The notes below the pieces were generated by a model. That model worked only from the letters and a program-made list of their open reading frames with translations. It did not search any database and had not been told where the DNA came from. This document shows, piece after piece, positions 1-64,000 of a DNA stretch of 64,000 bases. Where the stretch lies: NCBI GenBank assembly GCA_964504025.1, contig CAZDCO010000001.1:1397-65396 (forward strand). Direction: 5' to 3'. How positions within the stretch are numbered: the first letter of the stretch is position 1; every line of letters starts with the position of its first letter. Origin of the DNA: an uncultured Clostridia bacterium (lineage in GTDB: Bacteria; Bacillota; Clostridia; Christensenellales; Borkfalkiaceae). The translations under genes were made by a program, and so were the position numbers.

Positions 1-1
1 G

Positions 2-1183
2 ATCGAGTGTTCGGACGAACGAGTGATGCAGTTGGTCGAAGCGGCGCGCGCGACGTTTGCGCATAACGCCGTCGATATGCTGACCGATTGCCCCGGACGC
101 GAACGCGCAGGCTGGTTGTCCGACAGTTGGTTCTCGTCGGTTGCCGAATACGTGTTTACGGGGGATAACAAAGCGGAACGCGCCTTTTTAGAAAACTACG
201 TTTACGCCGATCGAGCGAAGTTGCCCGTCGGCATGGTGCCTTGCTGTTACCCGTCCGATTGTTACGTTCCCGATTTCTACATTCCTAACTGGGCAATGTG
301 GTACATTTTGGAATTACAAAAATATTATCGCCACTACGGCTATGACGAGCTGATTGAAAAATCGTTGGATAACGTACGCGGCTTGTTGCAATACTTCGAA
401 CAAAAGGAAAACGAATTCGGCGTTTTGGAAAACTTGACGGGTTGGGTATTCGTCGAATGGAGTGCGGCAAACGACGGTTCGCATATTTGCGGCGTCAACG
501 TTCCGTCCAACGCGTGCTATTACGCTACGTTGAAAGCGGTTGCCGAAGTATACGGCGAGAAGCTGAACGGAAATAAACTCACGGAAAAAGCGGAGACGAT
601 ACGCTCGTTTTTGTTGATGAACGCGTACACGGGTGGCTTCTTCGTGGATAATTTGGTGCGTAGCGCCGAGGGGAAACTCGTTCCCACCGACAATTATACG
701 GAAGTTTGTCAATATTATATGTTCTGGTTCGGCTGCGCCGATAAGGAAACGCACCGTACCCTGTTCGATAAAATGCTGAACGACTACGGTAGGGGCAGCG
801 CGACGGCTTCTTCGCAGATCACGGTCAACGGCAAGCAAGTACCGTTTGAAAAGGCGAACATGATGTACGGCGTCTATATGCGTTTGGATCTTTTCCAACG
901 CGAAGGGCGTAGAGAGGCACTTTTCGACGAGTGTTTGCGCTACTTCTACGATATGACGAAACAAACGGGCACACTGTGGGAGAATAACGAATCGGTAACG
1001 AGTTGCGATCACGCGTTCGCTTCATACGTCATCAAGTGGTTGCTGTACGCGCTGACGGGTTACGACGCACTCGCGCCGCAAAACGGCTTCGCAACGCACG
1101 GTATCGGTATCGATTGCAAACTGACGTTGCCGGGCGAGGGGAAGACGGTCGTGATTGAAAACGACGTCCTTTCCGTACGATAA
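2..1183 (+). CDS. 5'-truncated glycoside hydrolase, alpha-L-rhamnosidase-like six-hairpin domain (C-terminal part)
   Basis: The frame is open from the window edge (nt 2) to TAA at 1181-1183. The motif TDCPGRERAGWLSDS resembles the DCPxRxERxGWxGD signature of bacterial alpha-L-rhamnosidase catalytic domains. Confidence 0.55.
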   Translation: MECSDERVMQLVEAARATFAHNAVDMLTDCPGRERAGWLSDSWFSSVAEYVFTGDNKAERAFLENYVYADRAKLPVGMVPCCYPSDCYVPDFYIPNWAMWYILELQKYYRHYGYDELIEKSLDNVRGLLQYFEQKENEFGVLENLTGWVFVEWSAANDGSHICGVNVPSNACYYATLKAVAEVYGEKLNGNKLTEKAETIRSFLLMNAYTGGFFVDNLVRSAEGKLVPTDNYTEVCQYYMFWFGCADKETHRTLFDKMLNDYGRGSATASSQITVNGKQVPFEKANMMYGVYMRLDLFQREGRREALFDECLRYFYDMTKQTGTLWENNESVTSCDHAFASYVIKWLLYALTGYDALAPQNGFATHGIGIDCKLTLPGEGKTVVIENDVLSVR

Positions 1184-1193
1184 ATGGATAGAA

Positions 1194-1232
1194 AAACGGA
1201 CTGCGCGCTATCAAGCGATTTGCAGTCCGTTT
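1194..1232. terminator. Hairpin terminator between convergent genes
   Basis: AACGGACTGC (about 1195-1204) pairs with GCAGTCCGTT (1222-1231). It is flanked by an A-run on the left and a T-run on the right. Confidence 0.6.
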
Positions 1233-2157
1233 CATTTTGTTGTTTATATATCGGTCAGGGATAACGCGTCGTCGAAACGCCGTAACAGGGTAGTATCGGG
1301 ATATTCGGCAAGCGTCTTTTCCCGTTCCTCCCGTCCGTATCCCGTCAAGACGAGTGCGGCACGCGCGCCTACCCGTTTGGCGCATTGCACGTCCGATAAC
1401 CGATCGCCGATCATCAAACATTCCGTCGGCGAAATGCGCAATCGCTCGCAAACGGAAAGCAACATACCGCTTTTGGGCTTGCGACAGTCGCAATCGTCCT
1501 TCGTGTCGTGCGGACAAATTTCCCAAATATCGGTATTCCAACCGCGAAACTCCGTTTCAAAATCGTAATCGCCGCCCGTACCGCGCGCAATACTCGATTG
1601 ATTGGTAACGATCCCCACGGTATAACCGCGCGATTTCAACTTCGTAAACACGTCGCGCACGTCGGCATAGGGGCGTAACGCGCGCTATCAAGCGATTTGC
1701 AGTCCGTTTCATTTTGTTGTTTATATATCGGTCAGGGATAACGCGTCGTCGAAACGCCGTAACAGGGTAGTATCGGGATATTCGGCAAGCGTCTTTTCCC
1801 GTTCCTCCCGTCCGTATCCCGTCAAGACGAGTGCGGCACGCGCGCCTACCCGTTTGGCGCATTGCACGTCCGATAACCGATCGCCGATCATCAAACATTC
1901 CGTCGGCGAAATGCGCAATCGCTCGCAAACGGAAAGCAACATACCGCTTTTGGGCTTGCGACAGTCGCAATCGTCCTTCGTGTCGTGCGGACAAATTTCC
2001 CAAATATCGGTATTCCAACCGCGAAACTCCGTTTCAAAATCGTAATCGCCGCCCGTACCGCGCGCAATACTCGATTGATTGGTAACGATCCCCACGGTAT
2101 AACCGCGCGATTTCAACTTCGTAAACACGTCGCGCACGTCGGCATAGGGGCGTAACG
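1204..2157. repeat. Perfect direct tandem duplication, 2 x 477 bp (1204-1680 and 1681-2157)
   Basis: The two blocks read identically at an offset of 477 nt. Identical ORF translations also appear at 1354..1608 / 1831..2085 and at 1032..1541 / 1557..2018. Confidence 0.95.
1244..1660 (-). pseudogene. N-terminally truncated duplicate copy of the HAD-IIIA phosphatase gene
   Basis: The 138-aa ORF is identical to the C-terminal 138 aa of the 168-aa ORF at 1721..2227. It lacks the DxDGT nucleophile motif and lies inside copy 1 of the 477-bp duplication. Confidence 0.8.
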
Positions 2158-2227
2158 TTTGCGGATACCGCTTATCCACGAGTTCGCCTAGTGTTCCGTC
2201 GCGATCAAAAAGAATACATTTTATCAT
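1721..2227 (-). CDS. HAD-IIIA family phosphatase (GmhB / histidinol-phosphatase-like)
   Basis: It carries the FDRDGT motif I, VTNQS motif II, the CPHDTKDDCDCRKP Zn-loop typical of GmhB-like enzymes, and GDRLSD motif IV. Confidence 0.8.
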   Translation of the reverse strand: MIKCILFDRDGTLGELVDKRYPQTLRPYADVRDVFTKLKSRGYTVGIVTNQSSIARGTGGDYDFETEFRGWNTDIWEICPHDTKDDCDCRKPKSGMLLSVCERLRISPTECLMIGDRLSDVQCAKRVGARAALVLTGYGREEREKTLAEYPDTTLLRRFDDALSLTDI

Positions 2228-2384
2228 AGTACGATCAGTATATCACGAACGGCGTGAAAAGTCAACCGATCTCACGGTTTGCGCGCGCCGTTCTTTTTTC
2301 TTGCAAAAAATCGCGTCGGACAACATACGCGGCGCGTTCGACGAATAGAATAGAGTATCACGGCGTAAGGAGAAAGAGGGGAGT

Positions 2385-3857
2385 ATGCGGTTGACGAAGT
2401 TGGTAAGCAGTATCGGAGAGATCCGTTGGACGGAACGGGGCGAAGAAGAAATCAACGTAACGGCGTTATTCGCGGACAGTCGGCAAACGCGCGAAGGCGG
2501 TTTGTTCTTTTGCTTGACAGGCGGCGAGCAGGACGGACATTCGTTTGCGAAAGAGGCGGTAGAGCGCGGTGCGGTGGCAATCGTAGCGGAACGGCAGTTG
2601 CCGATCGACGTACCGCAAGTGCTTGTTGTAAACGCGCGTATAGCGTTGGCAAAGACGGCGGCGCGCTTTTACGGCAACCCCGAAGAACGGTTGAAAATCG
2701 TCTCCGTTACGGGCACGAACGGAAAAACGACGACGACGTATATGCTACAATCGATCTTGGAACGCGCCGACAAAAAAACGGGCGTCATCGGTACGCTCGG
2801 CGCGTGCGGCAACGGCGCACTGCTCCCGACGGCGTTGACTACGCCTGATCCGATCGAGTTGTTCCAAACGCTTGCTCGGCTCTTTTTACAAGGCGTCGAA
2901 TACGTCGTCATGGAAGTGTCCGCACACGCGCTATATTATCATAAGGTTTACGGAATCCCGTTTGCGGCGTGTATTTTCACCAACTGTACGCAAGACCATT
3001 TAGATTTTTTCAAGACGATGGACGACTACGCCGCGACGAAGGCAACTCTGTTCCGTGCGGAATGTTGTCCGATCGCCGTCGTCAACGGCGACGACGAAGA
3101 GGGAAGAAAGATCGGTGAAATGCGCGCGGAAACGGGCGCGCCCACCCTCTATTACGGTTTGCATACGCCCACCGACGCCTTCGCGATCCTCACGCACGAA
3201 TCGCTGTCGGAAACGGAGTGCCTGTTCAACGTAAACGATAAGCTGTGTCGGGTGCGTTTGGCAATAGTAGGACGGCATAACGTATATAACGCGTTGGCAG
3301 CGGCGACGTGCGCTACGGCGCTCGGAATCTCGCTTTCCGCCATCGCAAAGGGCTTGTGCGGCTTGTCGGGCGTTCGCGGTCGGTTGGAGCGCGTAACCGA
3401 ATATCACGGCGCGCAAATATTCGTCGATTACGCGCATACGCCCGACGGCTTGGAACAATCGCTGAAAACGATCAAACGGCTGTGTCGCGGACGGGTGATT
3501 TGCTTGTTCGGTTGCGGCGGCAATCGGGATAAGAGTAAACGAGCGATTATGGGCGAGAAAGCGGCGAAGTCGTGCGATTTTTGCGTGCTGACGTCCGATA
3601 ATCCGCGCTACGAAGATCCCATGGATATTCTCGCGGAAACGGAGAGGGGGTATCGCCGTTTTTCCATGCGCTACGTCGTCGTTCCCGAACGCAAGGACGC
3701 TATTCGGTACGCGATCGACATTTTGAAAGAGGACGACGTATTGCTCGTGGCAGGCAAGGGCGGAGAAGAATATCAGGAAATTATGGGTATAAAATATCCC
3801 TTCGACGACAATGCTATCATTGAAAAAATAATACGGGAAAAACGGGAAACGCTCTAA
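2385..3857 (+). CDS. murE: UDP-N-acetylmuramoyl-L-alanyl-D-glutamate--2,6-diaminopimelate ligase
   Basis: Mur ligase P-loop VTGTNGKTTT, the DNPR motif (LTSDNPRYEDP) typical of meso-DAP-adding MurE, an AGGAG RBS, and a position upstream of mraY. Confidence 0.92.
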   Translation: MRLTKLVSSIGEIRWTERGEEEINVTALFADSRQTREGGLFFCLTGGEQDGHSFAKEAVERGAVAIVAERQLPIDVPQVLVVNARIALAKTAARFYGNPEERLKIVSVTGTNGKTTTTYMLQSILERADKKTGVIGTLGACGNGALLPTALTTPDPIELFQTLARLFLQGVEYVVMEVSAHALYYHKVYGIPFAACIFTNCTQDHLDFFKTMDDYAATKATLFRAECCPIAVVNGDDEEGRKIGEMRAETGAPTLYYGLHTPTDAFAILTHESLSETECLFNVNDKLCRVRLAIVGRHNVYNALAAATCATALGISLSAIAKGLCGLSGVRGRLERVTEYHGAQIFVDYAHTPDGLEQSLKTIKRLCRGRVICLFGCGGNRDKSKRAIMGEKAAKSCDFCVLTSDNPRYEDPMDILAETERGYRRFSMRYVVVPERKDAIRYAIDILKEDDVLLVAGKGGEEYQEIMGIKYPFDDNAIIEKIIREKRETL

Positions 3858-3884
3858 CGCACGGCGGTTTTCCTTGCGGAGTTT

Positions 3885-4838
3885 ATGAAAGACTACTTAT
3901 ACGCGCTGCTTTGCGCTTTTGCCACGTCCTTGCTGTTTTGTAAAACGCTCTTGCCGATCCTAAAACGACTGCACGTAGGACAAAATATTCTATCCTACGT
4001 CGAGGAGCATAAGAACAAAAACGGCACGCCGACGATGGGCGGTTTGGCGTTCGTGGCGGCGGCAACGCTGACGACGGCACTCTTCCTGCGCACGCGTACG
4101 CGCGTCGTAACGCTGACGCTCGTCGTGGGTTTGGCGTATGCGTGCGTCGGCTTTTTAGACGATTTTTTGAAGTGTAGGCGAAAGGATAATCTCGGCTTGC
4201 TCGCCTGGCAAAAATTCGGCTTTCAAATCGCGATCGCGCTGTTTATCGGCTATTTTTGCGTCAAGAACGGTTTGACGACTTGGTCGATTCCTTTTTTGTC
4301 GTTTTCCGTAGACATCGGTTGGTGGGCGTTTCCGTTGACGGTATTTGCGTTCGTTGCTACGACGAACGCCGTAAACCTCACCGACGGTTTGGACGGCTTG
4401 GCGTCCGCCGTCAGTATTCCGTACTTTTTCACCATCGGCGTACTCGTTCTCGTAGGGGAGAGGGATACGGGAGTGGGAACGGTATGTTTCGCGCTCGTCG
4501 GCGCGTTGTCGGCGTACTTGCTGTTCAATAGTCATCCTGCGAGCGTGTTCATGGGGGATACGGGTTCGCTATCCCTCGGCGGTTTTGCCGCTTGCGTGTC
4601 GGTGTTTACGGGCAACGCCTTGTATATCCTCGTCGTCGGCGCGTGTTTCGTGGCGTCCGTGATTTCCGTAATCGTGCAAGTTGCGTATTTTAAGTGTACG
4701 GGCGGCAAACGAGTGTGGCTTATGACGCCCCTGCATCATCATTTTCAAAAGAAAGGCTATTCGGAAACGAAGATTGCCTACGCCTATTTCGCCGTTACCG
4801 TACTCCTCGGTACGCTGTGTATCGTAGCCGCGCTCTAA
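3885..4838 (+). CDS. mraY: Phospho-N-acetylmuramoyl-pentapeptide transferase
   Basis: Polytopic membrane protein with NAVNLTDGLDGLA, MGDTGSL and PLHHHF motifs. Confidence 0.95.
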   Translation: MKDYLYALLCAFATSLLFCKTLLPILKRLHVGQNILSYVEEHKNKNGTPTMGGLAFVAAATLTTALFLRTRTRVVTLTLVVGLAYACVGFLDDFLKCRRKDNLGLLAWQKFGFQIAIALFIGYFCVKNGLTTWSIPFLSFSVDIGWWAFPLTVFAFVATTNAVNLTDGLDGLASAVSIPYFFTIGVLVLVGERDTGVGTVCFALVGALSAYLLFNSHPASVFMGDTGSLSLGGFAACVSVFTGNALYILVVGACFVASVISVIVQVAYFKCTGGKRVWLMTPLHHHFQKKGYSETKIAYAYFAVTVLLGTLCIVAAL

Positions 4839-4877
4839 CGGGAAAGGGCACGCAAAATATCGTTAAGGAGAAAAAAT

Positions 4878-6299
4878 ATGTATCCGAAAAGACAATCGTT
4901 TTTGGTGCTCGGTTTATCCCGTTCGGGACGGGCGGCAACGGAGTTTTTGTTGCGTAAAGGCGCGCGCGTGTATATCTACGACGACGTTACGAGCGCGCGT
5001 TTAGAGGAAACGGCACGGGAGTTGTCGGAAAAGGGCGCGGTGCGTGTCGATAAGGAAACGTTGCCCACGGCGATCGAGCGTTGCGACGCGCTGGTACTCA
5101 GTCCGGGAATTCCGATCGATCACGAAGTGTCGGTGGCGTTCAAAAAACGGGGCAAAGCCGTCGTCGGGGAAACGGAGCTTGCGGCTCGCTACGGAAAAAA
5201 CGCCGTCGTTGCCGTTACGGGCACGAACGGAAAAACGACTACGGTATCCCTGCTTGCGCGGTTGCTGAACGCAGGGGGAGTTGCCGCCTACGCTTGCGGC
5301 AATATCGGAACGCCTTTGATTGAATACGTCGATCGCGGAGAAGAGGACGTCGCCGTCGTGGAAATATCCAGCTTTCAGTTAGAAACGCTCAACTCGCTTT
5401 GTCCGCATATCGCCGTCGTACTCAACGTAACCGAAGATCATCTCAATCGGCATTATACCATGGACAATTACGTATTTTTGAAAGCGAAACTCTTGAAAAA
5501 TTGTTCAGGTGCGGAATACGCGGTGCTCAATTACGACGATGAAATCGTGCGCGGTTTTGCGGAGCGTACGAAGGCGCGCGTCGTGTGGTTTTCAACGCGT
5601 GAACGGGTACACGGTGGGTACGTAGAGGACGGTTACCTGACCTATCGCGGCGAAAAGATATTCCCCGTTGCCGACCTGCCTATCCGCGGCGTACATAATC
5701 TTTCCAACGCGTTGGCGGCAGTCGTCGCGGCAAAACTCATGGGCGTGGCGAACGATAAAATCGCCGAAGGCTTGTCCTCTTTCAAGGGGGTAAAGCACCG
5801 CATACAGGAAATCGCGACCGTTCGCGGCGTAACGTACGTGGACGATTCTAAGGGCACGAACGTGGACGCTACGTTGAAAGCGGTTGCGTGCATGCGCGCC
5901 GATACCGTGTTGCTCCTTGGCGGTAAGGATAAGGGGTACGAATATAAACGCCTGTTCTCCGCGCTGAAAGGGAGTAAAGTCGTGCACGCCGTATTGTACG
6001 GGGAAAACAGATACGCTTTGCTTGCGGCGGCACGAGAACGCGGCTTTACAAGCGTAACCGTATGCGAATCGTTCGACTTCGCCGTGCGCGTGGCGATTTT
6101 GCAAGCACGGGAGGGACAAATCGTTTTGCTTAGCCCTGCCAGCGCAAGCTTCGACGAGTTTGCAAGCTATGAAGAGAGAGGTGACGCCTTTGCGAAAATC
6201 GTGGAAAGCCTTACGGAAGAGAACGGAGCGGAAAGAAACGACGACGTGGCAGGAAATGCAAACGACGACGCACCCGATCGCGAAGAGGAAAGAGAATAA
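4878..6299 (+). CDS. murD: UDP-N-acetylmuramoylalanine--D-glutamate ligase, with an acidic C-terminal tail
   Basis: N-terminal Rossmann GLSRSG, P-loop VTGTNGKTTT, and dcw-cluster position after mraY. Confidence 0.9.
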   Translation: MYPKRQSFLVLGLSRSGRAATEFLLRKGARVYIYDDVTSARLEETARELSEKGAVRVDKETLPTAIERCDALVLSPGIPIDHEVSVAFKKRGKAVVGETELAARYGKNAVVAVTGTNGKTTTVSLLARLLNAGGVAAYACGNIGTPLIEYVDRGEEDVAVVEISSFQLETLNSLCPHIAVVLNVTEDHLNRHYTMDNYVFLKAKLLKNCSGAEYAVLNYDDEIVRGFAERTKARVVWFSTRERVHGGYVEDGYLTYRGEKIFPVADLPIRGVHNLSNALAAVVAAKLMGVANDKIAEGLSSFKGVKHRIQEIATVRGVTYVDDSKGTNVDATLKAVACMRADTVLLLGGKDKGYEYKRLFSALKGSKVVHAVLYGENRYALLAAARERGFTSVTVCESFDFAVRVAILQAREGQIVLLSPASASFDEFASYEERGDAFAKIVESLTEENGAERNDDVAGNANDDAPDREEERE

Positions 6300-7395
6300 A
6301 CGCCGCGGCGATCCGCTTATTCTGTGGTTGACCGTCGCGCTGTCGGCGTTCGGCGTCGTGGCGATCTATTCGGCAAGCTCGTACGTGGCGGAAACGCAGT
6401 ACGGCAACGCGTGGTTTTTTACCAATAAACAGCTCGTCGGTTTGGCGATCGGCACGGCGGCTATGCTCGTTTGCGGTAGGTTGCCGTACGAAAAATTAAA
6501 GGGTAAGCGCGTTCGCCACGTCGCGCTGATTTTGCCGATGATCTTGCTCGCGCTCGTGTTCGTACCGGGGCTGGGTAAAAGCAACTACGGCGCGACGCGT
6601 TGGATCGCGATTGGCGGCGTAACCGTGCAACCGTCCGAGTTGGCGAAATACGGCTTCGTAATCTACGCGTCGGCGTATATGAGCGACAATATGCAAAATA
6701 TGCGTACCTTCAAGGGTACGATTCCCGTCTTTCTTGCGGGCGGCGCGATATGCCTGTTGATTATCGTCGAACCGAATATGTCCGTTACGATGTGCGTCGG
6801 TATGTTGATGCTGGCAATGCTGTTTTTGGGCGGTATGCGTTGGCGACACTTGTTGCCCGTGTTGCTTCCCGTCGTGCTTGCCGTACCCGTACTCATCGCC
6901 GTAGAGCCCTATCGACTGTCGCGGCTGAGTGCCTTTTTAAACCCTTGGGAAAATCCGAGGGGTGAGGGGTATCAGTTGATCCAGTCGTTGTACGCGCTCG
7001 GTAACGGCGGTTGGTTCGGTACGGGCTTGTTCCGCTCGCGGCAAAAATACCGCTTCTTGCCCTTTGCGGAAAGCGACTTCATTCTATCGATTATCGGGGA
7101 AGAGTTGGGGTTCGTCGGCGTTGCGGTACTCTTCGCCGCTTGCGCGTTGCTCGTCGCGCGCGGTGTACGCACGGCGGCACGCGCCAAAGATTTCTTTTCC
7201 TTTTTGTTGGCGTCGGGGATCACCCTCGTCTATGGAATACAAACGGTTGTCAACGCACTCGTCGTCAGCGGCAGTATTCCGCCGACGGGTTTACCGTTGC
7301 CGTTGATCAGTTCGGGAAATACGTCCTTGATCGTTACGATGGCGTCTATGGGGGTGCTGTACGCCGTTTCGGTGCGGAACGAGCAAAGCGGATAA
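6256..7395 (+). CDS. ftsW: SEDS-family peptidoglycan polymerase FtsW (start uncertain; the ORF opens at 6160)
   Basis: Multi-TM protein with FGVVAIYSASSY, QPSELAKY and LPLPLISSGNTS motifs. The upstream part of the ORF overlaps the murD tail, so an internal ATG at 6256 is preferred. Confidence 0.85.
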   Translation: MQTTTHPIAKRKENKRRGDPLILWLTVALSAFGVVAIYSASSYVAETQYGNAWFFTNKQLVGLAIGTAAMLVCGRLPYEKLKGKRVRHVALILPMILLALVFVPGLGKSNYGATRWIAIGGVTVQPSELAKYGFVIYASAYMSDNMQNMRTFKGTIPVFLAGGAICLLIIVEPNMSVTMCVGMLMLAMLFLGGMRWRHLLPVLLPVVLAVPVLIAVEPYRLSRLSAFLNPWENPRGEGYQLIQSLYALGNGGWFGTGLFRSRQKYRFLPFAESDFILSIIGEELGFVGVAVLFAACALLVARGVRTAARAKDFFSFLLASGITLVYGIQTVVNALVVSGSIPPTGLPLPLISSGNTSLIVTMASMGVLYAVSVRNEQSG

Positions 7396-7454
7396 AAAGT
7401 GCAGCACAATACGCGCCGCCTTTTTCATATTATAAAGCAAAGGAGCTTTATCGT

Positions 7455-9115
7455 ATGGACACTTATCTTATAAACGGCGGTGAAAGATTATACGGAAAAT
7501 TGCAAATACAAAGCGCAAAAAACGCCGTTTTGCCTTTGCTTGCCGCTTCCGTCTTGACCGACGAGCAGGTAAAAATCAGAGGTGTACCGCCCATCTCCGA
7601 CGTGGAAAATATGCTGCGTATTTTAACGGAAGTGGGTGCGAAAGTGAAACGTAATGGCGAATATACCGTCATTGACAGCTCGAACGCTATTTCTCACGAG
7701 ATCCCTGCGCGACTCACCAAAGAGTTGCGTTCTTCGGTTTTTATGCTCGGTAGCGTCTTGACGCGCTTTCGCCGCGCGCGCATTTCCTATCCGGGCGGTT
7801 GCGACATAGGTTTGCGCCCGATCGACTTGCATTTGTCGGGCTTGAAACGGCTTGGCGTGGATATTATCGAAGAGGGCGGTTTCATCGAATGTCGCGCCGA
7901 TACCTTAAAGGGCGCGGAAATATTGTTGGACTTTCCGAGCGTAGGCGCGACGGAGAATATCATTTTGGCGGCGGTGAAAGCGGAGGTGTACCGCCCATCT
8001 CCGACGTGGAAAATATGCTGCGTATTTTAACGGAAGTGGGTGCGAAAGTGAAACGTAATGGCGAATATACCGTCATTGACAGCTCGAACGCTATTTCTCA
8101 CGAGATCCCTGCGCGACTCACCAAAGAGTTGCGTTCTTCGGTTTTTATGCTCGGTAGCGTCTTGACGCGCTTTCGCCGCGCGCGCATTTCCTATCCGGGC
8201 GGTTGCGACATAGGTTTGCGCCCGATCGACTTGCATTTGTCGGGCTTGAAACGGCTTGGCGTGGATATTATCGAAGAGGGCGGTTTCATCGAATGTCGCG
8301 CCGATACCTTAAAGGGCGCGGAAATATTGTTGGACTTTCCGAGCGTAGGCGCGACGGAGAATATCATTTTGGCGGCGGTGAAAGCGGAGGGTATGACGGT
8401 GATCCGCAACGCGGCGAAAGAACCGGAAATCGTCGATTTGCAAAATTTCCTCAACGCGATGGGCGCGAAAGTGGGCGGCGGCGGTGGCGGCACGGTATTC
8501 GTCGAGGGCGTAAAACGGCTGTACGGCGTCGAGTATACGCCGATCAAAGACCGTATCGAGGCTGGTACGCACTTGATCGCGGCGGCAATGTGCGGCGGCG
8601 AAATCGAAGTCGAGGGCGTGCAAGCGGAAAATATTGCGGCTCTTTTACATAAATTGCGTGAAAACGGTTGCAAAATACATACGAAAAATGATAGAATAGT
8701 ATTGCGTAGCGACGGAAGGCTACGCGCGGTAGATTTGGTGGAAACGATGCCCTTCCCGGGCTTTCCTACCGATTTACAGGCGCAATATTCCACGCTGTGT
8801 TCCGTCGCGCTCGGCACTACGCTCGTGGTGGAGAATTTGTTTGAAACGCGATACAAATTCGCGGCGGAGTTAAAACGCATGGGTGCGGATATCACCGTGC
8901 GCGACCGTACCGCCGTCGTACGCGGCGTAGAACGGTTGCACGGCGCGAAAGTGTTGGCGAGCGATTTGCGCGGCGGCGCGGCACTCGTACTGGCAGGCTT
9001 GGCGGCGGAGGGCGATACGACGGTTTTGGACGTGGCGCATATCGATAGAGGGTACGCCGATTTCGAGTATAAGCTGAAAAAACTCGGCGCGAAAATTCGT
9101 CGAGTACGCGTATAA
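7455..9115 (+). pseudogene. murA: UDP-N-acetylglucosamine 1-carboxyvinyltransferase, interrupted by a 404-bp tandem duplication (frameshift)
   Basis: The N-part (frame of ORF 7011..8030, ATG 7455) stops at 8030. The C-part continues in the frame of ORF 7799..9115. Removing one 404-bp copy restores a single 1257-nt frame with the active-site PGGCDIGLRPIDLH. Confidence 0.9.
7581..8388. repeat. Perfect direct tandem duplication, 2 x 404 bp (7581-7984 and 7985-8388) inside murA
   Basis: The sequence reads identically at an offset of 404 nt. Identical antisense ORFs occur at 7623..7832 and 8027..8236. The peptide GVPPISDVENML...AAVKAE occurs twice. Confidence 0.95.
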
Positions 9116-9154
9116 AAAGAGTAAGAAGAGTAAAAACTACCAAAGAGGGAACGT

Positions 9155-9958
9155 ATGAAAACGAAAAGGATAGCAACCGTCTTGTTGACGCTCGTCGTGT
9201 TTTTATCGGCAGTCGTGTTGGGTATAACCACCGTCTACCGCGTAGACGACGTGCGTGTGGATATCGTCGCGTTGTCGAACGAGGGGCGCACGGAAGCGGA
9301 AAACGTGCAGGCGCGCTTGAAAAAAGCGTACTATAAACAGGGTATATTTTCCACCGATCGAACGAAAGCGGACGAAGTGCTTTCGGAGTTTCCCTATTTG
9401 CGTTTGGTTTCCTTTTCGCGCGCGTATCCAAACCTGCTCGTGGTAGAGCTTGCCGAGGACGAAGAGGTATACGCCGTACCCACGGACGAAACGAACGCCT
9501 CGTTCTATATCTTGAACGACGAGGGCATCGTGCTCGGTACGCGGAACGATTACGTCAATCGCGTGGATAGCGACGTGCAGGCGAAAAACGTCTTGTTGAC
9601 GGCGGAGCGTATCGGCAGACCGCTGACGGGGGAAGATTGCAAGTCGGTGTTCTTTCCGTTTTGTCAAAGCTTGAACGAAATGTTAGACGATAAGATCCGC
9701 GCGAACGTTACCGCGATACGGTTCGTCGCGCCGACTTCGCAACCCGAGCAGGCGTATTATTGCATACAAACGACGGAGGGAGTGCGGCTGTATTTGTTCG
9801 GGGCGACGGAAAACGCGGTGGAAAAGGCGCGTAAGGCGTTAGAAAAATACGCTTCGTTGTCCGATACGCAAAAGATGACGGGACGCGTCGCCGTTCGCGA
9901 GGACGCGCAAGGTTTGTACGCGGACTATTCGGAACACGACGATTTTTCAAGAGAATAA
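9155..9958 (+). CDS. ftsQ: Cell division protein FtsQ/DivIB-like (single TM plus POTRA-like domain)
   Basis: N-terminal TM segment IATVLLTLVVFLSAVVLGI, a POTRA-like segment YRVDDVRVDIV...NLLVVELAEDE, and a position between the mur genes and ftsA. Confidence 0.65.
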   Translation: MKTKRIATVLLTLVVFLSAVVLGITTVYRVDDVRVDIVALSNEGRTEAENVQARLKKAYYKQGIFSTDRTKADEVLSEFPYLRLVSFSRAYPNLLVVELAEDEEVYAVPTDETNASFYILNDEGIVLGTRNDYVNRVDSDVQAKNVLLTAERIGRPLTGEDCKSVFFPFCQSLNEMLDDKIRANVTAIRFVAPTSQPEQAYYCIQTTEGVRLYLFGATENAVEKARKALEKYASLSDTQKMTGRVAVREDAQGLYADYSEHDDFSRE

Positions 9959-9971
9959 CGATAAATACCGT

Positions 9972-10001
9972 AAAAACGCGTGGAGAACACGCGTTTTTTT
10001 C
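9972..10001 (+). terminator. Rho-independent terminator
   Basis: AAAAACGCGTG-GAGAA-CACGCGTTTTTTT is a perfect stem followed by a T-run. Confidence 0.8.
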
Positions 10002-10011
10002 TTTTGAGTTA

Positions 10012-10040
10012 TTGACATTTGCTCGCGTTTGGTGTATAAT
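10012..10040 (+). promoter_or_regulatory. Sigma-A-type promoter for ftsA-ftsZ
   Basis: TTGACA (10012-10017), a 17-nt spacer, then TATAAT (10035-10040) preceded by TG. Confidence 0.7.
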
Positions 10041-10094
10041 AATAAAAAGGTTTGTAGCTATACGCCAAATCTTGTTACGGAGAGAGGAAAACGA

Positions 10095-11282
10095 ATGAAA
10101 AACGAAAGCGTTGCCGTTTTAGACGTACGTTCTTATGAAATCACCTTTTTTCTCGGCTCGAAGGGGGTAAACGACACCTTCGTGCTCGGCGGCAGTCATA
10201 CCGAACCGTACGAAGGTTTTTCCAAAGACGGATTTTTGGATAAGGAGTCCTTCCGTCGCGCCGTCGTTGCCGCGATCACTTGCGTGCGGCAAAATTACGA
10301 AGGGGTGATCGGGGAAATTTTCGTGGGCGTTCCCACGGCGTTCGTATCCCTGCAAACGAAAGGGCATACGCTCTCCTTCCCTCGCAAACGGAAAATATCC
10401 TCTCCCGATATCGATATGCTCTACGAAAGCGGCTTGAACGAGTTGCTTCCCAAAGGGCGTTGTATCCGCAGCTCCGATATGTATTTCACGCTCGGCGATA
10501 ACCGTAAATATTTTTCGGCAGAAGACCTGTTCGGCGTTCCGACGGCACTTCTCAAAGGCGGCTTGTCCTACTATTTCATTGACGAATCGTTCTACGCGAC
10601 GGCAACCGCCGTCTTAAACGATTTGGGCTTTGAACGGGTGCGCTTTTTGCCTACTTCGTTGGCGCAGGCGTTGTATCTGTTCCCCGAAAAGAGAAGGGAA
10701 GGGTACGCGTTCTTGTTAGACGTCGGCTTTTTGACCTCTTCCATGTCCGTCGTGTACGGCAACGGAATCGTACACGAAGAAACGTTCGATTGCGGTTTGG
10801 GCACGGTGCTGGTGGCTTTGATGCAAGAGCTGGACGTCGAGTACGAAACGGCGCAGGAAATCTTATCCGCAACCGACGTGTCGGGCGGCAGCGTACCGAA
10901 AGACTTGTTGTGGAGTAGCGAACGGGGGAACGAATCGTTCTCCGTGCAACGGATCAACGAAATCGTCAAATGCGCGTTGGACGTGCTTTGCGAAAACGTG
11001 GAAACGTTCTTTGAAAAATATTACAGGGAACGCGCGACTGTCGCGCTCGCCGTAAATCCCGTATCGCTGACGGGCGAGGGAATTATGGGCGTCGTCGGCG
11101 CGGCGGAACATATATCCAAACGACTCAATCGGCTGACGGAAATCGTCTATCCCGATTTACCTTATTACGACAAGCCCTCCTTTTCGTCGAAGATCGCGTT
11201 GCTCGATATGGCGATCGGCGATCGGAAACGCCGCGGCTTGCGCTATAAAATTTTTAATACTTTCGGAGGAAAAAAGAAATGA
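10095..11282 (+). CDS. ftsA: Divergent actin-like cell division protein FtsA
   Basis: It lies directly upstream of ftsZ and overlaps it (ATGA). Actin-fold-like phosphate motifs LDVRSYEITF and LLDVGFLTSSMSVV are present, and a GGAGAGAGG RBS precedes ATG 10095. Confidence 0.65.
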   Translation: MKNESVAVLDVRSYEITFFLGSKGVNDTFVLGGSHTEPYEGFSKDGFLDKESFRRAVVAAITCVRQNYEGVIGEIFVGVPTAFVSLQTKGHTLSFPRKRKISSPDIDMLYESGLNELLPKGRCIRSSDMYFTLGDNRKYFSAEDLFGVPTALLKGGLSYYFIDESFYATATAVLNDLGFERVRFLPTSLAQALYLFPEKRREGYAFLLDVGFLTSSMSVVYGNGIVHEETFDCGLGTVLVALMQELDVEYETAQEILSATDVSGGSVPKDLLWSSERGNESFSVQRINEIVKCALDVLCENVETFFEKYYRERATVALAVNPVSLTGEGIMGVVGAAEHISKRLNRLTEIVYPDLPYYDKPSFSSKIALLDMAIGDRKRRGLRYKIFNTFGGKKK

Positions 11283-12700
11283 TGGACAACTACGGACAAA
11301 ACGAAAACTACGGCTACGAGAGCGTGAATACAAATGCGTTTACGCCCGACGCTAGCAACAACCTTTCCGGCGTGGCAAAGATCAAAGTCATCGGCGTCGG
11401 CGGCGCGGGTAACAACGCCGTGGATCGCTTGATCGAATCGGGCTTGCGCAGTGCGGAATACGTCGTCGTCAACACGGATAATCAGGCGTTGGCGCGTTCC
11501 AAAGCGAGCAATCGCGTGCAAATCGGCGTGAAATTGACGAAAGGTTTGGGCGCAGGCGCAGATCCTTCCGTCGGTAAAGCGGCTGCGGAAGAAAACAAAG
11601 AACAAATTCAAGAGTATTTGAAAAACACCGACTTGCTGTTTATTACGGCAGGTATGGGCGGCGGCACGGGTACGGGTGCGGCACCCGTCATCGCGAAGAT
11701 CGCGAAAGAGATGAAAATTCTCACCGTTGCGGTGGTAACATTGCCGTTCAGCTTCGAGGCGAAACGCCGTATGGATAACGCCCTTGCAGGCGTGGAAGAA
11801 TTGCGCAAATCGGTCGATTCGCTCATTACCATTCCCAACGATAAGATTCGTCAAGTCGTTCCGCGCGGCACGTCTTTCTCCGATTCGTTGAAGGTTGCCG
11901 ACGAAGTGCTTAGACAGGGTATCCGCGGCATTGCGGAATTGATCGTGAAATCTTCGCTTATCAATTTGGACTTCGCCGACGTCAAAGCGACGTTGAAAGG
12001 TCGCGGTTTGGCGCACATGGGTATCGGCGTTGCCAAGGGCGAAAAACGTATTTCCGACGCCGTGCGTTGCGCGGTTTGCAGTCCTTTGCTCAATACGACG
12101 ATCGAGGGCGCAAGTTCGGTCATTTTGAACATTATCGGCGGCAAAGATTTGTCTTTGGATGAAGTGGAAATGGCGGCGGATTTGGTACGCGGAGTAATCG
12201 ACTATTCCGCGAACGTTATCTTCGGCGCGTGTATCGACGAGAGTATGTCTGACGAAGTGGAAGTGGTCATCATCGCGACGGGCTTTAACAATCAGCAAAA
12301 CGGACTTACGCCCGACGCGCAGGAGAACGCACTCCGTCAAGCGGCGTTATTGTCCAAAAAGATCGATATGGCGTACGCCGAACCGCAACGGGAAGCCGCG
12401 GCAACCGCGTATCCTCAACAACCGTTCGCAGAAGGGGTAACGTACGCGCAACCCATCGCGCCGCAACAGCCCGTATACCCGACGTACGCACTGCCTATGC
12501 AACCGCAACAGCCCACGTACGGCGCACCTGCATACGCGCAGCCTATCCCTCAACCGCAACCTATGCAACCGCAACAGGCGGCGGCGTTCGAGCCGGACGA
12601 TCCCATTCCCGATAGCTATAAGAACGAAGAAAAGACGGATAGAAAGCACCGTCCGAAATTCGTGGACTATTTCATTAAACGCAACAACAAAGACGAATAA
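11279..12700 (+). CDS. ftsZ: Cell division GTPase FtsZ with a long Q/P-rich C-terminal linker
   Basis: GVGGAGNNAV and the tubulin signature GGGTGTGAAP, followed by NTDAQAL-like NTDNQAL. Confidence 0.97.
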   Translation: MMDNYGQNENYGYESVNTNAFTPDASNNLSGVAKIKVIGVGGAGNNAVDRLIESGLRSAEYVVVNTDNQALARSKASNRVQIGVKLTKGLGAGADPSVGKAAAEENKEQIQEYLKNTDLLFITAGMGGGTGTGAAPVIAKIAKEMKILTVAVVTLPFSFEAKRRMDNALAGVEELRKSVDSLITIPNDKIRQVVPRGTSFSDSLKVADEVLRQGIRGIAELIVKSSLINLDFADVKATLKGRGLAHMGIGVAKGEKRISDAVRCAVCSPLLNTTIEGASSVILNIIGGKDLSLDEVEMAADLVRGVIDYSANVIFGACIDESMSDEVEVVIIATGFNNQQNGLTPDAQENALRQAALLSKKIDMAYAEPQREAAATAYPQQPFAEGVTYAQPIAPQQPVYPTYALPMQPQQPTYGAPAYAQPIPQPQPMQPQQAAAFEPDDPIPDSYKNEEKTDRKHRPKFVDYFIKRNNKDE

Positions 12701-12708
12701 ACACGGTA

Positions 12709-12739
12709 GGCGGCGCAAACTTGCGCCGCCGCTGTTTTA
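12709..12739 (+). terminator. Rho-independent terminator after ftsZ
   Basis: GGCGGCGC-AAACTT-GCGCCGCC followed by GCTGTTTT. Confidence 0.7.
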
Positions 12740-12796
12740 CTCTTTTTTAGGCTGTCGGCAAGGCATATCTTCGCGGTGTAGCGCGTACAATATTGT

Positions 12797-14143
12797 ATGC
12801 GAGAAAACGGGAATTACGGAAAGAGTATCTATTTTATCGGTATCGGCGGCATCAGCATGAGCGCACTTGCGAAACTCGTGCGGCTCGACGGTTATACCGT
12901 ATCGGGCAGCGACGCCGTCCGTAGCGAGGAAACGGAAGACTTGCTCCGCTACGGGATCGAAGTGTTTATCGGCACGGACGGGCAAAGAATGGCGTTACGG
13001 AACGCGGACGTCGTGGTGTATACCGACGCGATTGCAAGCGACGATAGCGAACTCGTCGCGGCGCAAACGTTGGGCAAACGCATACTTTCGCGCGCGGAGT
13101 TGTTACAACTCGTTTGCGCGTCGTACGCCGACTCGATTGCGGTGGCAGGCAGCCACGGCAAAACGACGTGCACCTCGATGTGCGCGCATATTCTTCGCGC
13201 CGTCGGCGTACCGTTTACCGCGCATATCGGCGGCAGGGATAGTGAATTCGGCAATTTCTATTCGACGGGCAAAGAGTTCTTTTTGACGGAAGCGTGCGAA
13301 TATAAGCGTAACCTCTTAAAATTGCGCCCGACGGCGGCGGTATTGTTGAATATCGATCGCGATCACATGGAATGTTACAACGGCGCGGAAGATTTACGAA
13401 ATTGTTTTCGTGCTTTTTGCTCAACGGCGAAAACTGCGTTCGTTTGCGCGGACGACGAAGGGTGCAGGCGTTTAGGCGACTTTTCTACGTTCGGCGTTAC
13501 GTACGCGCTTGCCGATTATCGCGCGGTAGACGTTCGGACGAACGGCGAACGGTATTCGTTCACGGTAGAAGAGTACGGTAAGCTGCTTTGTCGGGTGCGT
13601 TTGCGCGCCATCGGCAGGTGCAACATGTATAACGCTTTGGCGGCGTTTGCCGTTACGCGTTCGTTCGGTTTTTCCGAAAAACAAATCGCCGAGGGGCTAT
13701 CCTCGTTCACGGCGGTGAAACGACGCTTTGAACGCATGGGCAGCTATCGCGGCGCGACGGTGATATGCGATTACGCGCATCATCCGAGGGAGATCGCCGC
13801 GACGGTGGCTACGGCGGAGGGAATATGTAAGGGCGCGCTGTACGTCGTCTTTCAGCCGCATACCTATTCTCGCACGCGCATGCTCTTGTCCGAGTTCGTG
13901 CGCGCCCTCCGACCGATCAAGAATTTGATGATCTATAAGACCTATCCCGCGCGTGAAAAATTCGACGAAGAGGGCAGCGCGTTGCGTTTGTCGCAATGCG
14001 TGGGAGATTGCCTGTATTCGGAGAACGCACACGTTTTGAAAACGTGGTTAAAAAAGACGGTGAAAGACGGGGACGTCGTGCTGTTTTTGGGCGCAGGCGA
14101 TATCTATTTTATCGCGCAATATATCCTGAAAGAATTTAAGTGA
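12797..14143 (+). CDS. murC: UDP-N-acetylmuramate--L-alanine ligase
   Basis: IYFIGIGGISMSALA N-terminal Rossmann motif and AVAGSHGKTTCTSM P-loop. Confidence 0.92.
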   Translation: MRENGNYGKSIYFIGIGGISMSALAKLVRLDGYTVSGSDAVRSEETEDLLRYGIEVFIGTDGQRMALRNADVVVYTDAIASDDSELVAAQTLGKRILSRAELLQLVCASYADSIAVAGSHGKTTCTSMCAHILRAVGVPFTAHIGGRDSEFGNFYSTGKEFFLTEACEYKRNLLKLRPTAAVLLNIDRDHMECYNGAEDLRNCFRAFCSTAKTAFVCADDEGCRRLGDFSTFGVTYALADYRAVDVRTNGERYSFTVEEYGKLLCRVRLRAIGRCNMYNALAAFAVTRSFGFSEKQIAEGLSSFTAVKRRFERMGSYRGATVICDYAHHPREIAATVATAEGICKGALYVVFQPHTYSRTRMLLSEFVRALRPIKNLMIYKTYPAREKFDEEGSALRLSQCVGDCLYSENAHVLKTWLKKTVKDGDVVLFLGAGDIYFIAQYILKEFK

Positions 14144-14157
14144 ACGAAAAAAGAATT

Positions 14158-14216
14158 AAAAACGGACGGTAGAGGCGAAGAAAGGAAAAAACTTCGTTTT
14201 TCGTCCGTTTTTTTTG
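14158..14216 (+). terminator. Long hairpin terminator after murC
   Basis: AAAAACGGACG ... CGTCCGTTTTTTTTT, with an inner CGAAG/CTTCG stem. Confidence 0.75.
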
Positions 14217-14299
14217 CTTGAAACTATTGATAATTATGAAAAAAAATGATATAATTAAACGGTATAATATCGTAGAAAATCTAAAAAGGGGGATTCCTT

Positions 14300-17200
14300 T
14301 TGAAAAGGCAAGAAGAACGTCAAGAAAACCGAAAAGAAAGTACGAACGATTTGGTAACCAAGGAAACGATTTGCGCCGTATTCGCGCTGCTTTCCCTGCT
14401 CGCTTTGTTTATCCTTTGCACGGGAGAGTTGGTATTCGGAACGATCGGATATTCCGTTTGCGTCTTTTTAACGGGCTTGTTCGGTTACGCCGCCTATCCC
14501 GTATGTTGCGGCGCGCTCTATTTGTGCGTAACGGCGTTGATCGGCAAGCGTTTGATTAAAAACAGATGCGCGTTCGTCCGTATCGTCGTCGCCGTCGTTT
14601 GCGCGGCGTTGATCGTACATACGGCAACTACCTTTTCTTGGGCTTCGGAAACGTATTTGTCGCAATGCTTTGCCGCAGGCGAGAAATTTCCTGCCGTAAC
14701 CGTATGCGGTTGGGTGGGTGGTTTGTTGGTGGCGTTGCTTTCCGCCATTACGACGAAAGTCGGCGCGCTCGTTGTCTTTTCCGCGTTGACGCTCTTTTTC
14801 GGCTACCTCGCGTATGCGGCGTTGACGAAGGGAACGAAAGCGGAAACCGAAACGAATACGGCAATGCCCGTACAGTCTACCGTTACCCCCGTGGAAATTC
14901 CTTTGACGAATACGCCGTCGGTGCGTCCGCAAGAAGGAACGGTGCAATCGAATGAAATTCCGTTTGAACGGGTAGAACCGCAGGAAAGACGTCCGTTCTT
15001 TGAAGAACCGGTTGCGCAGCGCCCTGCGTTTACGCTTGCCGATACGCCTACCGAACAGCCTGCGCAAGGGGGCGCGTTCTCACCGTTCGCTACGCCCAAC
15101 GAAACGAACGAGAGGGGATATTCCTACGAGGACAGCCGCGCGTTCTTGTTCGGCGGTACGCCTGCGGAAAATTATCAACGCAATTTGATTTTCGATCCCA
15201 ACGCGAACGTGAATAAACGTCCGCCCGTCGATCCGAACGAGAACGGCGTATTGCAAAGCGGCTACACGCCGTCGTATACGGAAGCTTATCAAAACGCAGT
15301 CAACGCGGAACAGCCCGTGCGCCCGATGAAAATCTTTTCCGATCGCACCGAACGGACGTATGAACCTGCACAGCCGATCGTGGAAACGCCCGTAACGCCG
15401 TTGCAACCGATCGAACCGCCCGTCGTAGAAGAAACGCGACCGCAACCGATCGTGGAAACGCCCGTTGCGGAAGAGCGTACGTATACGCAAGTTTACGAAG
15501 AACCGCAGGAAGAACCTACTCGTTCTTCCGAAGGGTATCAACGGCACGAATATATGGATCTTTTTTCGTCGGCTAATCCCAACGTGTTCGGCAACTCCGA
15601 AGAGGATAGACGATTCGCGGACGAAACGTTCGATAGAACGCCCGTTTCCGCTCGAGAGGAAGAACGAGCGGACGGAACGGAACTCCCCGAACGGGACGGC
15701 TTGCACATCTTCGACGAAGACGAACCGTACTCGCTTAGAACGGACTTTGAAGAACGCCGAACGGACTTTGAAACGCGCGATCGTTTTGACGATAGAAACG
15801 ACGATAGAGGCTTGTCGCGCGATATTGAACCTGTGCGCGACGACGAGTTGTTGGCGGTGCGCGACGATAGGGTGATTTCCGATCGTTTTGAAACGCCGAC
15901 CGTGCAAAAAACGGTAGAGCCAGAACCCGTCAAAAAGGAAGAACCTGCGCCTGCACCGCCGAAACCGCGCGTCATTCGTCCGTACGTGCGCGTACCTTTG
16001 GACGATTTTGATTGCCGCGACGTAGAGCCGTTGCAAAACCCCGAAGAAGTCGAGGAAACGAAAGCGACCATTTTGGCGACTTTGGAAGATTATAAAGTTA
16101 CGGGCGCGTCGATTGCTTCGGTAACGTTCGGACCGACCGTTACCCGCTACAATGTTACGATTCCTCGGAACATTCCGCCGAAGAAAGTCGTCGCACTCGA
16201 TCAACCGATGGCGATCAGCTTATATTCGAGCGGCGTCAATATCTATCCCAATTACGAAGACGGCGTCGTCAGTATCGAAGTGCCGAACAAACAACGGCAA
16301 TTCGTACAACTCGGTTGTATGCTGTCGGGGGATACGTACGTCAACGCCAAGTCGTCCTCCATTATGTTTGCTATGGGTAAGGACGCAGGCAATCGCAAAG
16401 TATACGGGGACATTTCCAAAATGATCCACTTGCTCGTAGCTGGTTCGTCCGGTTCGGGTAAGAGCGTATTTTTAGGTTCGCTAATCATCAGTTTGATTTA
16501 TAAATACTCTCCCGAAGAGTTGCGTTTGATTTTGATTGACCCCAAAAAGACGGAATTCGTCTTGTATAACAACCTGCCGCACCTTATGATCAACGAGATC
16601 ATTACGGACGCGAATAAGGCTGTACAAAGCTTGAATTGGGCAATCGGCGAAATGAATCGTCGGTACGGTTTGTTTGAACAGATGAGCCGTTCGGGAACGT
16701 ACGTCGTCAATTTGGATCAATACAACTCCCACCTCGAAAAAGCCGAGCGTTTGCCTAAGATCGTCATCATTATAGACGAGCTTGCCGACTTGATGCTCGC
16801 GGCGAAAAAGGATATCGAAGACAAAATACAAAACTTGACGCAAAAGGCGCGTGCCGCAGGTATACACCTCGTCGTGGCAACGCAGCGTCCGTCCACCGAC
16901 GTCATTACGGGCGTCATTAAGAGTAACTTGCCCACCCGTATCGCGTTCGCCGTGGCAACCGACGTGGACTCGCGCGTTATCCTCGATCAATCGGGTGCGC
17001 AAAAGCTACTCGGCAAAGGCGACTTCCTGTATACCATGCAGGGCGTAAATACGCCCGTGCGCGTGCAGAGTGCGTTCATTTCTTCGGAAGATTCGCAACG
17101 CGTCGTCAACTTTATTAAAGCGAACAACGAGGCGTATTACGACGAAAGCGCGACGGCGTTTATCAACAATACGCGCGGTTCGTCCGAAGGCGGCGCAGGC

Positions 17201-17434
17201 GGTTCGAGTGACGAGATCGAACCTGTGTATATCGAAGCTTTGCATTATGTAATTTTGTGCAATAGCGCGTCCATTTCCCTGATCCAACGGAAATGCTCTA
17301 TCGGCTATCATAAAGCAGGTAAGATCGTCGAATGGATGGAAGATATGGGCTATATTTCCAGCTTCGAAGGCGCGAAGGCAAGAAAGGTACTGATCAGCAA
17401 GGAAGAATTTGAAAGCAAATACGGCCCGCTGTAA
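14300..17434 (+). CDS. ftsK: DNA translocase FtsK/SpoIIIE (TTG start)
   Basis: N-terminal TM helices, a long P/E/R-rich linker, motor Walker A VAGSSGSGKS, Walker B IIIDELADL, and a C-terminal gamma winged-helix SLIQRKCSIGYHKAGKIVEWME. Confidence 0.95.
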   Translation: MKRQEERQENRKESTNDLVTKETICAVFALLSLLALFILCTGELVFGTIGYSVCVFLTGLFGYAAYPVCCGALYLCVTALIGKRLIKNRCAFVRIVVAVVCAALIVHTATTFSWASETYLSQCFAAGEKFPAVTVCGWVGGLLVALLSAITTKVGALVVFSALTLFFGYLAYAALTKGTKAETETNTAMPVQSTVTPVEIPLTNTPSVRPQEGTVQSNEIPFERVEPQERRPFFEEPVAQRPAFTLADTPTEQPAQGGAFSPFATPNETNERGYSYEDSRAFLFGGTPAENYQRNLIFDPNANVNKRPPVDPNENGVLQSGYTPSYTEAYQNAVNAEQPVRPMKIFSDRTERTYEPAQPIVETPVTPLQPIEPPVVEETRPQPIVETPVAEERTYTQVYEEPQEEPTRSSEGYQRHEYMDLFSSANPNVFGNSEEDRRFADETFDRTPVSAREEERADGTELPERDGLHIFDEDEPYSLRTDFEERRTDFETRDRFDDRNDDRGLSRDIEPVRDDELLAVRDDRVISDRFETPTVQKTVEPEPVKKEEPAPAPPKPRVIRPYVRVPLDDFDCRDVEPLQNPEEVEETKATILATLEDYKVTGASIASVTFGPTVTRYNVTIPRNIPPKKVVALDQPMAISLYSSGVNIYPNYEDGVVSIEVPNKQRQFVQLGCMLSGDTYVNAKSSSIMFAMGKDAGNRKVYGDISKMIHLLVAGSSGSGKSVFLGSLIISLIYKYSPEELRLILIDPKKTEFVLYNNLPHLMINEIITDANKAVQSLNWAIGEMNRRYGLFEQMSRSGTYVVNLDQYNSHLEKAERLPKIVIIIDELADLMLAAKKDIEDKIQNLTQKARAAGIHLVVATQRPSTDVITGVIKSNLPTRIAFAVATDVDSRVILDQSGAQKLLGKGDFLYTMQGVNTPVRVQSAFISSEDSQRVVNFIKANNEAYYDESATAFINNTRGSSEGGAGGSSDEIEPVYIEALHYVILCNSASISLIQRKCSIGYHKAGKIVEWMEDMGYISSFEGAKARKVLISKEEFESKYGPL

Positions 17435-17507
17435 AAAAGCAAAGAAAAATTAAAATAGGCGTACGGTTGTCATATTTTATGTGATATACTGTATGCAAAG
17501 GAATAAG

Positions 17508-18848
17508 ATGAATGTACGAGATAAACTGTTCGGCGTCATTTCACTCGGTTGCGATAAGAACCGCGTGGACAGCGAAAAGTTAATCGGGTTGTTGCGCGAG
17601 CAGGGCTGCCGTTTGACGGACGACCTTGCCAAGGCGCAAATCGTGATCGTCAATACCTGCGCGTTTTTGAAATCGGCGCGCGAGGAAGCGATAGACACCC
17701 TGTTAGAATGTGCCGAATATAAAAAACAAAACTTGGAAAAACTCGTCGTAACGGGCTGTTTACCGCAAAAATTTATCGACGAGTTGTACGAACCGTTGCA
17801 AGAGGCGGACGTTTTCTTGGGCATTTCCGACTACGAAAAGATTTTCGAGGCGTTGGAAAGATCGTATCGGGAAAACGCGCGACAAAACTACGTAGCGTGC
17901 GGAAACGACGGGTATATCTTTCCCCGCACGCTGACGACGCCCGAACATTACGCGTATTTGAAAATCGCCGACGGCTGTTATAACCGTTGTACCTATTGCC
18001 TGATCCCGAAAATTCGCGGTAAGTATCGTTCCTATCCTATGGACAAGCTCATCAAAGAAGCGGAGGCGTTGGGCGACGTTGCCGAGTTGATTATCGTGGC
18101 GCAGGATACGACGAGATACGGGGAAGACCTGTACGGAGAAAACCGTTTCGTGGCGTTGTTGCGCGCCCTTTCCGCGTTGGAAAATATACGTTCGATTCGC
18201 TTGTTGTATTGCTATCCCGACGTAATCACCGACGCGTTGATCGACGAGGTTGCCGACAATCCGAAAATTATCAAATACATGGATATCCCGTTGCAGCATA
18301 GCGAAAACCGCGTGTTGAAGCTGATGAACCGCAAGGGGACGCGCGAGGGATATTTAGAACTGTTGCGAAAATTGCGTGCGCGCATACCGAATATTGCCGT
18401 TCGATCGACGTTTATCAGCGGCTTCCCGTCGGAGACGGAAGAGGAATTCGAGGGCATGCAAAACTTCTTGCGCGAGGCGCAGCTTTGGAATTGCGGTTTC
18501 TTCGCCTATTCTCGCGAGCCGGACACGGCGGCGGATCGTATGAAAGGACACGTGCATCACGCGACGAAAGCAAGACGGGTGCGCGCGTTATACGAAACGC
18601 AGGAAGAAATTTCCGTAAACCGTTTGCGCGCGTTCGTGGGCAAGGAAATAGAAGTGCTGTGCGACGGTATCGACTACGAGAAAAATTGCTTCGTCGGCAG
18701 GGCGTACTTCAACGCTCCCGATATCGACGGCAAGGTATATTTCAACGCGTCGTTCGCCGAGCAGGGCGAACGGTATACCGTAACAGTTACGAGCGCGGAC
18801 AGCTATGATTTATATGGAAAAACGGAGGACTATTATGAACTTACCTAA
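17508..18848 (+). CDS. rimO: Ribosomal protein S12 methylthiotransferase RimO (radical SAM MTTase)
   Basis: SLGCDKNRVDSE N-terminal cluster motif, radical-SAM CYNRCTYC, a C-terminal TRAM region, and the conserved rimO-pgsA-cinA-recA neighbourhood. An AAGGAA RBS precedes ATG 17508. Confidence 0.85.
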   Translation: MNVRDKLFGVISLGCDKNRVDSEKLIGLLREQGCRLTDDLAKAQIVIVNTCAFLKSAREEAIDTLLECAEYKKQNLEKLVVTGCLPQKFIDELYEPLQEADVFLGISDYEKIFEALERSYRENARQNYVACGNDGYIFPRTLTTPEHYAYLKIADGCYNRCTYCLIPKIRGKYRSYPMDKLIKEAEALGDVAELIIVAQDTTRYGEDLYGENRFVALLRALSALENIRSIRLLYCYPDVITDALIDEVADNPKIIKYMDIPLQHSENRVLKLMNRKGTREGYLELLRKLRARIPNIAVRSTFISGFPSETEEEFEGMQNFLREAQLWNCGFFAYSREPDTAADRMKGHVHHATKARRVRALYETQEEISVNRLRAFVGKEIEVLCDGIDYEKNCFVGRAYFNAPDIDGKVYFNASFAEQGERYTVTVTSADSYDLYGKTEDYYELT

Positions 18849-19437
18849 CAAAATCACTTTATCGAGAATTTGTATGATTCCCGTATTCGTGGCAATCTTC
18901 TTTTTGACGATGATTCCCGGTAATTACGTAATCGCGGCGATTATCTTCGCGGTGGCGGCTTGTACCGACTTTTTAGACGGACATATCGCGCGTTCTCGCG
19001 GTTTGGTGACGAACCTTGGAAAATTCCTCGATCCCATTGCGGATAAGGTACTCGTTTCCACGGCTATGTTGTTGCTACTGACGATGAAAAATTCGCTGTT
19101 CGCGCTTCTCGGTAGCGCAAGCGACGCTATCTACGTCGTCGCGACGATTTGCATTTGTATCATCACCGCGCGCGAATTTATTATCAGCGCGTTCCGTCAA
19201 ATTGCGGCGGCAAACGGTATGATTATGGCAGCGGAAAAACTCGGTAAATACAAGACGGCTTGCCAAGACGTGGCGATCTTCATTTTGATTTTCGCCGCAG
19301 GTTTCACGGGCACGTTCGCTACGGTGTTGGCGTGGGTAGGTTTCGGTTTATTCGCCGTTGCTACGGTGTTGACGATTTGGTCGGGTATTTCCTACGTCGT
19401 AAAGCATAGCGAAGTGTTGCACGATAAAAAGGACTAA
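18835..19437 (+). CDS. pgsA: CDP-diacylglycerol--glycerol-3-phosphate 3-phosphatidyltransferase
   Basis: CDP-alcohol phosphotransferase motif DFLDGHIARSRGLVTNLGKFLDPIADK. A GGAGG RBS precedes ATG 18835. Confidence 0.93.
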   Translation: MNLPNKITLSRICMIPVFVAIFFLTMIPGNYVIAAIIFAVAACTDFLDGHIARSRGLVTNLGKFLDPIADKVLVSTAMLLLLTMKNSLFALLGSASDAIYVVATICICIITAREFIISAFRQIAAANGMIMAAEKLGKYKTACQDVAIFILIFAAGFTGTFATVLAWVGFGLFAVATVLTIWSGISYVVKHSEVLHDKKD

Positions 19438-19468
19438 GGTATATGAGTACGGAAAAGACGGTGCTGCG

Positions 19469-20152
19469 TTGTATCGGCGCGTCGGAAGCGCACGTGCAGG
19501 GCGTATTGTCGCGCGCGGCGCAGGTGACGGCGGTCAATGCAAGTATAGCCGCTTTCGGAAATACGACGAGGACGTCATCGGGATCGAATACGACGAAAAT
19601 ATCCCCAAACGACTGTTGGACGACGTGTTGCGCGTGTTTGCCGACGGCTTGGCAGACTGCTTGTATGCCATGGACGATACGCCGTTGGAAGAACAACTCG
19701 TGCGGCTGTTGAAATTGCGCGGACAAAAACTCAGCGTTGCCGAATCGTTTACGGGCGGCGGAATCGGACGACGGATCGTAAGCGTCGCCGGTGCGAGCGC
19801 GGTGTTCTTCGAGGGACTGAATACGTATAACGAATCGTCGAAGATCAAACGATTGGGCGTGTCGGAATACACGCTAAAAACGTTCGGCGCGGTATCCGAG
19901 CAAACGGCGTACGAAATGGCGGCAGGGCTGATCGCCACGGGCGATTGCGAGTTGTGTATCGCCACGACGGGGTACGCAGGACCGACTACGGATAACGTAG
20001 CGATGCCCGTCGGGCTTTGCTATCTTGCCGTCGGAACGCGAGAACGGGTATACGTGTATCGTTACAAATTCAACGGCAATCGGGAAGAAATTACCGAAAC
20101 GGCAATCAATTACGCGTTGTTTTTGGCGTATAAGCAATTAAAAAAGATGTAA
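19469..20152 (+). CDS. cinA: CinA-family protein, C-terminal PncC-like nicotinamide-nucleotide amidase domain (5' end and frame uncertain)
   Basis: [16 protein letters not shown] ... ATTGYAGP motifs of the CinA C-terminal domain. The better start context is ATG 19443 in another frame (see findings). Confidence 0.75.
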
Positions 20153-20174
20153 AATAAATAGCAGGAGAAATATT

Positions 20175-21203
20175 ATGGCTGAAAAAAATACGGAGAAAAT
20201 GAAAGCGTTAGACGCCGTTTTGTTGCAAATCGAAAAGCAATACGGCAAAGGCTCGATTATGCGTTTGGGCGATGAGGCGGGAAAAACGGAAATCGACGTA
20301 ATTCCTTCCGGTTGCTTGACGTTGGATCTCGCGCTCGGAATCGGCGGTTTTCCGCGCGGTAGAATTATAGAAATCTACGGACCGGAATCTTCGGGTAAAA
20401 CGACGGTAGCGTTGCACGCCATTGCGGAAGCGCAAAAGATGGGGGGCGTGGCTGCGTTCATCGACGCCGAACACGCACTCGATCCCGTTTACGCGAAAAA
20501 ATTAGGGGTAAATTTGGACGACTTGTACGTTTCCCAACCGGACACGGGCGAACAAGCCCTTGACATCACCGACGCCCTCGTAAGAAGCTCGGCGGTGGAT
20601 ATTATCGTCGTGGACTCGGTAGCCGCGTTGACGCCTAAGGCGGAAATCGAAGGGGATATGGGAGACACGCACGTAGGTTTGCAGGCGCGTTTGATGTCGC
20701 AGGCGTTGCGTAAATTGACGGCGATCGTCAATAAATCGAAGACGTGCGTTATCTTTATCAATCAGTTGCGTGAAAAAGTCGGCGTAATGTTCGGCAACCC
20801 CGAAACGACGCCGGGCGGTAAAGCTTTGAAATTCTACGCCAGCGTTCGTTTGGATATCCGTAAGATGGATACCTTGAAAGACGCGGACGGCGCAATGGGC
20901 AACCGCACGAAAGCAAAGGTAGTGAAAAACAAACTCGCGCCTCCTTTCCGTCAGGCGGAATTCGATATCGTCTTCGGTGAAGGCATTTCGCAGGAAGGCT
21001 GCATTATGGACTTGGGCGTGCAGTACGACATTATCGGCAAGAGCGGTTCGTTCTTTAGCTATAACGGCGCGAAAGTGGCGCAAGGCAAGGAAAAAATGCG
21101 TTTGTATCTGAAAGAAAACCCCGAAGTGCGCGCGGAGATCGAACAAAAAATTCGCGATGCGGCAAAGGGCAAAACGACGGAAGAAGAAATGGAAGAAAAA
21201 TAA
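20175..21203 (+). CDS. recA: Recombinase RecA
   Basis: [23 protein letters not shown] and the [10 protein letters not shown]-loop. It is canonical RecA throughout. Confidence 0.98.
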
Positions 21204-21214
21204 TTCGTTTACGA

Positions 21215-21249
21215 AAAACGGGAGCGTAAAGTCGCGCACCCGTTTTTTT
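21215..21249 (+). terminator. Rho-independent terminator after recA
   Basis: AAAACGGG...CCCGTTTTTTT. Confidence 0.7.
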
Positions 21250-21312
21250 CTATGCAAAGCACATACCGCGAGAAATTTTTTGCGAATACGTAAACTATTT
21301 TCTTTCAAATCA

Positions 21313-21341
21313 TTGACTTTTCGTAAAATATATTGTAAAAT
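21313..21341 (+). promoter_or_regulatory. Sigma-A-type promoter for rny
   Basis: TTGACT, a 17-nt spacer, then TAAAAT with an upstream TG. Confidence 0.6.
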
Positions 21342-21440
21342 GGAATAGATAGAAGTGATTATAATTCGGAACGCTATACCGTTCCGTTGTGATATCGAAT
21401 TTTATCAATCATTAATTTTAATACAGGAGGCACAAACAAC

Positions 21441-23051
21441 ATGCACAACGTTACTTTGAGCGTCCTGTTTCTCAGTGTTACGACGCCGATAGCGATCGCG
21501 ATTGCCGCGGTTGCGCTCGTCGGAGGCGTAGCACTCGGTTGGCTGATATATCAAACGATCAGCAAGAAGAAGGTAGGCTCTACCAAAGCGCAAATTTCCA
21601 AGCTTATCAGCGAAGCGGAAGCGGAAGCGGAACGCATCAAGGCGCAGGGCAAGGAAGAAAGCAAGCGCGCGTTAAAGGAAGCGCTTATCGAAGCAAAGGA
21701 ACAGGACTTAAAATTAAGAAACGATTTTGAACGCGAAACGAAGGAAAAGAAAGCGGAGTTGCAACGCTTTGAACAACGCGTAACGCAAAAAGAGGACGCG
21801 TTAGACAAGAAGTCCGACTTGCTTGACCAACAAAAAGCACAGCTGTTCAAAGAAGAAGAAGAGGTGCGCTTGTTGCAAGACAAGCTCAACTCCCAACACG
21901 AATTGATGATTCAGGAGTTGGAGAAGGTAGCGCAACTCACCCGAGACGAGGCAAAACGCCTGTTGTCCGAAGAAATTTTGGATAGCGTTCGCCACGATGT
22001 CGCGTTGCAAGTCCGCAATTTGGAACAACAAGCCAAGGAAGAAGCGGACATCAATGCCAAGAAGATCATTTCTCTTGCCATTCAAAAATGCGCCGCGGAT
22101 CAGGCTTCGGAAATCACCGTTTCCGTCGTACCCCTGCCCAGCGACGACATGAAAGCCCGTATTATCGGCCGCGAGGGTAGAAACATTCGCGCGATCGAAA
22201 ACGCAACGGGTATCGAATTGATTATCGACGACACGCCCGAAGTGGTCATCTTGTCGGGTTTTGATCCCGTTCGCCGCGAGATTGCGCGGTTGTCCTTGGA
22301 ACGCTTGATCAACGACGGTCGTATCCACCCGGCTCGTATCGAAGAAACGGTTGACAAAGTTTCACGTGAAATGGATCAACAAATCAAGGAGGCAGGCGAA
22401 GCCGCCGTGTTCGAAGCAGGCGTATTCGGTTTGCACCCCGAATTGATCAAGTTGATCGGTCGTTTGAAATTCAGAACGAGTTACGGTCAAAATGTATACA
22501 AACACTCGATGGAAGTATCCATGCTGGCAGGACAAATGGCAGCGGAACTCGGTTTAGACGTGAACTTTGCAAAGCGCGCAGGTTTGTTGCACGATATCGG
22601 TAAGGCGGTAGACCAAGAACAAGAGGGTACGCATATCCAAATCGGTGCGGACTTGGCGAGAAAGTATAAAGAAAACGCCAATATCGTCAACGCGATCATG
22701 GCGCACCACGGCGACGTCGAACCGAAAACGATCGAAGCGGTACTCATTCAAGCCGCCGACGCCATTTCCGGTGCACGCCCCGGCGCACGTCGCGAAACGG
22801 GCAGCAACTACGTAAAACGCTTGGAGAAGTTGGAAGAAATCGCTTCGAGCTTTAACGGAGTAGAAAAGAGCTACGCCATTCAAGCGGGTAGAGAAGTCCG
22901 CGTTATGGTGAAGCCCGAACAGGTAGACGACGCGCAGGCGTTGTTCTTGGCGAAAGATATCGCCAAGAAGATCGAAACGGAGTTAGAATATCCCGGTCAG
23001 ATCAAAGTCAACGTCATCAGAGAATTCCGCGGCGTCGAATACGCGAAGTAA
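21441..23051 (+). CDS. rny: Ribonuclease Y
   Basis: N-terminal TM helix, coiled-coil region, KH domain ([13 protein letters not shown]), HD domain (LLHDIGKA...HH), and a position after recA. Confidence 0.96.
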
Positions 23052-23078
23052 TACGCGAAAGCATACGAATAAAACGAA

Positions 23079-23116
23079 AAAGAGAGGGTAGCCCGTCGGT
23101 TGCGCCCTCTTTTTTC
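23079..23116 (+). terminator. Rho-independent terminator after rny
   Basis: AGAGGG...CCCTCT stem followed by TTTTT. Confidence 0.7.
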
Positions 23117-23167
23117 GCTATGGAAACGGCGGCGCGCGAAAAGCTCGGAAAAATCAGCGAAAAATGC

Positions 23168-23196
23168 TTGACTTTTCTTTTTTCATAATGTATAAT
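23168..23196 (+). promoter_or_regulatory. Consensus sigma-A promoter of the fibre locus
   Basis: TTGACT (23168-23173), a 17-nt spacer, then TATAAT (23191-23196). Confidence 0.75.
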
Positions 23197-23207
23197 ACCG
23201 ATAGATA

Positions 23208-23290
23208 CACGAGAATAGCAAAATAGTCGTAAGGCTATCACGCAAAGCTATAGGGGCTTGTGTTTATACGTAAGTCAGCCAGTTGCCGAA
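23208..23290 (+). promoter_or_regulatory. c-di-GMP-I (GEMM-I)-like riboswitch aptamer #1
   Basis: AGCAAAAUAGUC-GUAA-GGCUAUCACGCAAAGCUAUAGGGGC...AAGUCAGCCAGUUGCC. It has the GCAAA element, a GNRA-capped hairpin, the ACGCAAAGC junction and a 3' AGCCnGUUGCC as remembered for GEMM-I. It lies just downstream of the promoter. Confidence 0.8.
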
Positions 23291-23322
23291 TGAATCCCAC
23301 GAGGGTTACGTTCGGCTTTTTT
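23285..23322 (+). terminator. Expression-platform terminator of riboswitch #1
   Basis: GCCGAA...TTCGGC followed by TTTTTT. Its 5' arm overlaps the 3' end of the aptamer, and it ends about 20 nt before ATG 23342. Confidence 0.7.
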
Positions 23323-23341
23323 GTTGCCAAAAGGAAACGCT

Positions 23342-24151
23342 ATGCAAGAAATTACGAGAAAAAAACTGAAAATCGTATCGTCGTTGATTATGTGCGTATT
23401 AAGCCTTTTCTCCGTCGTTTCTCTCTCCCTTGCATGGTTCGCCGTCAATGGCTCCACGCGCGGCGACGGCATGGACGTCGTCGTTCGTAACGAAACGTGC
23501 GTTCTCGGTACGACCTACTATAAAATTACGAAAACGACCGACGGCAAGTACGCCTTGGGTACGGCGCAAACGGAGCTTTCCTTGGGCAAATATAACGCCT
23601 TGGATAACGATTATTCGGTGTTGCTTAAAATCTATCTTGACGCGTCGGCGTTGGAAAAAACGGTACACCTTGCCGCGGAAACGACCACGTCCTATTTCTT
23701 GGGCGACGGCGAACATCCGCTGTTGCCGCCCTCGGCGAGCGATAATACGCACCCCGATACGACGGGAAAGGGGTACACCAACGCTTTGTCGAGTATCGTA
23801 GCTTTTGCCGTGTTGACGCCGCAGGAAGTTGCCGCCGTAAAGGGGAGTACCCTCGCGCAAATTCCCACGCAAAACCGCTTGACTTCGTTGATCGATCAAA
23901 CCACGCAAAAACCGCAAAATAGCGTCAACGTGTCGCAAGACGGCGCAACGTCGCTGTCGTTGAGCGACGATAACTATAACGGACAGGCGTGTAAGGCGAT
24001 ATACGTCGTGATCACCTACGACGATTTGCTCGTTACCACCGTCTTTTCCGCCAATATCGGCAACGACGTAATGTCCACGACGGACGACGGCGGCGAGTCC
24101 GTTCCCATTCCCTTCGAACGCGATTTCACCTTGTTCGTAGACGTGCAGTAA
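23342..24151 (+). CDS. Secreted protein with a SipW/TasA-type 'AWF' signal peptide (TasA/camelysin-like candidate), 269 aa
   Basis: N-terminus KKLKIVSSLIMCVLSLFSVVSLSLAWFAVNGSTRGDGMDVVV. The same AWF...GM(D/N)V pattern occurs in the 28713 gene, and SipW peptidases are encoded in the same operon. Confidence 0.6.
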   Translation: MQEITRKKLKIVSSLIMCVLSLFSVVSLSLAWFAVNGSTRGDGMDVVVRNETCVLGTTYYKITKTTDGKYALGTAQTELSLGKYNALDNDYSVLLKIYLDASALEKTVHLAAETTTSYFLGDGEHPLLPPSASDNTHPDTTGKGYTNALSSIVAFAVLTPQEVAAVKGSTLAQIPTQNRLTSLIDQTTQKPQNSVNVSQDGATSLSLSDDNYNGQACKAIYVVITYDDLLVTTVFSANIGNDVMSTTDDGGESVPIPFERDFTLFVDVQ

Positions 24152-24218
24152 AAATAGCGAAACGCCTATACCAGTGTCGAGTTCACTATAAAAATACGAT
24201 AAAAGGAGGTACGAAAAA

Positions 24219-26735
24219 ATGAAAAAACTAACGACGGCTTTCGTAACGTTTTTAGCCGCTTTGCTCGCATTCACCGCGACCACGCTCGCGTGGTTTTCTA
24301 TGCGCGCACAAGTCCCTTTTCCTACCAACTTTTACGGCTCGACGCAAGCAGCCTACTTTGCAGGCGGCAACGGCAGCAAAGACGAGCCGTATACGATCAG
24401 CGCCCCCGTCCACCTCTACAATTTGGCTTGGTTGCAATACCTTGGCTATTTCAACCTCAAAGACGGCTTCAATAACGGTAGGGCGCAAAGCTTCTTCAAG
24501 CTGGAAAATTCCTTCTCGTGCAACGCCCTCGTCCTGCCTCCGATCGGCACGGCGGAATATCCCTTTATCGGCAACTTCGACGGCAACGGCAAAGTTCTCA
24601 CCAACGTTACCGTCTCCAACTATAAAAACGGCGATAACGGCTTTTCTCGTTATCCCGATAAGGCGCAGTTCAACGCCACGACGAACCTCTTGCTTTCCTC
24701 CAACTCCTCCAACGATAGCGAAGTGTCGATCGTCGGCTTGTTCGGCGTTACGGGCAATTATAACGACTTCGTAACGCAAAAATATGCCTCCGTAACGAAA
24801 AAAGATAGCGAAGAAACGCCTGCCCAAAATACGGCAATGGTAACGGAAACGGAGTTCGCTTACGGCAATATGCAGGTAAAAGACTTCTACGTGAATAACC
24901 TCCACGTGAACAGTCAGTCTGAAAAAACGCTGGTCGGGTTGGTTGCAGGCTACGTTCGCGGCAGCGTGAATAACGTCGGCGTGTACGCGTGCGATATGCA
25001 GCTGAAAAAAGGCGCACAGGGCTTGGAAGAGAATTCTTCCACCGTGTCCCATTACGCCATCGTAGGCAATTACGACGATAGCAAGGTAGAGTGGGAAGAA
25101 AAGCCGATCGGAGGCGTACAGGGCGATAGCGCGGCTTGGGGCGGCTCTATCGATATGCGTACGCTGAATAGAAGAATTACGTATATGTTTGCGGCGGCGG
25201 GAAAAGTAAATGCTACACGCTTGGAAATATCGGATGACAATTTTGGTCTTTCCGCTTCTCGTGTATCGGCTAGTGAGTATTATTGGAATAGAACAGACAC
25301 TTCGTCTTATGCGTTTATATATATCAATGACGGCACTGTGTTGCCACTTAACGTGGATAAATCCAAAATGGGTTTAGATAAAATGGTTTTAGATGAAAGC
25401 GATGAAGTGTTGATAAATAAAGAAGAAATAAAAGGTCTTCACTGCAATACATATTATCAAACATATACGCAAGAGGTAATCAGCTCGACGAATACGGGGT
25501 ATATCGTGGGTTATGGAAAGGATGCGAAATCAAGCATAAGAGCACGTATACAGCCCTTGGCTTCTTCTAACGACGGTGGTATTTATCGTTCGTTAGGATA
25601 TTCGGAGGCGCAAAAAGGATATTCGGAGGCGCAAAAAGACAAGTCTATTCAGTACAACGATGACCATAAAGAGAAATTCGAAATGTTGACCATTGCGTTT
25701 AATGCAGACGGAACGTCGTATAATACTTATCGCATCAAGGACGACGTAAACGGTTCCAAAGATACTACGGCGTTTGATAGCGTAACACAAAAGGGATACG
25801 CAGATTTAGGACTGAACGGATATCAAAGCGTGCGTACAAATTTCGACGCGTCCATGGAAAATTCGTACATGATACACGGCTTTCACTTTCAAAAAGCTTT
25901 ATCGGCTCAAACTGCAACTTCCTATGAAACGGTAAATAAAAACGTGACGTTGTGCGGCGAAGAAAAAACGAACTACTCGTTGATAAAAGGCGGCGTAAAC
26001 TTTACGCTGGAACAAGGCGGTACAATTAAGGCGATTTTAGGTTCGTATTATACGGGCGATGCGAATTCAATGTTCGATCTTTATCGAGTAGAAAGACAGG
26101 AGAACGCAACGGGCGGATATTCGATCAAAAGTTTTCAACGTCTCAGTAAAATATATAAAGACGCTGACGGTAAGCTTAGTTACATATATGAGAACGATAG
26201 CAGCACAACGGATACGGACGGTTTAACCTTGGTGTTTGATTTTGACGCCTTGACAAAGGAAGCCGTTTTAATGAAGAACGCCGCGTACTATTTTGAGATT
26301 CCCGTAACGGCAGGCGATTACGTTATGGGTGCGGATAAGGAATCTTCCGAGTCCAACGCCTACCTTATGTATTTGGATATCGGCGCGAACGGCGGTAACG
26401 ACGGTAGCGACGGCGGTTCGACGGGCGCAACGAAACCGTACGATATCGCTTCGGTCGATTTCGTCAGCGCGCAAGCGGATGCCCACTTCGCCGTACCGCA
26501 AAAGGACGGCGCGACGTACTTTCCGCAATACGCAGACGTAACGTTCTCCGTGTCGTCGGTTACGGAAAAAGCGGTGGTGAAATATCGCCGCGCCGAGTAC
26601 GCGGCGGACGATCTTGCCAACGCCCAAACGACGCCCATTGCGTCCGTGTTGAAATACTATTGCGAAAACGTAACGCTTACGCCTGCGTACGGAAGCGGCG
26701 GCAAGGCGGAAGAGGACGAAAGCTTGAAAAATTAG
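24219..26735 (+). CDS. Large secreted protein (838 aa) with an 'AWF' SipW-type signal and a GLUG/beta-helix-like adhesin module
   Basis: N-terminus LLAFTATTLAWFSMRAQV. The motif EPYTISAPVHLYNLAWL...PPIGTAEYPFIGNFDGNGKVLTNVTVSN matches the common surface-protein module (PIG..F.G.FDGNG..I.NL). An AAGGAGG RBS is present. Confidence 0.6.
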   Translation: MKKLTTAFVTFLAALLAFTATTLAWFSMRAQVPFPTNFYGSTQAAYFAGGNGSKDEPYTISAPVHLYNLAWLQYLGYFNLKDGFNNGRAQSFFKLENSFSCNALVLPPIGTAEYPFIGNFDGNGKVLTNVTVSNYKNGDNGFSRYPDKAQFNATTNLLLSSNSSNDSEVSIVGLFGVTGNYNDFVTQKYASVTKKDSEETPAQNTAMVTETEFAYGNMQVKDFYVNNLHVNSQSEKTLVGLVAGYVRGSVNNVGVYACDMQLKKGAQGLEENSSTVSHYAIVGNYDDSKVEWEEKPIGGVQGDSAAWGGSIDMRTLNRRITYMFAAAGKVNATRLEISDDNFGLSASRVSASEYYWNRTDTSSYAFIYINDGTVLPLNVDKSKMGLDKMVLDESDEVLINKEEIKGLHCNTYYQTYTQEVISSTNTGYIVGYGKDAKSSIRARIQPLASSNDGGIYRSLGYSEAQKGYSEAQKDKSIQYNDDHKEKFEMLTIAFNADGTSYNTYRIKDDVNGSKDTTAFDSVTQKGYADLGLNGYQSVRTNFDASMENSYMIHGFHFQKALSAQTATSYETVNKNVTLCGEEKTNYSLIKGGVNFTLEQGGTIKAILGSYYTGDANSMFDLYRVERQENATGGYSIKSFQRLSKIYKDADGKLSYIYENDSSTTDTDGLTLVFDFDALTKEAVLMKNAAYYFEIPVTAGDYVMGADKESSESNAYLMYLDIGANGGNDGSDGGSTGATKPYDIASVDFVSAQADAHFAVPQKDGATYFPQYADVTFSVSSVTEKAVVKYRRAEYAADDLANAQTTPIASVLKYYCENVTLTPAYGSGGKAEEDESLKN
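25596..25637 (+). repeat. In-frame 21-bp tandem repeat x2 (GYSEAQK GYSEAQK)
   Basis: GGATATTCGGAGGCGCAAAAA occurs twice in tandem inside the 838-aa gene. Confidence 0.9.
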
Positions 26736-26766
26736 CAATAAATTTGTGAAAAAGCCGTTAAAACGT

Positions 26767-26795
26767 TTGACGGTCGTAAACAAAAATGCTAAAAT
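26767..26795 (+). promoter_or_regulatory. Internal sigma-A promoter
   Basis: TTGACG (26767-26772), a 17-nt spacer ending in TGC, then TAAAAT (26790-26795). Confidence 0.7.
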
Positions 26796-26809
26796 AAATA
26801 TACAAACGA

Positions 26810-26886
26810 AATATTTTTTGGCAAAACCGTCGCGAGGCGGTGACGCAAAGCCATAGGACTTTTAACAGTTAGCTAGGTTGCAATTA
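26810..26886 (+). promoter_or_regulatory. c-di-GMP-I (GEMM-I)-like riboswitch aptamer #2
   Basis: GGCAAAACCGUC-GCGA-GGCGGUGACGCAAAGCCAUAGGAC...AGCUAGGUUGC. It has the same architecture as #1, with a GNRA-capped hairpin and the ACGCAAAGC core. Confidence 0.75.
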
Positions 26887-26920
26887 CGTATTCCAAGTAC
26901 GTTTTTGCGACCTTTTTTCT
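26879..26920 (+). terminator. Candidate expression-platform terminator of riboswitch #2
   Basis: GCAATTACGT...ACGTTTTTGC forms an imperfect stem (8 of 10 pairs) followed by GACCTTTTTT. Its 5' arm overlaps the aptamer 3' end. Confidence 0.45.
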
Positions 26921-26951
26921 TTACTTTTGCTTCCAAAGGAGTGTATTCCGC

Positions 26952-27761
26952 GTGACGACAGGCGATTTTCAAAAACTGAATACGTACGTGCAATACACCG
27001 TGCACAGCGGCGTGCAACCGATCGAATTGCTTTTTCAGCCCGTGCTCGATTGCTATTCGGCTGCTCCCGTGGCGTATCGCGTCGTCGTTCGGGTGAATAG
27101 TCTCACGACGGGCGTTTTGAATCCCGACGACTATTTATCCGCTTCGGTAGACGAGGAAACGCTACACGCTTTCACCGATCGCGCGATCCGAAAAACGGCG
27201 GCGGCGCAACTTGCGTTGCAAACTTCAAACGTACGCTTTTCGCACCTGTTCGTGCGCTGTCCGTCCTCATTCGTGTACGCGGCGGACTTGTATACGCGCT
27301 TAAAACTCGCGCTCGGTAGCGGCGGAGTGCGTGAAAGCAAACTGAGTTTAGAATTTGACGGTTCGGTTATGGACGCGGATAAGCCCACGTTACAACGCGC
27401 GTTCGCCGATATTCGCGCGGCAGGCTGCACGGTTGCCGTGAACGGCTACGGCGGTTTGCACTTCTCCATGGAAAAATTGCTCGCGGTTTGTCCCGATCAA
27501 CTCTTCTTGGACGAGAGTATCGCCGCTTTGACGACGGATAAAGAAAAACGGGCGGCGGTTGCTCCGCTGATCAACTTCGCCAAGAGTTTGGGCGGCGAGC
27601 TGATTGCTTGCGGCGTTGCCGACGACGAACACTTGCGAGAGTTCCGCTCGCGCGACTGTATCGGTTTTTTACCCGACGGAAGTTATCACGGCGCGTTGAC
27701 GGTGGACGACGGTTTGCATACGCTCGTTGCACTTTGCAAGGAGGGAACGGAAAATGTTTAA
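26952..27761 (+). CDS. Stand-alone EAL-like domain protein with degenerate catalytic motifs (GTG start)
   Basis: It shows EAL-fold spacing (FQPV..., LSLEFDGS, VAVNGYGG, LFLDESI, ACGVADDEHL, IGFL), but the EAL, N, DDFGTG, K, EGVE and QGY positions are all substituted. Confidence 0.6.
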   Translation: MTTGDFQKLNTYVQYTVHSGVQPIELLFQPVLDCYSAAPVAYRVVVRVNSLTTGVLNPDDYLSASVDEETLHAFTDRAIRKTAAAQLALQTSNVRFSHLFVRCPSSFVYAADLYTRLKLALGSGGVRESKLSLEFDGSVMDADKPTLQRAFADIRAAGCTVAVNGYGGLHFSMEKLLAVCPDQLFLDESIAALTTDKEKRAAVAPLINFAKSLGGELIACGVADDEHLREFRSRDCIGFLPDGSYHGALTVDDGLHTLVALCKEGTENV

Positions 27762-28524
27762 CGAAAAACGACCGCTCACTTCGATCAAAAAGAACGCGCA
27801 AGCCACGAAACGCACTCGTCGTTACGTAAAAATACTTTCGCCCGTCATCGGGCTGGTGCTGGCGGTGCTGATCATTGCCTACGTAGCGTCCTTGCTCTTT
27901 TCGCAATACGGCAGCTTTACAATTACGGTAAAAGACTACGCCGATCGTAGCTACGCGCTTACTCTTTCCGAAAGCTCGTCCTTCCAAACGAGTACGTCGA
28001 AATTGACGGCGGAAGAAGTGAAAAATATCAACAACATAACCTACACGTCTTTACCGAACGACTTGAACGACGTAGACGGACCGCATAGCGGAAATGATTA
28101 TCTCGCTTATACCTTCTACGTGAAAAACGTCGGGGAAAAGACTTGCGATTATACCTATCGTTTGGCGATTACGCGCGCAACGGTGGGGATAGACGCGGCT
28201 GTTCGCGTCCGAATCTACTTCACGCCCGATTTTTACAAAGCGGATACGCAAACGTATAACCGCGGCGGCGAGTATATCGACTACGCAAAGCCCAAAACGG
28301 GCGGCAACGGCGAGGCGGAAGTCGATCCGGGCAACCGAGTGATGACCAACTTCTTCAATGCGGAAGTCGTGGCGCAACGAACGGTGAAAGACTTTGCCGT
28401 CGGCGACGTGGCGAAATTTACCGTGGTGATTTGGTTAGAGGGCGAAGACCCCGATTGCACGGACGACGTGCTTGGCGGCGTATTCAAAACGGACATGGAT
28501 ATCGCGATTGAAAGCGAATCATAA
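27754..28524 (+). CDS. Membrane-anchored extracellular protein (256 aa), possible fibre accessory or anchor
   Basis: A GGAGGGAA RBS precedes the ATG, which overlaps the upstream stop by 8 nt. The protein has a basic N-terminus, one TM helix (ILSPVIGLVLAVLIIAYVASLLF) and a beta-rich ectodomain ending FTVVIWLEGEDPDCTDDVLGG. Confidence 0.5.
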   Translation: MFNEKRPLTSIKKNAQATKRTRRYVKILSPVIGLVLAVLIIAYVASLLFSQYGSFTITVKDYADRSYALTLSESSSFQTSTSKLTAEEVKNINNITYTSLPNDLNDVDGPHSGNDYLAYTFYVKNVGEKTCDYTYRLAITRATVGIDAAVRVRIYFTPDFYKADTQTYNRGGEYIDYAKPKTGGNGEAEVDPGNRVMTNFFNAEVVAQRTVKDFAVGDVAKFTVVIWLEGEDPDCTDDVLGGVFKTDMDIAIESES

Positions 28525-28568
28525 ACGCAACCCGTTCCAAACGCGGCTTTTTCGGTTTTCTCTTGACG

Positions 28569-28636
28569 AAGCAATCCATTCCCTGCAACGAGGGAAAACG
28601 GAAAGCCGCGCAAGGATATACCCGAAGCCGATTGAG
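28569..28636 (+). promoter_or_regulatory. Possible degenerate GEMM-I-like leader element (#3)
   Basis: AAGCAAUCC-[UUCCCU GCAAC GAGGGAA]-AACGGAAAGCC...AGCCGAUUG. It has the same order of elements as #1 and #2, but ACGGAAAGC replaces ACGCAAAGC and the 3' hairpin is short. Confidence 0.3.
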
Positions 28637-28712
28637 TATATATACCTTTGATATTTACCGCGAAAGGTGCATTCGCGGCAAAGATAAAAAAAATTTTTTA
28701 GGAGTACAAAAA

Positions 28713-29444
28713 ATGAAAAAGTTTAAGAAAATTATTCCTGCACTTTGCATGCTTCTCGTAAGCGCAGTCTTGCTTGGTACGTCCACCTTCGCGTGGTTCT
28801 CTATCAACAACCAAGTTACCGCCGGCGGAATGAACGTATCTGCTACCAGCAACACGCAATTCTTGGTGATTAGCAGCAGCAACACCCTTGGAACGGATAC
28901 GAATTTGGCAACCGTAACGAAAACCAGCGGCGGCGTTGACGGGAACAAGGTATATCCCTGCGCACAAGCAACGGAAGCGAATAAACCTGCAACGGGCTTG
29001 GCTGTCGGCGATTGGTATACGGCACAAAGTAAAGATTTTGACGACGCGGCGGATTTGACGGGTGGCACGAACGAAAACGCAGTAAACGTTAAGAAAATTG
29101 AAACGAGTGATTTGACCAACTATCACTTAACATATACCTTCTACGTTGGTTTGGCGAGCGGTTCTTCCGCCGTTACGAGTGATTTGCAATTCGTAGGTGC
29201 GTGCGACGGTTTTGAAAAAGGCATTACCGCGTTTATCTCAATCGATGGTACGTCGAAAACCATGAGCAGCACTACGGCTGTTACGTTTGAAGGCGTTGCG
29301 TTGTCTACTACGGCAACGACTGTAACGGTTGTATTGTATATCAACGGTAACAACGCGAACGTAAAGAGTTCCTCTGCGTTGGCTGGGATTGCAGGGACGC
29401 TCGGTTTGACGATTACCGCAACCGACATCGACGTTAGCGCATAA
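28713..29444 (+). CDS. Small secreted 'AWF'-signal protein (243 aa), candidate major fibre subunit (TasA/camelysin-like)
   Basis: An AGGAG RBS is present. The N-terminus is MKKFKKIIPALCMLLVSAVLLGTSTFAWFSINNQVTAGGMNVSATS. The mature part is Thr/Ser/Ala/Gly-rich, and a stable hairpin lies directly downstream. Confidence 0.6.
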   Translation: MKKFKKIIPALCMLLVSAVLLGTSTFAWFSINNQVTAGGMNVSATSNTQFLVISSSNTLGTDTNLATVTKTSGGVDGNKVYPCAQATEANKPATGLAVGDWYTAQSKDFDDAADLTGGTNENAVNVKKIETSDLTNYHLTYTFYVGLASGSSAVTSDLQFVGACDGFEKGITAFISIDGTSKTMSSTTAVTFEGVALSTTATTVTVVLYINGNNANVKSSSALAGIAGTLGLTITATDIDVSA

Positions 29445-29462
29445 TGAACGATTAAGCTATAT

Positions 29463-29490
29463 CCGTGCGAGGGCGTACGCTTTCGCACGG
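29463..29490 (+). other. Stable hairpin after the candidate major-subunit gene (attenuator or mRNA stabiliser)
   Basis: CCGTGCGA...TCGCACGG forms an 8-bp stem around a palindromic GCGTACGC. No T-run follows. Confidence 0.5.
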
Positions 29491-29560
29491 AAACGTAGCT
29501 TTGAACGCTTGCACCGCGTCTGAGGCTATTTGAAAAGATCCGAAAAGGAATGTTTAGGGA

Positions 29561-30337
29561 ATGGAAACGACAACGAAAAATAAAATTAAGAAGATAACGG
29601 GGATCGTCGTCAACGTCTTGTTGTGGCTTTTCGTGGCTTTTTCCGTTGTGATCACGATCATAGCGGTTTCTGCAAGCGCGAACAAGAAAAACGTACCGAC
29701 GCTTGGCGGACGTTGCTATTTAAGCGTACAGTCCGATTCGATGAACGCATCGAAACCCGAGTGGGTATCCGCCGATAAACCGAGCGGATTCAAAACGGGC
29801 GATTTGCTGATCGGCAAATATATTTCCGACGATCAAGCGGCAATCGCCGCGTTGGAAATCGGCGACGTCATCACGTTCGAATACGATATGAACCACGACG
29901 GCGTATATTCGCAAGGCGAGTATAACACTCACCGTATCGTGGAGATCATAACGAAGGAAGACGGCAGCGTAAACTTTTACAAAACGCAGGGCGATAACGA
30001 AGCGTTCAGCCACGGAGCTACGGAAGAGGTATATGCGTCGCGTATCATTGCCGTATATACGGGCGACAAAATCGGGGGGATCGGCGGCGTCATTACGGCG
30101 TTGAGTACGCCTCTCGGATTCGGGTTGTGTATCGTGTTGCCGTTGGGCTTGTTCTTCGGCTACGAATTGTTCGTGTTCATTAGAACGGTTATGCAGGTAA
30201 AGAACGAGGGTAAGAAAATGATCACTGCCGCCGACGAAGAGTTGATCAAACAACGCGCGGTGGAAGAATATTTACGTATGCAACGGGAAGCGCAAGAGAG
30301 CGCGAAAGCGGAGCAAACGAACGAAGAAGAAATATAA
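29561..30337 (+). CDS. sipW: SipW-type (ER/archaeal-type) signal peptidase I, paralog 1
   Basis: N-terminal TM helix, Ser box QSDSMNAS, His box THRIVEI, QGDNE box, and a C-terminal TM helix plus charged tail. Confidence 0.8.
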   Translation: METTTKNKIKKITGIVVNVLLWLFVAFSVVITIIAVSASANKKNVPTLGGRCYLSVQSDSMNASKPEWVSADKPSGFKTGDLLIGKYISDDQAAIAALEIGDVITFEYDMNHDGVYSQGEYNTHRIVEIITKEDGSVNFYKTQGDNEAFSHGATEEVYASRIIAVYTGDKIGGIGGVITALSTPLGFGLCIVLPLGLFFGYELFVFIRTVMQVKNEGKKMITAADEELIKQRAVEEYLRMQREAQESAKAEQTNEEEI

Positions 30338-30371
30338 GCTCGTGGGAGCTTAGTAAAACGAGGAACGAAAT

Positions 30372-31931
30372 ATGTACGGTTTTCTGACGTGGTTCAAAGC
30401 GTTTTTTGAAAATATGTTAAACGGAATATTAGAAATCTTTTCAGGGCTATTCTTCGGGATCGTCCACATTTTCGATTTTCCTTACTATTTCAAGTTGTGG
30501 GCGACCGAAGGTTCGACCTTTAACGCGTTCGACTGGATCTTATCCGTTTTATCCTTCTTGCTCGTGTTCGCCGTTTGGTTCGCCGTATTTTTCCTGATCG
30601 TGCTCGCCGTGCGTAAATTCGTGCGGTATCGTAAAACGGTAACGCGCAACGAAGACTTGTTGGAAGAAATCGCCGATTTGCATAACGAAGTCGGACGGCT
30701 TGCCAACGAAAAGGAAAAGATTATACAGTTAAAGGTAACGCAAGCAGGGCTTTCGTACGAGCAATTCAAAAAAATGTTCGAGGCGCAGTTGCAAGAAGCG
30801 GCGCAAACCGTCGCCGCACCGCAGAGCGAACCGCAAACGCTCGCGCCGATCGACGGACGATTCCAACGCTTGTCCGCCGTCGACGAAAAGTACGCCTACT
30901 ACGAACCGCCCGTATACGACAAAATTGAGTCGTTGCAAGCGTTGTGCGAAGAACTCCGCAACTACGCGTGCAGTCAAAACGGGTTATATTACGAGTTGCG
31001 CACCATTCGTTTGATGATCGCAGGGCTTGCGGCGACGAAATTGATCGTCCTGCAAGGTATATCGGGTACAGGTAAAACGTCGTTGCCGTACGTTATGGGT
31101 AAATTTTTCCAAAACGACGCCACGATCGCTTCCGTGCAACCATCTTGGCGCGACCGTAACGAATTGTTCGGCTACTTTAACGAATTTACGAAGAAATTTA
31201 ACGAAACCGAAGTGCTGAAACGCATTTACGAATCGGGCTACAACGACGATTTGAACGTCATCGTTTTGGACGAAATGAACATCGCGCGCGTCGAATACTA
31301 CTTCGCGGAAATGCTGTCCATTTTGGAAATGCCGAACTCGGAAGAATGGAAGATCGAGCTCGTGCCATCCACGATGGAAAACGATCCGACGCGTTTGGAG
31401 GGCGGCAATTTGAAAATTCCGCAAAACGTATGGTACGTCGGTACGATCAACAACGACGACTCTACCTTCTCCGTGTCCGATAAGGTGTACGATAGAGCGT
31501 TCGTTATCAATTTGGACAACAAGGGTATTCCCTTCTCCGCGCCGAAAACGGAAGCGAAGCGCATTGCCTATTCCGAAGTGGAAGGGCTGTACTGCAAAGC
31601 GATGGAAGAATATCCCGTCAGTCAAACGATTTTGGACGATATTGAAAAGTTGGACGGCTATGTCATCGAGAAATTTAGGATCGCGTTCGGTAACCGTATC
31701 ATGAAACAGCTCAAAAGCTTCGTGCCTGTGTACGTGGCTTGCGGCGGTACGGAAAAAGAGGGTGTCGATTATATGTTGGCGACGAAAGTCTTCCGCAAAT
31801 TCGAGAGTTTGAATCTCTCCTTGATCCGCGACGAAATTCGTCCGTTGATCACCTATTTAGATTCCCTGTTCGGCAAAGGGGAAATGAAAGAGTGTATTGC
31901 CTATTTGCAGTTGTTGCAAAAAATGTATTAA
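30372..31931 (+). CDS. Membrane-anchored McrB-family AAA+ NTPase (519 aa)
   Basis: Two N-terminal hydrophobic helices, a coiled-coil stretch, Walker A LQGISGTGKTSL, Walker B VIVLDEMNIARVEYYFAEMLSILE, and GTINNDDS...YDRAFVI, as in McrB/AAA_5 proteins. Confidence 0.75.
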   Translation: MYGFLTWFKAFFENMLNGILEIFSGLFFGIVHIFDFPYYFKLWATEGSTFNAFDWILSVLSFLLVFAVWFAVFFLIVLAVRKFVRYRKTVTRNEDLLEEIADLHNEVGRLANEKEKIIQLKVTQAGLSYEQFKKMFEAQLQEAAQTVAAPQSEPQTLAPIDGRFQRLSAVDEKYAYYEPPVYDKIESLQALCEELRNYACSQNGLYYELRTIRLMIAGLAATKLIVLQGISGTGKTSLPYVMGKFFQNDATIASVQPSWRDRNELFGYFNEFTKKFNETEVLKRIYESGYNDDLNVIVLDEMNIARVEYYFAEMLSILEMPNSEEWKIELVPSTMENDPTRLEGGNLKIPQNVWYVGTINNDDSTFSVSDKVYDRAFVINLDNKGIPFSAPKTEAKRIAYSEVEGLYCKAMEEYPVSQTILDDIEKLDGYVIEKFRIAFGNRIMKQLKSFVPVYVACGGTEKEGVDYMLATKVFRKFESLNLSLIRDEIRPLITYLDSLFGKGEMKECIAYLQLLQKMY

Positions 31932-31952
31932 CGGAGCGTTAGAGAAAGCGGT

Positions 31953-34385
31953 ATGGAAAACGAAAGAGTAAACGACGTATTTTCCGCGACGGAGCAATCG
32001 GAATCCGCCGCTTTTCTCGGTTGGACGCAAAAATTGAAATTCGATCGTTCGTTCACGGCGAAACTCAGCCTTGCGGACGATAAAGTGAAGGGCTTTTATA
32101 CCGAAATCGCGTCCGCCTTGCTCGCCTACGATCGCGTGAGATCGCGCACGGGCTGGTCGGGCGTATCCTTTTCCGTAGGGCGCGAACGGGTGGCGTTTAT
32201 CGCCGTAACGGGTAAAACGCTGTGCGTATACCTCGCGCCGTTCACAGAAGAATTGCCCTCATCGCGGTATAAGGCAAAGGACGTGTCTTCCGTCAAAGCG
32301 CGCGCCAAAACGCCCCTTTTATGGAAGATTAAAAGCGACGGCGCGAAGAATTACGTACTCAAACGCATAGAAGACTACGCAAAGAGCGCAGGTTGGACAA
32401 AGCGCGAAGTCGGGCAGGAAGAAATGCCGTTTGCCGCGCCGAAAAGCGATTCCTTCCAAAACTTGATCACGCGCGGACTGATCCGAATCGTAAGAAACGG
32501 CGTAATCGATCGCGCGAAAAGGAGTGCGCTTCCGCGTGCGGAAACGAACGGCGCGTACGCCGATACGGTGGATACGCTGCAATCGCTTTTGGAACGGCAC
32601 GGCGCGTACGACGAAATTTTGTCGTTGTTCTCGGACGGCGAGGGCAAGGCGAGCCTTTCTCAAAAACAAATTCTCCGTTGCGTAGACGAAATTTGGGTGA
32701 ACGCCGTGGAAGATTGTCTTTCGGCGTTGGACGAACTCATTCGTAACCCCAACCATTTCATTGCGGAATCGGAGGACGTGTTGCCGATTGAAAAGACGAA
32801 GAGGATCAGCGGTAGATCGATCGCGCATTTGTGCCGCCATACCGACTACGTAAGCGTAGACAGAAACGGGGATATTACGCCGACGAAAATGCTGAACGTC
32901 TTTCGGGAAGATTCGTTGTTGACGTACGAAAACAAGTTCTTGAACACGCTCGTTTACCGCCTGTACGCGTTCGTGGATAAGCGGTATAAAATCGCGCGCG
33001 AATACGGCGCGGACGAAACGTTGAGCGAATTTGTGTTCGAGAACTCTTTTACGCACGGCGACGGTAAGGGCAAAGTGAAGATCAGCGTCGAATATTCCGA
33101 ACGGAATTTGAACGCGGACGTGAAGAACGGCTTGCTCGGTACGGGGCTTTGGAAGAGAGTGGAACGCTTGCACGATATCGTCGGCAGCTATATGCAATCT
33201 TCTTTCGTTAAAGCTATGGAAAAGAACTTCGTGCATCCGCCGATTTTGCGTACGAACGCCATTTTGAAGAATAAATATTTCAGAGAATGTCTCGCCTTGT
33301 GGGAATTTATCGAACGTTACGACGACGCCGGGTACGGAATCACCGTCGAGGAAAAATCGCAAGAGATTTCCGACGAATACGTCCGAACGGCGTACGCGGG
33401 CGCGGCTATGCAGTACCTGTTGTTCCGTAAGGCGTTGGACGACGACTTCGAGGACGAGGACGAACCGTCGTATATCCGTCCGGAATTTACCGTATTGGAA
33501 AGGCAGCGCGAAGAATTTGAGGAGAAATTCTTCGACGAACCGTTCGAGGGGGAGATCGAGGACGACGTTACGTTTGCGTTGCGCGTCGCGCTTGCGGCGG
33601 ACGAGCAAACGCCGTCCGATACGACGGGAGTTACGTTCATGCAACGTACCTTCCACGCAAGGTTGCGCACGGCGAACGAGGGTACGAAAGCGTCCTTCGT
33701 CGAGCTTGCCAACGCGTTGTTGCGCTACGAGCGCGTAAAAATGCGGCAGAGTAAAAAATACGCGTCGTTTTCCGTCGGTCGGCGCACGATCGCAAAGATT
33801 ACCGTCAGCGAAAAGACGGTTAAACTGTATTTGGCGTTGAACGAAACGCCGAACATATATCACGCGTATAGCGTGGCGGATAAAAAAACGTTCGAGGATA
33901 CCCCCGTATGCTTGCGCGTGCGCGGCTCGCGCAGTTTGGGGTACGCAAAACGGCTGATTGCCGAACTTGCCGAGGAACTTTCCTTGCAAACGGCGGAGAA
34001 CGCACCGCAAACGACGGTAGCTGACTATCCGACGGAAAGTTTAGCGGAAATGTTGCAAAAGGGCTGGGTAAGCTTTTCCCGTCGCTCGTCTTTTCCGTCC
34101 GCAAAAGCGTTTGGAAAGGAAAAGAACGCGCGGATGGATACGTACGCGGAGGAAACGCGCCGCAACGCCGTACAACCGACGAAACCGCAACCGTTGCCTA
34201 CAACGAAGAAAAACGAAGAATACGAACCATCCGAAAACGCACGCGCCGTGGCACGCGACATCGGCGATTTGATTCGTCCTACGGGCAATTACGAACGCCC
34301 GACCGAATACGGCGTGGACGACGCGTCGGGCTTTATGTCGGACGAACGGGAGCGCGCGAACGCTGACGACGGAGAGAACGTATGA
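31953..34385 (+). CDS. 810-aa partner protein: two copies of a terminal domain flanking a McrC/DUF2357-like core; no nuclease motif recognised
   Basis: The TYENKFLNTLVYRL motif resembles the T-x-EN-x-F motif of McrC/DUF2357. There is an internal repeat (residues about 32-150 versus about 565-680). The stop overlaps the next start (ATGA). Confidence 0.5.
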   Translation: MENERVNDVFSATEQSESAAFLGWTQKLKFDRSFTAKLSLADDKVKGFYTEIASALLAYDRVRSRTGWSGVSFSVGRERVAFIAVTGKTLCVYLAPFTEELPSSRYKAKDVSSVKARAKTPLLWKIKSDGAKNYVLKRIEDYAKSAGWTKREVGQEEMPFAAPKSDSFQNLITRGLIRIVRNGVIDRAKRSALPRAETNGAYADTVDTLQSLLERHGAYDEILSLFSDGEGKASLSQKQILRCVDEIWVNAVEDCLSALDELIRNPNHFIAESEDVLPIEKTKRISGRSIAHLCRHTDYVSVDRNGDITPTKMLNVFREDSLLTYENKFLNTLVYRLYAFVDKRYKIAREYGADETLSEFVFENSFTHGDGKGKVKISVEYSERNLNADVKNGLLGTGLWKRVERLHDIVGSYMQSSFVKAMEKNFVHPPILRTNAILKNKYFRECLALWEFIERYDDAGYGITVEEKSQEISDEYVRTAYAGAAMQYLLFRKALDDDFEDEDEPSYIRPEFTVLERQREEFEEKFFDEPFEGEIEDDVTFALRVALAADEQTPSDTTGVTFMQRTFHARLRTANEGTKASFVELANALLRYERVKMRQSKKYASFSVGRRTIAKITVSEKTVKLYLALNETPNIYHAYSVADKKTFEDTPVCLRVRGSRSLGYAKRLIAELAEELSLQTAENAPQTTVADYPTESLAEMLQKGWVSFSRRSSFPSAKAFGKEKNARMDTYAEETRRNAVQPTKPQPLPTTKKNEEYEPSENARAVARDIGDLIRPTGNYERPTEYGVDDASGFMSDERERANADDGENV

Positions 34386-35014
34386 GCGTCGGTGCGAAGA
34401 TAAAAAAAATCGTCGGTACGGCACTCTTCGTGCTCGTCGTGCTGTTCGTGCTTTTCGCCGCCGTAGTAGGTACGATCAATCGCGCGAGAAATAAGCCTAC
34501 GTTTTTGTTCGGACACGCGCTGTTGTGGGTAGAAACGGGGAGTATGGAACCGTCCATTCCGTCGCGAAGTTACGTGTTGGTGCGCGAATATTCGGGTGAA
34601 AATTTGGAAACGGGCACGGTGATTACCTTCACCTGTACCGATCCCTCTTCCGCCGTGTACGGCGAAACGATCACGCACCGTATCGTCGAAGTAACGACGG
34701 AGGGATACAGGACGAAAGGGGATAACGGAAACCCCGATACGTGGACGGTAAAATCACAAGACGTGGTAGCCGTGTACGTAACGAACCTTTCCGTATTGAC
34801 CGCGATCGGGCGAATTTTCGCTTCTCCGATCGGCTTGTTGTTGATCGTGGGCGTGTTCTTGGCTTCGTGCGTATTTTTATATATTCCCGATATCGTCAAG
34901 GCGTTTCAAAGTACCGCGGACGACCGCACGGATAAAGAAAAAGAGTTGGAAATAGAAAGAAGAGTACGCGAAGAAGTGCGTAAACTGCAAGAAGATAGGA
35001 GGCAGGGAAAATAG
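34382..35014 (+). CDS. sipW: SipW-type signal peptidase I, paralog 2
   Basis: TGSMEPSIP Ser box, THRIVEV His box, KGDNGNPD box, and a C-terminal TM helix plus charged tail. Its ATG overlaps the TGA of the upstream gene. Confidence 0.85.
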   Translation: MSVGAKIKKIVGTALFVLVVLFVLFAAVVGTINRARNKPTFLFGHALLWVETGSMEPSIPSRSYVLVREYSGENLETGTVITFTCTDPSSAVYGETITHRIVEVTTEGYRTKGDNGNPDTWTVKSQDVVAVYVTNLSVLTAIGRIFASPIGLLLIVGVFLASCVFLYIPDIVKAFQSTADDRTDKEKELEIERRVREEVRKLQEDRRQGK

Positions 35015-37263
35015 TGCGAAATTTTTTAGCAAAATATAAAAACGTATTGTTGCTCTCCGTATTAGCCGTCGTTTGTACGAGCTTTTTCCTGTATGTCTTG
35101 TTGCTGTTGGGCGATTATAACGCGGGCGTAAACGAACAAGCGCGTTCCCGTGCGGAGTTTTACGCGGCCGAACAAACGCACTACGTTCAAGGGCAGGGCG
35201 ACGATCTCTCGCGCGCAACGGAGTACGCCGCCGATAAACTTGCTTCTTGCACGTCGCCAGCGGAGTTGATCGAGGAGTTGCAACGCTCGGAAGTTGCGCT
35301 CCGCGGAGACGATTTTCTCGGCGCGTTCTACGCCAAAGACGACGTCTTGTACGACGAGGACGGCGCGGTCGCGTGGAATTATACCGCGATCAAAGACGAT
35401 TTGCAAACGGAAAGCACGACGCTTTCGCGCATATTCTATTATAAAAATCAAGATCCGTCTTTCGCCGTCGTAGCTAAGACGGACTCGCCTCTTGTCGACG
35501 CTTTCGTAACGGTGTATAAGCGCAGCGCGCTCTCCCTCTCCGCCGCTTTGGACGAGGAACGCGGTTCAGAATTCGTTTTGCTTTGCCGCCACGACGGTAA
35601 AATCGTAGAAAAACTCGTGCACGGCGATACGTTCACGATCGATAATGAGCCGATTCAAAACGGATTGTTGAAAACGCTGTTCAACGACAATTCCGATTGG
35701 CAACGGGTGTGCGCCGCGTTCTCGGAAGCGGAAACGCAGTCGTTTATCTTCCAAAAAGGCTCGTCGCAATACGTCTTGACGGTTACTCCGTTCGGCACGT
35801 CCTACGGGGAAACGTCCTTGGTATGCGCGTATAAGGTGAGTGCGATCTACGGCGAGGGCTTTACCGTCATGCAAAGTATCTACGCCGCGTTGCTCAGCTT
35901 GACGATCGTGATCGTCGTTGCCGCAGGTGCGCTGTTGGTTACGAAATTAGCGGAAAAGCGTAAAATATTCCGTTTGGAAATGGAAGTACCCTTCTTGCAG
36001 TGCGCTACCGTCAAAAAATTCGAGAACGAAGCGGACGAGTTGTTGAAACGCCACCCTCGTTCTTCGTTCGCGCTCGTTTCTTTGCAAATCGGCAACTACG
36101 GCTACGTCGTCGATTGCTTCGGGGAAGAGTCAGCAAAGCAGCTTTCTAAATACGTCGCCGATACGTTGCGCCGCACGCTCTATTTGGAAGAAACGTTCGG
36201 CTACGCGCAGGACGGGGAGTTCGTACTCCTTTTGCATTACCGTGAGCGGCAAGGCTTGGCGGAGCGTTTGAACGGCACGTATATGCGTTTGTCCTCGTTC
36301 AACTGCTTTGGCGACGGTGCGTATAAAGTAGGCGCGTCGTTCGCCGTGTACGAAGTGGAACGCGAGGAAAAGCAAACGGTCAAGCAAATGCTCGATAAGC
36401 TGTATATCGCGAAAGAATCCGCCACGTCGCAAAACGCGTCGGTATCGATCGGATATTACGACGACGTTATGCGTAAACGGTATATGAAAAAGGCGGAAAT
36501 CGAAGGCAAAATGGAACAAGCGTTGAAAAACAGCGAATTCCACCTCTTTTACCAGCCGAAGTATAACCTCAAAGCGAAAAATTTGGACGGTTGCGAAATT
36601 CTCGTCCGTTGGTACGACGCCGCTTTGGAAAAATATCATCTCCCCGCCGAGTTTTTACCCGTCTTCGAGGAGAACGGCTTTATCGTCAAGCTCGACCACT
36701 TCGTCTTCTATAAAGCCTGCGAAAATATCGCCAAACGCATCGAAAACAGACAAATTTGTTATCCCATTTCCGTCAACGTTTCCCGTATCACGGCAATTCA
36801 ATCGGATTTCACCGATTATTACGTGCGTATCAAAAAGAAATTCGATATCAAAGACAATTTCATCACGCTGGAATTTACCGAAAGCTTCGCGTATGAAAAT
36901 TACGAATTTTTGCGGAATATCGTCGATACGATGCACGCGAACGGCTTGCTTTGTTCGATCGACGACTTCGGCACGGGCTATTCGTCGTATAATATCCTGA
37001 AAACGATCGCCATGGACGAAATCAAACTCGACAAGTTCTTCCTCGGCAAGGGCTTGACTGCCGAACGCGATCAAACGCTGCTGGAAAGCGTGATCGGCAT
37101 GGTAAAAAAACTGGGCATGAAGGTTACGCAAGAGGGCGTGGAAACGGAAGAGGACTTGTTCCGTCTGGACGCACTCGGTTGCGACGTCATTCAAGGCTAC
37201 TATTTTGCAAAGCCTATGAAATATTCCGACTACTGCACGTTCGTCGATAAAAACTTTACTTGA
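35014..37263 (+). CDS. Membrane sensor protein with a degenerate GGDEF and an intact EAL domain (c-di-GMP phosphodiesterase), GTG start
   Basis: Two TM helices flank an approximately 250-aa extracytoplasmic region. The GGDEF position reads QDGEF. The EAL motifs are EILVRW, SVNVS, LEFTES, DDFGTGYSS, IKLDK, QEGVETEED and IQGYYF. Confidence 0.85.
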   Translation: MRNFLAKYKNVLLLSVLAVVCTSFFLYVLLLLGDYNAGVNEQARSRAEFYAAEQTHYVQGQGDDLSRATEYAADKLASCTSPAELIEELQRSEVALRGDDFLGAFYAKDDVLYDEDGAVAWNYTAIKDDLQTESTTLSRIFYYKNQDPSFAVVAKTDSPLVDAFVTVYKRSALSLSAALDEERGSEFVLLCRHDGKIVEKLVHGDTFTIDNEPIQNGLLKTLFNDNSDWQRVCAAFSEAETQSFIFQKGSSQYVLTVTPFGTSYGETSLVCAYKVSAIYGEGFTVMQSIYAALLSLTIVIVVAAGALLVTKLAEKRKIFRLEMEVPFLQCATVKKFENEADELLKRHPRSSFALVSLQIGNYGYVVDCFGEESAKQLSKYVADTLRRTLYLEETFGYAQDGEFVLLLHYRERQGLAERLNGTYMRLSSFNCFGDGAYKVGASFAVYEVEREEKQTVKQMLDKLYIAKESATSQNASVSIGYYDDVMRKRYMKKAEIEGKMEQALKNSEFHLFYQPKYNLKAKNLDGCEILVRWYDAALEKYHLPAEFLPVFEENGFIVKLDHFVFYKACENIAKRIENRQICYPISVNVSRITAIQSDFTDYYVRIKKKFDIKDNFITLEFTESFAYENYEFLRNIVDTMHANGLLCSIDDFGTGYSSYNILKTIAMDEIKLDKFFLGKGLTAERDQTLLESVIGMVKKLGMKVTQEGVETEEDLFRLDALGCDVIQGYYFAKPMKYSDYCTFVDKNFT

Positions 37264-37288
37264 TTGCTTTCGGGGGTATGTCCGAGCG

Positions 37289-37327
37289 AAAAAATCGTCC
37301 TGTCGAATACAGGACGATTTTTTTTTA
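37289..37327. terminator. Bidirectional rho-independent terminator closing the locus
   Basis: AAAAATCGTCCTGT-CGAAT-ACAGGACGATTTTTTTTT. Confidence 0.9.
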
Positions 37328-37340
37328 CGCATGAGTGTTT

Positions 37341-38252
37341 TTATTTCGTTTTCTTAAAATCGGTTACAGGGATCGGCGTATCGAGCGGCGTTTCCTCAAA
37401 GTCTTTATAAAAGGTGTTCCATTTCTTTCGGTAGGTGGCAGGGGACACGCCGAATTCTCGTTTGAAAATTTGCGTGAAATGCCCCAACGACGAGAAACCG
37501 ATGTTCGAGGAAATGTTAGAAATCGTCAAATTCGTCGATTCTAACAACCGCTTCGAATAATCGAGCTTGATCTTCAAAAAATATTGCGACGGCGTAAGCC
37601 CGATCTCCTTTTTGAATAGCCGTATGATATGACAATGCGAATAGTTGACGGATGTTAAAATTTCGTCGATCGATTGCGTAATGTTTTTTTCGTCGTGCAT
37701 CAACGTGATAATCTCGTTGACAGCCGCGCTGTAACGGGGCTGTTCCTCGTCGTTCGGTTTCCGAATTTTCGCGTTGTAGAACAACTCCTTTAACATGGAA
37801 AGGAAGATCATCGTTACGAAATTGTCATATTCGTTTCCGCCCGTGTTTTCCACGATACGCGATTTGTGATACATATTGACGAACGAATCGGTGATCGATT
37901 GCTTGATCTCGTATTCGATATACGGCTCTTCCAAAAGGGAAGCGTATAAATCGGGCGCAAGACAATCGCAGATCGTTTTGAACGTTTCCGTCCTTACGAT
38001 CAGGTTCAAATGCGCGGATTGCCCGTTAAAAACGTTAAAAATCGCGTGTTTGTCCTCGGGACGGAGAACGAGCAACGTGTTTTTGGGTACTTGCCGCTCT
38101 ATACGGTTGATCTTGTGTACGATCGTGCCCTCCGTTACGATGACGAATTCCCAAAAGTCGTGATAATGGAATTCGGGATAGTCCGTTTGCATATAGTGCA
38201 TCGCAAAGTTGCTTTGCGAATGTGGGGGAGTAACGAATAAATGCTTTTTCAT
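37341..38252 (-). CDS. AraC-family transcriptional regulator (cupin sensor plus HTH)
   Basis: The N-terminus HYHDFWEFVIVTEG is cupin-like. The C-terminus has the AraC HTH (SVNYSHCHIIRLFKKEIGLTPSQY...GFSSLGHFTQIFKREFGVSPATYRK). It is divergent from the ABC sugar operon. Confidence 0.9.
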   Translation of the reverse strand: MKKHLFVTPPHSQSNFAMHYMQTDYPEFHYHDFWEFVIVTEGTIVHKINRIERQVPKNTLLVLRPEDKHAIFNVFNGQSAHLNLIVRTETFKTICDCLAPDLYASLLEEPYIEYEIKQSITDSFVNMYHKSRIVENTGGNEYDNFVTMIFLSMLKELFYNAKIRKPNDEEQPRYSAAVNEIITLMHDEKNITQSIDEILTSVNYSHCHIIRLFKKEIGLTPSQYFLKIKLDYSKRLLESTNLTISNISSNIGFSSLGHFTQIFKREFGVSPATYRKKWNTFYKDFEETPLDTPIPVTDFKKTK

Positions 38253-38413
38253 AAATAGCTCCTAAATGGGGCGCAAGGACGAGCGCACGGCAAAAAACCG
38301 ACGCAAATTCGCTTGCGACGAAAATATTATATAACACAAAAAAGATAATGTCAAGGAAAATGTTAAAAAATCATAAAAAATTAGTCGATTTTTATGTAGA
38401 AAATGTTTGTAAA

Positions 38414-38439
38414 TACTGATAAAATGTTAGTACTGATAA
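38414..38439. promoter_or_regulatory. Direct repeat TACTGATAA x2 (17-bp period) in the divergent araC/ABC intergenic region, a candidate operator
   Basis: TACTGATAA occurs at 38414-38422 and 38431-38439, upstream of the SBP gene. Confidence 0.4.
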
Positions 38440-38470
38440 TTTGTAAACTATATTTTTGTGAGGTTTTGAC

Positions 38471-40282
38471 ATGAAAAAATTTAAGTATCTCTTGGTAGGC
38501 GGCTTGCTCGCCTGCACGACGGTGGCGTCTACGGCGTGTAATTTCGGCCCTGGCGATTCCGACGAGGAAGATCTTGGTAGCAGAATCGAGATTATCTTGG
38601 AAACGGACGGCGGCGGTCTCGGCACGGAATGGGTTACGGCAGCTGGTAAACGTTTCGAAAAGACGGTTGCCGACAAACAATACGGTAACTATACGGGCGT
38701 TAAAATTTCCGCGAAAGCAGGCAGCGGCGTAACCTTGTCCGGTGCTGCGTCCGACGGTACGGCAATCTACGACTTGTCCGCAGTGGACAGCGTTAAAACG
38801 GCTGCAACTTCGGTTCTCGATTTGACCGATCTCGTAACGTCCACCCTTGAAAAGGATAGCAGGGGACAAGACGTTTCCATCGAGGACAAGATCGATACGA
38901 GCGAGCGCGGTAGATATCAATATGATGGTAAATATCTTGCGTTGCCCAGCATCGAATATTATCCCAGCATTTCCTACGACGTAAACCTTTTCGATAACTA
39001 CGGCTTGTATTTTGCAAGTGGGGAAACGGAAAACGCGTGGGAGTGTGAAATTTTAGATCAAACGTACTATTTTACCGCTAACGCAAGCGAAAAGGCATGC
39101 GGTCCCGACGGACAAACCGGTACGTCCGATGACGGTTTGCCTACCTCTTTGTACGAATTTATCGCTCTTTGCGATTATATGAAGAGCGGCGGCAAAGGGA
39201 TTCACCCCATTAACTTTACGGGCGCATATAGCTATTATTCCGACTTTATGTTGACTGCGCTTACCTATTCGTTGTTGGGTTGGGAGAAAGCGCAAGCGAC
39301 CTTCTCGTTCAACTGTAGCGAAATGGAAATCGTAACCGGTTTCACGAACGACAATTTGTTCCCCGGCAGCGACATTGCGAAGAAACCTACGACGCAAAAA
39401 GTGGCTATCACCGAAGAGAACGGTTATTTGACGACGTGGTCGGTTGAAAAATATTATGCGGAAGCGTTCTTTGATCTTTGCTTGGAAAAAGGTTGGTTTG
39501 GTCCTTCCGTTGCGAGCGGCGACGATCAGGTTGCTGCAATGAGAAAGTTCATTTACAGCGATAAGAGCTCGAGGGACCAGAAAATCGGTATGCACATCGA
39601 CGGTTCGTTCTGGTATAACGAAGCAACACTTAAAGGCGTCATCGACAGCTATAACGCGGCGGTTGGTGAGAACATGGGTCAAGGCTTAAAGGGTGAAAGA
39701 AAGGTGGCTTTGATGTCCCTTCCCGTATCCTTTGACGAGACGGTTACCGAAGAGAACGAGCTTGGCAGAGGACAAGTGTTCGTCGATATGTGGCGTTCTA
39801 TGCTCGTCGTAAACGCGAACGTTGTCAATACGCCCGGTAAGAAGGAAGCTACGTTAGATTTCTTGAAATTCTTGTATACGGACGCAGAGTTGGCAAACTA
39901 TACCGCGTTGACCTCAGTTCGTAAATCGTTGAACTATACCGTTCCCGATTCGCAATACAACAACATGCCCTACTACGGAAAAGAATTGTTGAATATGCTG
40001 AACGACGAAAACAACCACGTTCTCCATTTCGAAGGCGGCAACGAAACGTTTGCAGGCGCACCGTCGGAATTCGTTACGGTAAACTGGAACACGAACGGTA
40101 TCTTCATGTACGGTGGTAAGAACTATTATAAATACCGCAAGGATAATAGCACCGTATACGCAGCCGAAATCTTCAAAGGTCAATCGATCAAGCAATCGAA
40201 ATGGAAGAGCATCTATAAGGGTAGCTTGTCGGCAGCTGCGTTGACCGAAGCTCTTGCGACGTTCCCTGCGGAAATTGCATAA
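38471..40282 (+). CDS. Large extracellular solute-binding lipoprotein of a carbohydrate ABC transporter (LplA-like)
   Basis: Lipoprotein signal (LLACTTVASTAC), 603 aa, directly upstream of two binding-protein-dependent permease genes. Confidence 0.7.
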   Translation: MKKFKYLLVGGLLACTTVASTACNFGPGDSDEEDLGSRIEIILETDGGGLGTEWVTAAGKRFEKTVADKQYGNYTGVKISAKAGSGVTLSGAASDGTAIYDLSAVDSVKTAATSVLDLTDLVTSTLEKDSRGQDVSIEDKIDTSERGRYQYDGKYLALPSIEYYPSISYDVNLFDNYGLYFASGETENAWECEILDQTYYFTANASEKACGPDGQTGTSDDGLPTSLYEFIALCDYMKSGGKGIHPINFTGAYSYYSDFMLTALTYSLLGWEKAQATFSFNCSEMEIVTGFTNDNLFPGSDIAKKPTTQKVAITEENGYLTTWSVEKYYAEAFFDLCLEKGWFGPSVASGDDQVAAMRKFIYSDKSSRDQKIGMHIDGSFWYNEATLKGVIDSYNAAVGENMGQGLKGERKVALMSLPVSFDETVTEENELGRGQVFVDMWRSMLVVNANVVNTPGKKEATLDFLKFLYTDAELANYTALTSVRKSLNYTVPDSQYNNMPYYGKELLNMLNDENNHVLHFEGGNETFAGAPSEFVTVNWNTNGIFMYGGKNYYKYRKDNSTVYAAEIFKGQSIKQSKWKSIYKGSLSAAALTEALATFPAEIA

Positions 40283-40309
40283 TTCGCGTCAGGATAAATT
40301 TTTCAAAGA

Positions 40310-40336
40310 CAGCGGCTCGTTTTGCGCGAGCCGCTG
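40310..40336 (+). other. Perfect 10-bp stem hairpin after the SBP gene
   Basis: CAGCGGCTCG-TTTTGCG-CGAGCCGCTG. No T-run follows, so it is probably an mRNA-stability or partial-termination element. Confidence 0.5.
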
Positions 40337-40403
40337 AAAAATGAAAGGTGTGGCAAAATTGTTTTGTTTTCGCCTGACACTATAAAAAGTTGGTGAAATA
40401 TTG

Positions 40404-41417
40404 ATGAATACTACTATGTTTGAAGCGGGCACGGAGAACGTACCGAGCCCCGAGAAAAAAGTGATGACGAGAGAGCAAAAACGTTCGATTTTCTTCGGCT
40501 GTATGATTGCTATCCCCGTGATCCTTTTTGTCATTTTTTATGCAGTCGTAAACGTTGATGTCATTTTGATGGCGTTTAAGCAATACGAACTCATCGAGAA
40601 CAACGGCGTATATTTCTATAAAGAAAAGTTCGTCTTATGGGACAACTTTAAGGTTGTTTTCGAGATGCTGAACTTTACAGTAGAAGGCGCGGCGTCGTCG
40701 AACTGGCAAATGGTTACCAATTCGCTTAAGTTGTGGGCGTTCAAATTATGCTTAGGTTTGCCTGTGTCGATTATCTTTTCTTATTACGTGTATAAGAAAT
40801 GTTACGCATCGGGCTTTTTCCGCGTTATCTTGTTCTTGCCGAACGTTATCTCGAACATTATCATGGTATATACCTTCCGTTTTGTCGTAGATAGAGCGTT
40901 AGTCGTGTCGCTCGGTTTTGATCAGGGCTTAACGAAAGATCCGACCACTGCTTTCGGCACCGTTTTGTTCTTCAACCTTTGGTTGGGCTTTGCTGCGCAA
41001 ACGCTTATGTTTACCAGCGCCATGTCGGGCATTGACGAATCGATTGTCGAAGCCGCGGAAATGGACGGCGTATCCGCTATGGGCGAATTGTGGTATATCA
41101 CCCTGCCCATGATCTATTCGACGTGTACGACGTTCGTCGTTATCGGTATCGCGGAAATCTTTACCGACCAAATGAGTTTGATGACGTTCTACGACAAGTT
41201 TGACGCACTTCCTGAAGTGCGTAATGTTGGATTCTTTTTGTATCAGCAAGCGTATCTCTCGGAACTCATTCCTGGTACGCAGTGGTCGCCTACTACGCCC
41301 AACGGTAAGCTTTCGCATCCTCAGTTGTCCGCGTTCGGCGTAATTATTTCGGCTATCATCATTCCGTTGTCTTTCCTCGTGAGAAGAGTCATGGAAAAAG
41401 TGGGCCCCGAGGTCTAA
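40404..41417 (+). CDS. ABC sugar transporter permease (LplB-like)
   Basis: Multi-TM protein with the EAA loop VEAAEMDGVSAMGELWYITLP. Confidence 0.85.
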   Translation: MNTTMFEAGTENVPSPEKKVMTREQKRSIFFGCMIAIPVILFVIFYAVVNVDVILMAFKQYELIENNGVYFYKEKFVLWDNFKVVFEMLNFTVEGAASSNWQMVTNSLKLWAFKLCLGLPVSIIFSYYVYKKCYASGFFRVILFLPNVISNIIMVYTFRFVVDRALVVSLGFDQGLTKDPTTAFGTVLFFNLWLGFAAQTLMFTSAMSGIDESIVEAAEMDGVSAMGELWYITLPMIYSTCTTFVVIGIAEIFTDQMSLMTFYDKFDALPEVRNVGFFLYQQAYLSELIPGTQWSPTTPNGKLSHPQLSAFGVIISAIIIPLSFLVRRVMEKVGPEV

Positions 41418-41437
41418 CAAAAGGAGTGTGAACTGAT

Positions 41438-42409
41438 ATGAAAAAAGTTGAAAAGAAAGGAAAAATGAACGCATTTTTCTGGGTAGTTTTCGTCGTGTTG
41501 GTGGCGTACACCCTGCTGATGTTCTTCCTGCTTGCGTTAGGCTTAAATACTTCCTTAAAACCCATAGATCAAATCGCTGTTTATGACGACTATTTCGGCT
41601 TACCGAGCTTAGAGCTTTGGAAAATCGACCCGAACGGTAAAGGTAATATGTTCTACAACTACCAATTCGTGTTTGAGAACTTAAAGCTGGGGAAGGCAGA
41701 TGCCCTTGGCGGTAGCTATTATGCAGGTTTGTTCGTAAAAACGCAGGAAAGCACGAATCCCCGTGCGAACGTCATTACGGCTACGATTTATACGGCGATG
41801 TACGCCGTCGTAGGTTCGCTCGTAGCGACGTTTGTCCCTATGTTTATGGGATATTTGTGTGCAAAATATACCAACAAAGTATCGTCTATTTTGTACGGCG
41901 TAGTCGTTTTCGTTATGGCAGTGCCTATCGTCGGTGCGCAACCTGCAACCATTAACCTGATGCGTAACCTGCGCTTGTACGATTCGTTCTTTGGCGACTG
42001 GCTCCGAAAAGCAAGCTTTACGAATATGTACTTCTTGATTTTCTACGCCTACTTTAAGAGTTTGGCAAGCAGCTACGACGAAGCGGCGGAAATCGACGGT
42101 GCGTCGCAGTTTACCGTAATGTTCCGCATCTGCTTACCTTTGGCAAAGAACATTTTCGGAACGGTATTCTTGATGCTGTTCGTATCCTTCTGGAACGATT
42201 ACACGACGCCCATGATGTTCATTCCTTCCTATCCTACCTTGTCCTACTTGGTATATATGAAGACGACCTATCTTTCGGGCGGTGTAATGGCACAAACAGT
42301 TTATCAGTTTGCCGCGTTGATGGTATTTGCTATTCCTATCATCATCATCTTCTGTATCTTCAACAAGCGTTTGATGAGCAACATGACGGTGGGCGGTATC
42401 AAAGGTTAA
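41438..42409 (+). CDS. ABC sugar transporter permease (LplC-like)
   Basis: Multi-TM protein with the EAA loop DEAAEIDGASQFTVMFRICLP. Confidence 0.85.
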   Translation: MKKVEKKGKMNAFFWVVFVVLVAYTLLMFFLLALGLNTSLKPIDQIAVYDDYFGLPSLELWKIDPNGKGNMFYNYQFVFENLKLGKADALGGSYYAGLFVKTQESTNPRANVITATIYTAMYAVVGSLVATFVPMFMGYLCAKYTNKVSSILYGVVVFVMAVPIVGAQPATINLMRNLRLYDSFFGDWLRKASFTNMYFLIFYAYFKSLASSYDEAAEIDGASQFTVMFRICLPLAKNIFGTVFLMLFVSFWNDYTTPMMFIPSYPTLSYLVYMKTTYLSGGVMAQTVYQFAALMVFAIPIIIIFCIFNKRLMSNMTVGGIKG

Positions 42410-42450
42410 TTTAGGTAAAAGTTAAATTCAAATATATATAAAGGAGAATT

Positions 42451-45400
42451 ATGAGAAACAGCAAATTTAGAAAAGTTAGCTTGTTAGCAGCCAGCATATT
42501 AGCCGTTTCTACGATCAGCGTTGCAGCTGCAGGGCTCGTCGGTTGCGATTCGGACGCAAACGTTCCGCCCGTAGCAGTCGCAGCGGAAATTACGAACAGC
42601 TCGTCGTTGCCTGCGAACACCGTAATGTGCGGCACCGTAGCAACCTTGCCCGAAAGCGTACAAGTAAGCTATAACGGTGCGAACTACACGGCTTCCGGCT
42701 GTAAAGTTACGTCTCCCGACGGCTTGACGAAGAACGCCGCAGGCGAGTTGGCGTTTATCCAAATGGGACGGTATACGTTGCGCTATTTCTTTACGGATAG
42801 CGATAACGTTCAACGCAACGTCCAACACATCGTAAACGTAACGGATAGCTATTTCTCGCTTTCAAGCGGTAACGAAGCTACGTATATCAAAACGAATAAT
42901 GAGTCGACGTTGCATTGCGGCAAAGACGGTATCAGCGTTGAATTGACGGAGGGTACGACCTTCACGTACAATAAACCGATCGACTTGCGTAATGCAAGCG
43001 AGGACGGCTTGACCGATATTATCGAAGTCGACGCACGTATCGGTACAATGGCGACAGACGCGGAAGGGAATCAGTTATATGATCCCATCGCTGATATTCT
43101 TTGGGTACAGGTTACGGACGCGTATAACCCCAACCTGTCGATGACCATTCGTATGGGTAGACATTCCGATTATAACGGTGCGTACATGATCGGCGTAAAA
43201 ACGTCCTATCAATCGCTCGTCGGTTTGGATGCAGGCAGTGAACCTATCCGTACCGATACGCAACGCTACGTATATATCGACGACGTGAAATACCTGCTTT
43301 GGCCGGACGAAAAGGGATATGCCAACTCCGGCTTGCCGAACATCAAATCGGCTATGACGACGGGTATTTCTTGGAGATACGATTATGAAAAAATGCGTTT
43401 GTACTGGTCGTATAACGGATCGAAAGATAACATGTTGACCGACCTGGACGAAGCGTTGATTTACGATAACGGTACGTTCTTCCCCGGTTGGACGACCGGC
43501 GAAGTATTCGTAAGCGTCTATGCGGAGGGCTATCACAAGGATACGGCAAAAGCGGAAATTATGTCGATCGGCGGCTCGTCCGTGCATAATCTCGTAAATG
43601 AACCGTATTCCGATACCGTGAAACCTACCATTACGGTATTGCAAGATAAAACGACGGACAGCGGCATTAAAGCAGCCGTAGGCGACGTCGTAACCATTCC
43701 GCAAGCGAAAGCGGACGACGTAAACCTGATCGGTAGCGTCGAAGCGGCTGTATATACGAACTACGGTACGCCTTATCAGACCGCCATTACGGTAACGAAC
43801 GGAAAGTTCACGCCTACGCAAGCGGCGGAATACACGATCGAGTATACTGCGAAAGACGGTAGCGGCAACGTCGGCACGGCAACCTTTAACGTGTTGGCTG
43901 TCAATACCACGAGCAACAAATCGATTACGTTGACGCCGATGAATCCGACGGCTGATGATTTGAAGATCGGTATTCCCTTCAACGTACAACGTACGGTTGA
44001 AAGCGCGTTGAACGTAGAAGCGGACGATATCGACGTAACGTTGAACATCACCCATAACGGCGAACCCGTTTCCGTGAACAGGGACGGTACGTTCATTCCT
44101 TTGATCGCAGGCACGTATAAGATTTCCTACGTATATTCCGACGGCATTTTCAGCTATAACGACGAGCACGAATACGAGTTTACGCCTAACACCGCGACGA
44201 CTTTCGTAGAAAACGTGCTTATGCCGAAATACTTCGTAAAAGGCTTGAAATATTCGCTCGGCGATCTTTGTGCGTATAGCTTCGGCACGGGCGCGCCCAT
44301 AGCGGAAAATACGCAAGTGTACGCCGTATACGACGGCGGTGCGGAAACGCTCGTCGATCAAAATGCAGTGCAGATCACCGGAAACAACTCGGTATACTTC
44401 GTGTTCAAATCCGGTTCGGCGGTGCAACGAACGGCGACCGCGCAAATCGTTGACGCTTCTCTTGAATCGGGCAACGGTATCGCAATGGAAAAACTCTTCC
44501 TTGGTGACTTCACGGCGAATGCTGTGAACGACAAGGGTGCAAGACGAACAGAAATTATGTTCAAGGCGAACAAGAACGGCGACAGCAAGTTGTCTTTCGT
44601 GAACCAAATTTCCACGAGATCGTTCGCAATCGACTATTTCTTGAGAGAAGCAACGTCGAACATGACGGGTTTCCGCTTGATCTTTACGGACGTAGAGGAC
44701 GCAACGAAGACGTATACGATGACCTTCGAGAAAGGCGGTGCTCCTGCGGAAAGCTCTACGGTAAGTTTTAACGGCAAACCTTCGCAAACGTTGACGCGCT
44801 ATCCTTTCTATAGTGCGAACCAAAAAACAATCAGCTACGAACACGCTACCCATAAATTGTTGATCGGCGATACGACTTTCTTTGAAGAAATTTCCATTCC
44901 TTCGGGTAAGTGCTATTTCGATATCGAATTTTTGGGCGTAAGCGGTGATGCGGCGATCAGCGTTAGAAAAATCAACAACCAAAACATTTTTGGTACGTTG
45001 TACAAAGATAACGCAGAACCTCAAATTTACGTGGATACCAAACAAGGTCTCTACACCGTAGGTGACGAGGTAACGTTGAGTGTTCCCGAAATCTCCGACG
45101 TATTCTCCGGTATCGATTATGCCAGAACGGAATTCTCGATTTATTGCAGCGACGGTAGCCCCGTACTTGACAAGAACGGCAATGCGTTAACGAATTTGAA
45201 GTGGGACGAATCGTACACCGTAAAACTCGATCGTATGGGAAGGTATACCGTTGCCTACGTCGTATACGATTTTGGTGGAGAATCCGCGAACTTCGAATAC
45301 GTTTTGAATTGCGTCGACCTTACGGCTCCGACGATCAACGTGGAGAACGTGGCAGACGGCGGTGTAATCCACGTAAAAGTCGGTAACCAAATCATCATTC

Positions 45401-45645
45401 GGTTTAACGTATCCGACGATCAAACGCCGACGAATCAGCTTGTAACGTATATGCATATCTCTTGGGATAGCGCGTTCCAATTTATCCGTGATATTTGCGG
45501 CTTAGGTCCTAACAATATCGCCGAGGACGGAAGATACGAAGCGAGATTTACGTTGACGATCAAGGGCGAATATACGGCTATCATCCAAGTTTGGGATGCA
45601 AATGGCAATATCGCTACGAAGAGAATTCAAATCGTTGTAGAGTAA
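42451..45645 (+). CDS. Large surface lipoprotein (1064 aa), repeated beta-sandwich/Ig-like modules, function unknown
   Basis: Lipobox LVGCDSD. Long beta-rich sequence with recurring 'T...V.V.D..G' type modules. It lies in the sugar locus. Confidence 0.6.
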   Translation: MRNSKFRKVSLLAASILAVSTISVAAAGLVGCDSDANVPPVAVAAEITNSSSLPANTVMCGTVATLPESVQVSYNGANYTASGCKVTSPDGLTKNAAGELAFIQMGRYTLRYFFTDSDNVQRNVQHIVNVTDSYFSLSSGNEATYIKTNNESTLHCGKDGISVELTEGTTFTYNKPIDLRNASEDGLTDIIEVDARIGTMATDAEGNQLYDPIADILWVQVTDAYNPNLSMTIRMGRHSDYNGAYMIGVKTSYQSLVGLDAGSEPIRTDTQRYVYIDDVKYLLWPDEKGYANSGLPNIKSAMTTGISWRYDYEKMRLYWSYNGSKDNMLTDLDEALIYDNGTFFPGWTTGEVFVSVYAEGYHKDTAKAEIMSIGGSSVHNLVNEPYSDTVKPTITVLQDKTTDSGIKAAVGDVVTIPQAKADDVNLIGSVEAAVYTNYGTPYQTAITVTNGKFTPTQAAEYTIEYTAKDGSGNVGTATFNVLAVNTTSNKSITLTPMNPTADDLKIGIPFNVQRTVESALNVEADDIDVTLNITHNGEPVSVNRDGTFIPLIAGTYKISYVYSDGIFSYNDEHEYEFTPNTATTFVENVLMPKYFVKGLKYSLGDLCAYSFGTGAPIAENTQVYAVYDGGAETLVDQNAVQITGNNSVYFVFKSGSAVQRTATAQIVDASLESGNGIAMEKLFLGDFTANAVNDKGARRTEIMFKANKNGDSKLSFVNQISTRSFAIDYFLREATSNMTGFRLIFTDVEDATKTYTMTFEKGGAPAESSTVSFNGKPSQTLTRYPFYSANQKTISYEHATHKLLIGDTTFFEEISIPSGKCYFDIEFLGVSGDAAISVRKINNQNIFGTLYKDNAEPQIYVDTKQGLYTVGDEVTLSVPEISDVFSGIDYARTEFSIYCSDGSPVLDKNGNALTNLKWDESYTVKLDRMGRYTVAYVVYDFGGESANFEYVLNCVDLTAPTINVENVADGGVIHVKVGNQIIIRFNVSDDQTPTNQLVTYMHISWDSAFQFIRDICGLGPNNIAEDGRYEARFTLTIKGEYTAIIQVWDANGNIATKRIQIVVE

Positions 45646-45664
45646 TAGGAGTGAAAGAAAATAT

Positions 45665-47788
45665 ATGAAAAAGAAATCAACCATTATTATATCTACGATT
45701 TTAGCACTCAGCACGTTGCTTGCTACCGGCTGCCAGCAAGGCGGCACGGGTGGCGGCGACGGACTGGGCGGTGGTAAAAACGAACAATTTCGTTATACCT
45801 ACGCCGATGCCGTACACGATTATACCGCGCCAGAAATCGAAGGCGAATATATCGTTAAAGACGGCGCAACCGATTTCGTGGTAGTTTATCCCGCCGACGG
45901 CGACAACTATATCAAGACGGCGTTGGACGAATTGCAAATCTTCTTCAAGAAGGCTACGGGTATCGATCTCATTGCCGTGAACGATTCCACGGAAAACAGC
46001 GTTTTGACGAATTCTAACGCAAAACGTATTTCGTTGGGTGAAACGTCCGTATTCAAGAGCTTGGATGAAACCGAACAAGATGAAATGTACGGTCCGAAAA
46101 AAGCGCAGCTCGGTACGGATGGTATCCGTATCGTAACCAAGGATAATACGATTTATATCCTCGGTGGCGGTAGCAAGGGCGTTATGTACGGCGTGTACGA
46201 CTTCTTGCAAATTTGCTTCAATTACGAGTACTATTATCGTAACTGTATCCAAATCGATACCGGCGTTAAGAACTTGAAGATGAGAGATTTTAACGTAACC
46301 GATATCCCCGATGCGGCGAACCGCAGATACACGACGGGTACGGTTTTGAAAACCGACTGCTGGGGCTTCGAGCTTGAAAGCGGTTTGGTAACTTCGACCG
46401 ACGCGCAAAGACAGATGTATCGTATGCGTGAAACGAACGGTACCGAAGAATTCATGCAAATCTATAAATACTACGACAACTATAACTCGCCTTGGTCGTA
46501 CGGTTTCCACAGCATTGCAACTTTCGTATATCCCGGTTGTAAGAATAGAGAAGGCAACGTAATTTGGAGAGAAAACTGGAAGAGTGATGGCGGTCAGTTC
46601 GGCGGCGAGTGGGAAATTTGTTATACCGCGCACGGCAATCAAGAAGACTACGACGCGTTGGTAGAAGCTTGTGCGGACAAAGTCATTTATTCGTTGGAAA
46701 ATTCCGCTTTGGACAACAAAAAGATTTTCGGTATGACGACGCTTGACGGCGGTATGCAATGTACGTGTGATGCATGCGAAGCGTTGAAGGTAGAGGACGG
46801 CGCGTATTCCGGTGCGATGGTTCGTTTTGCGAACAAAGTAATGGAAAAGGTACAGGATTGGAAAGAATACAATGATAAAGCCGATCGCGAATTGTTGTGC
46901 TACATCTTCGCGTACGGTCCTCACGAAAAGCCCCCCGTCAAACAAAACTCTAAGGGCGAATATATAGCTGCAAACGAACACGTAATTTGTCGCGACGACG
47001 TAGGTATCTTCCTTTGTATGCCTACCACGAGAACGACTATTTACCGTCAAGAAGAAGGGGAGGATTTCACGACTCGTTGGCCGTACGTCGATCAATGGGC
47101 TAAGTGCGCAAAGACGATGTACAACTGGTTGTACGTAGGTCGTTTCCAAAACTATTCGGCATTCCGTGACGATTTCAACACGAGTGGTCCCGACTACTAT
47201 GCGTACTTGTTCAGCAAGGGTTCGACTTATATTATGAACCAAACGGACTGGATGTCGGATACGATGACGTCGTTCAACGTATTGAAAGACTACACCTGTT
47301 CCCGTTTGATGTGGGATTGTTCGTTGGATATCGTAACGCTCGTTAAAAACTACTTTAACGCGATGTATAAAGACGCGGCGGACACCATGTATGAAATTTT
47401 CAACATGATGCGTGCGCACGATCATACGATCAGCCAAGTCGATACATCGGTATACGGCGAAGCGACGAAAGCGGAGTATTATCCCTACCACGGTTATTTG
47501 CTTCCTTTGATCAACAAGTTTGAACTAGCGTTGACGGAAATTGAAGATTTGAAGATCACGAACCCCGGCGAATACGAGCTTGTTCGCAAGAGAATCGAAA
47601 CGGAATACGTAGGTCCTTTGTATTTGACGTTGAAGCATTACGCAAACACGTCGCCGTTGTCGCCGTTGGATACGGCAACCACGTTGCTTTACAAGCAAAA
47701 ACTGGTTGATATCACGAGCGCAATAGGTTTCAGCGTTTCCGAGTTGGATCCCGCAAACGGTATGAAAGACGTGGCGATGGCTATCTAA
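45665..47788 (+). CDS. Surface lipoprotein (707 aa), DUF4838-like (GH20/GH67-N-like fold) candidate glycan-active protein
   Basis: Lipobox LLATGCQQG. The IYILGGGSKGVMYGVYDFLQ and MQCTCDACEALK motifs resemble those I recall for DUF4838 proteins. Confidence 0.5.
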   Translation: MKKKSTIIISTILALSTLLATGCQQGGTGGGDGLGGGKNEQFRYTYADAVHDYTAPEIEGEYIVKDGATDFVVVYPADGDNYIKTALDELQIFFKKATGIDLIAVNDSTENSVLTNSNAKRISLGETSVFKSLDETEQDEMYGPKKAQLGTDGIRIVTKDNTIYILGGGSKGVMYGVYDFLQICFNYEYYYRNCIQIDTGVKNLKMRDFNVTDIPDAANRRYTTGTVLKTDCWGFELESGLVTSTDAQRQMYRMRETNGTEEFMQIYKYYDNYNSPWSYGFHSIATFVYPGCKNREGNVIWRENWKSDGGQFGGEWEICYTAHGNQEDYDALVEACADKVIYSLENSALDNKKIFGMTTLDGGMQCTCDACEALKVEDGAYSGAMVRFANKVMEKVQDWKEYNDKADRELLCYIFAYGPHEKPPVKQNSKGEYIAANEHVICRDDVGIFLCMPTTRTTIYRQEEGEDFTTRWPYVDQWAKCAKTMYNWLYVGRFQNYSAFRDDFNTSGPDYYAYLFSKGSTYIMNQTDWMSDTMTSFNVLKDYTCSRLMWDCSLDIVTLVKNYFNAMYKDAADTMYEIFNMMRAHDHTISQVDTSVYGEATKAEYYPYHGYLLPLINKFELALTEIEDLKITNPGEYELVRKRIETEYVGPLYLTLKHYANTSPLSPLDTATTLLYKQKLVDITSAIGFSVSELDPANGMKDVAMAI

Positions 47789-47801
47789 AAGGTGGTAAAA
47801 G

Positions 47802-50018
47802 ATGATCAATAAAAAAGTAAAAATTTTATGTGCAGCTTTAATGGCAGCTTCGTTGTCGTTGATCGCTGTCGGCTGTCAAGGAGGAGGCAACTCCTCCGGT
47901 GGCGGTACGAGCGGTGGCACGGCAGGTGGCAACGGTACGCAATGGGTAGAAGCCGGGAACGGCGCAACCGCAACGTTAGACGGAGTTCCTGCCTCGCGCG
48001 ACTTCATCATTGGTGAAACGGCGTTGCTTTCGCCGACGTACACCCGCGTAGACGGCTATTCGATGCGCTACACTTCGTCCGACCCGAGCGTAGTTACGGT
48101 CAGCCGACTTGGTGAAATCGAAGCGGTCGGCGTAGGCGAAGCGACGATCACGGTACAATATTCCGACGGCACGAACGGTGTAACGAAGGAGTGCGCGGTA
48201 ACGGTCAGCTTGGGGCAATACGTACCCACGTTGAACGTATCCGGTGAAGTGAACGGTAAGGTATCGATGACGAAAGATACGTCGTATACCATTCAAACGT
48301 ACGTCGATTATATGAACAAAGCCTTCCAAGGCGCACAGTTGACGTACGAAATCGACGATGAGACGGTAGCGACGATCGATGAAACGGGTAAAATCACCCC
48401 GATAAAGACGGGCACGGCGGAAATTCGTATCAAGGGTACGTGGAACGGCGCAACGCTGGATACCTGTACCGTAGCGTTGGAAGTTATGCCCTCGGTCGTG
48501 TTCCTCAACAACGGCGAAGCGTTTGAAAGCGTAGTGACGTTGTATACGACGGCTACCTTCGCAGGCAAGTCGTACAGAACGACGATGGATAATATGTTTA
48601 CCGTATCGGTTGACGGCGGTAGCAACTATGACGCCAACGTAGAGTTCGAAACGGCGGAAGGCGAGTCGATTGCCACGTTGGGCTTCGCGAACATTACCGC
48701 AAAGACGTACGGCACAACGCAAGTTAGAGTATATAAAGAAATTAACGGCAAAACCTATGAACGCACGTTCGAATTGAGAGTAGAACGTCCGTTTATGACG
48801 GTAAGCGAAACCGTACCCCTTTTCGCAACGAATTTGGGTACGTGGGTAGACGAAAAGGATAGCAACGCAAGAAAGGGCTTGCTCGAATTCGACGCGATCA
48901 AGAACAACCTGATTGACGGTGCAAACACGTTGGTAGACGTATATCAAGACGGCAAGAAGTTGACGTTCGATAACGCCACGGGCGTGATCAACGGCGTAAC
49001 ATCCTCCAAGAATAGCGAACGCGGTACGGCAACCTTGACGATCGGTACGGCGAAAACGATGTACGAAGTGAAAATGGAAACGCTCGGCAACGTAGTGTAT
49101 TCCGTGGATGACTTGGTAGCGATGGGCAACTCCGGTGTGCACGATAACTATTGGGAATTGCAAAACAATATCGACGCGACGGGTAAGACGATCACCAACA
49201 CAAGTTCGTCGTTTACGGGCACGTTCAACGGCAACGGCTACACGATCAGCAACTTGACGCTCGCGGAAAATTCGTCGTTGTTCGGTAGTGGTTCTAAGAC
49301 CAGCGTCGTGAAGAACCTCGCGTTGAAAAACCTCACGGCAACCAAAGCGTACTACTTCTTCACAAGGGGCGCAGGCGACGGTACGACGATCGATAACGTC
49401 TACATACAACTCAGTAGCGCGACGACCCATCCGAGAGGACTTGTATCGTACAGCGGTGATGGCGGTATGCAAGTGTTTACCAGCGTCCTCATTGAATACA
49501 ATTCGTCGATTCGTTACGATTCGGAGTACGGCTCGAACCAAGGCGTGTTGATCGGCGACTTGTCCATCACGAACCCTGGAACAGGCTTTAAAACCTTCAA
49601 CGGTGAAAAGCGCGTAGATAGAGAATGGGTAAACGTCTTTGTTGTTTCCAAGTACGTTCTTTCCTACAATCCTACGCAAATGCAATCGATCGTAAACGGT
49701 GGCACAGTGTACGAAGCAGTAGGCGTATACGGCGCAAACGAAACGAAGGACCTCAAGAACAACGCCGTAGTTGCCGGTACGTATAACAACGGTTCGGGAG
49801 ACGTGAACCGCGAACACAGTGCCGTACACACCGACGACGGCAAGACTTATTATAACGTGCAGCTGCAAAAAGCGTACCGCTACGATACGCTTGCGGATAT
49901 GACGGCGAAGGACACGGCGTTCAGCAAAGCCGACCTTAGCACGTTCAATTCTGAATTCTGGACGACTTCCACGAGTAAAGGTGCAAAGACCCTCGTTTGG
50001 AGAGGAAGACAGGCGTAA
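47802..50018 (+). CDS. Surface lipoprotein (738 aa) with Big_2-like Ig domains and a GLUG/beta-helix-like module
   Basis: Lipobox LIAVGCQGG. SSDPSVVTVSRLGEIEAVGVGEATITV is Big_2-like, and FTGTFNGNGYTISNLTL is a GLUG-type module. Confidence 0.6.
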   Translation: MINKKVKILCAALMAASLSLIAVGCQGGGNSSGGGTSGGTAGGNGTQWVEAGNGATATLDGVPASRDFIIGETALLSPTYTRVDGYSMRYTSSDPSVVTVSRLGEIEAVGVGEATITVQYSDGTNGVTKECAVTVSLGQYVPTLNVSGEVNGKVSMTKDTSYTIQTYVDYMNKAFQGAQLTYEIDDETVATIDETGKITPIKTGTAEIRIKGTWNGATLDTCTVALEVMPSVVFLNNGEAFESVVTLYTTATFAGKSYRTTMDNMFTVSVDGGSNYDANVEFETAEGESIATLGFANITAKTYGTTQVRVYKEINGKTYERTFELRVERPFMTVSETVPLFATNLGTWVDEKDSNARKGLLEFDAIKNNLIDGANTLVDVYQDGKKLTFDNATGVINGVTSSKNSERGTATLTIGTAKTMYEVKMETLGNVVYSVDDLVAMGNSGVHDNYWELQNNIDATGKTITNTSSSFTGTFNGNGYTISNLTLAENSSLFGSGSKTSVVKNLALKNLTATKAYYFFTRGAGDGTTIDNVYIQLSSATTHPRGLVSYSGDGGMQVFTSVLIEYNSSIRYDSEYGSNQGVLIGDLSITNPGTGFKTFNGEKRVDREWVNVFVVSKYVLSYNPTQMQSIVNGGTVYEAVGVYGANETKDLKNNAVVAGTYNNGSGDVNREHSAVHTDDGKTYYNVQLQKAYRYDTLADMTAKDTAFSKADLSTFNSEFWTTSTSKGAKTLVWRGRQA

Positions 50019-50032
50019 GACGAAAACGGCAA

Positions 50033-50140
50033 GAGATTGCCACGCTGCGCTCGCAATGACAATAAGTCGCTCGCAATGACAAAACGACGGCGCATGGTCG
50101 CCCCCTGTCATTGCGAGGAGCGAAGCGACGAAGCAATCTC
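50033..50140. repeat. Palindromic REP/MITE-like intergenic element
   Basis: GAGATTGC...GCTCGCAATGACA occurs with GCTCGCAATGACA as a direct repeat x2. It faces the inverted TGTCATTGCGAG GAGCGAAGCGACGAAGCAATCTC. This sequence family recurs in many bacterial intergenic regions and translates to CHCEERSDEAIS-type spurious ORFs. Confidence 0.7.
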
Positions 50141-50230
50141 TCGGCGTGCACCGCGCGAAAAAAGCGACGGTGCGAACACACAAAATGTAAACAAGTTTGA
50201 AAAAAAACATAAAGGAGGTAACCACACACA

Positions 50231-50695
50231 ATGAAAAAGAAATGGATAGCATGTCTTTGTGCGGCAACGGTGTTAGGCTTCAGCGCGTTGGCTTGCGGTT
50301 GTGATCTGAGCGGTTTGTTAGGCACTACTCAAAGCACGGGCAGCACCAACGTCGAAGAAGGCGTATCGACCGGAAACGGCGGCAACTCTGCGTCGAGCAG
50401 CACGAACAACGACAACAGCTCCTCTTCTTCGACGGTAAAGGAAACGTACACCGTAACCTTTAAGCACGAAGACGGCACGGTAATCAACACCGTAACGGTA
50501 ACGGAAGGAGAAAAAATCCCCGCAGCCCAAAAGCCTGACGATCCCAGTAAACAACCCACCGGCGTGTCTACGTCTTACGAATTTGACGGCTGGTACAACG
50601 GTACGGACAAATGGGACTTCAACACCGACACCGTGGACGAGAACGTTGAGTTAACCGCAAAATTCAAAGAGGTAAAATTCGGTCCTCACGCTTAA
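50231..50695 (+). CDS. Small surface lipoprotein with a Listeria-Bacteroides (Flg_new) repeat
   Basis: Lipobox LACGCD, an S/N-rich linker, and YTVTFKHEDGTVINTVTVTEGEKI...YEFDGWYNGTDKWDF typical of Flg_new repeats. Confidence 0.7.
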   Translation: MKKKWIACLCAATVLGFSALACGCDLSGLLGTTQSTGSTNVEEGVSTGNGGNSASSSTNNDNSSSSSTVKETYTVTFKHEDGTVINTVTVTEGEKIPAAQKPDDPSKQPTGVSTSYEFDGWYNGTDKWDFNTDTVDENVELTAKFKEVKFGPHA

Positions 50696-50722
50696 TGTAG
50701 TTTCTTAAAGGAGAATAAACTT

Positions 50723-50884
50723 ATGGGAAATGAACAAACGCAAAAAAAGCCCTATAACTCTCCCATGGTAGTTGAGGTAACGTTTGAGGGCGACGTCATT
50801 TGTAGCAGTAGAGATGACGTATTTACAGTGACCAAAGACAACTGGTCTTGGTCTTGGCACGACGGTAGTAACATAGATCAATAA
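50723..50884 (+). CDS. Unlisted small ORF, 53 aa (MGNEQTQKKPYNSPMVVEVTFEGDVICSSRDDVFTVTKDNWSWSWHDGSNIDQ)
   Basis: An AAAGGAG RBS lies 8 nt upstream of ATG 50723. The ORF fills an otherwise empty 250-nt gap and is below the ORF-track size cut-off. Confidence 0.4.
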   Translation: MGNEQTQKKPYNSPMVVEVTFEGDVICSSRDDVFTVTKDNWSWSWHDGSNIDQ

Positions 50885-50946
50885 CCTACCGATCCCCGTG
50901 TAACAAAAAACACAAACTTTTTTTCTAATAATTAAGGAGACAAAAA

Positions 50947-53625
50947 ATGAGTAAGACAATAAAAAGAAACGTATTGATTGTTCTTTTTGCCGTTGTCGCA
51001 ACGTTTTCGTTGGCATTCTCGTTCGTATTCAAGAACGCGAAAGCTGAAGAGAGCTCGTCTACCGTATCTGCCGCAATCGGTCAAGCCGACGGCGTCGTGA
51101 TGCGGATGGGCGCGTCCGCTCGTCTGACGAGAAACGAAACGTATAGCGACGGTTTGCGTGAAATCGTAACCGTTACGAGCGACGTGTATAAAAAGTTGTC
51201 CGATACGAATTCGAAGACTTCGTTGCAAGTATGGTTCACTACCGCGCAAAATTTCGAGACGGCACAAAACCATTCCGTTGAACTTTTGAAAGCAAACTCT
51301 CAAGTATGCGAATTTAAAGTAAACGACTTGTATCCAGTAGGTGATCTTTACTACGGCAACGCAGTGTTGACCAACCTTTCGAGTAAGAACCAACAAGATC
51401 TTCAGTTCGTAGCAATCGGTGTATTGGCAACGACGACAGACGGTAAGACGACCTATCAACTTGGTAGATTCGAAGAAAATGACGTTGCAAACAATACCCG
51501 TTCGTTGTACGAACGCGTAAACGCAGCGTTCTTGTGCGGCGATGACGAATCTAACGCAATTTTGGCGAACTCCACCTATAATAGCTGGTACGGCAAGGAT
51601 AATCACCCGATCATGATCAATACGCAAGAAGATTACAGCAACTTGATCGCACGCGCAAAGAATAACAATTTGAGCAACTTGACAGCGATCAAAAAGTCTT
51701 CCGACACCTTCACGGGCGAATTTGCGACTAGCGCGTATGCACCTTCGGTAAAAAATACCGTACAAGTAACCGTAAAAGCAAACGGTAAGACGACGGTAAT
51801 CAACGTTCTGGAAAAATCGGATATCACTTCCAAATTGAACGGCTTAAAACCTGCCGATACCGATGACAAGTATTTCGATAGCTGGTCGGTAGAGGGCGAA
51901 GGCTCTATCACCAACGTTGCGTCGAATATCACCGTCAACGCCGTCATGAACGATTATCTCACGATAACCGTAGTGGATAAATATAACACCGAAAACGAAA
52001 ACGCAACCATTAAGACGATCGGAAAAGTGAAAGAAGGCGATCTCCTTGCCGATTATATCAACAAAACTACGTTTGCAAGCGCAGCGAAACCCACGGACGC
52101 TTCGCATAGGGGCTATATCGTTACGCCGAACGGTAGCGAAGCAAGCAAAGTTTCCTCTTTGGATAACATCACAGTATCGAAGAACACCACGATCTCTCTT
52201 TGGATGGCATTGCTTCAAAATATTCAAGTAAACGTGAAAGTGGAAGCTTATAAAGCAACGTGGAATGGTAGAGATTTTAACGATACCAAGTTCCCTGGTT
52301 GGGTAAGGATGAGAGCTGCTAACGAGAGCACTTATCTTGATAAATCGGATGAATTTACCGATTTGCCGCAGGTTACGGGCTACGAAGATGAAAAGATCGA
52401 CCTGGCTGCGTTCATGGCTAAGTTGCCTGAGCAATATAAGCTGAACACGACGGCGGCGTTGAACGGCGGCGTTACCATCGACGGTACGACGTTTGCAACC
52501 AACCAAGATATCGTAGAGGGTGAGAACTCGATTGACATTTACTTGGATGCAAATGTTGAAGTGCTCGGTTTCAGCTTGACAGATCTTTACATCGGTGCAA
52601 ATATGTCTGAGTATGGTGATAACTATAACTCTTGCACGGAGTATTTTACCTTGACGAGACGTGAGAACGGTGACGTTGGCGCAATGGTATTCTTTAACGC
52701 TTCTGCTTACAACTCTTTTGTAAATGGTATCGGTATTCTTTTGCCTAAAGATGTAGATAAGCAGCACTATTCTTCCGTTGAAGTAGAATCTGATTATATT
52801 TCGGACAAAAACTTCTATATTAATATCATAGGTTCTAATCTAGAAGAGCTTAAGGCTGCTGGCAATTTCTCGAACGGTGCTGGCGACTATCTCGGTAAAG
52901 GTGCCATGTCGGCGGCCTGGGGTGAGCCAACTCAAACGTTTAAAAACTTGAACGGTGATATCATGAAGTGCGAAACTGAATTCGTAGATTGTACGGATGT
53001 TGTCTTCACGACTCCGTCGGCTGGTAACTATATGAATGCGACTGTATTCTTGAAGTCGATTACGTATAGTGCGAAAGCGAACATTCCTACCGACGAGAAC
53101 ACCACCATGGATGCTACGGAATTGAAGAAGTATGTAAGAGCGCTCTCCAAGGCAGGTACGTTTAGCATCGTAGAAGACGGCGACACGACGGCGTTGCGCT
53201 ATACGGCAACGGAAGATGAGGTGATGACGCTCAGTAATGGTTGGGGTATCGGGTTCTACTTCAACGATATCGATATCACCAAATTTGAGAGCATCAAGGT
53301 TACCTTCAAGATGGCCGCGGACTATTCGAGAAATATTCGTTTCGATGTGAACGATGGTAGCGTTGGATTGAACTTCAACCCCGCTTTGGCAAACAATGGT
53401 AAGATTTGTACATTAGACGTTTTGAATCTTCCCGACTATAACGGTACGGGTGGATGCACATCTAATGACTACACGAACTTTATTAAAAACGGTACGCCGA
53501 TTACGTCGATTCGCTTGTCTACGGCAGCTCCTCGTGGATCAAATGACAATACTGATAGTGGCTTCACAATCGACGTTTACAGCATCGAGTTCGTCATTAA
53601 GAAGGCTGAAACTCCCCAAGCGTAA
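50947..53625 (+). CDS. Large secreted protein (892 aa), function unknown, contains a Flg_new-like repeat
   Basis: AAGGAG RBS, signal peptide VLIVLFAVVATFSLAFSFVFKNAKA, and an internal YFDSWSVEG repeat module. Confidence 0.6.
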   Translation: MSKTIKRNVLIVLFAVVATFSLAFSFVFKNAKAEESSSTVSAAIGQADGVVMRMGASARLTRNETYSDGLREIVTVTSDVYKKLSDTNSKTSLQVWFTTAQNFETAQNHSVELLKANSQVCEFKVNDLYPVGDLYYGNAVLTNLSSKNQQDLQFVAIGVLATTTDGKTTYQLGRFEENDVANNTRSLYERVNAAFLCGDDESNAILANSTYNSWYGKDNHPIMINTQEDYSNLIARAKNNNLSNLTAIKKSSDTFTGEFATSAYAPSVKNTVQVTVKANGKTTVINVLEKSDITSKLNGLKPADTDDKYFDSWSVEGEGSITNVASNITVNAVMNDYLTITVVDKYNTENENATIKTIGKVKEGDLLADYINKTTFASAAKPTDASHRGYIVTPNGSEASKVSSLDNITVSKNTTISLWMALLQNIQVNVKVEAYKATWNGRDFNDTKFPGWVRMRAANESTYLDKSDEFTDLPQVTGYEDEKIDLAAFMAKLPEQYKLNTTAALNGGVTIDGTTFATNQDIVEGENSIDIYLDANVEVLGFSLTDLYIGANMSEYGDNYNSCTEYFTLTRRENGDVGAMVFFNASAYNSFVNGIGILLPKDVDKQHYSSVEVESDYISDKNFYINIIGSNLEELKAAGNFSNGAGDYLGKGAMSAAWGEPTQTFKNLNGDIMKCETEFVDCTDVVFTTPSAGNYMNATVFLKSITYSAKANIPTDENTTMDATELKKYVRALSKAGTFSIVEDGDTTALRYTATEDEVMTLSNGWGIGFYFNDIDITKFESIKVTFKMAADYSRNIRFDVNDGSVGLNFNPALANNGKICTLDVLNLPDYNGTGGCTSNDYTNFIKNGTPITSIRLSTAAPRGSNDNTDSGFTIDVYSIEFVIKKAETPQA

Positions 53626-53753
53626 CGCGTAAGGAAAACTTCGTGTCTATACGATACGATATCGAAAAAAATAACGTAATATAGCACGACGGCGGAGTTG
53701 TTGCGAAAAATGCTCGCAGCAACTCCGTTTCCGTCGCTATCAAGGATAAAAAC

Positions 53754-54953
53754 ATGAAAGATTATCAATACGTAAAAGATTTTCAAAACTTAGGCATAGG
53801 TTTGTTCGTGCACTTCGGCTTATACAGCAAGCTGGGCAAGGGCGAATGGTGCTTACACCTCAACAAGCGGTTGACGGTGGAGCGGTATGAACGCCTCGCG
53901 CAAGAATTCCACGTCAAGAAGAACTGGGCGAAGGAGCTGGTCAAGACGGCGAAAGCGTTAGGGGCGCGGTATATCACGATCACTACGCGCCACCACGACG
54001 GCTTTTCGTTGTACGACACGAAAGGGTTATCGACGTACGACAGCATGCAATGCTGCGGTCGCGATCTGATGGGCGAATTCGTTGCGGCGTGTCGCGAGGG
54101 GGGGATCGTACCCTTCTTCTATCACACTCTGCTCGATTGGCACGTACCCGAATACAAGGAGAACTTCCCTGCGTATATCGACTATTTGGTGAAGAGTTTG
54201 GAGGTGCTTTGCACTTCGTACGGCGAGATCGGTGGTTTTTGGTTCGACGGCATGTGGGACAAGCCGGACGCGGACTGGCAAGAGGATCGGATCTACGGGA
54301 CGTTGAGAAAGTATCAACCGAACGCGATGATCATCAACAACACGGGTTTAAGCGCGCAAGGCAAAGTGGGGCATCCGGAGATCGACAGCGTTACCTTCGA
54401 GCGCGGTACGCCCACGATGGTGGGAGATTCGGACAGACCGCGTGCAAGCGAGATGTGTCAAATTTTGAACGATCACTGGGGATACGCGAAGAACGACTGC
54501 AACTACAAGTCGGTGAAGGAACTGATCAGCGATTTGGTGTCCTGTCGTTCGTGCAACTGCAATTTCCTATTGAACGTCGGTTTGATGGGGAACGGCGGCG
54601 TAAAACCGATTGACGGGTGTATTTTAGGCGAAATCGGGCACTGGATCAAGGCGAACAAAAGCTTTATCTACAAGGTGCACGCGTGTGATATTCAGGCGGA
54701 AAACGCCGTCGTCGTTACGGACGGAGAGTACTATTACGCGATCGGTACGAACTTCGTGGTCGGCGGCGACAACAACGTTGCGAAAGCCGGTGCGCAGACA
54801 ATGATCAAGGTGCACGCGGATATCTGCAATGCCACTTGGCTGGATAACGGCAAGAGAATTCGGTTGAAGAACAACTCGTTCGCGAACGAGCCGTTCGAAT
54901 ACGGTGCGAGCCTTGCGGTGCGCGTGGCGAAATTCTCGCTGAAAAACAAATAA
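53754..54953 (+). CDS. Alpha-L-fucosidase (GH29)
   Basis: GLFVHFGLYSKLGKGEWCLH and RYITITTRHHDGFSLYDT motifs typical of GH29. Confidence 0.85.
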   Translation: MKDYQYVKDFQNLGIGLFVHFGLYSKLGKGEWCLHLNKRLTVERYERLAQEFHVKKNWAKELVKTAKALGARYITITTRHHDGFSLYDTKGLSTYDSMQCCGRDLMGEFVAACREGGIVPFFYHTLLDWHVPEYKENFPAYIDYLVKSLEVLCTSYGEIGGFWFDGMWDKPDADWQEDRIYGTLRKYQPNAMIINNTGLSAQGKVGHPEIDSVTFERGTPTMVGDSDRPRASEMCQILNDHWGYAKNDCNYKSVKELISDLVSCRSCNCNFLLNVGLMGNGGVKPIDGCILGEIGHWIKANKSFIYKVHACDIQAENAVVVTDGEYYYAIGTNFVVGGDNNVAKAGAQTMIKVHADICNATWLDNGKRIRLKNNSFANEPFEYGASLAVRVAKFSLKNK

Positions 54954-54979
54954 GAGTGAAACGAGATAAACTCGATAGC

Positions 54980-55008
54980 TTGACAAGAGCGTCGTAAAAT
55001 GCTATACT
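54980..55008 (+). promoter_or_regulatory. Sigma-A-type promoter
   Basis: TTGACA (54980-54985), a 17-nt spacer ending in TGC, then TATACT (55003-55008). Confidence 0.65.
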
Positions 55009-55065
55009 GTTCTCAACGGGAGCGGAAAGCGTTTTACGGCGTTTTTTTGTTTGGTAGGGTAGAAT

Positions 55066-55350
55066 ATGAACGAATTCAAAATTGAAAACGAGTATGCGTT
55101 TTGGTAGAAAAATTGTGCCGACGACGAAGAATTGTACGGCGAGCTGACGGCGATTGCGGTAACGGACTTTGCGTTGGGGGTAGACGGGCTGCCGAAGAGT
55201 AACGTCGTACGGTTTAGAAACGACGATATGCGGATCATTTTCCGCCCGAGCGGCACAGAACCGAAATGGAAGCTGTATTTGCAAGTCAAAGGCGAAACGA
55301 AAGCGACGCTTGCGGAAGTCAGAAAGGCGGTAGAAACGCGTTTGTCGTAA
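55066..55350 (+). pseudogene. Remnant of a phosphoglucomutase/phosphomannomutase gene (N-terminal about 25 codons fused to C-terminal about 60 codons, in-frame TAG)
   Basis: MNEFKIENEYAFW*KNCADDEELYGELTAI resembles a PgcA-type N-terminus, and RPSGTEPKWKLY is the C-terminal PGM/PMM domain IV motif. The roughly 450 codons in between are missing. TAG is at 55105-55107. Confidence 0.65.
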
Positions 55351-55365
55351 GCGAAGGGAGAAAGT

Positions 55366-56286
55366 ATGGTAAAGTTAAAACCGGTGTTAAAAGACTATTT
55401 ATGGGGTGGAGAGCGGCTGAAAGGGCTGTTCGGGCGCGAAAAGGAGGGCGTGATCGCCGAAAGCTGGGAAGTGTCCGTGCATAAGGACGGCGAAAGCGTG
55501 ATCGACGGCGAGAACGTTACGCTGTCGCAATATTTGCAAGCAAACCCCACGGCGGTGGACGGAAAGGGGGGTAAACTCCCCGTGTTGATCAAATATATCG
55601 ACGCGGCGCAGAACTTGTCCGTACAGGTGCACCCCGACGATACGTACGCGCAGGCGAACGAGGGGGACAACGGCAAGACGGAAACGTGGTATATCGTCGC
55701 GGCGTCCGAGGGCGCAGGGATCTATTGCGGTTTGAAGCGCAACGTGGACAAGGACGAGTTTTTGCGCAAAATTCAAGACGGCACGGTGGAAGAATTGCTC
55801 AATTTTATTCCCGTAAAGTCGGGCGATTGTTACCTGATCAAAGCAGGGACGTTGCACGCGATCGGCGCTGGCTGCGTCATTTGCGAAGTGCAACAAAACA
55901 GCAACGTAACCTACCGCGTGTACGATTATAACCGCCGCGGTGCGGACGGTAAGCTGCGCCCCTTGCATATCGACAAAGCGTTGGACGTGATCGATTTCCG
56001 TGCGTTCCAAGACGAAACGCACGGCGGAGAGTATCTTCCCGTGCAAAACGGCGGCAAAATTCGCCTTTTGACGCAGTGTCCGTACTTCCGCTGTCGAGAG
56101 TTGGTTTTGTGCGGTAAATACGCGGAAAACAGCCTTAAATCGTTCACGGCGATCAATTTCATTTGCGGAAACGGGAAAATCAACGGGCAACCGTTCGTAA
56201 CGGGCGACAGTTTCTTCCTTTCTTGCGGCGAATCGTTTGAAATCGAGGGGAATACCACGGCGATCCTCACGACGGAGAACGTATAA
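55366..56286 (+). CDS. manA: Mannose-6-phosphate isomerase, class I
   Basis: LKPVLKDYLWGGERL, SVQVHPDD, ETWYIV and the YRVYDYNR motif of Firmicutes-type PMI. Confidence 0.9.
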   Translation: MVKLKPVLKDYLWGGERLKGLFGREKEGVIAESWEVSVHKDGESVIDGENVTLSQYLQANPTAVDGKGGKLPVLIKYIDAAQNLSVQVHPDDTYAQANEGDNGKTETWYIVAASEGAGIYCGLKRNVDKDEFLRKIQDGTVEELLNFIPVKSGDCYLIKAGTLHAIGAGCVICEVQQNSNVTYRVYDYNRRGADGKLRPLHIDKALDVIDFRAFQDETHGGEYLPVQNGGKIRLLTQCPYFRCRELVLCGKYAENSLKSFTAINFICGNGKINGQPFVTGDSFFLSCGESFEIEGNTTAILTTENV

Positions 56287-56300
56287 CCTAAAAAACGCTG

Positions 56301-56358
56301 AAAAACCTCCTATTATGCCTGACATAATACCTATGTGTGACATAATAGGAGGTTTTTT
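56301..56358. terminator. 17-bp perfect-stem terminator after manA
   Basis: AAAAACCTCCTATTATG (56301-56317) pairs with CATAATAGGAGGTTTTT (56341-56357). Confidence 0.8.
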
Positions 56359-56396
56359 GTACTATGCGTGATATAATACCTATGTGTGGCATAATA
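56320..56396. repeat. Two copies of a 28-nt element (26/28 identical), 49-nt period
   Basis: TGACATAATACCTATGTGTGACATAATA lies at 56320-56347 and TGATATAATACCTATGTGTGGCATAATA at 56369-56396. Confidence 0.85.
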
Positions 56397-56425
56397 AAAA
56401 CTCCGTCGGTTTGGCGGAGTTTTTA
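56396..56425. terminator. Bidirectional terminator after potD
   Basis: AAAACTCCG-TCGGTTTGG-CGGAGTTTT. Confidence 0.8.
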
Positions 56426-56444
56426 TCGTTCGTGCGTATTTTAG

Positions 56445-57809
56445 CTATTTGATCGTGATCCAAATGCGGTTTGCGCGTTCGTTCTCTTCGGCGGTGAAAT
56501 ATTGCATGACCACCAAGCGATCGATCGTTTCTTGATCGGGGTATTGCGCGAACAGTTGTCTATGCTCTTGGTCGGCGGCTGTGGTGAGCTTTCGTCCTTC
56601 GCCGAAGAAGTAAGTCAAATCGTATTCTACGGTATTTTCCTCGTTTTCGTCCGCGCCGTACGTTTCTTTGATATAATCGTAAACGGCGTTTTCACCCGTG
56701 GCAGGGCCGCTGATACAGCTCGTATATCCGACGTATGCGGTGTTGCGTACGGCGTTTTCGGGCAGGGAGAGGAAGTTGACGAACGCTTGCGCCGCGGCTT
56801 TTTGTTCGGCGTCGATTCCTTTGAGCATTACCCAGCCGTCGAACCAGAGGTTGGACGCCGCTTCGGGAATGACGTATTCCAACGCCAAGCCGTATTCTTC
56901 CGCTTTATTCAAGACGTACACCGCGTCGCCGCTCCATTGATAGGACACGTCGAATTTACCGGTGATAATATCCATTTTTCCTTCGTCCGTTTCCAAACCG
57001 TACAAATTTTGCCGCGTTTTGACCAACTCTTCCCGAACGGCGTTCATCGTAGCTTCGTCCGTGCGGTTCATTACGTCGTTGAGATAGGCTTTATATTCGG
57101 ACAAGGACACGCGCCCGTGCTTCAAATCGTCCTTTTTTGCCAGCAATTCGTTCTCGTACAGTGTACCGAGTCCCGTAAAGTAGGCGTCGCGCACGTTGTC
57201 TTTCGAGGTGATTTTGCGTTTATATTTCTCGTTTTGGAAAATACTCCAACGCTTCGCGTCCTCGCGCGCAACCGATTCGGGGTTGATGACGAAGCCCGTC
57301 GTACCCCACATATACCCTGCGGCGTACTTGCTCCACGGCTCGCCTTGCGCCGTTTTGCCCGTATCGAAAACGCCCTTCGTACCGTCGTAGATGTATGGGG
57401 AAACGTTTTGCGCGTAGTAGTTATGCTCGCCGCTCGCGTCGTAAAATTCGTTGTCGTACGGTTCGAGCTTGTCCTCCGCGGCGAGCTTCATGATCATATA
57501 TTCCGACGGGCACAGTAGATCGTATCGATCGCCCATATTGATTTTGTTGTACATGGTTTCGTTGTCCTGAATGGAAACGTACTCCACGTGAATTTTCTTG
57601 TGATAGACTTGTTCGTACCAAGCCTCGAACTCTTCGTACATAGGCTTGCTGCCGACCGCGTAGCTGTCCTCGCCGCCCTCGTCGATATATTCGTCCCAGC
57701 TGCCGACGCGTAAGGTGAGTACGTCGCTGCCGTCGTCGCAGGCGGTAAAGGAGAGGGAGGACAAAAACAGCATCGTCGCCAACAGGGTTACGGAAGTGCG
57801 TTTTTTCAT
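56445..57809 (-). CDS. potD: Spermidine/putrescine ABC transporter substrate-binding lipoprotein
   Basis: Lipobox SFTACDDGS and a PotD-like periplasmic binding fold. It is the last gene of a potABCD-ordered operon. Confidence 0.8.
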   Translation of the reverse strand: MKKRTSVTLLATMLFLSSLSFTACDDGSDVLTLRVGSWDEYIDEGGEDSYAVGSKPMYEEFEAWYEQVYHKKIHVEYVSIQDNETMYNKINMGDRYDLLCPSEYMIMKLAAEDKLEPYDNEFYDASGEHNYYAQNVSPYIYDGTKGVFDTGKTAQGEPWSKYAAGYMWGTTGFVINPESVAREDAKRWSIFQNEKYKRKITSKDNVRDAYFTGLGTLYENELLAKKDDLKHGRVSLSEYKAYLNDVMNRTDEATMNAVREELVKTRQNLYGLETDEGKMDIITGKFDVSYQWSGDAVYVLNKAEEYGLALEYVIPEAASNLWFDGWVMLKGIDAEQKAAAQAFVNFLSLPENAVRNTAYVGYTSCISGPATGENAVYDYIKETYGADENEENTVEYDLTYFFGEGRKLTTAADQEHRQLFAQYPDQETIDRLVVMQYFTAEENERANRIWITIK

Positions 57810-58621
57810 TTCTTTTTCCTCCTTGCGTTCTTATACGCGAGTACGTTGGACACGATCACGACCAAGAGAATGATAAAGAATATAATCGCGGTAAACGCCC
57901 AGTATGCCGCCTTGATCTTCGCGCCCAACACGTTGTTTTTATCCAAACCGTAGATATGCGTGCTGATCGTCGCGAACGAATCGGGTTTTGTGTACGCCGC
58001 AATGACGTAATCGTCCAAGGACAGCGTAACGGAAAGCAGGAAACCGGAGATAATTCCGGGTAAAATTTGCGGAATGATCACTTTGAACAGAGCTTTCGTG
58101 GGCGTCGCGCCTAAGTCTAACGCCGCCTCGTACAAGTTGTTGTCCATTTGTTTCAACTTTGGTATGACGGATAACACTACGAAAGGTGCGCATACGAGCG
58201 TTTGTCCCACGACCAAGGGGATATACGTCGATTTATCGATACCGAGAAAGGACACGAGCAGGGCGAACGAAATCGCCGTTACGACGTCCGCGTTGATGAC
58301 GGGCAAACGGTTGACCGCGGAGAGTGCCGCACTCGTCTTCTTTTTGGAGTAAAAGATACCGATCGCGCCGATCGTACCGAGCGCGGTAGAGATCGTCGCC
58401 ACGACGAGAGCCAACGCCATCGTTTGCAACACGACCTTTAACGGTTCGTGATCGAAGTTGAAGAAATATTGATAATGCTCCCACGAAAAGGACGTCCAAC
58501 TGTCTTGAATATAATCGCCCGACTTAAAGCTGTTGACGGTTAAAAAGACGATAGGGAAGTAGATAAACGCTAGCGTGAGAGCGATAAAGCTCCATTTTGC
58601 TATGCTTTTGAGTTTTACCAT
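57806..58621 (-). CDS. potC: Spermidine/putrescine ABC transporter permease
   Basis: Six TM helices and the EAA loop YEAALDLGATPTKALFKVIIP. Confidence 0.85.
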   Translation of the reverse strand: MVKLKSIAKWSFIALTLAFIYFPIVFLTVNSFKSGDYIQDSWTSFSWEHYQYFFNFDHEPLKVVLQTMALALVVATISTALGTIGAIGIFYSKKKTSAALSAVNRLPVINADVVTAISFALLVSFLGIDKSTYIPLVVGQTLVCAPFVVLSVIPKLKQMDNNLYEAALDLGATPTKALFKVIIPQILPGIISGFLLSVTLSLDDYVIAAYTKPDSFATISTHIYGLDKNNVLGAKIKAAYWAFTAIIFFIILLVVIVSNVLAYKNARRKKK

Positions 58622-59472
58622 AACGAAGTACCTCTCGTGCCTGTTTCTTCTTCGTTTTCAAAGCCGCCCGTAAGCCACGTAACGGCGAACATGAACACCA
58701 ACAACACCAACGCGACGAACGAGCCGTCGTGCCACAGTCCGCCCGTGAAATAATCGTCGATCAGTTTGCCGAAGATTTTTACGTTGCGGTAGGTGAGGTA
58801 GTTGGAAACGACGTAGTTCGTCATGGACGGTAAAAATACCATGGAAATACCGCTGACGATGCCCGATTTGGAGAGGGGGAGGGTAACTTTGATAAACGCC
58901 TTCGCGTTCGTCGCGCCCAAGTCTTTTGCCGCTTCCAAATAACTCTTGTCGATTTTGATGATCGTGGTATAGATAGGCAGGATCATAAACGGCAGGAAAT
59001 CGTAGACCATACCGATGATCGTGTTGACGATATTCCACCCGTCCGATTTATTGTACGTACCGAGCCAAACGAATAACTCTTTCAAAGCGTTGATACGCAA
59101 TACGAAATTTACCCACATGGGCACGATAAACAAAAGGAGCAACGTCGATTTGTTTTTGAGTTTGCAGTTTGCGATGATATACGCCACGGGATAGGCGATC
59201 AAGAGGCAAACGATCGTGCTGACGAGGGAAATGAACAAGCTGCGTACGATCGTCAAAAACGTAGGGGAAGAAAAGAAAGCCCAAAAGCCCTTTCCGCTAT
59301 CGTCGAAAAAGAAGAGTAACGAATCGAAGGTGAATTCGTGTTGATCATTGGTAAAGGCGTAGTAGAGCACGATCAGAAGGGGTGCAACCACGAATACCGC
59401 CAAAAACAACGCGTAGGGGATCGCGAGCAGTTTTCGGGAAAAATGCAATTTGCGTTTCGTTTTCGTCATCAC
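58615..59472 (-). CDS. potB: Spermidine/putrescine ABC transporter permease
   Basis: Six TM helices and the EAA loop LEAAKDLGATNAKAFIKVTLP. Confidence 0.85.
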   Translation of the reverse strand: MMTKTKRKLHFSRKLLAIPYALFLAVFVVAPLLIVLYYAFTNDQHEFTFDSLLFFFDDSGKGFWAFFSSPTFLTIVRSLFISLVSTIVCLLIAYPVAYIIANCKLKNKSTLLLLFIVPMWVNFVLRINALKELFVWLGTYNKSDGWNIVNTIIGMVYDFLPFMILPIYTTIIKIDKSYLEAAKDLGATNAKAFIKVTLPLSKSGIVSGISMVFLPSMTNYVVSNYLTYRNVKIFGKLIDDYFTGGLWHDGSFVALVLLVFMFAVTWLTGGFENEEETGTRGTSLW

Positions 59473-60995
59473 TTTCCTCCCTCGGCGGCTTTTAAGGTCA
59501 TGCGGATCTTGTCTTTGGGAATGATCAAGCTGACGAGGTCGTTTTCATTCCACAAATCTTCGCAGGCAAGGACGTAGTCTTCCTCGTTTTCCGTACGGAC
59601 GATATAGCGGTAATATTCGCTTTTATAGATCAAGGAGATGATGTGTCCTTGTGCGCCGCCGACGTCGGGATCGTCGCTCATCGTAATATCGTGTAAACCG
59701 ACTTCGACGTTGACTTCGGTGTCCGTCAAATCGATTTTTTCGCCCTTTTGCGTGATTACATAGCCCTCTTCGTCCAAATGACTGTTGGGGTAGAGTTGCG
59801 TAACGTCGCACTCGAATTCGCCGTCGCCGAATTCTACGGTATTGCGTTTCGTGATCACGCCGGCAAATTTATTGACACGGAATACTTTTTTCATGACGTG
59901 TATGCCGTTCGGTTTGATGACCAAACCGACCATATCGCCGACGTTGGGTGCGGAAGTGCTTTGAATTTCAATTTCGTTTCTACCGCATTGTACCAAAATT
60001 TGATAATGGATACCCTTGAAGATGACGGAAGTAACTTTGCCTTTCAGCATGCCTTCGTCGTACGACTTGATCTTTACGTCTTCGGGACGGACGACGACGT
60101 CTACGGGTTCGTCCTTTTCAAAGCCTTCGTCCAAACACTCGAACGATTTACCGCAAAAACGCACCTGGTGATCTTTGGGCATAACGCCCGTGAAGATATT
60201 GCTTTCGCCGATAAAGTCGGCAACGAAGGTGTTTTTCGGTTCGTTATAAATCATTTCGGGCGTACCGATTTGTTGAATCGCGCCGTCCGCCATAACGACG
60301 ATCGTATCGGACATCGTCAACGCTTCTTCCTGATCGTGCGTAACGTAGATAAAGGTGATTCCCAAACGCTTATGCATGGCTTTCAATTCCAACTGCATTT
60401 CCTTGCGCATTTTCAAATCCAACGCGCCGAGCGGTTCGTCCAAGAGGATAATTTCAGGTTCGTTGACGATGGCGCGCGCAATGGCGATACGCTGTTGTTG
60501 ACCGCCCGAAAGGGTGGAGATGCTACGCTTTTCAAACCCGCTCAAATCGACGACTTCCAACGCCTTTTTTACCTTTTCGGCAATGACGGCTTTGGGGAGT
60601 TTTTCCATTTTAATTTTTTCGTTACCCTTTTTATCGATATACGTCGTTTCCACGCGCTTTTGCTTTAACCCGAACGCTACATTGTCGAAGACGTTCAAGT
60701 GGGGGAATAAGGCGTATTTTTGGAATACGGTATTGACGGGACGTAAATGGGGCGGAAGATGGCTTATATCCGTACCGTTTAATAAAATTTGACCGCTCGT
60801 AGGCAGTTCGAAACCGGCGATCATACGCAGGGTGGTGGTTTTACCGCAACCGGACGGACCGAGGAAGGTGATAAACTCGCCCTTGCGAACGTAGAGGTTA
60901 AAATTCTCTACGATGGAAACGCCGTCGAATTGCTTGCATACGTTGACAAGCTCGATAATTTTACCGTTGTTTTCTTTGGAAATTGCTTTGCTCAT
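59469..60995 (-). CDS. potA: Spermidine/putrescine ABC transporter ATPase with an extended C-terminal regulatory region
   Basis: Walker A GPSGCGKTT, signature LSGGQQQR and Walker B ILLDEP. At 508 aa it is longer than a typical PotA. Confidence 0.9.
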   Translation of the reverse strand: MSKAISKENNGKIIELVNVCKQFDGVSIVENFNLYVRKGEFITFLGPSGCGKTTTLRMIAGFELPTSGQILLNGTDISHLPPHLRPVNTVFQKYALFPHLNVFDNVAFGLKQKRVETTYIDKKGNEKIKMEKLPKAVIAEKVKKALEVVDLSGFEKRSISTLSGGQQQRIAIARAIVNEPEIILLDEPLGALDLKMRKEMQLELKAMHKRLGITFIYVTHDQEEALTMSDTIVVMADGAIQQIGTPEMIYNEPKNTFVADFIGESNIFTGVMPKDHQVRFCGKSFECLDEGFEKDEPVDVVVRPEDVKIKSYDEGMLKGKVTSVIFKGIHYQILVQCGRNEIEIQSTSAPNVGDMVGLVIKPNGIHVMKKVFRVNKFAGVITKRNTVEFGDGEFECDVTQLYPNSHLDEEGYVITQKGEKIDLTDTEVNVEVGLHDITMSDDPDVGGAQGHIISLIYKSEYYRYIVRTENEEDYVLACEDLWNENDLVSLIIPKDKIRMTLKAAEGGK

Positions 60996-61022
60996 GACTG
61001 TGTGCTCCCGTGTGTATATCCA

Positions 61023-61565
61023 TTAAAAGTTAGGTGGGGTGGATACCCACAAAAATTTTGATTTTCCTTTGTTTTTGTTGAATATGGCGTGCGGTTTGTT
61101 GGCGGTATAGTAGAACGCCTCGCCCTTTTTGCATAGGTACAGTTTACCGCCGAGTCGTACGGCGATTTTGCCTTCGAGTACGTAGCCGAATTCTTCGCCT
61201 TCGTGCGGTACGTCGCTTTGCGAGGACGCGTTCTCTTCCAACTCCACGAGGACGGGTTCTAACGCGTTCTTTTGCGCGTTGGGTATAAGCCAATGCCAGA
61301 GCATACCGTCGGCGTCCTTTTCAATGAATTCGTCCTTGGAAAAGACGACTTTCTCTGCTTTTTCTTCACGGAAAAATTCGGATAAGCTGCTGCCTAACGC
61401 CGAAAGAATGTCGGTAAGCGTTGCGATCGACGGGCTGTTCAGATCGTTTTCGAGCTGGGAAATATATCCTTTCGTCAGTTCGCAACGGTCGGCTAATTCC
61501 TTTTGCGTTAAACCGAGCTGTAAACGCATTCGTTTTATCTTTTTTCCTAAGTCCATACTTTCCAC
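61023..61565 (-). CDS. XRE-family HTH regulator with a C-terminal cupin domain (PuuR-like)
   Basis: N-terminal HTH_3 (IKRMRLQLGLTQKELADRCELTKGYISQLEN) plus a cupin (GEEFGYVLEGKIAVRLGGK). It lies directly upstream of potA. Confidence 0.85.
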   Translation of the reverse strand: MESMDLGKKIKRMRLQLGLTQKELADRCELTKGYISQLENDLNSPSIATLTDILSALGSSLSEFFREEKAEKVVFSKDEFIEKDADGMLWHWLIPNAQKNALEPVLVELEENASSQSDVPHEGEEFGYVLEGKIAVRLGGKLYLCKKGEAFYYTANKPHAIFNKNKGKSKFLWVSTPPNF

Positions 61566-61622
61566 CTTCTCAGTTTGTTAAAAATAAACCGAAAGTTTAG
61601 CAAAAATAAACCAAACGATTGT

Positions 61623-61651
61623 ATTATAAGAAAAACGTCGTATATTGTCAA
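61623..61651 (-). promoter_or_regulatory. Consensus sigma-A promoter of the regulator-potABCD operon
   Basis: On the minus strand, TTGACA (61651-61646), a 17-nt spacer, then TATAAT (61628-61623). Confidence 0.75.
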
Positions 61652-61783
61652 GCGTTTTGTACCCGTATTTCACAATTTGCGTATATTTATTTGTACGCGC
61701 GCGTGCGAAAGGAAGAAGCAAATAAAAAACAACCGCGTTCGTCGCGGTCGGTGGGAGGGGATAGTGGATAAAAAAGTACGTAG

Positions 61784-61810
61784 AAAAGGGTATACCCAAA
61801 GGCATACCCT
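61784..61810 (-). terminator. Terminator after rpsT
   Basis: On the minus strand, a GGGTAT...ATACCC stem followed by TTTT. Confidence 0.5.
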
Positions 61811-61835
61811 CATACGTATAATATGATAGCGGTAC

Positions 61836-62099
61836 TTAGTTCAAAGAAGCGAGTTTCTTCGCAAGCTTTGCTTTTCTATTGTTCGCGTTGTTCTTGTGAA
61901 TAACACCCTTCGTAACTGCGCCGTCGATTACGGAAACGGTTTCAGGGAAAAGCTTGGTAGCCTCTTCCTTGTTGCCGGCGTTTACGGCTTCGAGAAATTT
62001 CTTCACTTGCGTTTTCAACGCGGATTTAATCGCTTTGTTTTGCATCGTTTTCTTTTCGATAACCAAAACTCTTTTTTTTGCGGATTTAATATTAGGCAT
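61836..62099 (-). CDS. rpsT: 30S ribosomal protein S20
   Basis: MPNIKSAKKRVLVIEKK is the canonical S20 N-terminus. The internal ATG is preferred over the ORF-track start at 62120. Confidence 0.93.
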   Translation of the reverse strand: MPNIKSAKKRVLVIEKKTMQNKAIKSALKTQVKKFLEAVNAGNKEEATKLFPETVSVIDGAVTKGVIHKNNANNRKAKLAKKLASLN

Positions 62100-62249
62100 A
62101 ATGTTCTCCTTGTGCTTCATTTATATTTTTTCGTTTAATCGCGTAGATTATTTTAGCATAATTTTTTTTGATTGTAAACTGTTTTTCAGTAAAAAAATGC
62201 GAAAATCGTTAAATTTTTCAAAAATTTTCAAAAAACGGAGGAAAACGCG

Positions 62250-63035
62250 ATGGATATTCCGAAAAACGGCACGTTCTTCTTTGACAGCGGTATCGGCGGT
62301 TTGACCGTGCTTGCGGAATGTCGGAAACGCTTGCCGCACGAAATTTTCTATTACTACGGGGATAACGCGCGTGCGCCGTACGGAAACTTGCCGACGGAAA
62401 CGATTCGTTCGTACGTTTTCGAGATTTTTGAACGGGCGGCGGTGTTTTCTCCTCGTGCGGCGGTGCTCGCCTGCAACACCGCAACGGCGGTATGCGCGGA
62501 AGATTTGCGCGCACGTTATTCTTTTCCGATTGTCGGGGCTGAACCTGCCGTATTTTTGGCGGCGAAAGGCGGAGGGGAGATCTTTGTTTTGACGACGCGC
62601 GCCACCTATAACAGTCCGCGTTTTCAAACGCTGTGCAAACGGGCGGAGAACGCCTATCCGCATTGCCGTTTACGTCTAGTTTCCTGCGACCGTTTGGCTG
62701 GCGAGATCGAGAGAATCGTTCTCGGCGGCGAAGGGGACGTTTCCTCCTTTCTGCCCGACGGCACGCCCGACTCCGTCGTGCTCGGCTGTACCCATTACGT
62801 ATACGCAAAACAACTTGTGCAGCAAAAGTATCGCGTACCCGTGTACGACGGCAACGAGGGGATCGCCGAACGACTGTCCGATTTGCTTCGTAACGCACCC
62901 CGTTTTTCGTCGGAAAAGACGAGGGGAGACGCATGCGTTTTCGACGGTATTTTCTTCCTCGGGGGCGCGAAATGGTCGAATAAAACGGTGTACGAACAAA
63001 CGTTCGCGGTAAAAACGCTAAAAAGGGGTTATTGA
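62250..63035 (+). CDS. murI: Glutamate racemase
   Basis: FFFDSGIGGLTVL, the ACNTATA catalytic Cys motif and the LGCTHY second Cys motif. Confidence 0.93.
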   Translation: MDIPKNGTFFFDSGIGGLTVLAECRKRLPHEIFYYYGDNARAPYGNLPTETIRSYVFEIFERAAVFSPRAAVLACNTATAVCAEDLRARYSFPIVGAEPAVFLAAKGGGEIFVLTTRATYNSPRFQTLCKRAENAYPHCRLRLVSCDRLAGEIERIVLGGEGDVSSFLPDGTPDSVVLGCTHYVYAKQLVQQKYRVPVYDGNEGIAERLSDLLRNAPRFSSEKTRGDACVFDGIFFLGGAKWSNKTVYEQTFAVKTLKRGY

Positions 63036-63089
63036 GTGGGCAATTTTCCCAAAAATTTAGTAAATTTTGCAAGTTTTTTCAAAAAATCG

Positions 63090-63119
63090 TTGACAAGTGG
63101 TTAAAAGTGGTTGTATAAT
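63090..63119 (+). promoter_or_regulatory. mraZ promoter with two AGTGGTT direct repeats in the spacer (candidate MraZ boxes)
   Basis: TTGACA (63090-63095), an 18-nt spacer, then TATAAT (63114-63119). AGTGGTT lies at 63096-63102 and 63106-63112, a 10-bp period. Confidence 0.65.
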
Positions 63120-63188
63120 AGTATCAAGCTATAAACACAAAGGTATAGCTATACGCAAAAATTTCGACGAGGAGGTAGGAACGCGATT

Positions 63189-63614
63189 ATGTTCAAAGGC
63201 GTATTCGAGCATCAATTAGACGACAAAAATCGGTTGCGTATTCCTTCTCGTTTCAAGAAGGAATTGACGGGCGAGAACGGCGAAAAGACGTACAGCTTTT
63301 TCCGCGGTATGAACCGTTGCATTTGCGTTATGGCGGACGATTTGTTGGACGATACCATTTCTTCGTTGTCCGAAGAGGGGATCTCCGAAGCGAACGAGGC
63401 TTCTACCTTATTCTTCGGAAGCATCTATTCGGCGGAAGAAGATTCGCAGGGGCGCGTCGTGTTGCCTGCGGCGTTGAAAAAAATGGCGGGTATCACGAAG
63501 GATATCGTAACGCTCGGTAGAGGCAAGCGGTTGGAAATTTGGGCTGCGGAAAGATATTACGCATATATCGACGGCGTTGATTACGACGCGGAATTGAAGA
63601 AACTTGGTATTTAA
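63189..63614 (+). CDS. mraZ: Transcriptional regulator MraZ
   Basis: Two DxxxR-type SpoVT/AbrB-like repeats (LDDKNRLRIPSRF and EDSQGRVVLPAAL), followed by rsmH. Confidence 0.95.
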   Translation: MFKGVFEHQLDDKNRLRIPSRFKKELTGENGEKTYSFFRGMNRCICVMADDLLDDTISSLSEEGISEANEASTLFFGSIYSAEEDSQGRVVLPAALKKMAGITKDIVTLGRGKRLEIWAAERYYAYIDGVDYDAELKKLGI

Positions 63615-63616
63615 GT

Positions 63617-64000
63617 ATGTTAGAGTTTTCGCATAAACCCGTTATGTTAGAGGAATGTATGGACGGTTTGAATCTGAAACCGGGCGGCGTTTGGTTCGAC
63701 GGTACGGTCGGAGGAGGCGGACATTCCTATGAAATATTGAAACGTACGTCGCCGAACGGTAGGCTGATCGCCACCGACTTGGACGACGAAGCGATCGCGG
63801 CGGCAACGCAACGGTTGCAACCGTTCGATGGACGGTTTACGATATATAAATCAAATTATAAAAATTTTGAACGAGTATTTGAAGAAGCAGGCGTAGACGA
63901 GATCGACGGTGCAATTCTCGATTTCGGGATATCCTCCCATCAAATCGACGACGAGGATAGGGGATTTTCCTATCGAGCGGAAAACTCACCGTTGGACATG
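63617..64000 (+). CDS. rsmH: 16S rRNA (cytosine1402-N4)-methyltransferase RsmH, 3'-truncated by the window end
   Basis: HKPVMLEECMDGL, DGTVGGGGHS and DFGISSHQID motifs. The frame is open to the window edge. Confidence 0.93.
   Translation, partial: MLEFSHKPVMLEECMDGLNLKPGGVWFDGTVGGGGHSYEILKRTSPNGRLIATDLDDEAIAAATQRLQPFDGRFTIYKSNYKNFERVFEEAGVDEIDGAILDFGISSHQIDDEDRGFSYRAENSPLDM

Follow-up and report, generated by a model that had tools for sequence, protein, structure and literature searches.

Does the bacterium from which this DNA derives really carry a broken copy of murA, the gene for UDP-N-acetylglucosamine 1-carboxyvinyltransferase, which catalyses the first committed step of peptidoglycan synthesis, or was the gene broken only in the course of reconstructing the genome? 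The question is raised by a 404-bp tandem duplication inside the gene. The window, that is the whole stretch of 64,000 nucleotides which was analysed, corresponds to C1:1397-65396 of a metagenome-assembled genome. This assembly totals 1,314,882 bp in 116 contigs (N50 28 kb) and includes fifteen 100-N gaps; its completeness is 96.3% and its contamination 0.5%, with approximately 4% of the genome unassembled.

The gene is part of a block devoted to cell division and cell-wall synthesis, the annotation of which is based upon Pfam matches taken from identical or near-identical contigs. The order is murE, mraY, murD, ftsW, murA, a 267-amino acid gene in the position of ftsQ, a 395-amino acid gene, ftsZ, a second Mur ligase and ftsK. 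The 395-amino acid gene has no Pfam match, and murA occupies the place in the block which is usually that of murG. The features of the block and of the duplication are as follows.

2385-15100: division and cell-wall block
6256-7395, plus strand: ftsW/rodA-family gene directly 5' of murA (379-amino acid call; PF01098 on an identical Logan contig)
7455-8030, plus strand: 5' fragment of murA as assembled (PF00275, and TIGR01072 model positions 1-178)
7579-7582, plus strand: GAGG microhomology, the first of three (the others at 7983-7986 and 8387-8390)
7581-7984, plus strand: first copy of the 404-bp unit, covering MurA codons 43-177 and including the YPGGCDIGLRPIDLH active-site loop
7985-8388, plus strand: second copy of the 404-bp unit, which creates the novel junction 7984/7985
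7984/7985, letters across the junction: ...GGCGGTGAAAGCGGAGGTGTACCGCCCATC...
8015-9115, plus strand: remainder of murA in its downstream frame, read from ATG 8015 (Met53) as far as the natural stop (366 amino acids, the N-terminal 52 residues missing)
9155-9958, plus strand: 267-amino acid gene directly 3' of murA in the ftsQ/divIB position (no Pfam match)

Direct comparison of 7581-7984 with 7985-8388 confirmed the claim of the first-pass annotation that these blocks of 404 bp are identical, and a perfect repeat of this length cannot have originated by chance. The same annotation had put the microhomology at the junction at 2 nt (GG), which is an underestimate. Every base from 7579 to 7986, a run of 408 consecutive positions, is the same as the base 404 nt further on, and since the period is 404 nt the junction microhomology amounts to 4 nt; GAGG is found ahead of, between and after the two copies.

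The ATG at 7455 is preceded by a ribosome-binding site (AAAGGAG), and the frame which it opens encodes MurA residues 1-177. As 404 leaves a remainder of 2 on division by 3, the frame shifts at the junction, adds 15 out-of-frame residues and terminates at a TAA (8028-8030), exactly where a stop had previously been placed. From 7985 a different frame specifies MurA residues 43-418 and runs to the natural stop at 9115. The deposited murA is consequently an interrupted frame which TIGR01072 matches in two pieces, positions 1-178 and, from 7985 onward, positions 43-416. Contrary to the original description, the downstream remainder is not devoid of starts of its own: TTG 7799 and ATG 8015 are both candidates, the latter lying 13 nt ahead of the stop of the upstream frame. 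A 366-amino acid protein with 100% identity (P0010) is present in the protein database, which fits a gene call from ATG 8015; the contig to which it is assigned measures 70,089 bp, as does C1.

Removal of one copy yields an open murA frame of 418 codons ending at 9115 and retaining the Cys motif, as had been anticipated. The collapsed protein scores 510.2 bits against TIGR01072, which is above the MurA equivalog threshold (cut-off 392.7), and just 84.9 bits against TIGR01356, the model for aroA. Two motifs could be read from its sequence: AKNAVLP near residue 22 and, within the duplicated unit, the Cys-containing loop YPGGCDIGLRPIDLH. We take the Cys to be the catalytic residue and the target of fosfomycin, and the Lys of the AKNA motif to be the counterpart of Lys22, in both cases on the model of E. 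coli MurA. By its length, its active-site loop and its location between ftsW and the ftsQ-position gene, within a cluster for division and cell-wall synthesis, the collapsed gene conforms to the typical MurA.

A cell might tolerate such a disruption if it possessed a second murA, as was proposed when the duplication was first noticed. The Firmicutes are known for MurA1/MurA2 (MurAA/MurZ) pairs, in which the second member is a paralogue. A tblastn search of the whole assembly with the collapsed MurA returned the murA locus only, and tblastn, PF00275 and TIGR01072 together revealed no second murA or murZ in the 96.3%-complete assembly, with a small chance of a missed gene. The sole other gene with a PF00275 match (C33:2964-4178, minus strand) was considered as a candidate and discarded; it scores as AroA, with 370.9 bits against TIGR01356 (cut-off 287) and 59 bits against TIGR01072. 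Among the congeners, each of the 16 genomes with a match has one murA match, and none of these (0/16) contains internal stops. They are full-length in 14 genomes, and the short matches in the other two (G005 and G006) are probably cut by contig ends. In other families of the same order the number of murA genes per genome ranges from one to three, and one genome is without a match. The genus thus appears to have one murA only, unlike the Firmicutes with paired genes, and rescue by a paralogue is closed as a route. In the absence of a second murA, fixation of the disruption would deprive the cell of the one enzyme with which it commits itself to making peptidoglycan.

The duplication in murA is one of many. 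Self-comparison of the whole assembly revealed 13 tandem duplications, all of them perfect or nearly so, the periods of which are 138, 206, 208, 231, 275, 282, 304, 375, 404, 462, 477, 496 and 572 bp. The copy number is exactly two in each case, and 12 of the 13 are perfect across the full period. One of them, 6 kb upstream of the murA unit, is located in the same window. The 11 outside the window cover the full range of 138-572 bp, and ten of these are perfect with 1-5 nt of microhomology.

1203-2156 (C1:2599-3552): two perfect tandem copies of a 477-bp unit over the 3' part of a minus-strand HAD-hydrolase gene (1 nt microhomology)
C6:36786: duplication in the gene for an FAD protein
C15:11779: 462-bp duplication in tatD
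C16:21382: duplication in htpG
C3:41276, C4:40689, C23:4668, C27:8422, C30:10703, C37:3097, C50:2716 and C74:950: the other duplications outside the window

The genes affected encode a HAD hydrolase, an ABC transporter, a phage terminase, an FAD flavoprotein and an ECF S-component; they also include tatD, htpG, uppP/bacA, a large methyltransferase-like gene and murA, besides unnamed genes. The gene calls of record at the duplicated loci are unreliable. Seven of the 13 periods are not divisible by 3. A bias towards in-frame periods was considered as a sign of selection and rejected, six of 13 being not above chance (P=0.24), and nothing in the sequences suggests that the duplications have been selected. 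As a control, 542 kb of two congeneric assemblies were examined and contained no tandem duplications of ≥100 bp, while 5.4 would be expected if the density in this assembly is applied to 542 kb (P=0.005).

The junctions themselves are informative. All 12 perfect ones possess microhomology of 1-5 nt, for a sum of 38 nt and a mean of 3.2 nt. Random break-points would be expected to give a total of approximately 8-9 nt, or about 0.7 nt per junction. The excess is significant both in a simple model (P ~1e-9) and by comparison with random placements in this genome (P=0.002). Microhomology of this kind is what template switching by a polymerase would leave, in the cell or in the tube, and what the blind end-to-end pasting of overlapping contigs would not. 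Tandem duplications mediated by microhomology arise in living cells too, and for this reason the signature of the junction cannot separate an in-vitro from an in-vivo origin. No inverted junctions within contigs were seen in the self-comparison of the assembly.

Other samples of the species were accessible through the Logan contigs of public runs, which were reached via exact-protein look-ups. In four other runs murA is intact and single-copy, and encodes a 418-amino acid protein with 100% identity.

SRR17221342: intact murA, DNA identity 99.7-99.9%
SRR17221324: intact murA, DNA identity 99.4-99.7%
SRR21733471: intact murA, DNA identity 99.5-99.6%
SRR22923243: intact murA, DNA identity 98%

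Contigs of SRR22923244 and SRR22923233 also traverse the 404-bp unit once, which makes it single-copy in six other runs in all (L015-L018, L059 and L061). The duplicated murA allele was found neither in the contigs of these six runs nor in the 16 congeners. The 477-bp unit is likewise single-copy in L015, L018, L059 and L060, as is the 462-bp tatD unit in SRR17221324 (identity 99.9-100%). For the three loci checked (murA, 477-bp and 462-bp), no sample outside the source run has the duplication.

One further run, SRR17221345, is 100% identical to the window across all 16 kb recovered (L012, L014 and L062) and, judging by this identity, is very probably the source run of the assembly. Two of its contigs approach the duplication from either side.

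4455-7608, plus strand: Logan contig SRR17221345_853396 (L014), 100% identical
8361-15958, plus strand: fetched part of Logan contig SRR17221345_33624 (L012), 100% identical

The first of these ends on the 30-mer 7579-7608, which is the first one common to the paths "upstream to unit" and "unit to unit"; here a unit looping on itself would give the graph a second incoming edge. The second begins 30 nt before 8391, the first base which separates "unit to unit" from "unit to downstream". These 30-nt offsets agree with k=31, which we take to be the value used for the Logan graph. Since the contigs branch exactly at both ends of the unit, the unit-to-unit junction of murA must be present in the reads of SRR17221345. 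A k=31 graph is blind to a single-copy murA allele in this run, as such an allele would have no words of its own.

The 477-bp duplication behaves differently in the same run, where L062, also 100% identical, crosses the unit once and unbroken. It is not the main allele in the matching run, and perhaps not any allele, so that at least one sibling duplication is not fixed in the data which match the assembly. Between the end of L062 (4444) and the start of L014 (4455) the stretch 4445-4454 is uncovered, though the deposited contig is continuous. This gap among words seen at least twice would point to modest or low coverage of the genome in SRR17221345. The 135-amino acid cut product of 7581-7985, expected from a Logan contig containing the unit only, is not on record, probably because that contig is too short to be reached by gene calling. 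None of the loop break-points predicted at htpG, the FAD protein gene and tatD was found in Logan by exact-match look-ups, which may fail trivially, and this fits weak junction support at those loci. The ispH-S1 fusion gene neighbouring the htpG locus was looked up as an entry point and is not on record; a literature search on the run accessions gave no result.

It is highly likely, in our judgement, that the 404-bp duplication is an artefact of sequencing or assembly, a rare template-switch chimera having generated a graph loop which the assembler walked once. A few reads in SRR17221345 would join the end of the 404-bp segment back to its own start at GAGG, and a chimera joined in this manner would have the signature of template switching by a polymerase. 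The junction words would turn the murA segment into a self-loop in the de Bruijn graph; by walking this loop once the assembler would write the segment twice, and so split the only murA on paper. At modest coverage two reads, even if these were both mates of one chimeric fragment, could keep the junction in the graph. The same process would have operated at about a dozen other sites in the assembly, and the true gene is most likely the single-copy 418-amino acid murA, as in all other samples of the species.

Much of this account was observed: the topology of the loop, the sibling duplications, the enrichment in microhomology, and the single copies both in conspecific samples and, for the 477-bp sibling, in the same run. 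The junction molecules would have originated in vitro, during library preparation or amplification, rather than in a few cells; coverage would have been low, and each loop would have been traversed a single time. The largest of the duplications (572 bp) has roughly the size of a library fragment, which would fit slipping back on a single template molecule. Of the first-pass annotation as a whole, then, the consequences drawn for the frameshift, the stop and the collapsed frame hold, while its biological readings do not. Its fallback, that the duplication is an artefact, is favoured by the presence of some 13 such duplications in the assembly and by the single copies in near-identical strains. 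Its suggestion of a reversible on/off duplication is not supported, as approximately 13 equivalent events at unrelated loci are not locus-specific.

Two further repeats were noted at gaps in the assembly. An exact 167-bp repeat (C5:20041-20207 and C5:20312-20478) flanks one 100-N gap, and a repeat with approximately 97.5% identity (C83:1-81 and C83:202-282) flanks another. Both resemble loops of the same kind left unresolved, or else contig ends which overlapped and were scaffolded unmerged.

We regard it as unlikely that the duplication is real but not fixed, in the sense that a subpopulation in one sample carries a GAGG-mediated duplication in murA and that this minority allele was the one assembled. 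The carrier cells would be a dead end or transient, or their repeats would recombine back to one copy. Junction words in the reads of SRR17221345 are what such an allele would leave, and 4 nt of microhomology is the mark of RecA-independent duplication in vivo. The same would, however, have to hold simultaneously for about 13 unrelated loci, other frameshifts included. At modest coverage, some 13 junction fragments in tens of thousands would correspond to roughly one fresh duplication per genome copy, a rate far above those known in vivo, and, with several of the events lethal or damaging, not a credible one. Moreover, cells in which the only murA is broken cannot make peptidoglycan, and the cleaned graph of this run retains nothing of the 477-bp sibling.

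Very unlikely is a purely computational join, in which a scaffolder or gap closer would have pasted together contigs overlapping by 404 bp with no read spanning the junction. The fifteen 100-N gaps, the repeats across gaps on C5 (167 bp) and C83 (~97.5%) and the 477-bp duplication, for which the Logan contigs of the same run contain no junction, would all be in keeping with an error of this type. Against it, the contigs of SRR17221345 break at 7608 and 8361, as reads across the junction predict, and the mean microhomology over 12 junctions is 3.2 nt in place of the 0.7 nt or so expected at random. The murA junction itself is in the reads, and for this locus a join unsupported by any read, which would be the simplest kind of artefact, is the wrong explanation.

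It is highly improbable that the population makes short microhomology-mediated duplications at an extraordinary rate, or is heterozygous on multiple chromosome copies, with murA surviving through translationally coupled 192- and 366-amino acid fragments that come together as an active enzyme or through frequent collapse. Least probable by our reckoning, and barely tenable, is a real and fixed duplication in a cell kept alive by complementation between the 192- and 366-amino acid fragments or by an unassembled second murA: the overlap of start and stop (ATG 8015, stop 8028-8030) would permit translational coupling, about 4% of the genome is unassembled and some families of the same order have two or three murA genes, but no paralogue was found and the 16 congeners have one murA each, the 366-amino acid product lacks the N-terminal segment bearing the conserved Lys of the AKNA motif, twelve siblings point to a common non-biological cause, one of these, if not more, is not fixed in that run, and near-identical strains are intact.

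An artefact arising from chimeric reads agrees in most respects with what is seen of false tandem duplications in short-read and metagenome assemblies. As with these, the repeats are exact and two-copy, they are scattered at random and show no frame bias, and the units, at 138-572 bp, are of the size of library fragments. Other assemblies of the species lack them, and one sibling is missing even where the same run was assembled independently. The difference lies in murA, whose loop reappears when the run is assembled independently, so that its junction is in the reads and was not made up by one program.

RecA-independent tandem duplications of bacteria resemble those described here in their head-to-tail copies and microhomology of a few bases, and, as in RecA-dependent collapse, the 404-bp repeats are long enough to recombine to one copy. 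Known bacterial duplications are rare, locus-specific, selected and usually kilobases long. In contrast to reversible duplications in bacteria, there are about 13 short, unselected events in 1.3 Mb here, one of which breaks the sole copy of an essential gene and none of which is common to near-identical strains.

For the mechanism, and as an analogy only, the chimeras formed in multiple displacement amplification (MDA) may be instructive. Their template switches take place when 2-21 nt of complementarity allow a displaced 3' end to prime, and more than 90% of short-range chimeras show such microhomology (Lasken and Stockwell 2007, PMC1855051). The presence of 1-5 nt at all 12 perfect junctions is reminiscent of this. 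Inversions account for 85% of the chimeras in MDA, and only 11/475 are direct joins of <10 kb (PMC1855051), whereas here the joins are direct and inverted junctions within contigs are lacking. An MDA or single-cell origin for the library was considered and set aside: the Logan contigs of this run are numbered to >850,000, which suggests a complex metagenome; the strains in the sibling runs are different ones (99.4-99.9% identity); and inverted joins predominate among MDA chimeras.

The cluster for division and cell-wall synthesis of this organism almost certainly contains a single murA that is intact and ordinary, and the biological interest of the locus is small. The assembly is the species' only entry in the genome collection searched, which holds one genome per species, and its approximately 13 false duplications truncate or pad at least 10 recognizable genes, including murA, htpG, uppP and tatD. 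Such errors have already entered the protein databases, the 366-amino acid "MurA" being an example, and anyone inferring gene loss, pseudogenization or a cell-wall deficiency from the record would be misled. The microhomology points to chimeric molecules among the reads, rather than to blind scaffolding, as the source of the error, which is useful for the screening of other low-coverage metagenome-assembled genomes.

Two breaks in the Logan contigs were observed elsewhere. Contigs of SRR22923222, SRR22923244 and SRR22923233 break inside murA at approximately 8664-8670; L013 starts at 8664, and 270-amino acid cut products occur in L059 and L061. This break has no relation to the duplication and is probably a branch due to strain variation. 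Upstream of the window L059, L060 and L062, from three runs, all end at C1:89, which is probably the edge of a repeat common to the genome or to the community.

Follow-up and report, generated by a model that had tools for sequence, protein, structure and literature searches.

Why is a relative of the restriction protein McrB encoded between two signal peptidase genes, in a locus headed by c-di-GMP riboswitches? The locus comprises ten co-directional open reading frames (g1–g10, 23342–37263) on the + strand of the stretch of DNA analyzed here (the window, 64 kb), flanked by the terminator of rny and, at the far end, by a bidirectional one. All ten genes were at the places given in a first-pass annotation of the same DNA, and the same ten were called independently in a Logan contig of 99% identity. 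The locus is chromosomal, and the host is an uncultured gut Firmicute. Our best explanation, held with moderate confidence, is a CoCoPALM-type system that is induced by c-di-GMP and places fibres or adhesins on the cell surface. The genes are as follows:

23342..24151, + strand: g1, 269-aa secreted protein with AWF leader
24219..26735, + strand: g2, 838-aa secreted protein with AWF leader, adhesin-like variable cargo
26952..27761, + strand: g3, stand-alone degenerate EAL protein (Pfam EAL, 1e-27)
27754..28524, + strand: g4, 256-aa TM-anchored protein with basic N-tail, one TM segment and beta-rich ectodomain (motifs YxYTFYxxNxG and WLEGxDPDC)
28713..29444, + strand: g5, 243-aa AWF-leader protein with AF2-predicted beta-sandwich, candidate major subunit
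29561..30337, + strand: g6, SipW-type signal peptidase 1 (SDSM / THR / GDN)
30372..31931, + strand: g7, membrane-anchored McrB-family GTPase/AAA+ protein (two TM segments, coiled-coil-like stretch, AAA+ domain)
31953..34385, + strand: g8, 810-aa McrC-like partner (DUF2357 core at about 200–500, two YjbR/YdhG/DUF5655-like modules at 28–150 and 559–700)
34382..35014, + strand: g9, SipW-type signal peptidase 2 (GSMEP / THR / GDN)
35014..37263, + strand: g10, membrane protein with extracytoplasmic domain, degenerate GGDEF (QDGEF; 4e-5) and intact EAL (3.6e-52)

Transcription units and c-di-GMP riboswitches

The genes are arranged in two transcription units, g1–g2 and g3–g10, with a c-di-GMP-I aptamer at the head of each. 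The near-consensus promoters, GEMM-I-like aptamers and terminators that had been proposed for both units were all recovered:

about 23081–23113: rny terminator, upstream boundary
23168..23196, + strand: promoter 1, TTGACT-17-TATAAT (11/12; top + strand match of the region, 10 nt 5′ of aptamer 1)
23207..23290, + strand: c-di-GMP-I aptamer 1 (RF01051 61.4 bits, E 1.5e-9; purpose-built covariance model 70.1 bits)
23285..23323, + strand: intrinsic terminator 1 (hairpin 23285–23317; -17.5 kcal/mol, z -3.9, then U-run; 6 nt shared between its 5′ arm and the 3′ end of aptamer 1)
26767..26795, + strand: promoter 2, TTGACG-17-TG-TAAAAT (10/12; extended -10, TG)
26810..26885, + strand: c-di-GMP-I aptamer 2 (RF01051 57.1 bits, E 1.6e-8; purpose-built covariance model 75.5 bits)
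26875..26920, + strand: intrinsic terminator 2 (hairpin 26875–26914; -19.7/-20.1 kcal/mol, z -6.85, then U-run; 11 nt shared between its 5′ arm and the 3′ strand of aptamer 2)
37289..37327, strand (.): bidirectional intrinsic terminator, perfect hairpin with A and U runs on either side (z -6.3 on the + strand, -7.1 on the - strand), closing the locus

Promoter-like matches in the region were no more numerous than in shuffles, so promoters 1 and 2 are supported by their position and not by their number. The gathering score of RF01051 is 35 bits, and the two aptamers were its only matches in the whole window. A third aptamer, suspected at 28525–28712, gave no RF01051 match even at E ≤ 10 and was dropped.

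In both aptamers, the 3′ strand also serves as 5′ arm in the hairpin of the intrinsic terminator that follows. In the minimum-free-energy fold of the leader of the second unit, the terminator was formed and the second aptamer helix was lost. From the overlap of aptamer and terminator we infer an ON switch. The related loci contained 45 same-strand c-di-GMP-I aptamers, which were present in 21 of the 27 loci with at least 7 kb of upstream sequence, and a terminator overlapping the aptamer by 6–16 nt was found for 31 of 42 aptamers, including both in the window. An aptamer homologous to aptamer 2 was located directly 5′ of the g3 homologue in L001, L004, L008–L011, L017 and L019. Riboswitch gating, as suggested by the first-pass annotation, was supported by the Rfam matches and by the recurrence of the aptamers. 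The canonical platform of aptamer and terminator 5′ of surface-protein genes resembles the c-di-GMP-I (GEMM-I) riboswitches of adhesin and pilus genes in Clostridia and Bacilli. It differs from these in the controlled unit, which is a CoCoPALM locus, and in the tandem arrays of two to three aptamers that occur in relatives; L020 showed seven scattered matches.

Aptamer 1 has an A instead of a G at model position 11, which we take to be G20, and an A at this position is presumably as in cGAMP-responsive GEMM-Ib. The same replacement was seen in about a third of the aptamers across the loci. Because of this A, the ligand of aptamer 1 may not be c-di-GMP alone.

Several genes of the second unit overlap. 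The stop of g8 and the start of g9 share ATGA at 34382–34385, the stop of g9 and the start of g10 share TAGTG at 35012–35016, and g3 and g4 overlap by 8 nt. All three overlaps were read directly, the first two in agreement with the first-pass annotation. The overlapping stop and start codons predict translational coupling.

The McrB- and McrC-like proteins and their conservation

Residues 202–378 of g7 matched E. coli McrB (PDB 6hz4/6ut6) with an E-value of 4e-6, and g7 also matched NF008457 McrB (2.6e-6) and the PADLOC candidate PDC-M26A (2.4e-36). For g8, DUF2357 was detected with 1.6e-5 and 2.7e-6, and PF09823 is recorded in many homologues; the domains of its AF2 model gave weak, below-threshold Foldseek matches to 2fki, 9t2w and 2oc6. 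A further PADLOC candidate, PDC-S18, was matched in the AAA+ pair with 6.7e-9. The description of a two-TM McrB-family protein and an 810-aa partner between the two sipW genes was correct. In the McrBC enzyme, the DUF2357 domain of McrC plugs into and stimulates the McrB hexamer, and McrC acts as a GTPase activator (PMC11090510). The pair shares with this E. coli type IV restriction enzyme (6hz4, 6ut6) a homologous AAA+ domain with Walker A, Walker B and the N..D signature, and a DUF2357 partner. However, g7 has an N-terminus of TM segments and coiled coil where McrB has a DNA-binding domain, its motif is NxD rather than NxxD, g8 has no detectable PD-(D/E)xK nuclease, and both genes form part of a locus for secretion and surface proteins and share its regulation. 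A search of g8, and of the Pfam domains precomputed for its 120 listed homologues, revealed neither a PDDEXK nuclease nor another effector domain. In the AF2 model of the g8 monomer, an invariant segment (270–320) was disordered, which is what a stalk that becomes ordered only within a ring would show.

The first-pass annotation was not aware of a described system with such a coupling, but systems of McrB with TM and coiled coil, McrC and signal peptidases have been named "CoCoPALM" by Bell et al. (eLife 2024, PMC11090510), who give them about three sentences, leave them uncharacterised and defer the analysis to a future publication. By their description, an NxD-clade McrB is fused to TM and coiled coil and accompanied by an McrC homologue and signal peptidases, and both McrB and McrC homologues usually have coiled coils. 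The core of the locus matches this published description: g7 is NxD-clade McrB-like with TM and coiled coil replacing the DNA-binding domain, g8 is a DUF2357 partner, and signal-peptidase genes are present. Different from CoCoPALM, the AF2 model of g8 has no long coiled coil. The paper makes no mention of c-di-GMP, EAL/GGDEF ("EAL" has 0 occurrences), riboswitches, leader-bearing cargo or YjbR/DUF5655-like modules. In the literature we found neither the announced follow-up nor reports on a c-di-GMP layer in such systems, on their cargo family or on a nuclease-less partner with YjbR/DUF5655-like repeats. We regard the locus as a typical representative of a class that has a name but is still unexplored.

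The order SipW1-g7-g8-SipW2 recurs in essentially all 50 species-level loci, over g7 identities from 99% down to 40%, in walled "Clostridia" known as MAGs from gut and rumen and as far as Anaeroplasma and Acholeplasmatales. The gene g8 adjoined g7 in 39 of 44 loci by ORF calls, and in the other five the contig end was reached and tblastn was positive. SipW1 was directly 5′ of g7 in 34 of 41 loci and SipW2 3′ of g8 in 30 of 35. At full length, the order kept in about 50 species reads [degenerate EAL]-g4-leader proteins-SipW1-g7-g8-SipW2-[GGDEF/EAL]. Since this arrangement is common to about 50 species, we conclude that the "restriction" motor belongs to a cell-surface system as an integral component. 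In the two true Acholeplasma loci, g7-g8 adjoins the gene of a giant protein resembling cadherins and that of a GGDEF/EAL protein, and no SipW or riboswitch was detectable. As these loci keep the pair, the function of g7-g8 cannot depend strictly on SipW.

A fortuitous insertion of the AAA+ pair from a defence island between two sipW genes would explain the family resemblance to McrBC and nothing further. It is refuted by the conserved order and by the overlapping stop and start codons, and in relatives the pair was not confined to defence islands unlinked to sipW.

The pair could still serve defence as part of the locus, as an McrBC- or CoCoNuT-like device that guards a phage receptor or entry site or causes abortive infection through the peptidases, with the g8 modules sensing nucleic acid. 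Other members of the NxD clade are predicted defence systems (PMC11090510), and both PADLOC matches are to defence candidates. Relatives of the YjbR/DUF5655-like modules are annotated as DNA-binding or were found in defence candidates (PDC-S18), which hints at a nucleic-acid-related activity that the fibre-system model does not explain. Relatives of g7 also occur on plasmids and in one phage, with matches confined to the AAA+ domain and identities of at most 41%. However, g8 and the homologues listed have no nuclease or effector domain, g7 carries TM and coiled coil in place of a DNA-binding domain, and expression would be tied to c-di-GMP instead of being constitutive. Defence genes are patchy and fast-evolving, whereas the pair has a fixed place between two peptidases, and g7 is better conserved than any other gene of the locus (median identity 44% vs 28–35%). 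The neighbours of the locus in the window are dcw/recA/rny housekeeping genes and no defence island. We consider a defence function quite improbable.

Signal peptidases and leader-bearing proteins

Both SipW-type peptidases expected from the first reading were confirmed by NCBIfam. The first, g6, matched NF046067 SipW (1.5e-14) and TIGR02228 (9e-8), both under the curated cut-offs; g9 matched NF046067 with 6.3e-20 and TIGR02228 with 62.4 bits, above the cut-off of 51.85. The AWF leaders of g1, g2 and g5 were present as described. By hhalign against the g5-family profile, the leader of g1 (residues 9–65) reached 79% (E 1.7e-5) and that of g2 (residues 2–33) 89% (E 2e-6); g1 and g2 had no Pfam or NCBIfam domain match. 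The TxAWF leader was found in 27 + strand ORFs in 25 loci, including loci of the Anaeroplasma type. The N-terminal 45 residues of g5 are almost invariant across 50 homologues and the remainder is variable. The AF2 model of g5 (pLDDT 84.5) showed a beta-sandwich over residues 50–240 and a disordered N-terminal extension. Common to the cargo proteins are the TxAWF leader, which is distinct and hardly varies, and a body with a beta-sandwich.

The locus resembles tapA-sipW-tasA of B. subtilis and sipW-bsaA of C. perfringens (PMC7395162), where the gene of a dedicated ER/archaeal-type (SipW-like) peptidase is next to the genes of its secreted substrates. The cleavage region is in register with that of TasA (GTWA↓AFND in TasA; STFA↓WFSI here), a conserved mature N-terminal segment exists in both, and by analogy the membrane-associated g4 might act as an accessory protein like TapA. 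However, the cargo is not a detectable TasA/camelysin member by sequence or fold, and two peptidases plus an NTPase pair are present. Control also differs: the tapA-sipW-tasA matrix-fibre operons are under SinR-type regulation, and the locus studied here has c-di-GMP riboswitches.

The first-pass annotation had described the cargo as TasA/camelysin-style, a relationship that was not supported by HMM, Foldseek or hhalign. There was no match to Peptidase_M73 (Pfam PF12389) or to the SipW-cognate signal TIGR04088. Foldseek with the good g5 model found no PDB match at E ≤ 1e-3, and TasA was absent among the 50 matches listed. Comparison with TasA by hhalign (approximate TasA sequence) gave 4% probability, over the signal peptide only. 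As no structure is significantly related to the cargo fold, we propose polymerisation through donated strands only by analogy.

We also considered that the leader proteins are not fibre subunits but individually displayed or released surface proteins (adhesins, an S-layer-like coat, enzymes) that use dedicated SipW-type processing. Genes like g2 vary in position and number among relatives and encode adhesin-like proteins that reach 1968 aa, neither a pilin structure nor TasA was significantly matched by the g5 model, and the Acholeplasma loci carry the cadherin-like giant protein instead. Three features are, however, typical of polymerising subunits. The first 20 or so mature residues of g5 hardly vary and are not part of the folded core (pLDDT low at 20–37, intermediate at 38–50), the small subunit has tandem paralogues in relatives (three in L004, two in L011), and the membrane-anchored homologue g4 is co-conserved. 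An alignment showed conservation of the g4 family out to Anaeroplasma; g4 has one strong hydrophobic segment (residues 31–49), weakly matches the g5-family profile (hhalign 40%, E 3e-4) and shares a C-terminal WLEGxDxDC motif with the leader proteins of L028. Display of single proteins is improbable in our view.

c-di-GMP proteins and a possible mode of action

The catalytic motifs of the stand-alone EAL protein g3 were substituted, as the first-pass annotation had noted (DDFG to NGYG, EGVE to CGVA, K to F), and they are likewise replaced in homologues across the loci. This protein is a candidate c-di-GMP receptor or adaptor. The earlier reading of g10 as a membrane protein with degenerate GGDEF and intact EAL also held. 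Its translation contains EIL, DDFGTGYSS, EGVE and QGY and TM segments at about 4–32 and 291–309, and it is a predicted c-di-GMP phosphodiesterase.

In the fibre or adhesin system that we favor, high c-di-GMP would stabilise the aptamers, prevent formation of the terminators and switch the locus on. The leader proteins would be exported by Sec and retained in the membrane through their unusually invariant leader, until the two dedicated SipW-type peptidases cleave at TxA↓WF. Cleavage would free the conserved N-terminal strand (WFSxNxxVTAxGMxV), which could link subunits, and the uncleaved homologue g4 may form the membrane base. A ring of g7, anchored by TM and coiled coil and driven by the g8 "stalk" as McrB is by McrC, would power or license processing and assembly on the cytoplasmic face. 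The candidate receptor g3 may provide post-translational licensing, and g10 would hydrolyse c-di-GMP and thereby exert negative feedback. The first-pass annotation had proposed that the pair may remodel, extrude or checkpoint subunits. A point against the model is that, to our knowledge, no McrB-type GTPase occurs in any known secretion or pilus system.

Instead of performing mechanical work, the AAA+ pair may be a checkpoint or regulator, i.e., a GTPase switch in the membrane with control over SipW activity, over Sec delivery or over signals of fibre status to the cytoplasm, for example under the influence of c-di-GMP through g3. The evidence from synteny and coupling is the same as for the fibre or adhesin model, McrC is a GTPase activator in McrBC (PMC11090510), the degenerate EAL protein and the predicted phosphodiesterase bracket the module, and the Acholeplasma variants keep g7-g8 next to GGDEF/EAL and giant surface proteins without SipW. 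We rate this alternative as unlikely, though the present data accord with it and with the fibre or adhesin model alike. Neither in g7 nor in g8 did we identify a domain of the receptor type. The GTPase motifs of g7 (Walker A, Walker B and N-x-D-D-S-T) are intact, at least 98% conserved in 45 species, and nothing else in the locus is conserved to this degree. Such extreme conservation, of these motifs and of the AAA+ domain as a whole, accords at least equally well with a working motor.

Organisation and spread of the locus

The locus consists of ten genes on the + strand (g1 to g10, numbered 5' to 3') and is bounded by a terminator on either side.

about 23081-23113: rny terminator, 5' boundary of the locus
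23342-24151, +: g1, protein with a TxAWF leader
24219-26735, +: g2, protein with a TxAWF leader
26952-27761, +: g3, EAL-domain protein
27754-28524, +: g4, TM-anchored 256-aa protein
28713-29444, +: g5, protein with a TxAWF leader
29561-30337, +: g6, signal peptidase SipW1
30372-31931, +: g7, membrane McrB-like AAA+/GTPase
31953-34385, +: g8, 810-aa McrC-like partner of g7
34382-35014, +: g9, signal peptidase SipW2
35014-37263, +: g10, membrane GGDEF/EAL protein
37289-37327: perfect bidirectional terminator, 3' boundary of the locus

Genes called independently on a Logan contig of 99% identity (SRR22923243) were the same ten. The reading frames overlap at the junctions g3/g4, g8/g9 (ATGA) and g9/g10 (TAGTG), where the genes are translationally coupled. 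On the 5' side the locus is preceded by ftsK, a gene for a radical-SAM/TRAM-domain enzyme, recA and rny, and before these by the dcw cluster. Since the window encodes murE, mraY, murD, ftsZ and murC, the organism has a cell wall, and a wall-less host was ruled out. The GC content of the window is 49.8%, and the closest relatives in the genome collection were uncultured gut or rumen MAGs assigned to "Clostridia" or "Bacilli".

We scanned one genome per species and obtained 50 loci, in which the g7 relatives showed 40-75% identity. The order SipW1-g7-g8-SipW2 recurred throughout these loci. On its 5' side this core usually had g4 and leader proteins, and usually a GGDEF/EAL protein followed. When only loci with enough sequence were considered, g8 adjoined g7 in 39 of 44 (in the remaining five the contig ends first, and tblastn was positive), and counts at the ORF level placed SipW1 upstream of g7 in 34 of 41 loci and SipW2 after g8 in 30 of 35. 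The first-pass annotation had regarded the AAA+ pair as part of the sipW locus. The order recurring in this neighbourhood scan confirmed that view and excluded a chance insertion of the pair.

The family reaches the Acholeplasmatales and Anaeroplasma. The g7-g8 pair is present in the cultured strain Acholeplasma equifetale ATCC 29724 (L050, 43-13318) and in a second Acholeplasma locus (L039, 3-10015). In these true Acholeplasma loci the pair comes after genes for a giant cadherin-like repeat protein (at least 2858 and at least 1730 aa) and a GGDEF/EAL-like protein of 451-458 aa. The flanking sequence retrieved for the two loci contained no detectable SipW-type peptidase or riboswitch, and the pair therefore appears to be linked to surface and c-di-GMP proteins more generally.

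c-di-GMP riboswitches and c-di-GMP proteins

The first-pass annotation had proposed two GEMM-I-like aptamers, and both were found as matches to RF01051. Aptamer 1 (23207-23290) scored 61.4 bits and aptamer 2 (26810-26885) 57.1 bits, with a gathering threshold of 35. These c-di-GMP-I aptamers were the sole matches above threshold when the Rfam covariance models were applied to the whole 64-kb window. A third riboswitch suspected at 28525-28712 was absent, as neither Rfam (E≤10) nor the family covariance model described below gave a match and the fold of 28525-28600 was no better than that of shuffled sequences (z -0.5).

The best + strand sigma-70-like promoters of the region (11/12 and 10/12) are located about 10-15 nt 5' of aptamers 1 and 2. 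Promoter-like sites showed no excess over the whole region, and therefore it is the placement of these two that constitutes the evidence. Downstream of each aptamer there is a strong terminator hairpin with a U-run (-17.5 kcal/mol, z -3.9 for terminator 1; -19.7 kcal/mol, z -6.9 for terminator 2). The 5' arm of the terminator shares 6 nt with the 3' strand of aptamer 1 and 11 nt with that of aptamer 2, so that aptamer and terminator are mutually exclusive. We infer from this architecture that both act as ON switches.

A family covariance model was built from the Rfam matches and used to scan the related loci. It revealed 45 aptamers, every one on the strand of the locus. Of the 27 loci whose upstream sequence spans at least 7 kb, 21 contained aptamers, often as tandem arrays of two or three, and the design with the overlapping terminator was seen in 31 of 42 family aptamers (window pair included). 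As the aptamers recur with the same design in related loci, c-di-GMP control appears to be a family trait. Tandem c-di-GMP-I arrays of two or three precede the locus in L031 (6754-7178), L042 (1953-2190) and L048 (1129-1370), and in tandem arrays a terminator follows the last aptamer only. Seven scattered aptamer matches were seen in L020.

Aptamer 2 has the canonical bases. In aptamer 1 the base that immediately precedes the conserved GCAAA, at Rfam model position 11, is an A (23217) and not a G, a feature of 13 of 42 family aptamers, aptamer 1 included. Others of this A-type are found in the following related loci.

L017: 6346 and 19906
L019: 147 and 12807
L026: 922
L031: 6754
L042: 1953 and 2036
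L046: 2083
L048: 1129 and 1210

We equate model position 11 with G20 in the Vc2 numbering. G20A is the change by which GEMM-Ib riboswitches accept 3'3'-cGAMP, and with an A at the presumed G20, aptamer 1 may likewise accept cGAMP. Within tandem arrays A-type aptamers come first and a G-type aptamer last. About 11 Anaeroplasma-type aptamers have a U at the presumed C92 position.

Two proteins of the locus carry EAL domains. In g3 the domain is recognizable (1e-27) with its metal- and substrate-binding residues replaced, as is also the case in its homologues. In the membrane protein g10 two TM segments enclose about 260 aa that form an extracytoplasmic domain, and the protein also has a degenerate GGDEF domain (QDGEF) and a fully intact EAL domain (3.6e-52). 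The catalytic EAL motifs (E..L, N, ExxE, DDFGTGYSS, K, EGVE, Q) are intact in g10 but not in g3 or its homologues.

The McrB-like GTPase, its partner and the signal peptidases

The g7 protein has hydrophobic segments at residues 16-34 and 62-80, followed by a heptad-rich, coiled-coil-like stretch (about 90-135). Its AAA+ domain is homologous to E. coli McrB (PDB 6hz4/6ut6, E 4e-6; NF008457, 2.6e-6), and this homology is confined to residues 202-378. The N-terminal DNA-binding (modified-base reader) domain of McrB was not found in g7, which has the TM segments and the coiled coil there instead. The GTPase motifs are intact: G-T-x-N-x-D-(D/E)-S-T (NxD, not NxxD) does not vary among 45 members of the family, and Walker A and Walker B are likewise invariant. 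Among the genes of the locus g7 is the best conserved, with a median identity of 44% versus 28-35% for the others. A library of representatives at 50% identity contained 757 g7 relatives at E≤1e-30. Many of these have 600-870 aa, begin with a long coiled coil and retain the N-x-D-(D/E)-S-T motif, and in coiled-coil relatives the NxD motif is in the same register (NDDD, NKDE, NRDE). The long coiled-coil relatives correspond to the CoCoNuT type. Carriage by plasmids or phages was rejected: full-length TM-type relatives were absent from the plasmid and phage collections, where only relatives at the AAA+ level with at most 41% identity occurred.

DUF2357 (PF09823) was detected in g8 (1.6e-5 and 2.7e-6), more strongly in the homologues of L050 (1.3e-9) and L028 (3.1e-10), and is recorded in many of the listed homologues. 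DUF2357 is the N-terminal domain of McrC, which plugs into the McrB hexamer and activates it (PMC11090510). The AF2 model of g8 shows confident domains. For the full-length, multi-domain protein, whose low pTM of 0.37 restricts the power of the comparison, Foldseek returned no structural match to McrC but only noise and weak YjbR/YdhG-like matches. The central helical core contains an invariant segment of low confidence (270-320), which we interpret, from the model, as the putative "stalk" of McrC. An alpha/beta module of about 120 aa occurs twice in the model, at residues 28-150 and 559-700 (window 32034-32402 and 33624-34052). Its sole structural neighbours in Foldseek, all of them weak, were YjbR and YdhG/DUF1801-like proteins, and some homologues score for DUF5655. 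Across the family the copy number varies from two to roughly seven or more. About seven or more tandem copies are present in the two horse-gut loci L017 (11578-16788, 1736 aa) and L019 (5436-9689, 1417 aa). The g8-type module matches the PADLOC single-gene defence candidate PDC-S18. In the C-terminal tail of g8 (34290-34385) a disordered linker is followed by the conserved acidic motif NYxxPTEYG(I/V)DDxSGFxxDE, which could be a docking peptide.

No nuclease was detectable in g8. There was no PDDEXK match in Pfam for g8 or its segment 340-500 at E≤10, none in the precomputed Pfam domains of the 120 listed homologues, nothing in a PDB-sequence profile search with g8 and no conserved (D/E)xK motif on the hairpin at 355-384. 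The E-N-K at 326-328 was rejected as a nuclease (D/E)xK, as it is located in the helix after the putative stalk, inside the DUF2357 match and off any nuclease beta-strand. An inactivated nuclease fold may nevertheless be hidden in g8. In McrBC systems a DNA-binding domain resides on McrB and a PD-(D/E)xK nuclease in McrC, whereas neither was detected in g7 or g8. A residual defence role of the AAA+ pair retains some weight because of the family ancestry, the matches to PADLOC candidates and the possibly nucleic-acid-binding modules of g8. The neighbourhood of the locus consists of housekeeping genes and is not a defence island. We consider a defence role improbable.

Both g6 and g9 are signal peptidases of the ER/archaeal type, with SipW as top match in the HMM search. 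Only g9 passed a curated cut-off (TIGR02228, 62.4 bits, cut-off 51.85), while g6 scored below it (32.1 bits). The Ser, His and Asp motifs (S-M, T-H-R, G-D-N) can be read from both translations. As both proteins scored far under the equivalog cut-off for B. subtilis SipW (190), neither g6 nor g9 is an ortholog of SipW.

The first-pass annotation had considered the coupling of such genes to a McrB-like NTPase as undescribed. This holds only in part, since CoCoPALM systems were already named in a survey of McrBC systems (Bell et al., eLife 2024, PMC11090510), which deferred their analysis to a future paper; the announced follow-up was not found in the literature. The NxD signature, the adjacent McrC homologue with DUF2357 and the association with signal peptidases are all present in the core of the locus. 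The g7 architecture fits the FtsB-like N-terminus of CoCoPALM (a TM helix with a coiled coil), while homology to FtsB was not demonstrable, the N-terminus giving weak FtsL/GspM-type matches (TIGR02209, E 0.098; GspM, 3.3e-4; Pfam FtsL, E 0.24). According to the survey, McrC homologues of CoCoPALM "usually" have a coiled coil; the g8 model lacks a long one (longest helices 26 and 21 residues), which is still compatible with membership. Within this named but essentially uncharacterised kind the locus is typical. The survey does not mention c-di-GMP, riboswitches, leader proteins, EAL/GGDEF proteins or YjbR/DUF5655 modules, and a literature search for c-di-GMP together with SipW, McrB or Acholeplasma yielded nothing relevant. 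The observation itself was confirmed, and its earlier interpretation was partly supported.

Leader proteins and a possible surface machine

The leader common to g1, g2 and g5 starts with a basic N-terminus, continues through a hydrophobic core to T-x-A-W-F and extends for about 20 more residues. The TxAWF motif was found on 27 + strand ORFs in 25 loci. In 50 g5 homologues the N-terminal 45 residues, hydrophobic core included, are almost invariant, and the remainder varies freely. Such conservation is unusual for a Sec signal peptide and suggests that a dedicated machinery recognises the leader and that the residues at the mature N-terminus play a structural part.

In the AF2 model of g5 (pLDDT 84.5) residues 50-240 form a beta-sandwich, and the N-terminal extension lies outside it. 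The earlier description of these proteins as TasA/camelysin-like was not sustained as a family assignment, as none of the tests by Pfam, NCBIfam, PDB profiles, Foldseek or hhalign gave a significant match. PF12389 (Peptidase_M73) and TIGR04088 did not match g1, g2, g4 or g5 at E≤0.1, or their N-termini at E≤10. Foldseek gave no PDB match to the g5 model at E≤1e-3 (TM scores ≤0.25), and the best 50 of 788 weak matches were mainly cupins, with CBMs and other beta-sandwich domains but without TasA. When a TasA sequence was compared to the g5 profile by hhalign, the probability was 4% and the alignment covered the signal peptide only, with the cleavage site in register, which is not significant. 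"TasA-like" is therefore an analogy, based on a SipW-type peptidase and a conserved mature N-terminus, and not a family assignment.

The anchored protein g4, whose conservation reaches Anaeroplasma, consists of a basic tail, a single TM segment and a beta-rich ectodomain. Its match to the g5 profile was weak (E 3e-4, probability 40%). The Anaeroplasmataceae locus L028 has four consecutive genes (3984-8157) with a TTTYAWF (or TATFAWV) leader, and the two leader proteins that were translated end in FW(L/F)EGWDADCF, the g4 signature WLEGxDPDC. Because of the weak profile match and this shared C-terminal signature, g4 and the leader proteins probably form one superfamily, with g4 as the uncleaved, anchored form.

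On balance we lean towards a surface system that is switched by c-di-GMP and assisted by a GTPase. High c-di-GMP would allow transcription through both leaders, and the leader proteins would be exported and then tethered to the membrane. Both peptidases would cut at TxA|WF, and the conserved N-terminal strand thus freed would join subunits onto a base formed by g4. A ring of g7, anchored in the membrane and switched on by the stalk of g8, would power or license this linking step; the data do not separate a "motor" from a "checkpoint" role of the AAA+ pair. The g3 protein may couple c-di-GMP to the machine, and g10 would provide feedback by lowering c-di-GMP.

More tentatively, and with some doubt on our part, the locus might encode a surface-filament machine of a new class. 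Subunits exported by Sec and bearing a dedicated, invariant leader would be cleaved by ER-type peptidases and polymerise from a membrane base, powered or gated from the cytoplasmic side by a McrBC-derived GTPase ring with a nuclease-less activator, and licensed by c-di-GMP (possibly cGAMP) via ON riboswitches and a degenerate-EAL receptor. Such a machine would be common to walled gut Bacillota and wall-less Anaeroplasma/Acholeplasmatales. It would give a McrB-family GTPase its first non-defence, mechanical role and constitute a principle of pilus assembly apart from the type IV, chaperone-usher, sortase, type V and TasA pathways. McrBC is known from textbooks as a restriction enzyme driven by GTP. 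One of its branches, permanently integrated between two signal peptidases in a surface locus switched by c-di-GMP, would plainly exemplify how a defence motor is taken over for cell-envelope biogenesis.

Beyond the published mention, our analysis adds c-di-GMP ON riboswitches, often in tandem, as the putative regulatory signal, a candidate cargo family with the diagnostic TxAWF leader, a membrane-anchored homologue as possible base, a nuclease-less partner with a variable number of YjbR/DUF5655-like modules, and hosts that range from abundant, uncultured Bacillota of the gut and rumen to Mollicutes-like lineages. This context of regulation, cargo, base, partner and hosts makes the function testable. 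The locus may bear on adhesion or biofilm formation by these gut organisms.

Long antisense ORFs are present opposite g8 (563 aa; 32319-34010, - strand), g1 and g2. Their translations are odd in composition, they had no gene call on the sister contig, and they are probably shadow ORFs. An 892-aa ORF elsewhere in the window (50947-53625, + strand), without a Pfam match at E≤1e-5, adjoins an alpha-L-fucosidase gene (53754-54953).

Follow-up and report, generated by a model that had tools for sequence, protein, structure and literature searches.

The McrB-like GTPase and the McrC-like partner encoded in the 64,000-nt window (the whole stretch of DNA analysed, to which all coordinates refer) belong, as fixed and integral members, to an operon for signal peptidases and surface proteins in gut Clostridia. 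The pair does not constitute a new class, as such systems have already been named CoCoPALM (Bell et al., eLife 2024, PMC11090510). The pair is probably a CoCoPALM-type system, derived from McrBC and acting as an NTP-driven accessory machine for a SipW-dependent surface-protein or fibre system, rather than being a restriction enzyme. The features of the operon and its surroundings, all on the (+) strand, are collected in Table 1.

Table 1. Features in and around the operon, with positions in the window and the evidence for each
Feature	Position	Strand	Evidence
Promoter-like site of upstream unit	23168-23196	+	Lies ahead of riboswitch 23207..23290
Second c-di-GMP-I riboswitch	23207..23290	+	Rfam, 61.4 bits
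Upstream-unit protein with SipW-type signal peptide, 276 aa	23321-24151	+	ORF
Upstream-unit protein with SipW-type signal peptide, 838 aa	24219-26735	+	ORF
Promoter-like site TTGACG-17 nt-TAAAAT with TG extension	26767..26795	+	Consensus match only; directly upstream of riboswitch
c-di-GMP-I riboswitch aptamer, operon head	26810..26885	+	Rfam RF01051, 57.1 bits (gathering score 35)
Stand-alone EAL-domain protein, 269 aa, first gene of operon	26952..27761	+	Pfam EAL, E 9.8e-28
p265, membrane-anchored or secreted	27727..28524	+	One N-terminal hydrophobic segment, TM 32-62
Putative secreted SipW substrate, 243 aa from ATG	28713..29444	+	ORF; hydrophobic N-terminus
SipW-type signal peptidase I copy 1, 258 aa	29561..30337	+	NCBIfam SipW, E 1.5e-14, under curated cut-off
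Membrane-anchored McrB-like GTPase, NxD clade, 519 aa	30372..31931	+	
McrC-like partner without nuclease, 810 aa	31953..34385	+	
SipW-type signal peptidase I copy 2, 210 aa	34382..35014	+	NCBIfam TIGR02228, 62.4 bits (cut-off 51.85)
Membrane GGDEF-EAL protein, 749 aa, last gene of operon	35014..37263	+	Pfam EAL 3.6e-52, GGDEF 4.1e-5

Synteny was surveyed in 80 species-level genomes, with testable loci as the denominators. The McrC-like gene followed the GTPase gene in every testable locus (72/72), and a SipW signal peptidase was encoded within 7 kb of the pair in all 51 loci where this could be tested. A SipW gene lay directly upstream of the GTPase gene in 53 of 66 loci, and downstream within 6 kb in 49 of 58. 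This arrangement, which takes in SipW and the secreted proteins, is constant across Christensenellales-like, Oscillospirales, Lachnospirales and Bacilli MAGs, among which the GTPases share 50-84% identity. In five Ruminococcus loci (L030, L033, L040, L046 and L049, L046 being the isolate R. flavefaciens MC2020) a single protein contains the McrC-like core and a complete SipW, joined by a charged helical (coiled-coil) linker of ~450 aa. There is also a second GTPase family, with several TM helices, which sits in surface-protein loci and is directly preceded by a SipW-like gene in 25 of 29 cases. An earlier note on this DNA had taken the pair to be an integral operon member and not an inserted defence cassette, and the survey bears this out, as do the housekeeping genes that flank the operon in the window. 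The tight spacing to which that note appealed is exact for the ATGA overlap between the partner stop codon and the start of the second sipW; the gap between the GTPase and partner genes is 21 nt, and not 22 nt as claimed.

The operon probably starts at the promoter-like site listed for it; a match to consensus is not in itself proof of function. The riboswitch at its head also heads the homologous operons of L004, L008 and L019. The gene for the stand-alone EAL protein, whose EAL signature looks degenerate by eye, is syntenic in homologous loci, and the GGDEF-EAL protein (TM 8-35 and 282-314) is syntenic in closer relatives. The p265 protein carries a conserved WLEGxDPDC motif and belongs to an unnamed family that was found in 60 of 67 testable loci, often as several paralogues alongside the system; neither p265 itself nor a 34-sequence profile of its family, nor any of the four putative secreted proteins, matched a family in Pfam, NCBIfam or the PDB sequences. 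The signal peptide of the 243-aa protein, a candidate SipW substrate, ends in ...GTSTFA/WFS. Both signal peptidases match the Bacillus SipW model under the equivalog cut-off, with the Ser (SM) and His (THRIV) motifs visible. Copy 1 has TM segments at 9-27 and 174-196 followed by a long charged C-terminal tail, and scores 32.1 against TIGR02228, under the cut-off. The second riboswitch heads the upstream unit of two further proteins with SipW-type signal peptides, and this unit is syntenic in L001, L002 and L007. Mobile-element and defence genes were not found near the operon in the window. The c-di-GMP elements and the YjbR-like domains described below are limited to the window's clade, whereas the core of GTPase, McrC-like protein and SipW is distributed far more widely.

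Its sequence assigns the 519-aa protein to the NxD clade of McrB-like AAA+ GTPases, with all residues predicted to bind and hydrolyse nucleotide conserved. Among 102 relatives, G229, G232, G234 and K235 of the Walker A motif (GISGTGKTS) are invariant, as are D300 and N303 of Walker B (VLDEMN), T358, N360, D362, S364 and T365 of the GTINNDDST motif, and R375 and R442, while E301 is at least 90% conserved. At sensor 1 the Nx(x)D signature takes the form GT[AI]NxD[DE]ST, its NxD variant followed by D or E, which corresponds to the description of the NxD clade in the relevant section of Bell et al. (PMC11090510). McrB was the sole family matched in the PDB by phmmer (E 4.4e-6), and the family profile aligned with E. 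coli McrB in hhalign at 97.1% probability (E 5e-11); the NCBIfam McrB model PRK11331 was matched with E 2.6e-6, far under its equivalog cut-off. The protein consists of N-terminal helices (2-49), a TM and stalk helix (52-124), the AAA+ core (~188-381) and a helical lid (400-518). A hydrophobicity scan gave a strong membrane segment at ~54-80 (scan window 49-86), and in the AF2 model (pLDDT 92.4) helix 52-124 is unbroken, the membrane helix continuing into a stalk of ~45 residues. The two open reading frames, the membrane-tethered McrB-family NTPase and the coiled coil beyond its membrane helices had all been proposed in the earlier note and are as described there; of its two N-terminal hydrophobic helices the second is strong, and the first (16-34) is weak and borderline. 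By the positive-inside rule, the GTPase lies in the cytoplasm. The structurally nearest solved AAA+ proteins in Foldseek include MoxR, NorQ, CbbQ and RavA, which are chaperone-like remodellers.

The partner retains only the N-terminal (DUF2357) domain of McrC, the domain that in McrBC plugs the hexamer and stimulates hydrolysis; the partner lacks the nuclease and has gained two YjbR/DUF5655-like domains. The first of these (~28-150) precedes and the second (~560-690) follows the DUF2357 core (~200-495), which the AF2 model shows as a bundle of helices and a long beta-hairpin (355-384), and the protein ends in a disordered tail with a conserved RPxxDYxxPTxYGxDDSSGF motif. Pfam DUF2357 (PF09823) matched residues 253-346 above its gathering score (24.7 against 23.3 bits), with the TYENKF box inside the match as had been supposed, and the family was matched in 38/38 partner homologues (best E 6.9e-8); direct hhalign comparison with E. 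coli McrC was not significant. The flanking domains are indeed copies of each other, with 35% identity (E 1e-18). Domains of this YjbR/DUF5655-like type are characteristic of restriction-associated proteins and carry a DNA-binding annotation. The lack of a recognisable nuclease, also remarked on from the first inspection, held in every search: a PD-(D/E)xK fold is not present in the AF2 model, Foldseek against the PDB and a profile search of the PDB gave no nuclease match, a nuclease Pfam family was found in 0/38 partner homologues, and no D...(D/E)xK pattern occurs among the residues at least 90% conserved in 66 McrC-like cores. The shortest partners are ~370 aa long, and as such have no space for a C-terminal nuclease domain. 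Most partners are without YjbR-like domains.

A role in the envelope or in fibre formation, one of two alternatives originally put forward, is favoured by the synteny with SipW, the Ruminococcus fusions, the housekeeping neighbourhood and the absence of a nuclease. In such a machine the GTPase would assemble into a hexamer tethered to the membrane, the McrC-like subunit sitting in the pore, and GTP hydrolysis would move or gate this subunit and thereby the SipW peptidases. The McrC-like protein would be linked to SipW by fusion in Ruminococcus, and in the window possibly through the charged cytoplasmic SipW tails. Cytoplasmic energy or signals could in this way be coupled to events at the outer face of the membrane, where the co-encoded signal-anchored proteins would be cleaved, released or polymerised, in loose analogy to the type IV pilus trio of ATPase, platform and prepilin peptidase. 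In the window's clade, control of expression by the c-di-GMP-I riboswitch may tie the machine to a sessile or biofilm state. By analogy with McrBC, whose central pore is filled by McrC, threading of substrate is unlikely. To our knowledge, the TasA-type fibres of Bacillus and archaea polymerise extracellularly without any NTPase, so that the need for energy in surface assembly is not obvious, and since the secreted proteins match no known fibre family, a fibre is itself a supposition. The YjbR/DUF5655-like domains, which suit a role connected with nucleic acids better than one in assembly, also count against this accessory machine, as does the Foldseek result for the GTPase, where MCM, MoxR and dynein, other members of the AAA+ clade to which McrB belongs, are placed ahead of McrB.

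A rather unlikely alternative is that the complex does no mechanical work, and is instead a regulatory GTPase switch that senses a cue in the cytoplasm, for example the GTP pool, c-di-GMP or a ligand of the YjbR-like domains, and allosterically toggles SipW activity or the recruitment of the EAL or GGDEF-EAL proteins. The operon is framed by c-di-GMP elements (the riboswitch, the apparently degenerate EAL protein and the GGDEF-EAL protein), the small alpha+beta domains of the partner are of a ligand- or DNA-binding type, and the fusions tether the peptidase to the complex. In addition, B. subtilis SipW reportedly has a second, peptidase-independent regulatory role, exercised through its C-terminus. 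However, the c-di-GMP elements and the YjbR-like domains are limited to the window's clade and the core is much wider, and every catalytic residue of a processive AAA+ hydrolase is strictly conserved. This alternative overlaps with the accessory machine, the sole difference being whether work is done.

A membrane-associated role in defence, as an anti-phage or abortive-infection module descended from McrBC or CoCoNuT systems, is improbable for the pair; foreign nucleic acid would here be detected by the YjbR/DUF5655-like domains, after which the GTPase would perturb the membrane or block envelope functions, with the SipW proteins as effectors or bystanders. Both proteins are homologous to those of McrBC, a DUF5655/YjbR-like fold is present in the partner, and the best PADLOC matches are to the candidate defence families PDC-M26A (E 2.4e-36, 123.6 bits) and PDC-S18 (6.7e-9). 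The sister clades are CoCoNuT systems, predicted to be defensive in the part of PMC11090510 that treats them. Yet the PDC-M26A match covers only the common GTPase core (profile positions 207-440 of 724) and is obtained with every relative of whatever architecture, at 120-155 bits; the partner matches no PDC-M26 model in PADLOC, and a full-length PDC-M26 system was not recovered. Neither a nuclease nor any other recognisable effector was found in the pair, the YjbR-like domains are missing from most partners, the neighbours are housekeeping genes, the gene order is constant, and the identity of the GTPases between groups is in contrast to fast-evolving defence genes. An intact nuclease together with homologous pairs in defence islands lacking sipW, the finding that the earlier note had named as grounds for abandoning its proposal, was encountered in 0 of 160 loci examined. 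Least probable is FtsH-like membrane quality control, in which the pair would extract or clear uncleaved precursors or residual signal peptides of very abundant SipW substrates, as might be suggested by the modelled N-terminal membrane anchor and cytoplasmic ring of the AAA+ protein, by its nearness to peptidases and highly expressed signal-anchored proteins and by its structural neighbours among the chaperone-like remodellers, but which is at odds with the absence of a protease domain from the pair and with a pore that, by McrBC analogy, is filled by the DUF2357 partner, and leaves the McrC-SipW fusion without rationale.

In the part of PMC11090510 concerned with it, CoCoPALM is named in a single paragraph without characterisation, its analysis being deferred, and our literature search found no experimental work on any member of the class. 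The window's pair fits all features stated there but one: it has the NxD-clade GTPase, the N-terminal fusion of TM segment and coiled coil that the class definition describes as FtsB-like, the DUF2357 McrC homologue and the genes of the signal-peptidase family, whereas the coiled coils that are usually, though not obligatorily, found on both homologues (PMC11090510) are replaced in its partner by the two YjbR/DUF5655-like domains, and the AF2 model of the partner contains no long coiled coil. A coiled coil on the McrC homologue is present in the SipW-fused Ruminococcus relatives. That paper's text on the class does not mention control by a riboswitch, the fusions, the sister family with several TM helices or that this clade has lost the nuclease.

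The pair shares with E. coli McrBC the AAA+ GTPase with its Walker A and B motifs and sensor Asn/Asp signature, the McrC N-terminal activator domain of the partner, and two adjacent, co-oriented genes. In contrast to McrBC, the GTPase has a membrane anchor in place of the DNA-binding N-terminal domain and an NxD rather than an NxxD signature, the PD-(D/E)xK nuclease is missing from the partner, and the context is one of envelope and secretion genes rather than restriction-modification. CoCoNuT and PDC-M26 systems have the same NxD GTPase core and coiled-coil N-terminal extensions, but are soluble, with long coiled coils and HEPN or other nucleases. The SipW-TasA operon of B. subtilis, the SipW-BsaA operon of C. 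perfringens and the archaeal TasA-like operons likewise encode a dedicated SipW-type (archaeal/ER-type) signal peptidase with its secreted substrates and have biofilm-type regulation; unlike the operon described here they have no NTPase, and here there are two SipW paralogues per operon. The secreted proteins of the window showed no detectable homology to TasA, camelysin (Peptidase_M73) or BsaA in sequence searches. With type IV pili and type II secretion there is an analogy of logic only, in that a cytoplasmic NTPase, here a predicted hexamer, would be coupled across the membrane to the system's own leader peptidase and the substrates have a hydrophobic N-terminal segment as their anchor; none of the components are homologous, the AAA+ protein being of McrB type and not PilB/GspE, and the peptidase a Ser/His signal peptidase I and not an aspartic prepilin peptidase. 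The N-terminus of the GTPase does bear a weak likeness to GspM (5.3e-5) and FtsL (0.016), these two matches being all that points to a homology with FtsB.

There is good support for the McrB-like GTPase and its McrC-like (DUF2357) partner being constant members of an envelope operon built around SipW. At E<=1e-3 the relatives of the GTPase number 8482 cluster representatives, of which 757 reach E<=1e-30, in three architectures that have 1-2 transmembrane (TM) segments (~500 aa), at least 3 TM segments (~560-700 aa) or are soluble (~700-870 aa), and a scan of one genome per species confirmed at least 595 loci; among gut and rumen Firmicutes, at least several hundred species carry the system. 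Synteny was counted in the best 80 of these loci, all of the 1-2-TM type and with ORFs scored by HMMs built for this analysis. All 80 are from Clostridia and Bacilli, mostly gut or rumen MAGs, with isolates including Ruminococcus flavefaciens MC2020, Ruminococcus sp. FC2018 and Eubacterium ruminantium FB3002. A gene for the McrC core follows the GTPase in all 72 testable loci, directly adjacent in 71 (median gap 39 nt), and all 51 testable loci have a co-oriented gene for a SipW-type signal peptidase within 7 kb. Such a gene is immediately upstream of the GTPase in 53 of 66 loci and downstream within 6 kb in 49 of 58. In the window the operon is bordered on one side by housekeeping genes (Mur ligase, ftsK, miaB, pgsA, cinA, recA and rny) and on the other by an AraC regulator and a sugar ABC transporter, the G+C of the region is unremarkable, and murB-whiA-pfk and redox genes flank one homologous locus. 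The proposal of the earlier note that the pair is an integral operon member and not an inserted defence cassette is borne out by these McrC and SipW counts and by the housekeeping flanks, and its observation and interpretation of the pair were both sound, the two ORFs being as it described. Of the spacing it described, the ATGA overlap between the end of the partner and the next gene, sipW2, was confirmed, and the intergenic gap between GTPase and partner is 21 nt rather than 22 nt. In two metagenomic loci (L132 and L134), two different GTPase paralogues of ~435-458 aa each flank the McrC-like gene, which points to rings of mixed composition or to two rings for each partner.

In five Ruminococcus loci, one of them from the isolate R. 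flavefaciens MC2020 (L046), a single ORF of ~990 aa joins the McrC-like core (~residues 15-305) to an entire SipW, its two membrane segments included (E 1e-72 to 1e-80), through a highly charged, coiled-coil-like linker of ~450 aa that is rich in glutamate, arginine and lysine. The fusion is topologically sensible and, as a Rosetta-stone arrangement, predicts that partner and SipW work as one physical complex, which is a concrete and testable prediction. Among GTPases with at least 3 TM segments (~600 aa, from metagenomes), a SipW-like gene (~335 aa) lies directly upstream in 25 of 29 testable loci, often overlapping, so that the peptidase is linked to GTPases beyond the family of the window. 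The gene downstream of these GTPases (~420-460 aa) has a weak McrC-core match, and one such locus (L105) also encodes Big_2, BspA-LRR and Flg_new surface proteins and an ABC ATPase.

Coordinates of features in the window and in loci of relatives from other genomes or metagenomes (L-numbers)
Feature	Coordinates	Strand	Remarks
c-di-GMP-I riboswitch, adjacent surface-protein unit	23207-23290		61.4 bits; just past promoter-like site
c-di-GMP-I riboswitch, operon of the pair	26810-26885		57.1 bits; just past promoter-like site
Stand-alone EAL protein	26952-27761
p265	27727-28524
SipW-type signal peptidase (SipW1)	29561-30337
GTPase gene	30372-31931	+	ORF, 519 aa
Partner gene	31953-34385	+	ORF, 810 aa
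Most conserved partner stretch	32760-32910		residues ~270-320
Conserved partner tail	34290-34385		residues ~780-810
SipW-type signal peptidase (SipW2)	34382-35014
GGDEF-EAL protein	35014-37263
McrC-SipW fusion ORFs	L030:7353-10307, L033:9828-12824, L040:11787-14765, L046:11709-14681, L049:11595-14564
Multi-TM sister-family loci	L088-L111, L113, L115, L141		example L105:6368-7375 and 7350-9176
Loci with two GTPase paralogues	L132:8988-13625, L134:7857-12325

The GTPase gene is preceded by a GAGGA ribosome-binding site, and E. coli McrB provides the only solved structures that match its product by sequence (phmmer against the PDB, E 4.4e-6, residues 202-378). The NCBIfam McrB model matched at 2.6e-6, far under its equivalog cut-off, and a profile of 102 relatives aligned with E. 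coli McrB at 97.1% probability (hhalign, E 5e-11). In the alignment of these relatives the Walker A residues G229, G232, G234 and K235 and the Walker B residues D300 and N303 are invariant, as are T358, N360, D362, S364, T365, R375 and R442, in agreement with the McrB-family NTPase core that had been recognised earlier. The signature reads GT[AI]-N-x-D-[DE]-ST, a shortened NxD variant followed by D or E, and this combination defines one major branch of the McrB tree of Bell et al. (eLife 2024, PMC11090510). The AlphaFold model (pLDDT 92.4) consists of helices at 2-49, a single unbroken helix at 52-124, the AAA+ core and a helical lid; Foldseek assigned it to the AAA+ clade of MCM, MoxR, NorQ, dynein and McrB, with the first four on top and McrB not singled out, so that fold alone places the GTPase only in this wider clade. 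Two N-terminal hydrophobic helices had been described, of which a hydrophobicity scan upheld one as a strong membrane segment (~54-80, scan window 49-86) and the other as borderline only (16-34); many relatives have two clear membrane segments. The stretch beyond residue 80 is rich in R and K, and by the positive-inside rule the GTPase domain is therefore likely to be cytoplasmic. As judged from sequence, a catalytically intact and membrane-anchored GTPase is well supported.

The partner matched Pfam DUF2357, the McrC N-terminal domain, above the gathering score. This domain was matched in 38 of 38 partner homologues, none of which matched a nuclease family. Its model (pLDDT 76 overall, domains >90) has four parts, namely an alpha+beta domain (~28-150), a helical bundle with a long beta-hairpin at 355-384 (~200-495), a second alpha+beta domain (~560-690) and a disordered tail, the bundle and its stalk being as described for DUF2357 (PMC11090510). 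The core had been described as flanked by two copies of another domain, and the two flanking domains are indeed mutually homologous (35% identity, E 1e-18), with YjbR and YdhG/DUF1801 structures as their best meaningful Foldseek matches in the PDB; DUF5655 was matched in two partner homologues. The N-terminal flanking domain also matches the C-terminus of PDC-S18, a PADLOC candidate defence model. The YjbR-like domains are confined to the clade of the window, and many partners are only ~370 aa, the core alone. No nuclease had been recognised in the partner, and every search made here agrees: the PD-(D/E)xK fold is absent from the model, Foldseek of the full-length model against the PDB gave neither McrC nor a nuclease, a profile of 111 homologues gave nothing significant and no nuclease against PDB sequences, and no D...(D/E)xK arrangement occurs among the residues with at least 90% conservation across 66 cores of different species, which include W248, E253, Y325-E326-N327, R402, P430, T434-N435, K439 and W450. 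Foldseek matches of the partner to TolC and kinesin had TM-scores <0.16 and were rejected as noise. Comparison of the 111-homologue profile with E. coli McrC (hhalign) was not significant, and the McrC assignment thus rests on Pfam DUF2357 and gene context. That the pair is a nuclease-free McrBC derivative is well supported. Where the partner is most conserved, at HFIAETEEVLPIELTKKI...TPTKMLNVFREDS, pLDDT is only ~45-63, as would be expected if this segment became ordered only once bound, for instance inside the GTPase ring. The otherwise disordered tail carries a conserved RPxxDYxxPTxYGxDDSSGF, with Y780, P783, G787, D789, D790 and F794 at >=90% in 111 homologues, which resembles a short docking site for a further component.

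We infer that a GTPase hexamer with an McrC-like plug would use GTP to move or gate SipW and would thereby control the cleavage, release or polymerisation of co-encoded signal-anchored proteins. The pair clearly exemplifies how the motor of a restriction enzyme, McrBC, has been recruited to the cell envelope. Should the GTPase indeed power or gate processing by SipW, no NTPase would have been known before it to act in a SipW/TasA-like pathway, and it would open a way into adhesion and biofilm formation, c-di-GMP-controlled matrix production among them, in Ruminococcus, Christensenellales and other commensals that are abundant and poorly studied. A bolder and distinctly tentative possibility is that GTPase, McrC-like protein and SipW form an unrecognised class of NTP-powered machine for assembly of surface fibres or matrix in Gram-positives, in which the McrBC-derived hexameric GTPase might drive stepwise or rotary movement of a pore-inserted McrC-like subunit mechanically linked to the signal peptidase, as in the Ruminococcus fusion, so that leader cleavage would be coupled to extraction and polymerisation of signal-anchored subunits. 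In function such a machine would parallel the type IV pilus motor, with parts taken from a restriction enzyme. The main rivals to this reading are a pure regulatory switch, which overlaps with it, a membrane quality-control remodeller and a defence module. The last is disfavoured, because no effector is present, synteny is fixed, conservation is high and the neighbours are housekeeping genes.

The kind of system to which the pair belongs has already been named in the literature and is uncharacterised there, and the window holds a further member. Bell et al. (PMC11090510) describe CoCoPALM, a class of McrB-like systems, as an NxD GTPase fused to an FtsB-like transmembrane and coiled-coil domain, and defer its analysis to a later paper. 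A literature search found neither such a follow-up nor any experimental work, papers tying McrB to a signal peptidase included; NCBI records label the proteins hypothetical. The pair of the window has the stated CoCoPALM features except for a coiled coil on the McrC homologue, which is usual and not obligatory in the class (PMC11090510). Membership of PADLOC PDC-M26, a candidate defence system, was rejected, as PDC-M26A matches no more than the shared GTPase core, about equally for all GTPase architectures, which marks the two as related without making the pair a member. This partner architecture and this mode of regulation belong to the clade of the window alone.

Control of the SipW-centred envelope operon by a c-di-GMP riboswitch in this clade is well supported. 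Upstream of the pair, which is bracketed by the two SipW-type signal peptidases, the operon contains a promoter-like site, a c-di-GMP-I riboswitch, an EAL protein, the membrane-anchored protein p265 and a protein whose signal peptide ends FA/WFS, and a membrane GGDEF-EAL protein is encoded downstream. The second riboswitch heads two more proteins with similar signal peptides. The same riboswitch-headed arrangement is present in three closer relatives (L004, L008 and L019, with two copies in L019), and no riboswitch was found at the operon head in Ruminococcus loci. The p265 family occurs in 60 of 67 testable loci, often as 2-4 tandem paralogues, and its members carry a membrane segment at the N-terminus and a WLEGxDPDC motif in which E-G-x-D-x-x-C is invariant. 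Neither this family nor the secreted proteins matched Pfam, NCBIfam or the PDB, by phmmer or with a p265-family profile; all attempts to classify them as TasA-like failed, so we call none of them TasA homologues, and a role of the secreted proteins as fibre subunits is accordingly putative. On visual inspection, YRV occupies the position of the expected Glu-Ala-Leu in the stand-alone EAL protein, which is possibly an inactive c-di-GMP receptor. In the GGDEF-EAL protein, also by eye, QDGEF replaces GGDEF and the EIL motif is intact, and this protein is probably a phosphodiesterase whose cyclase domain has degenerated.
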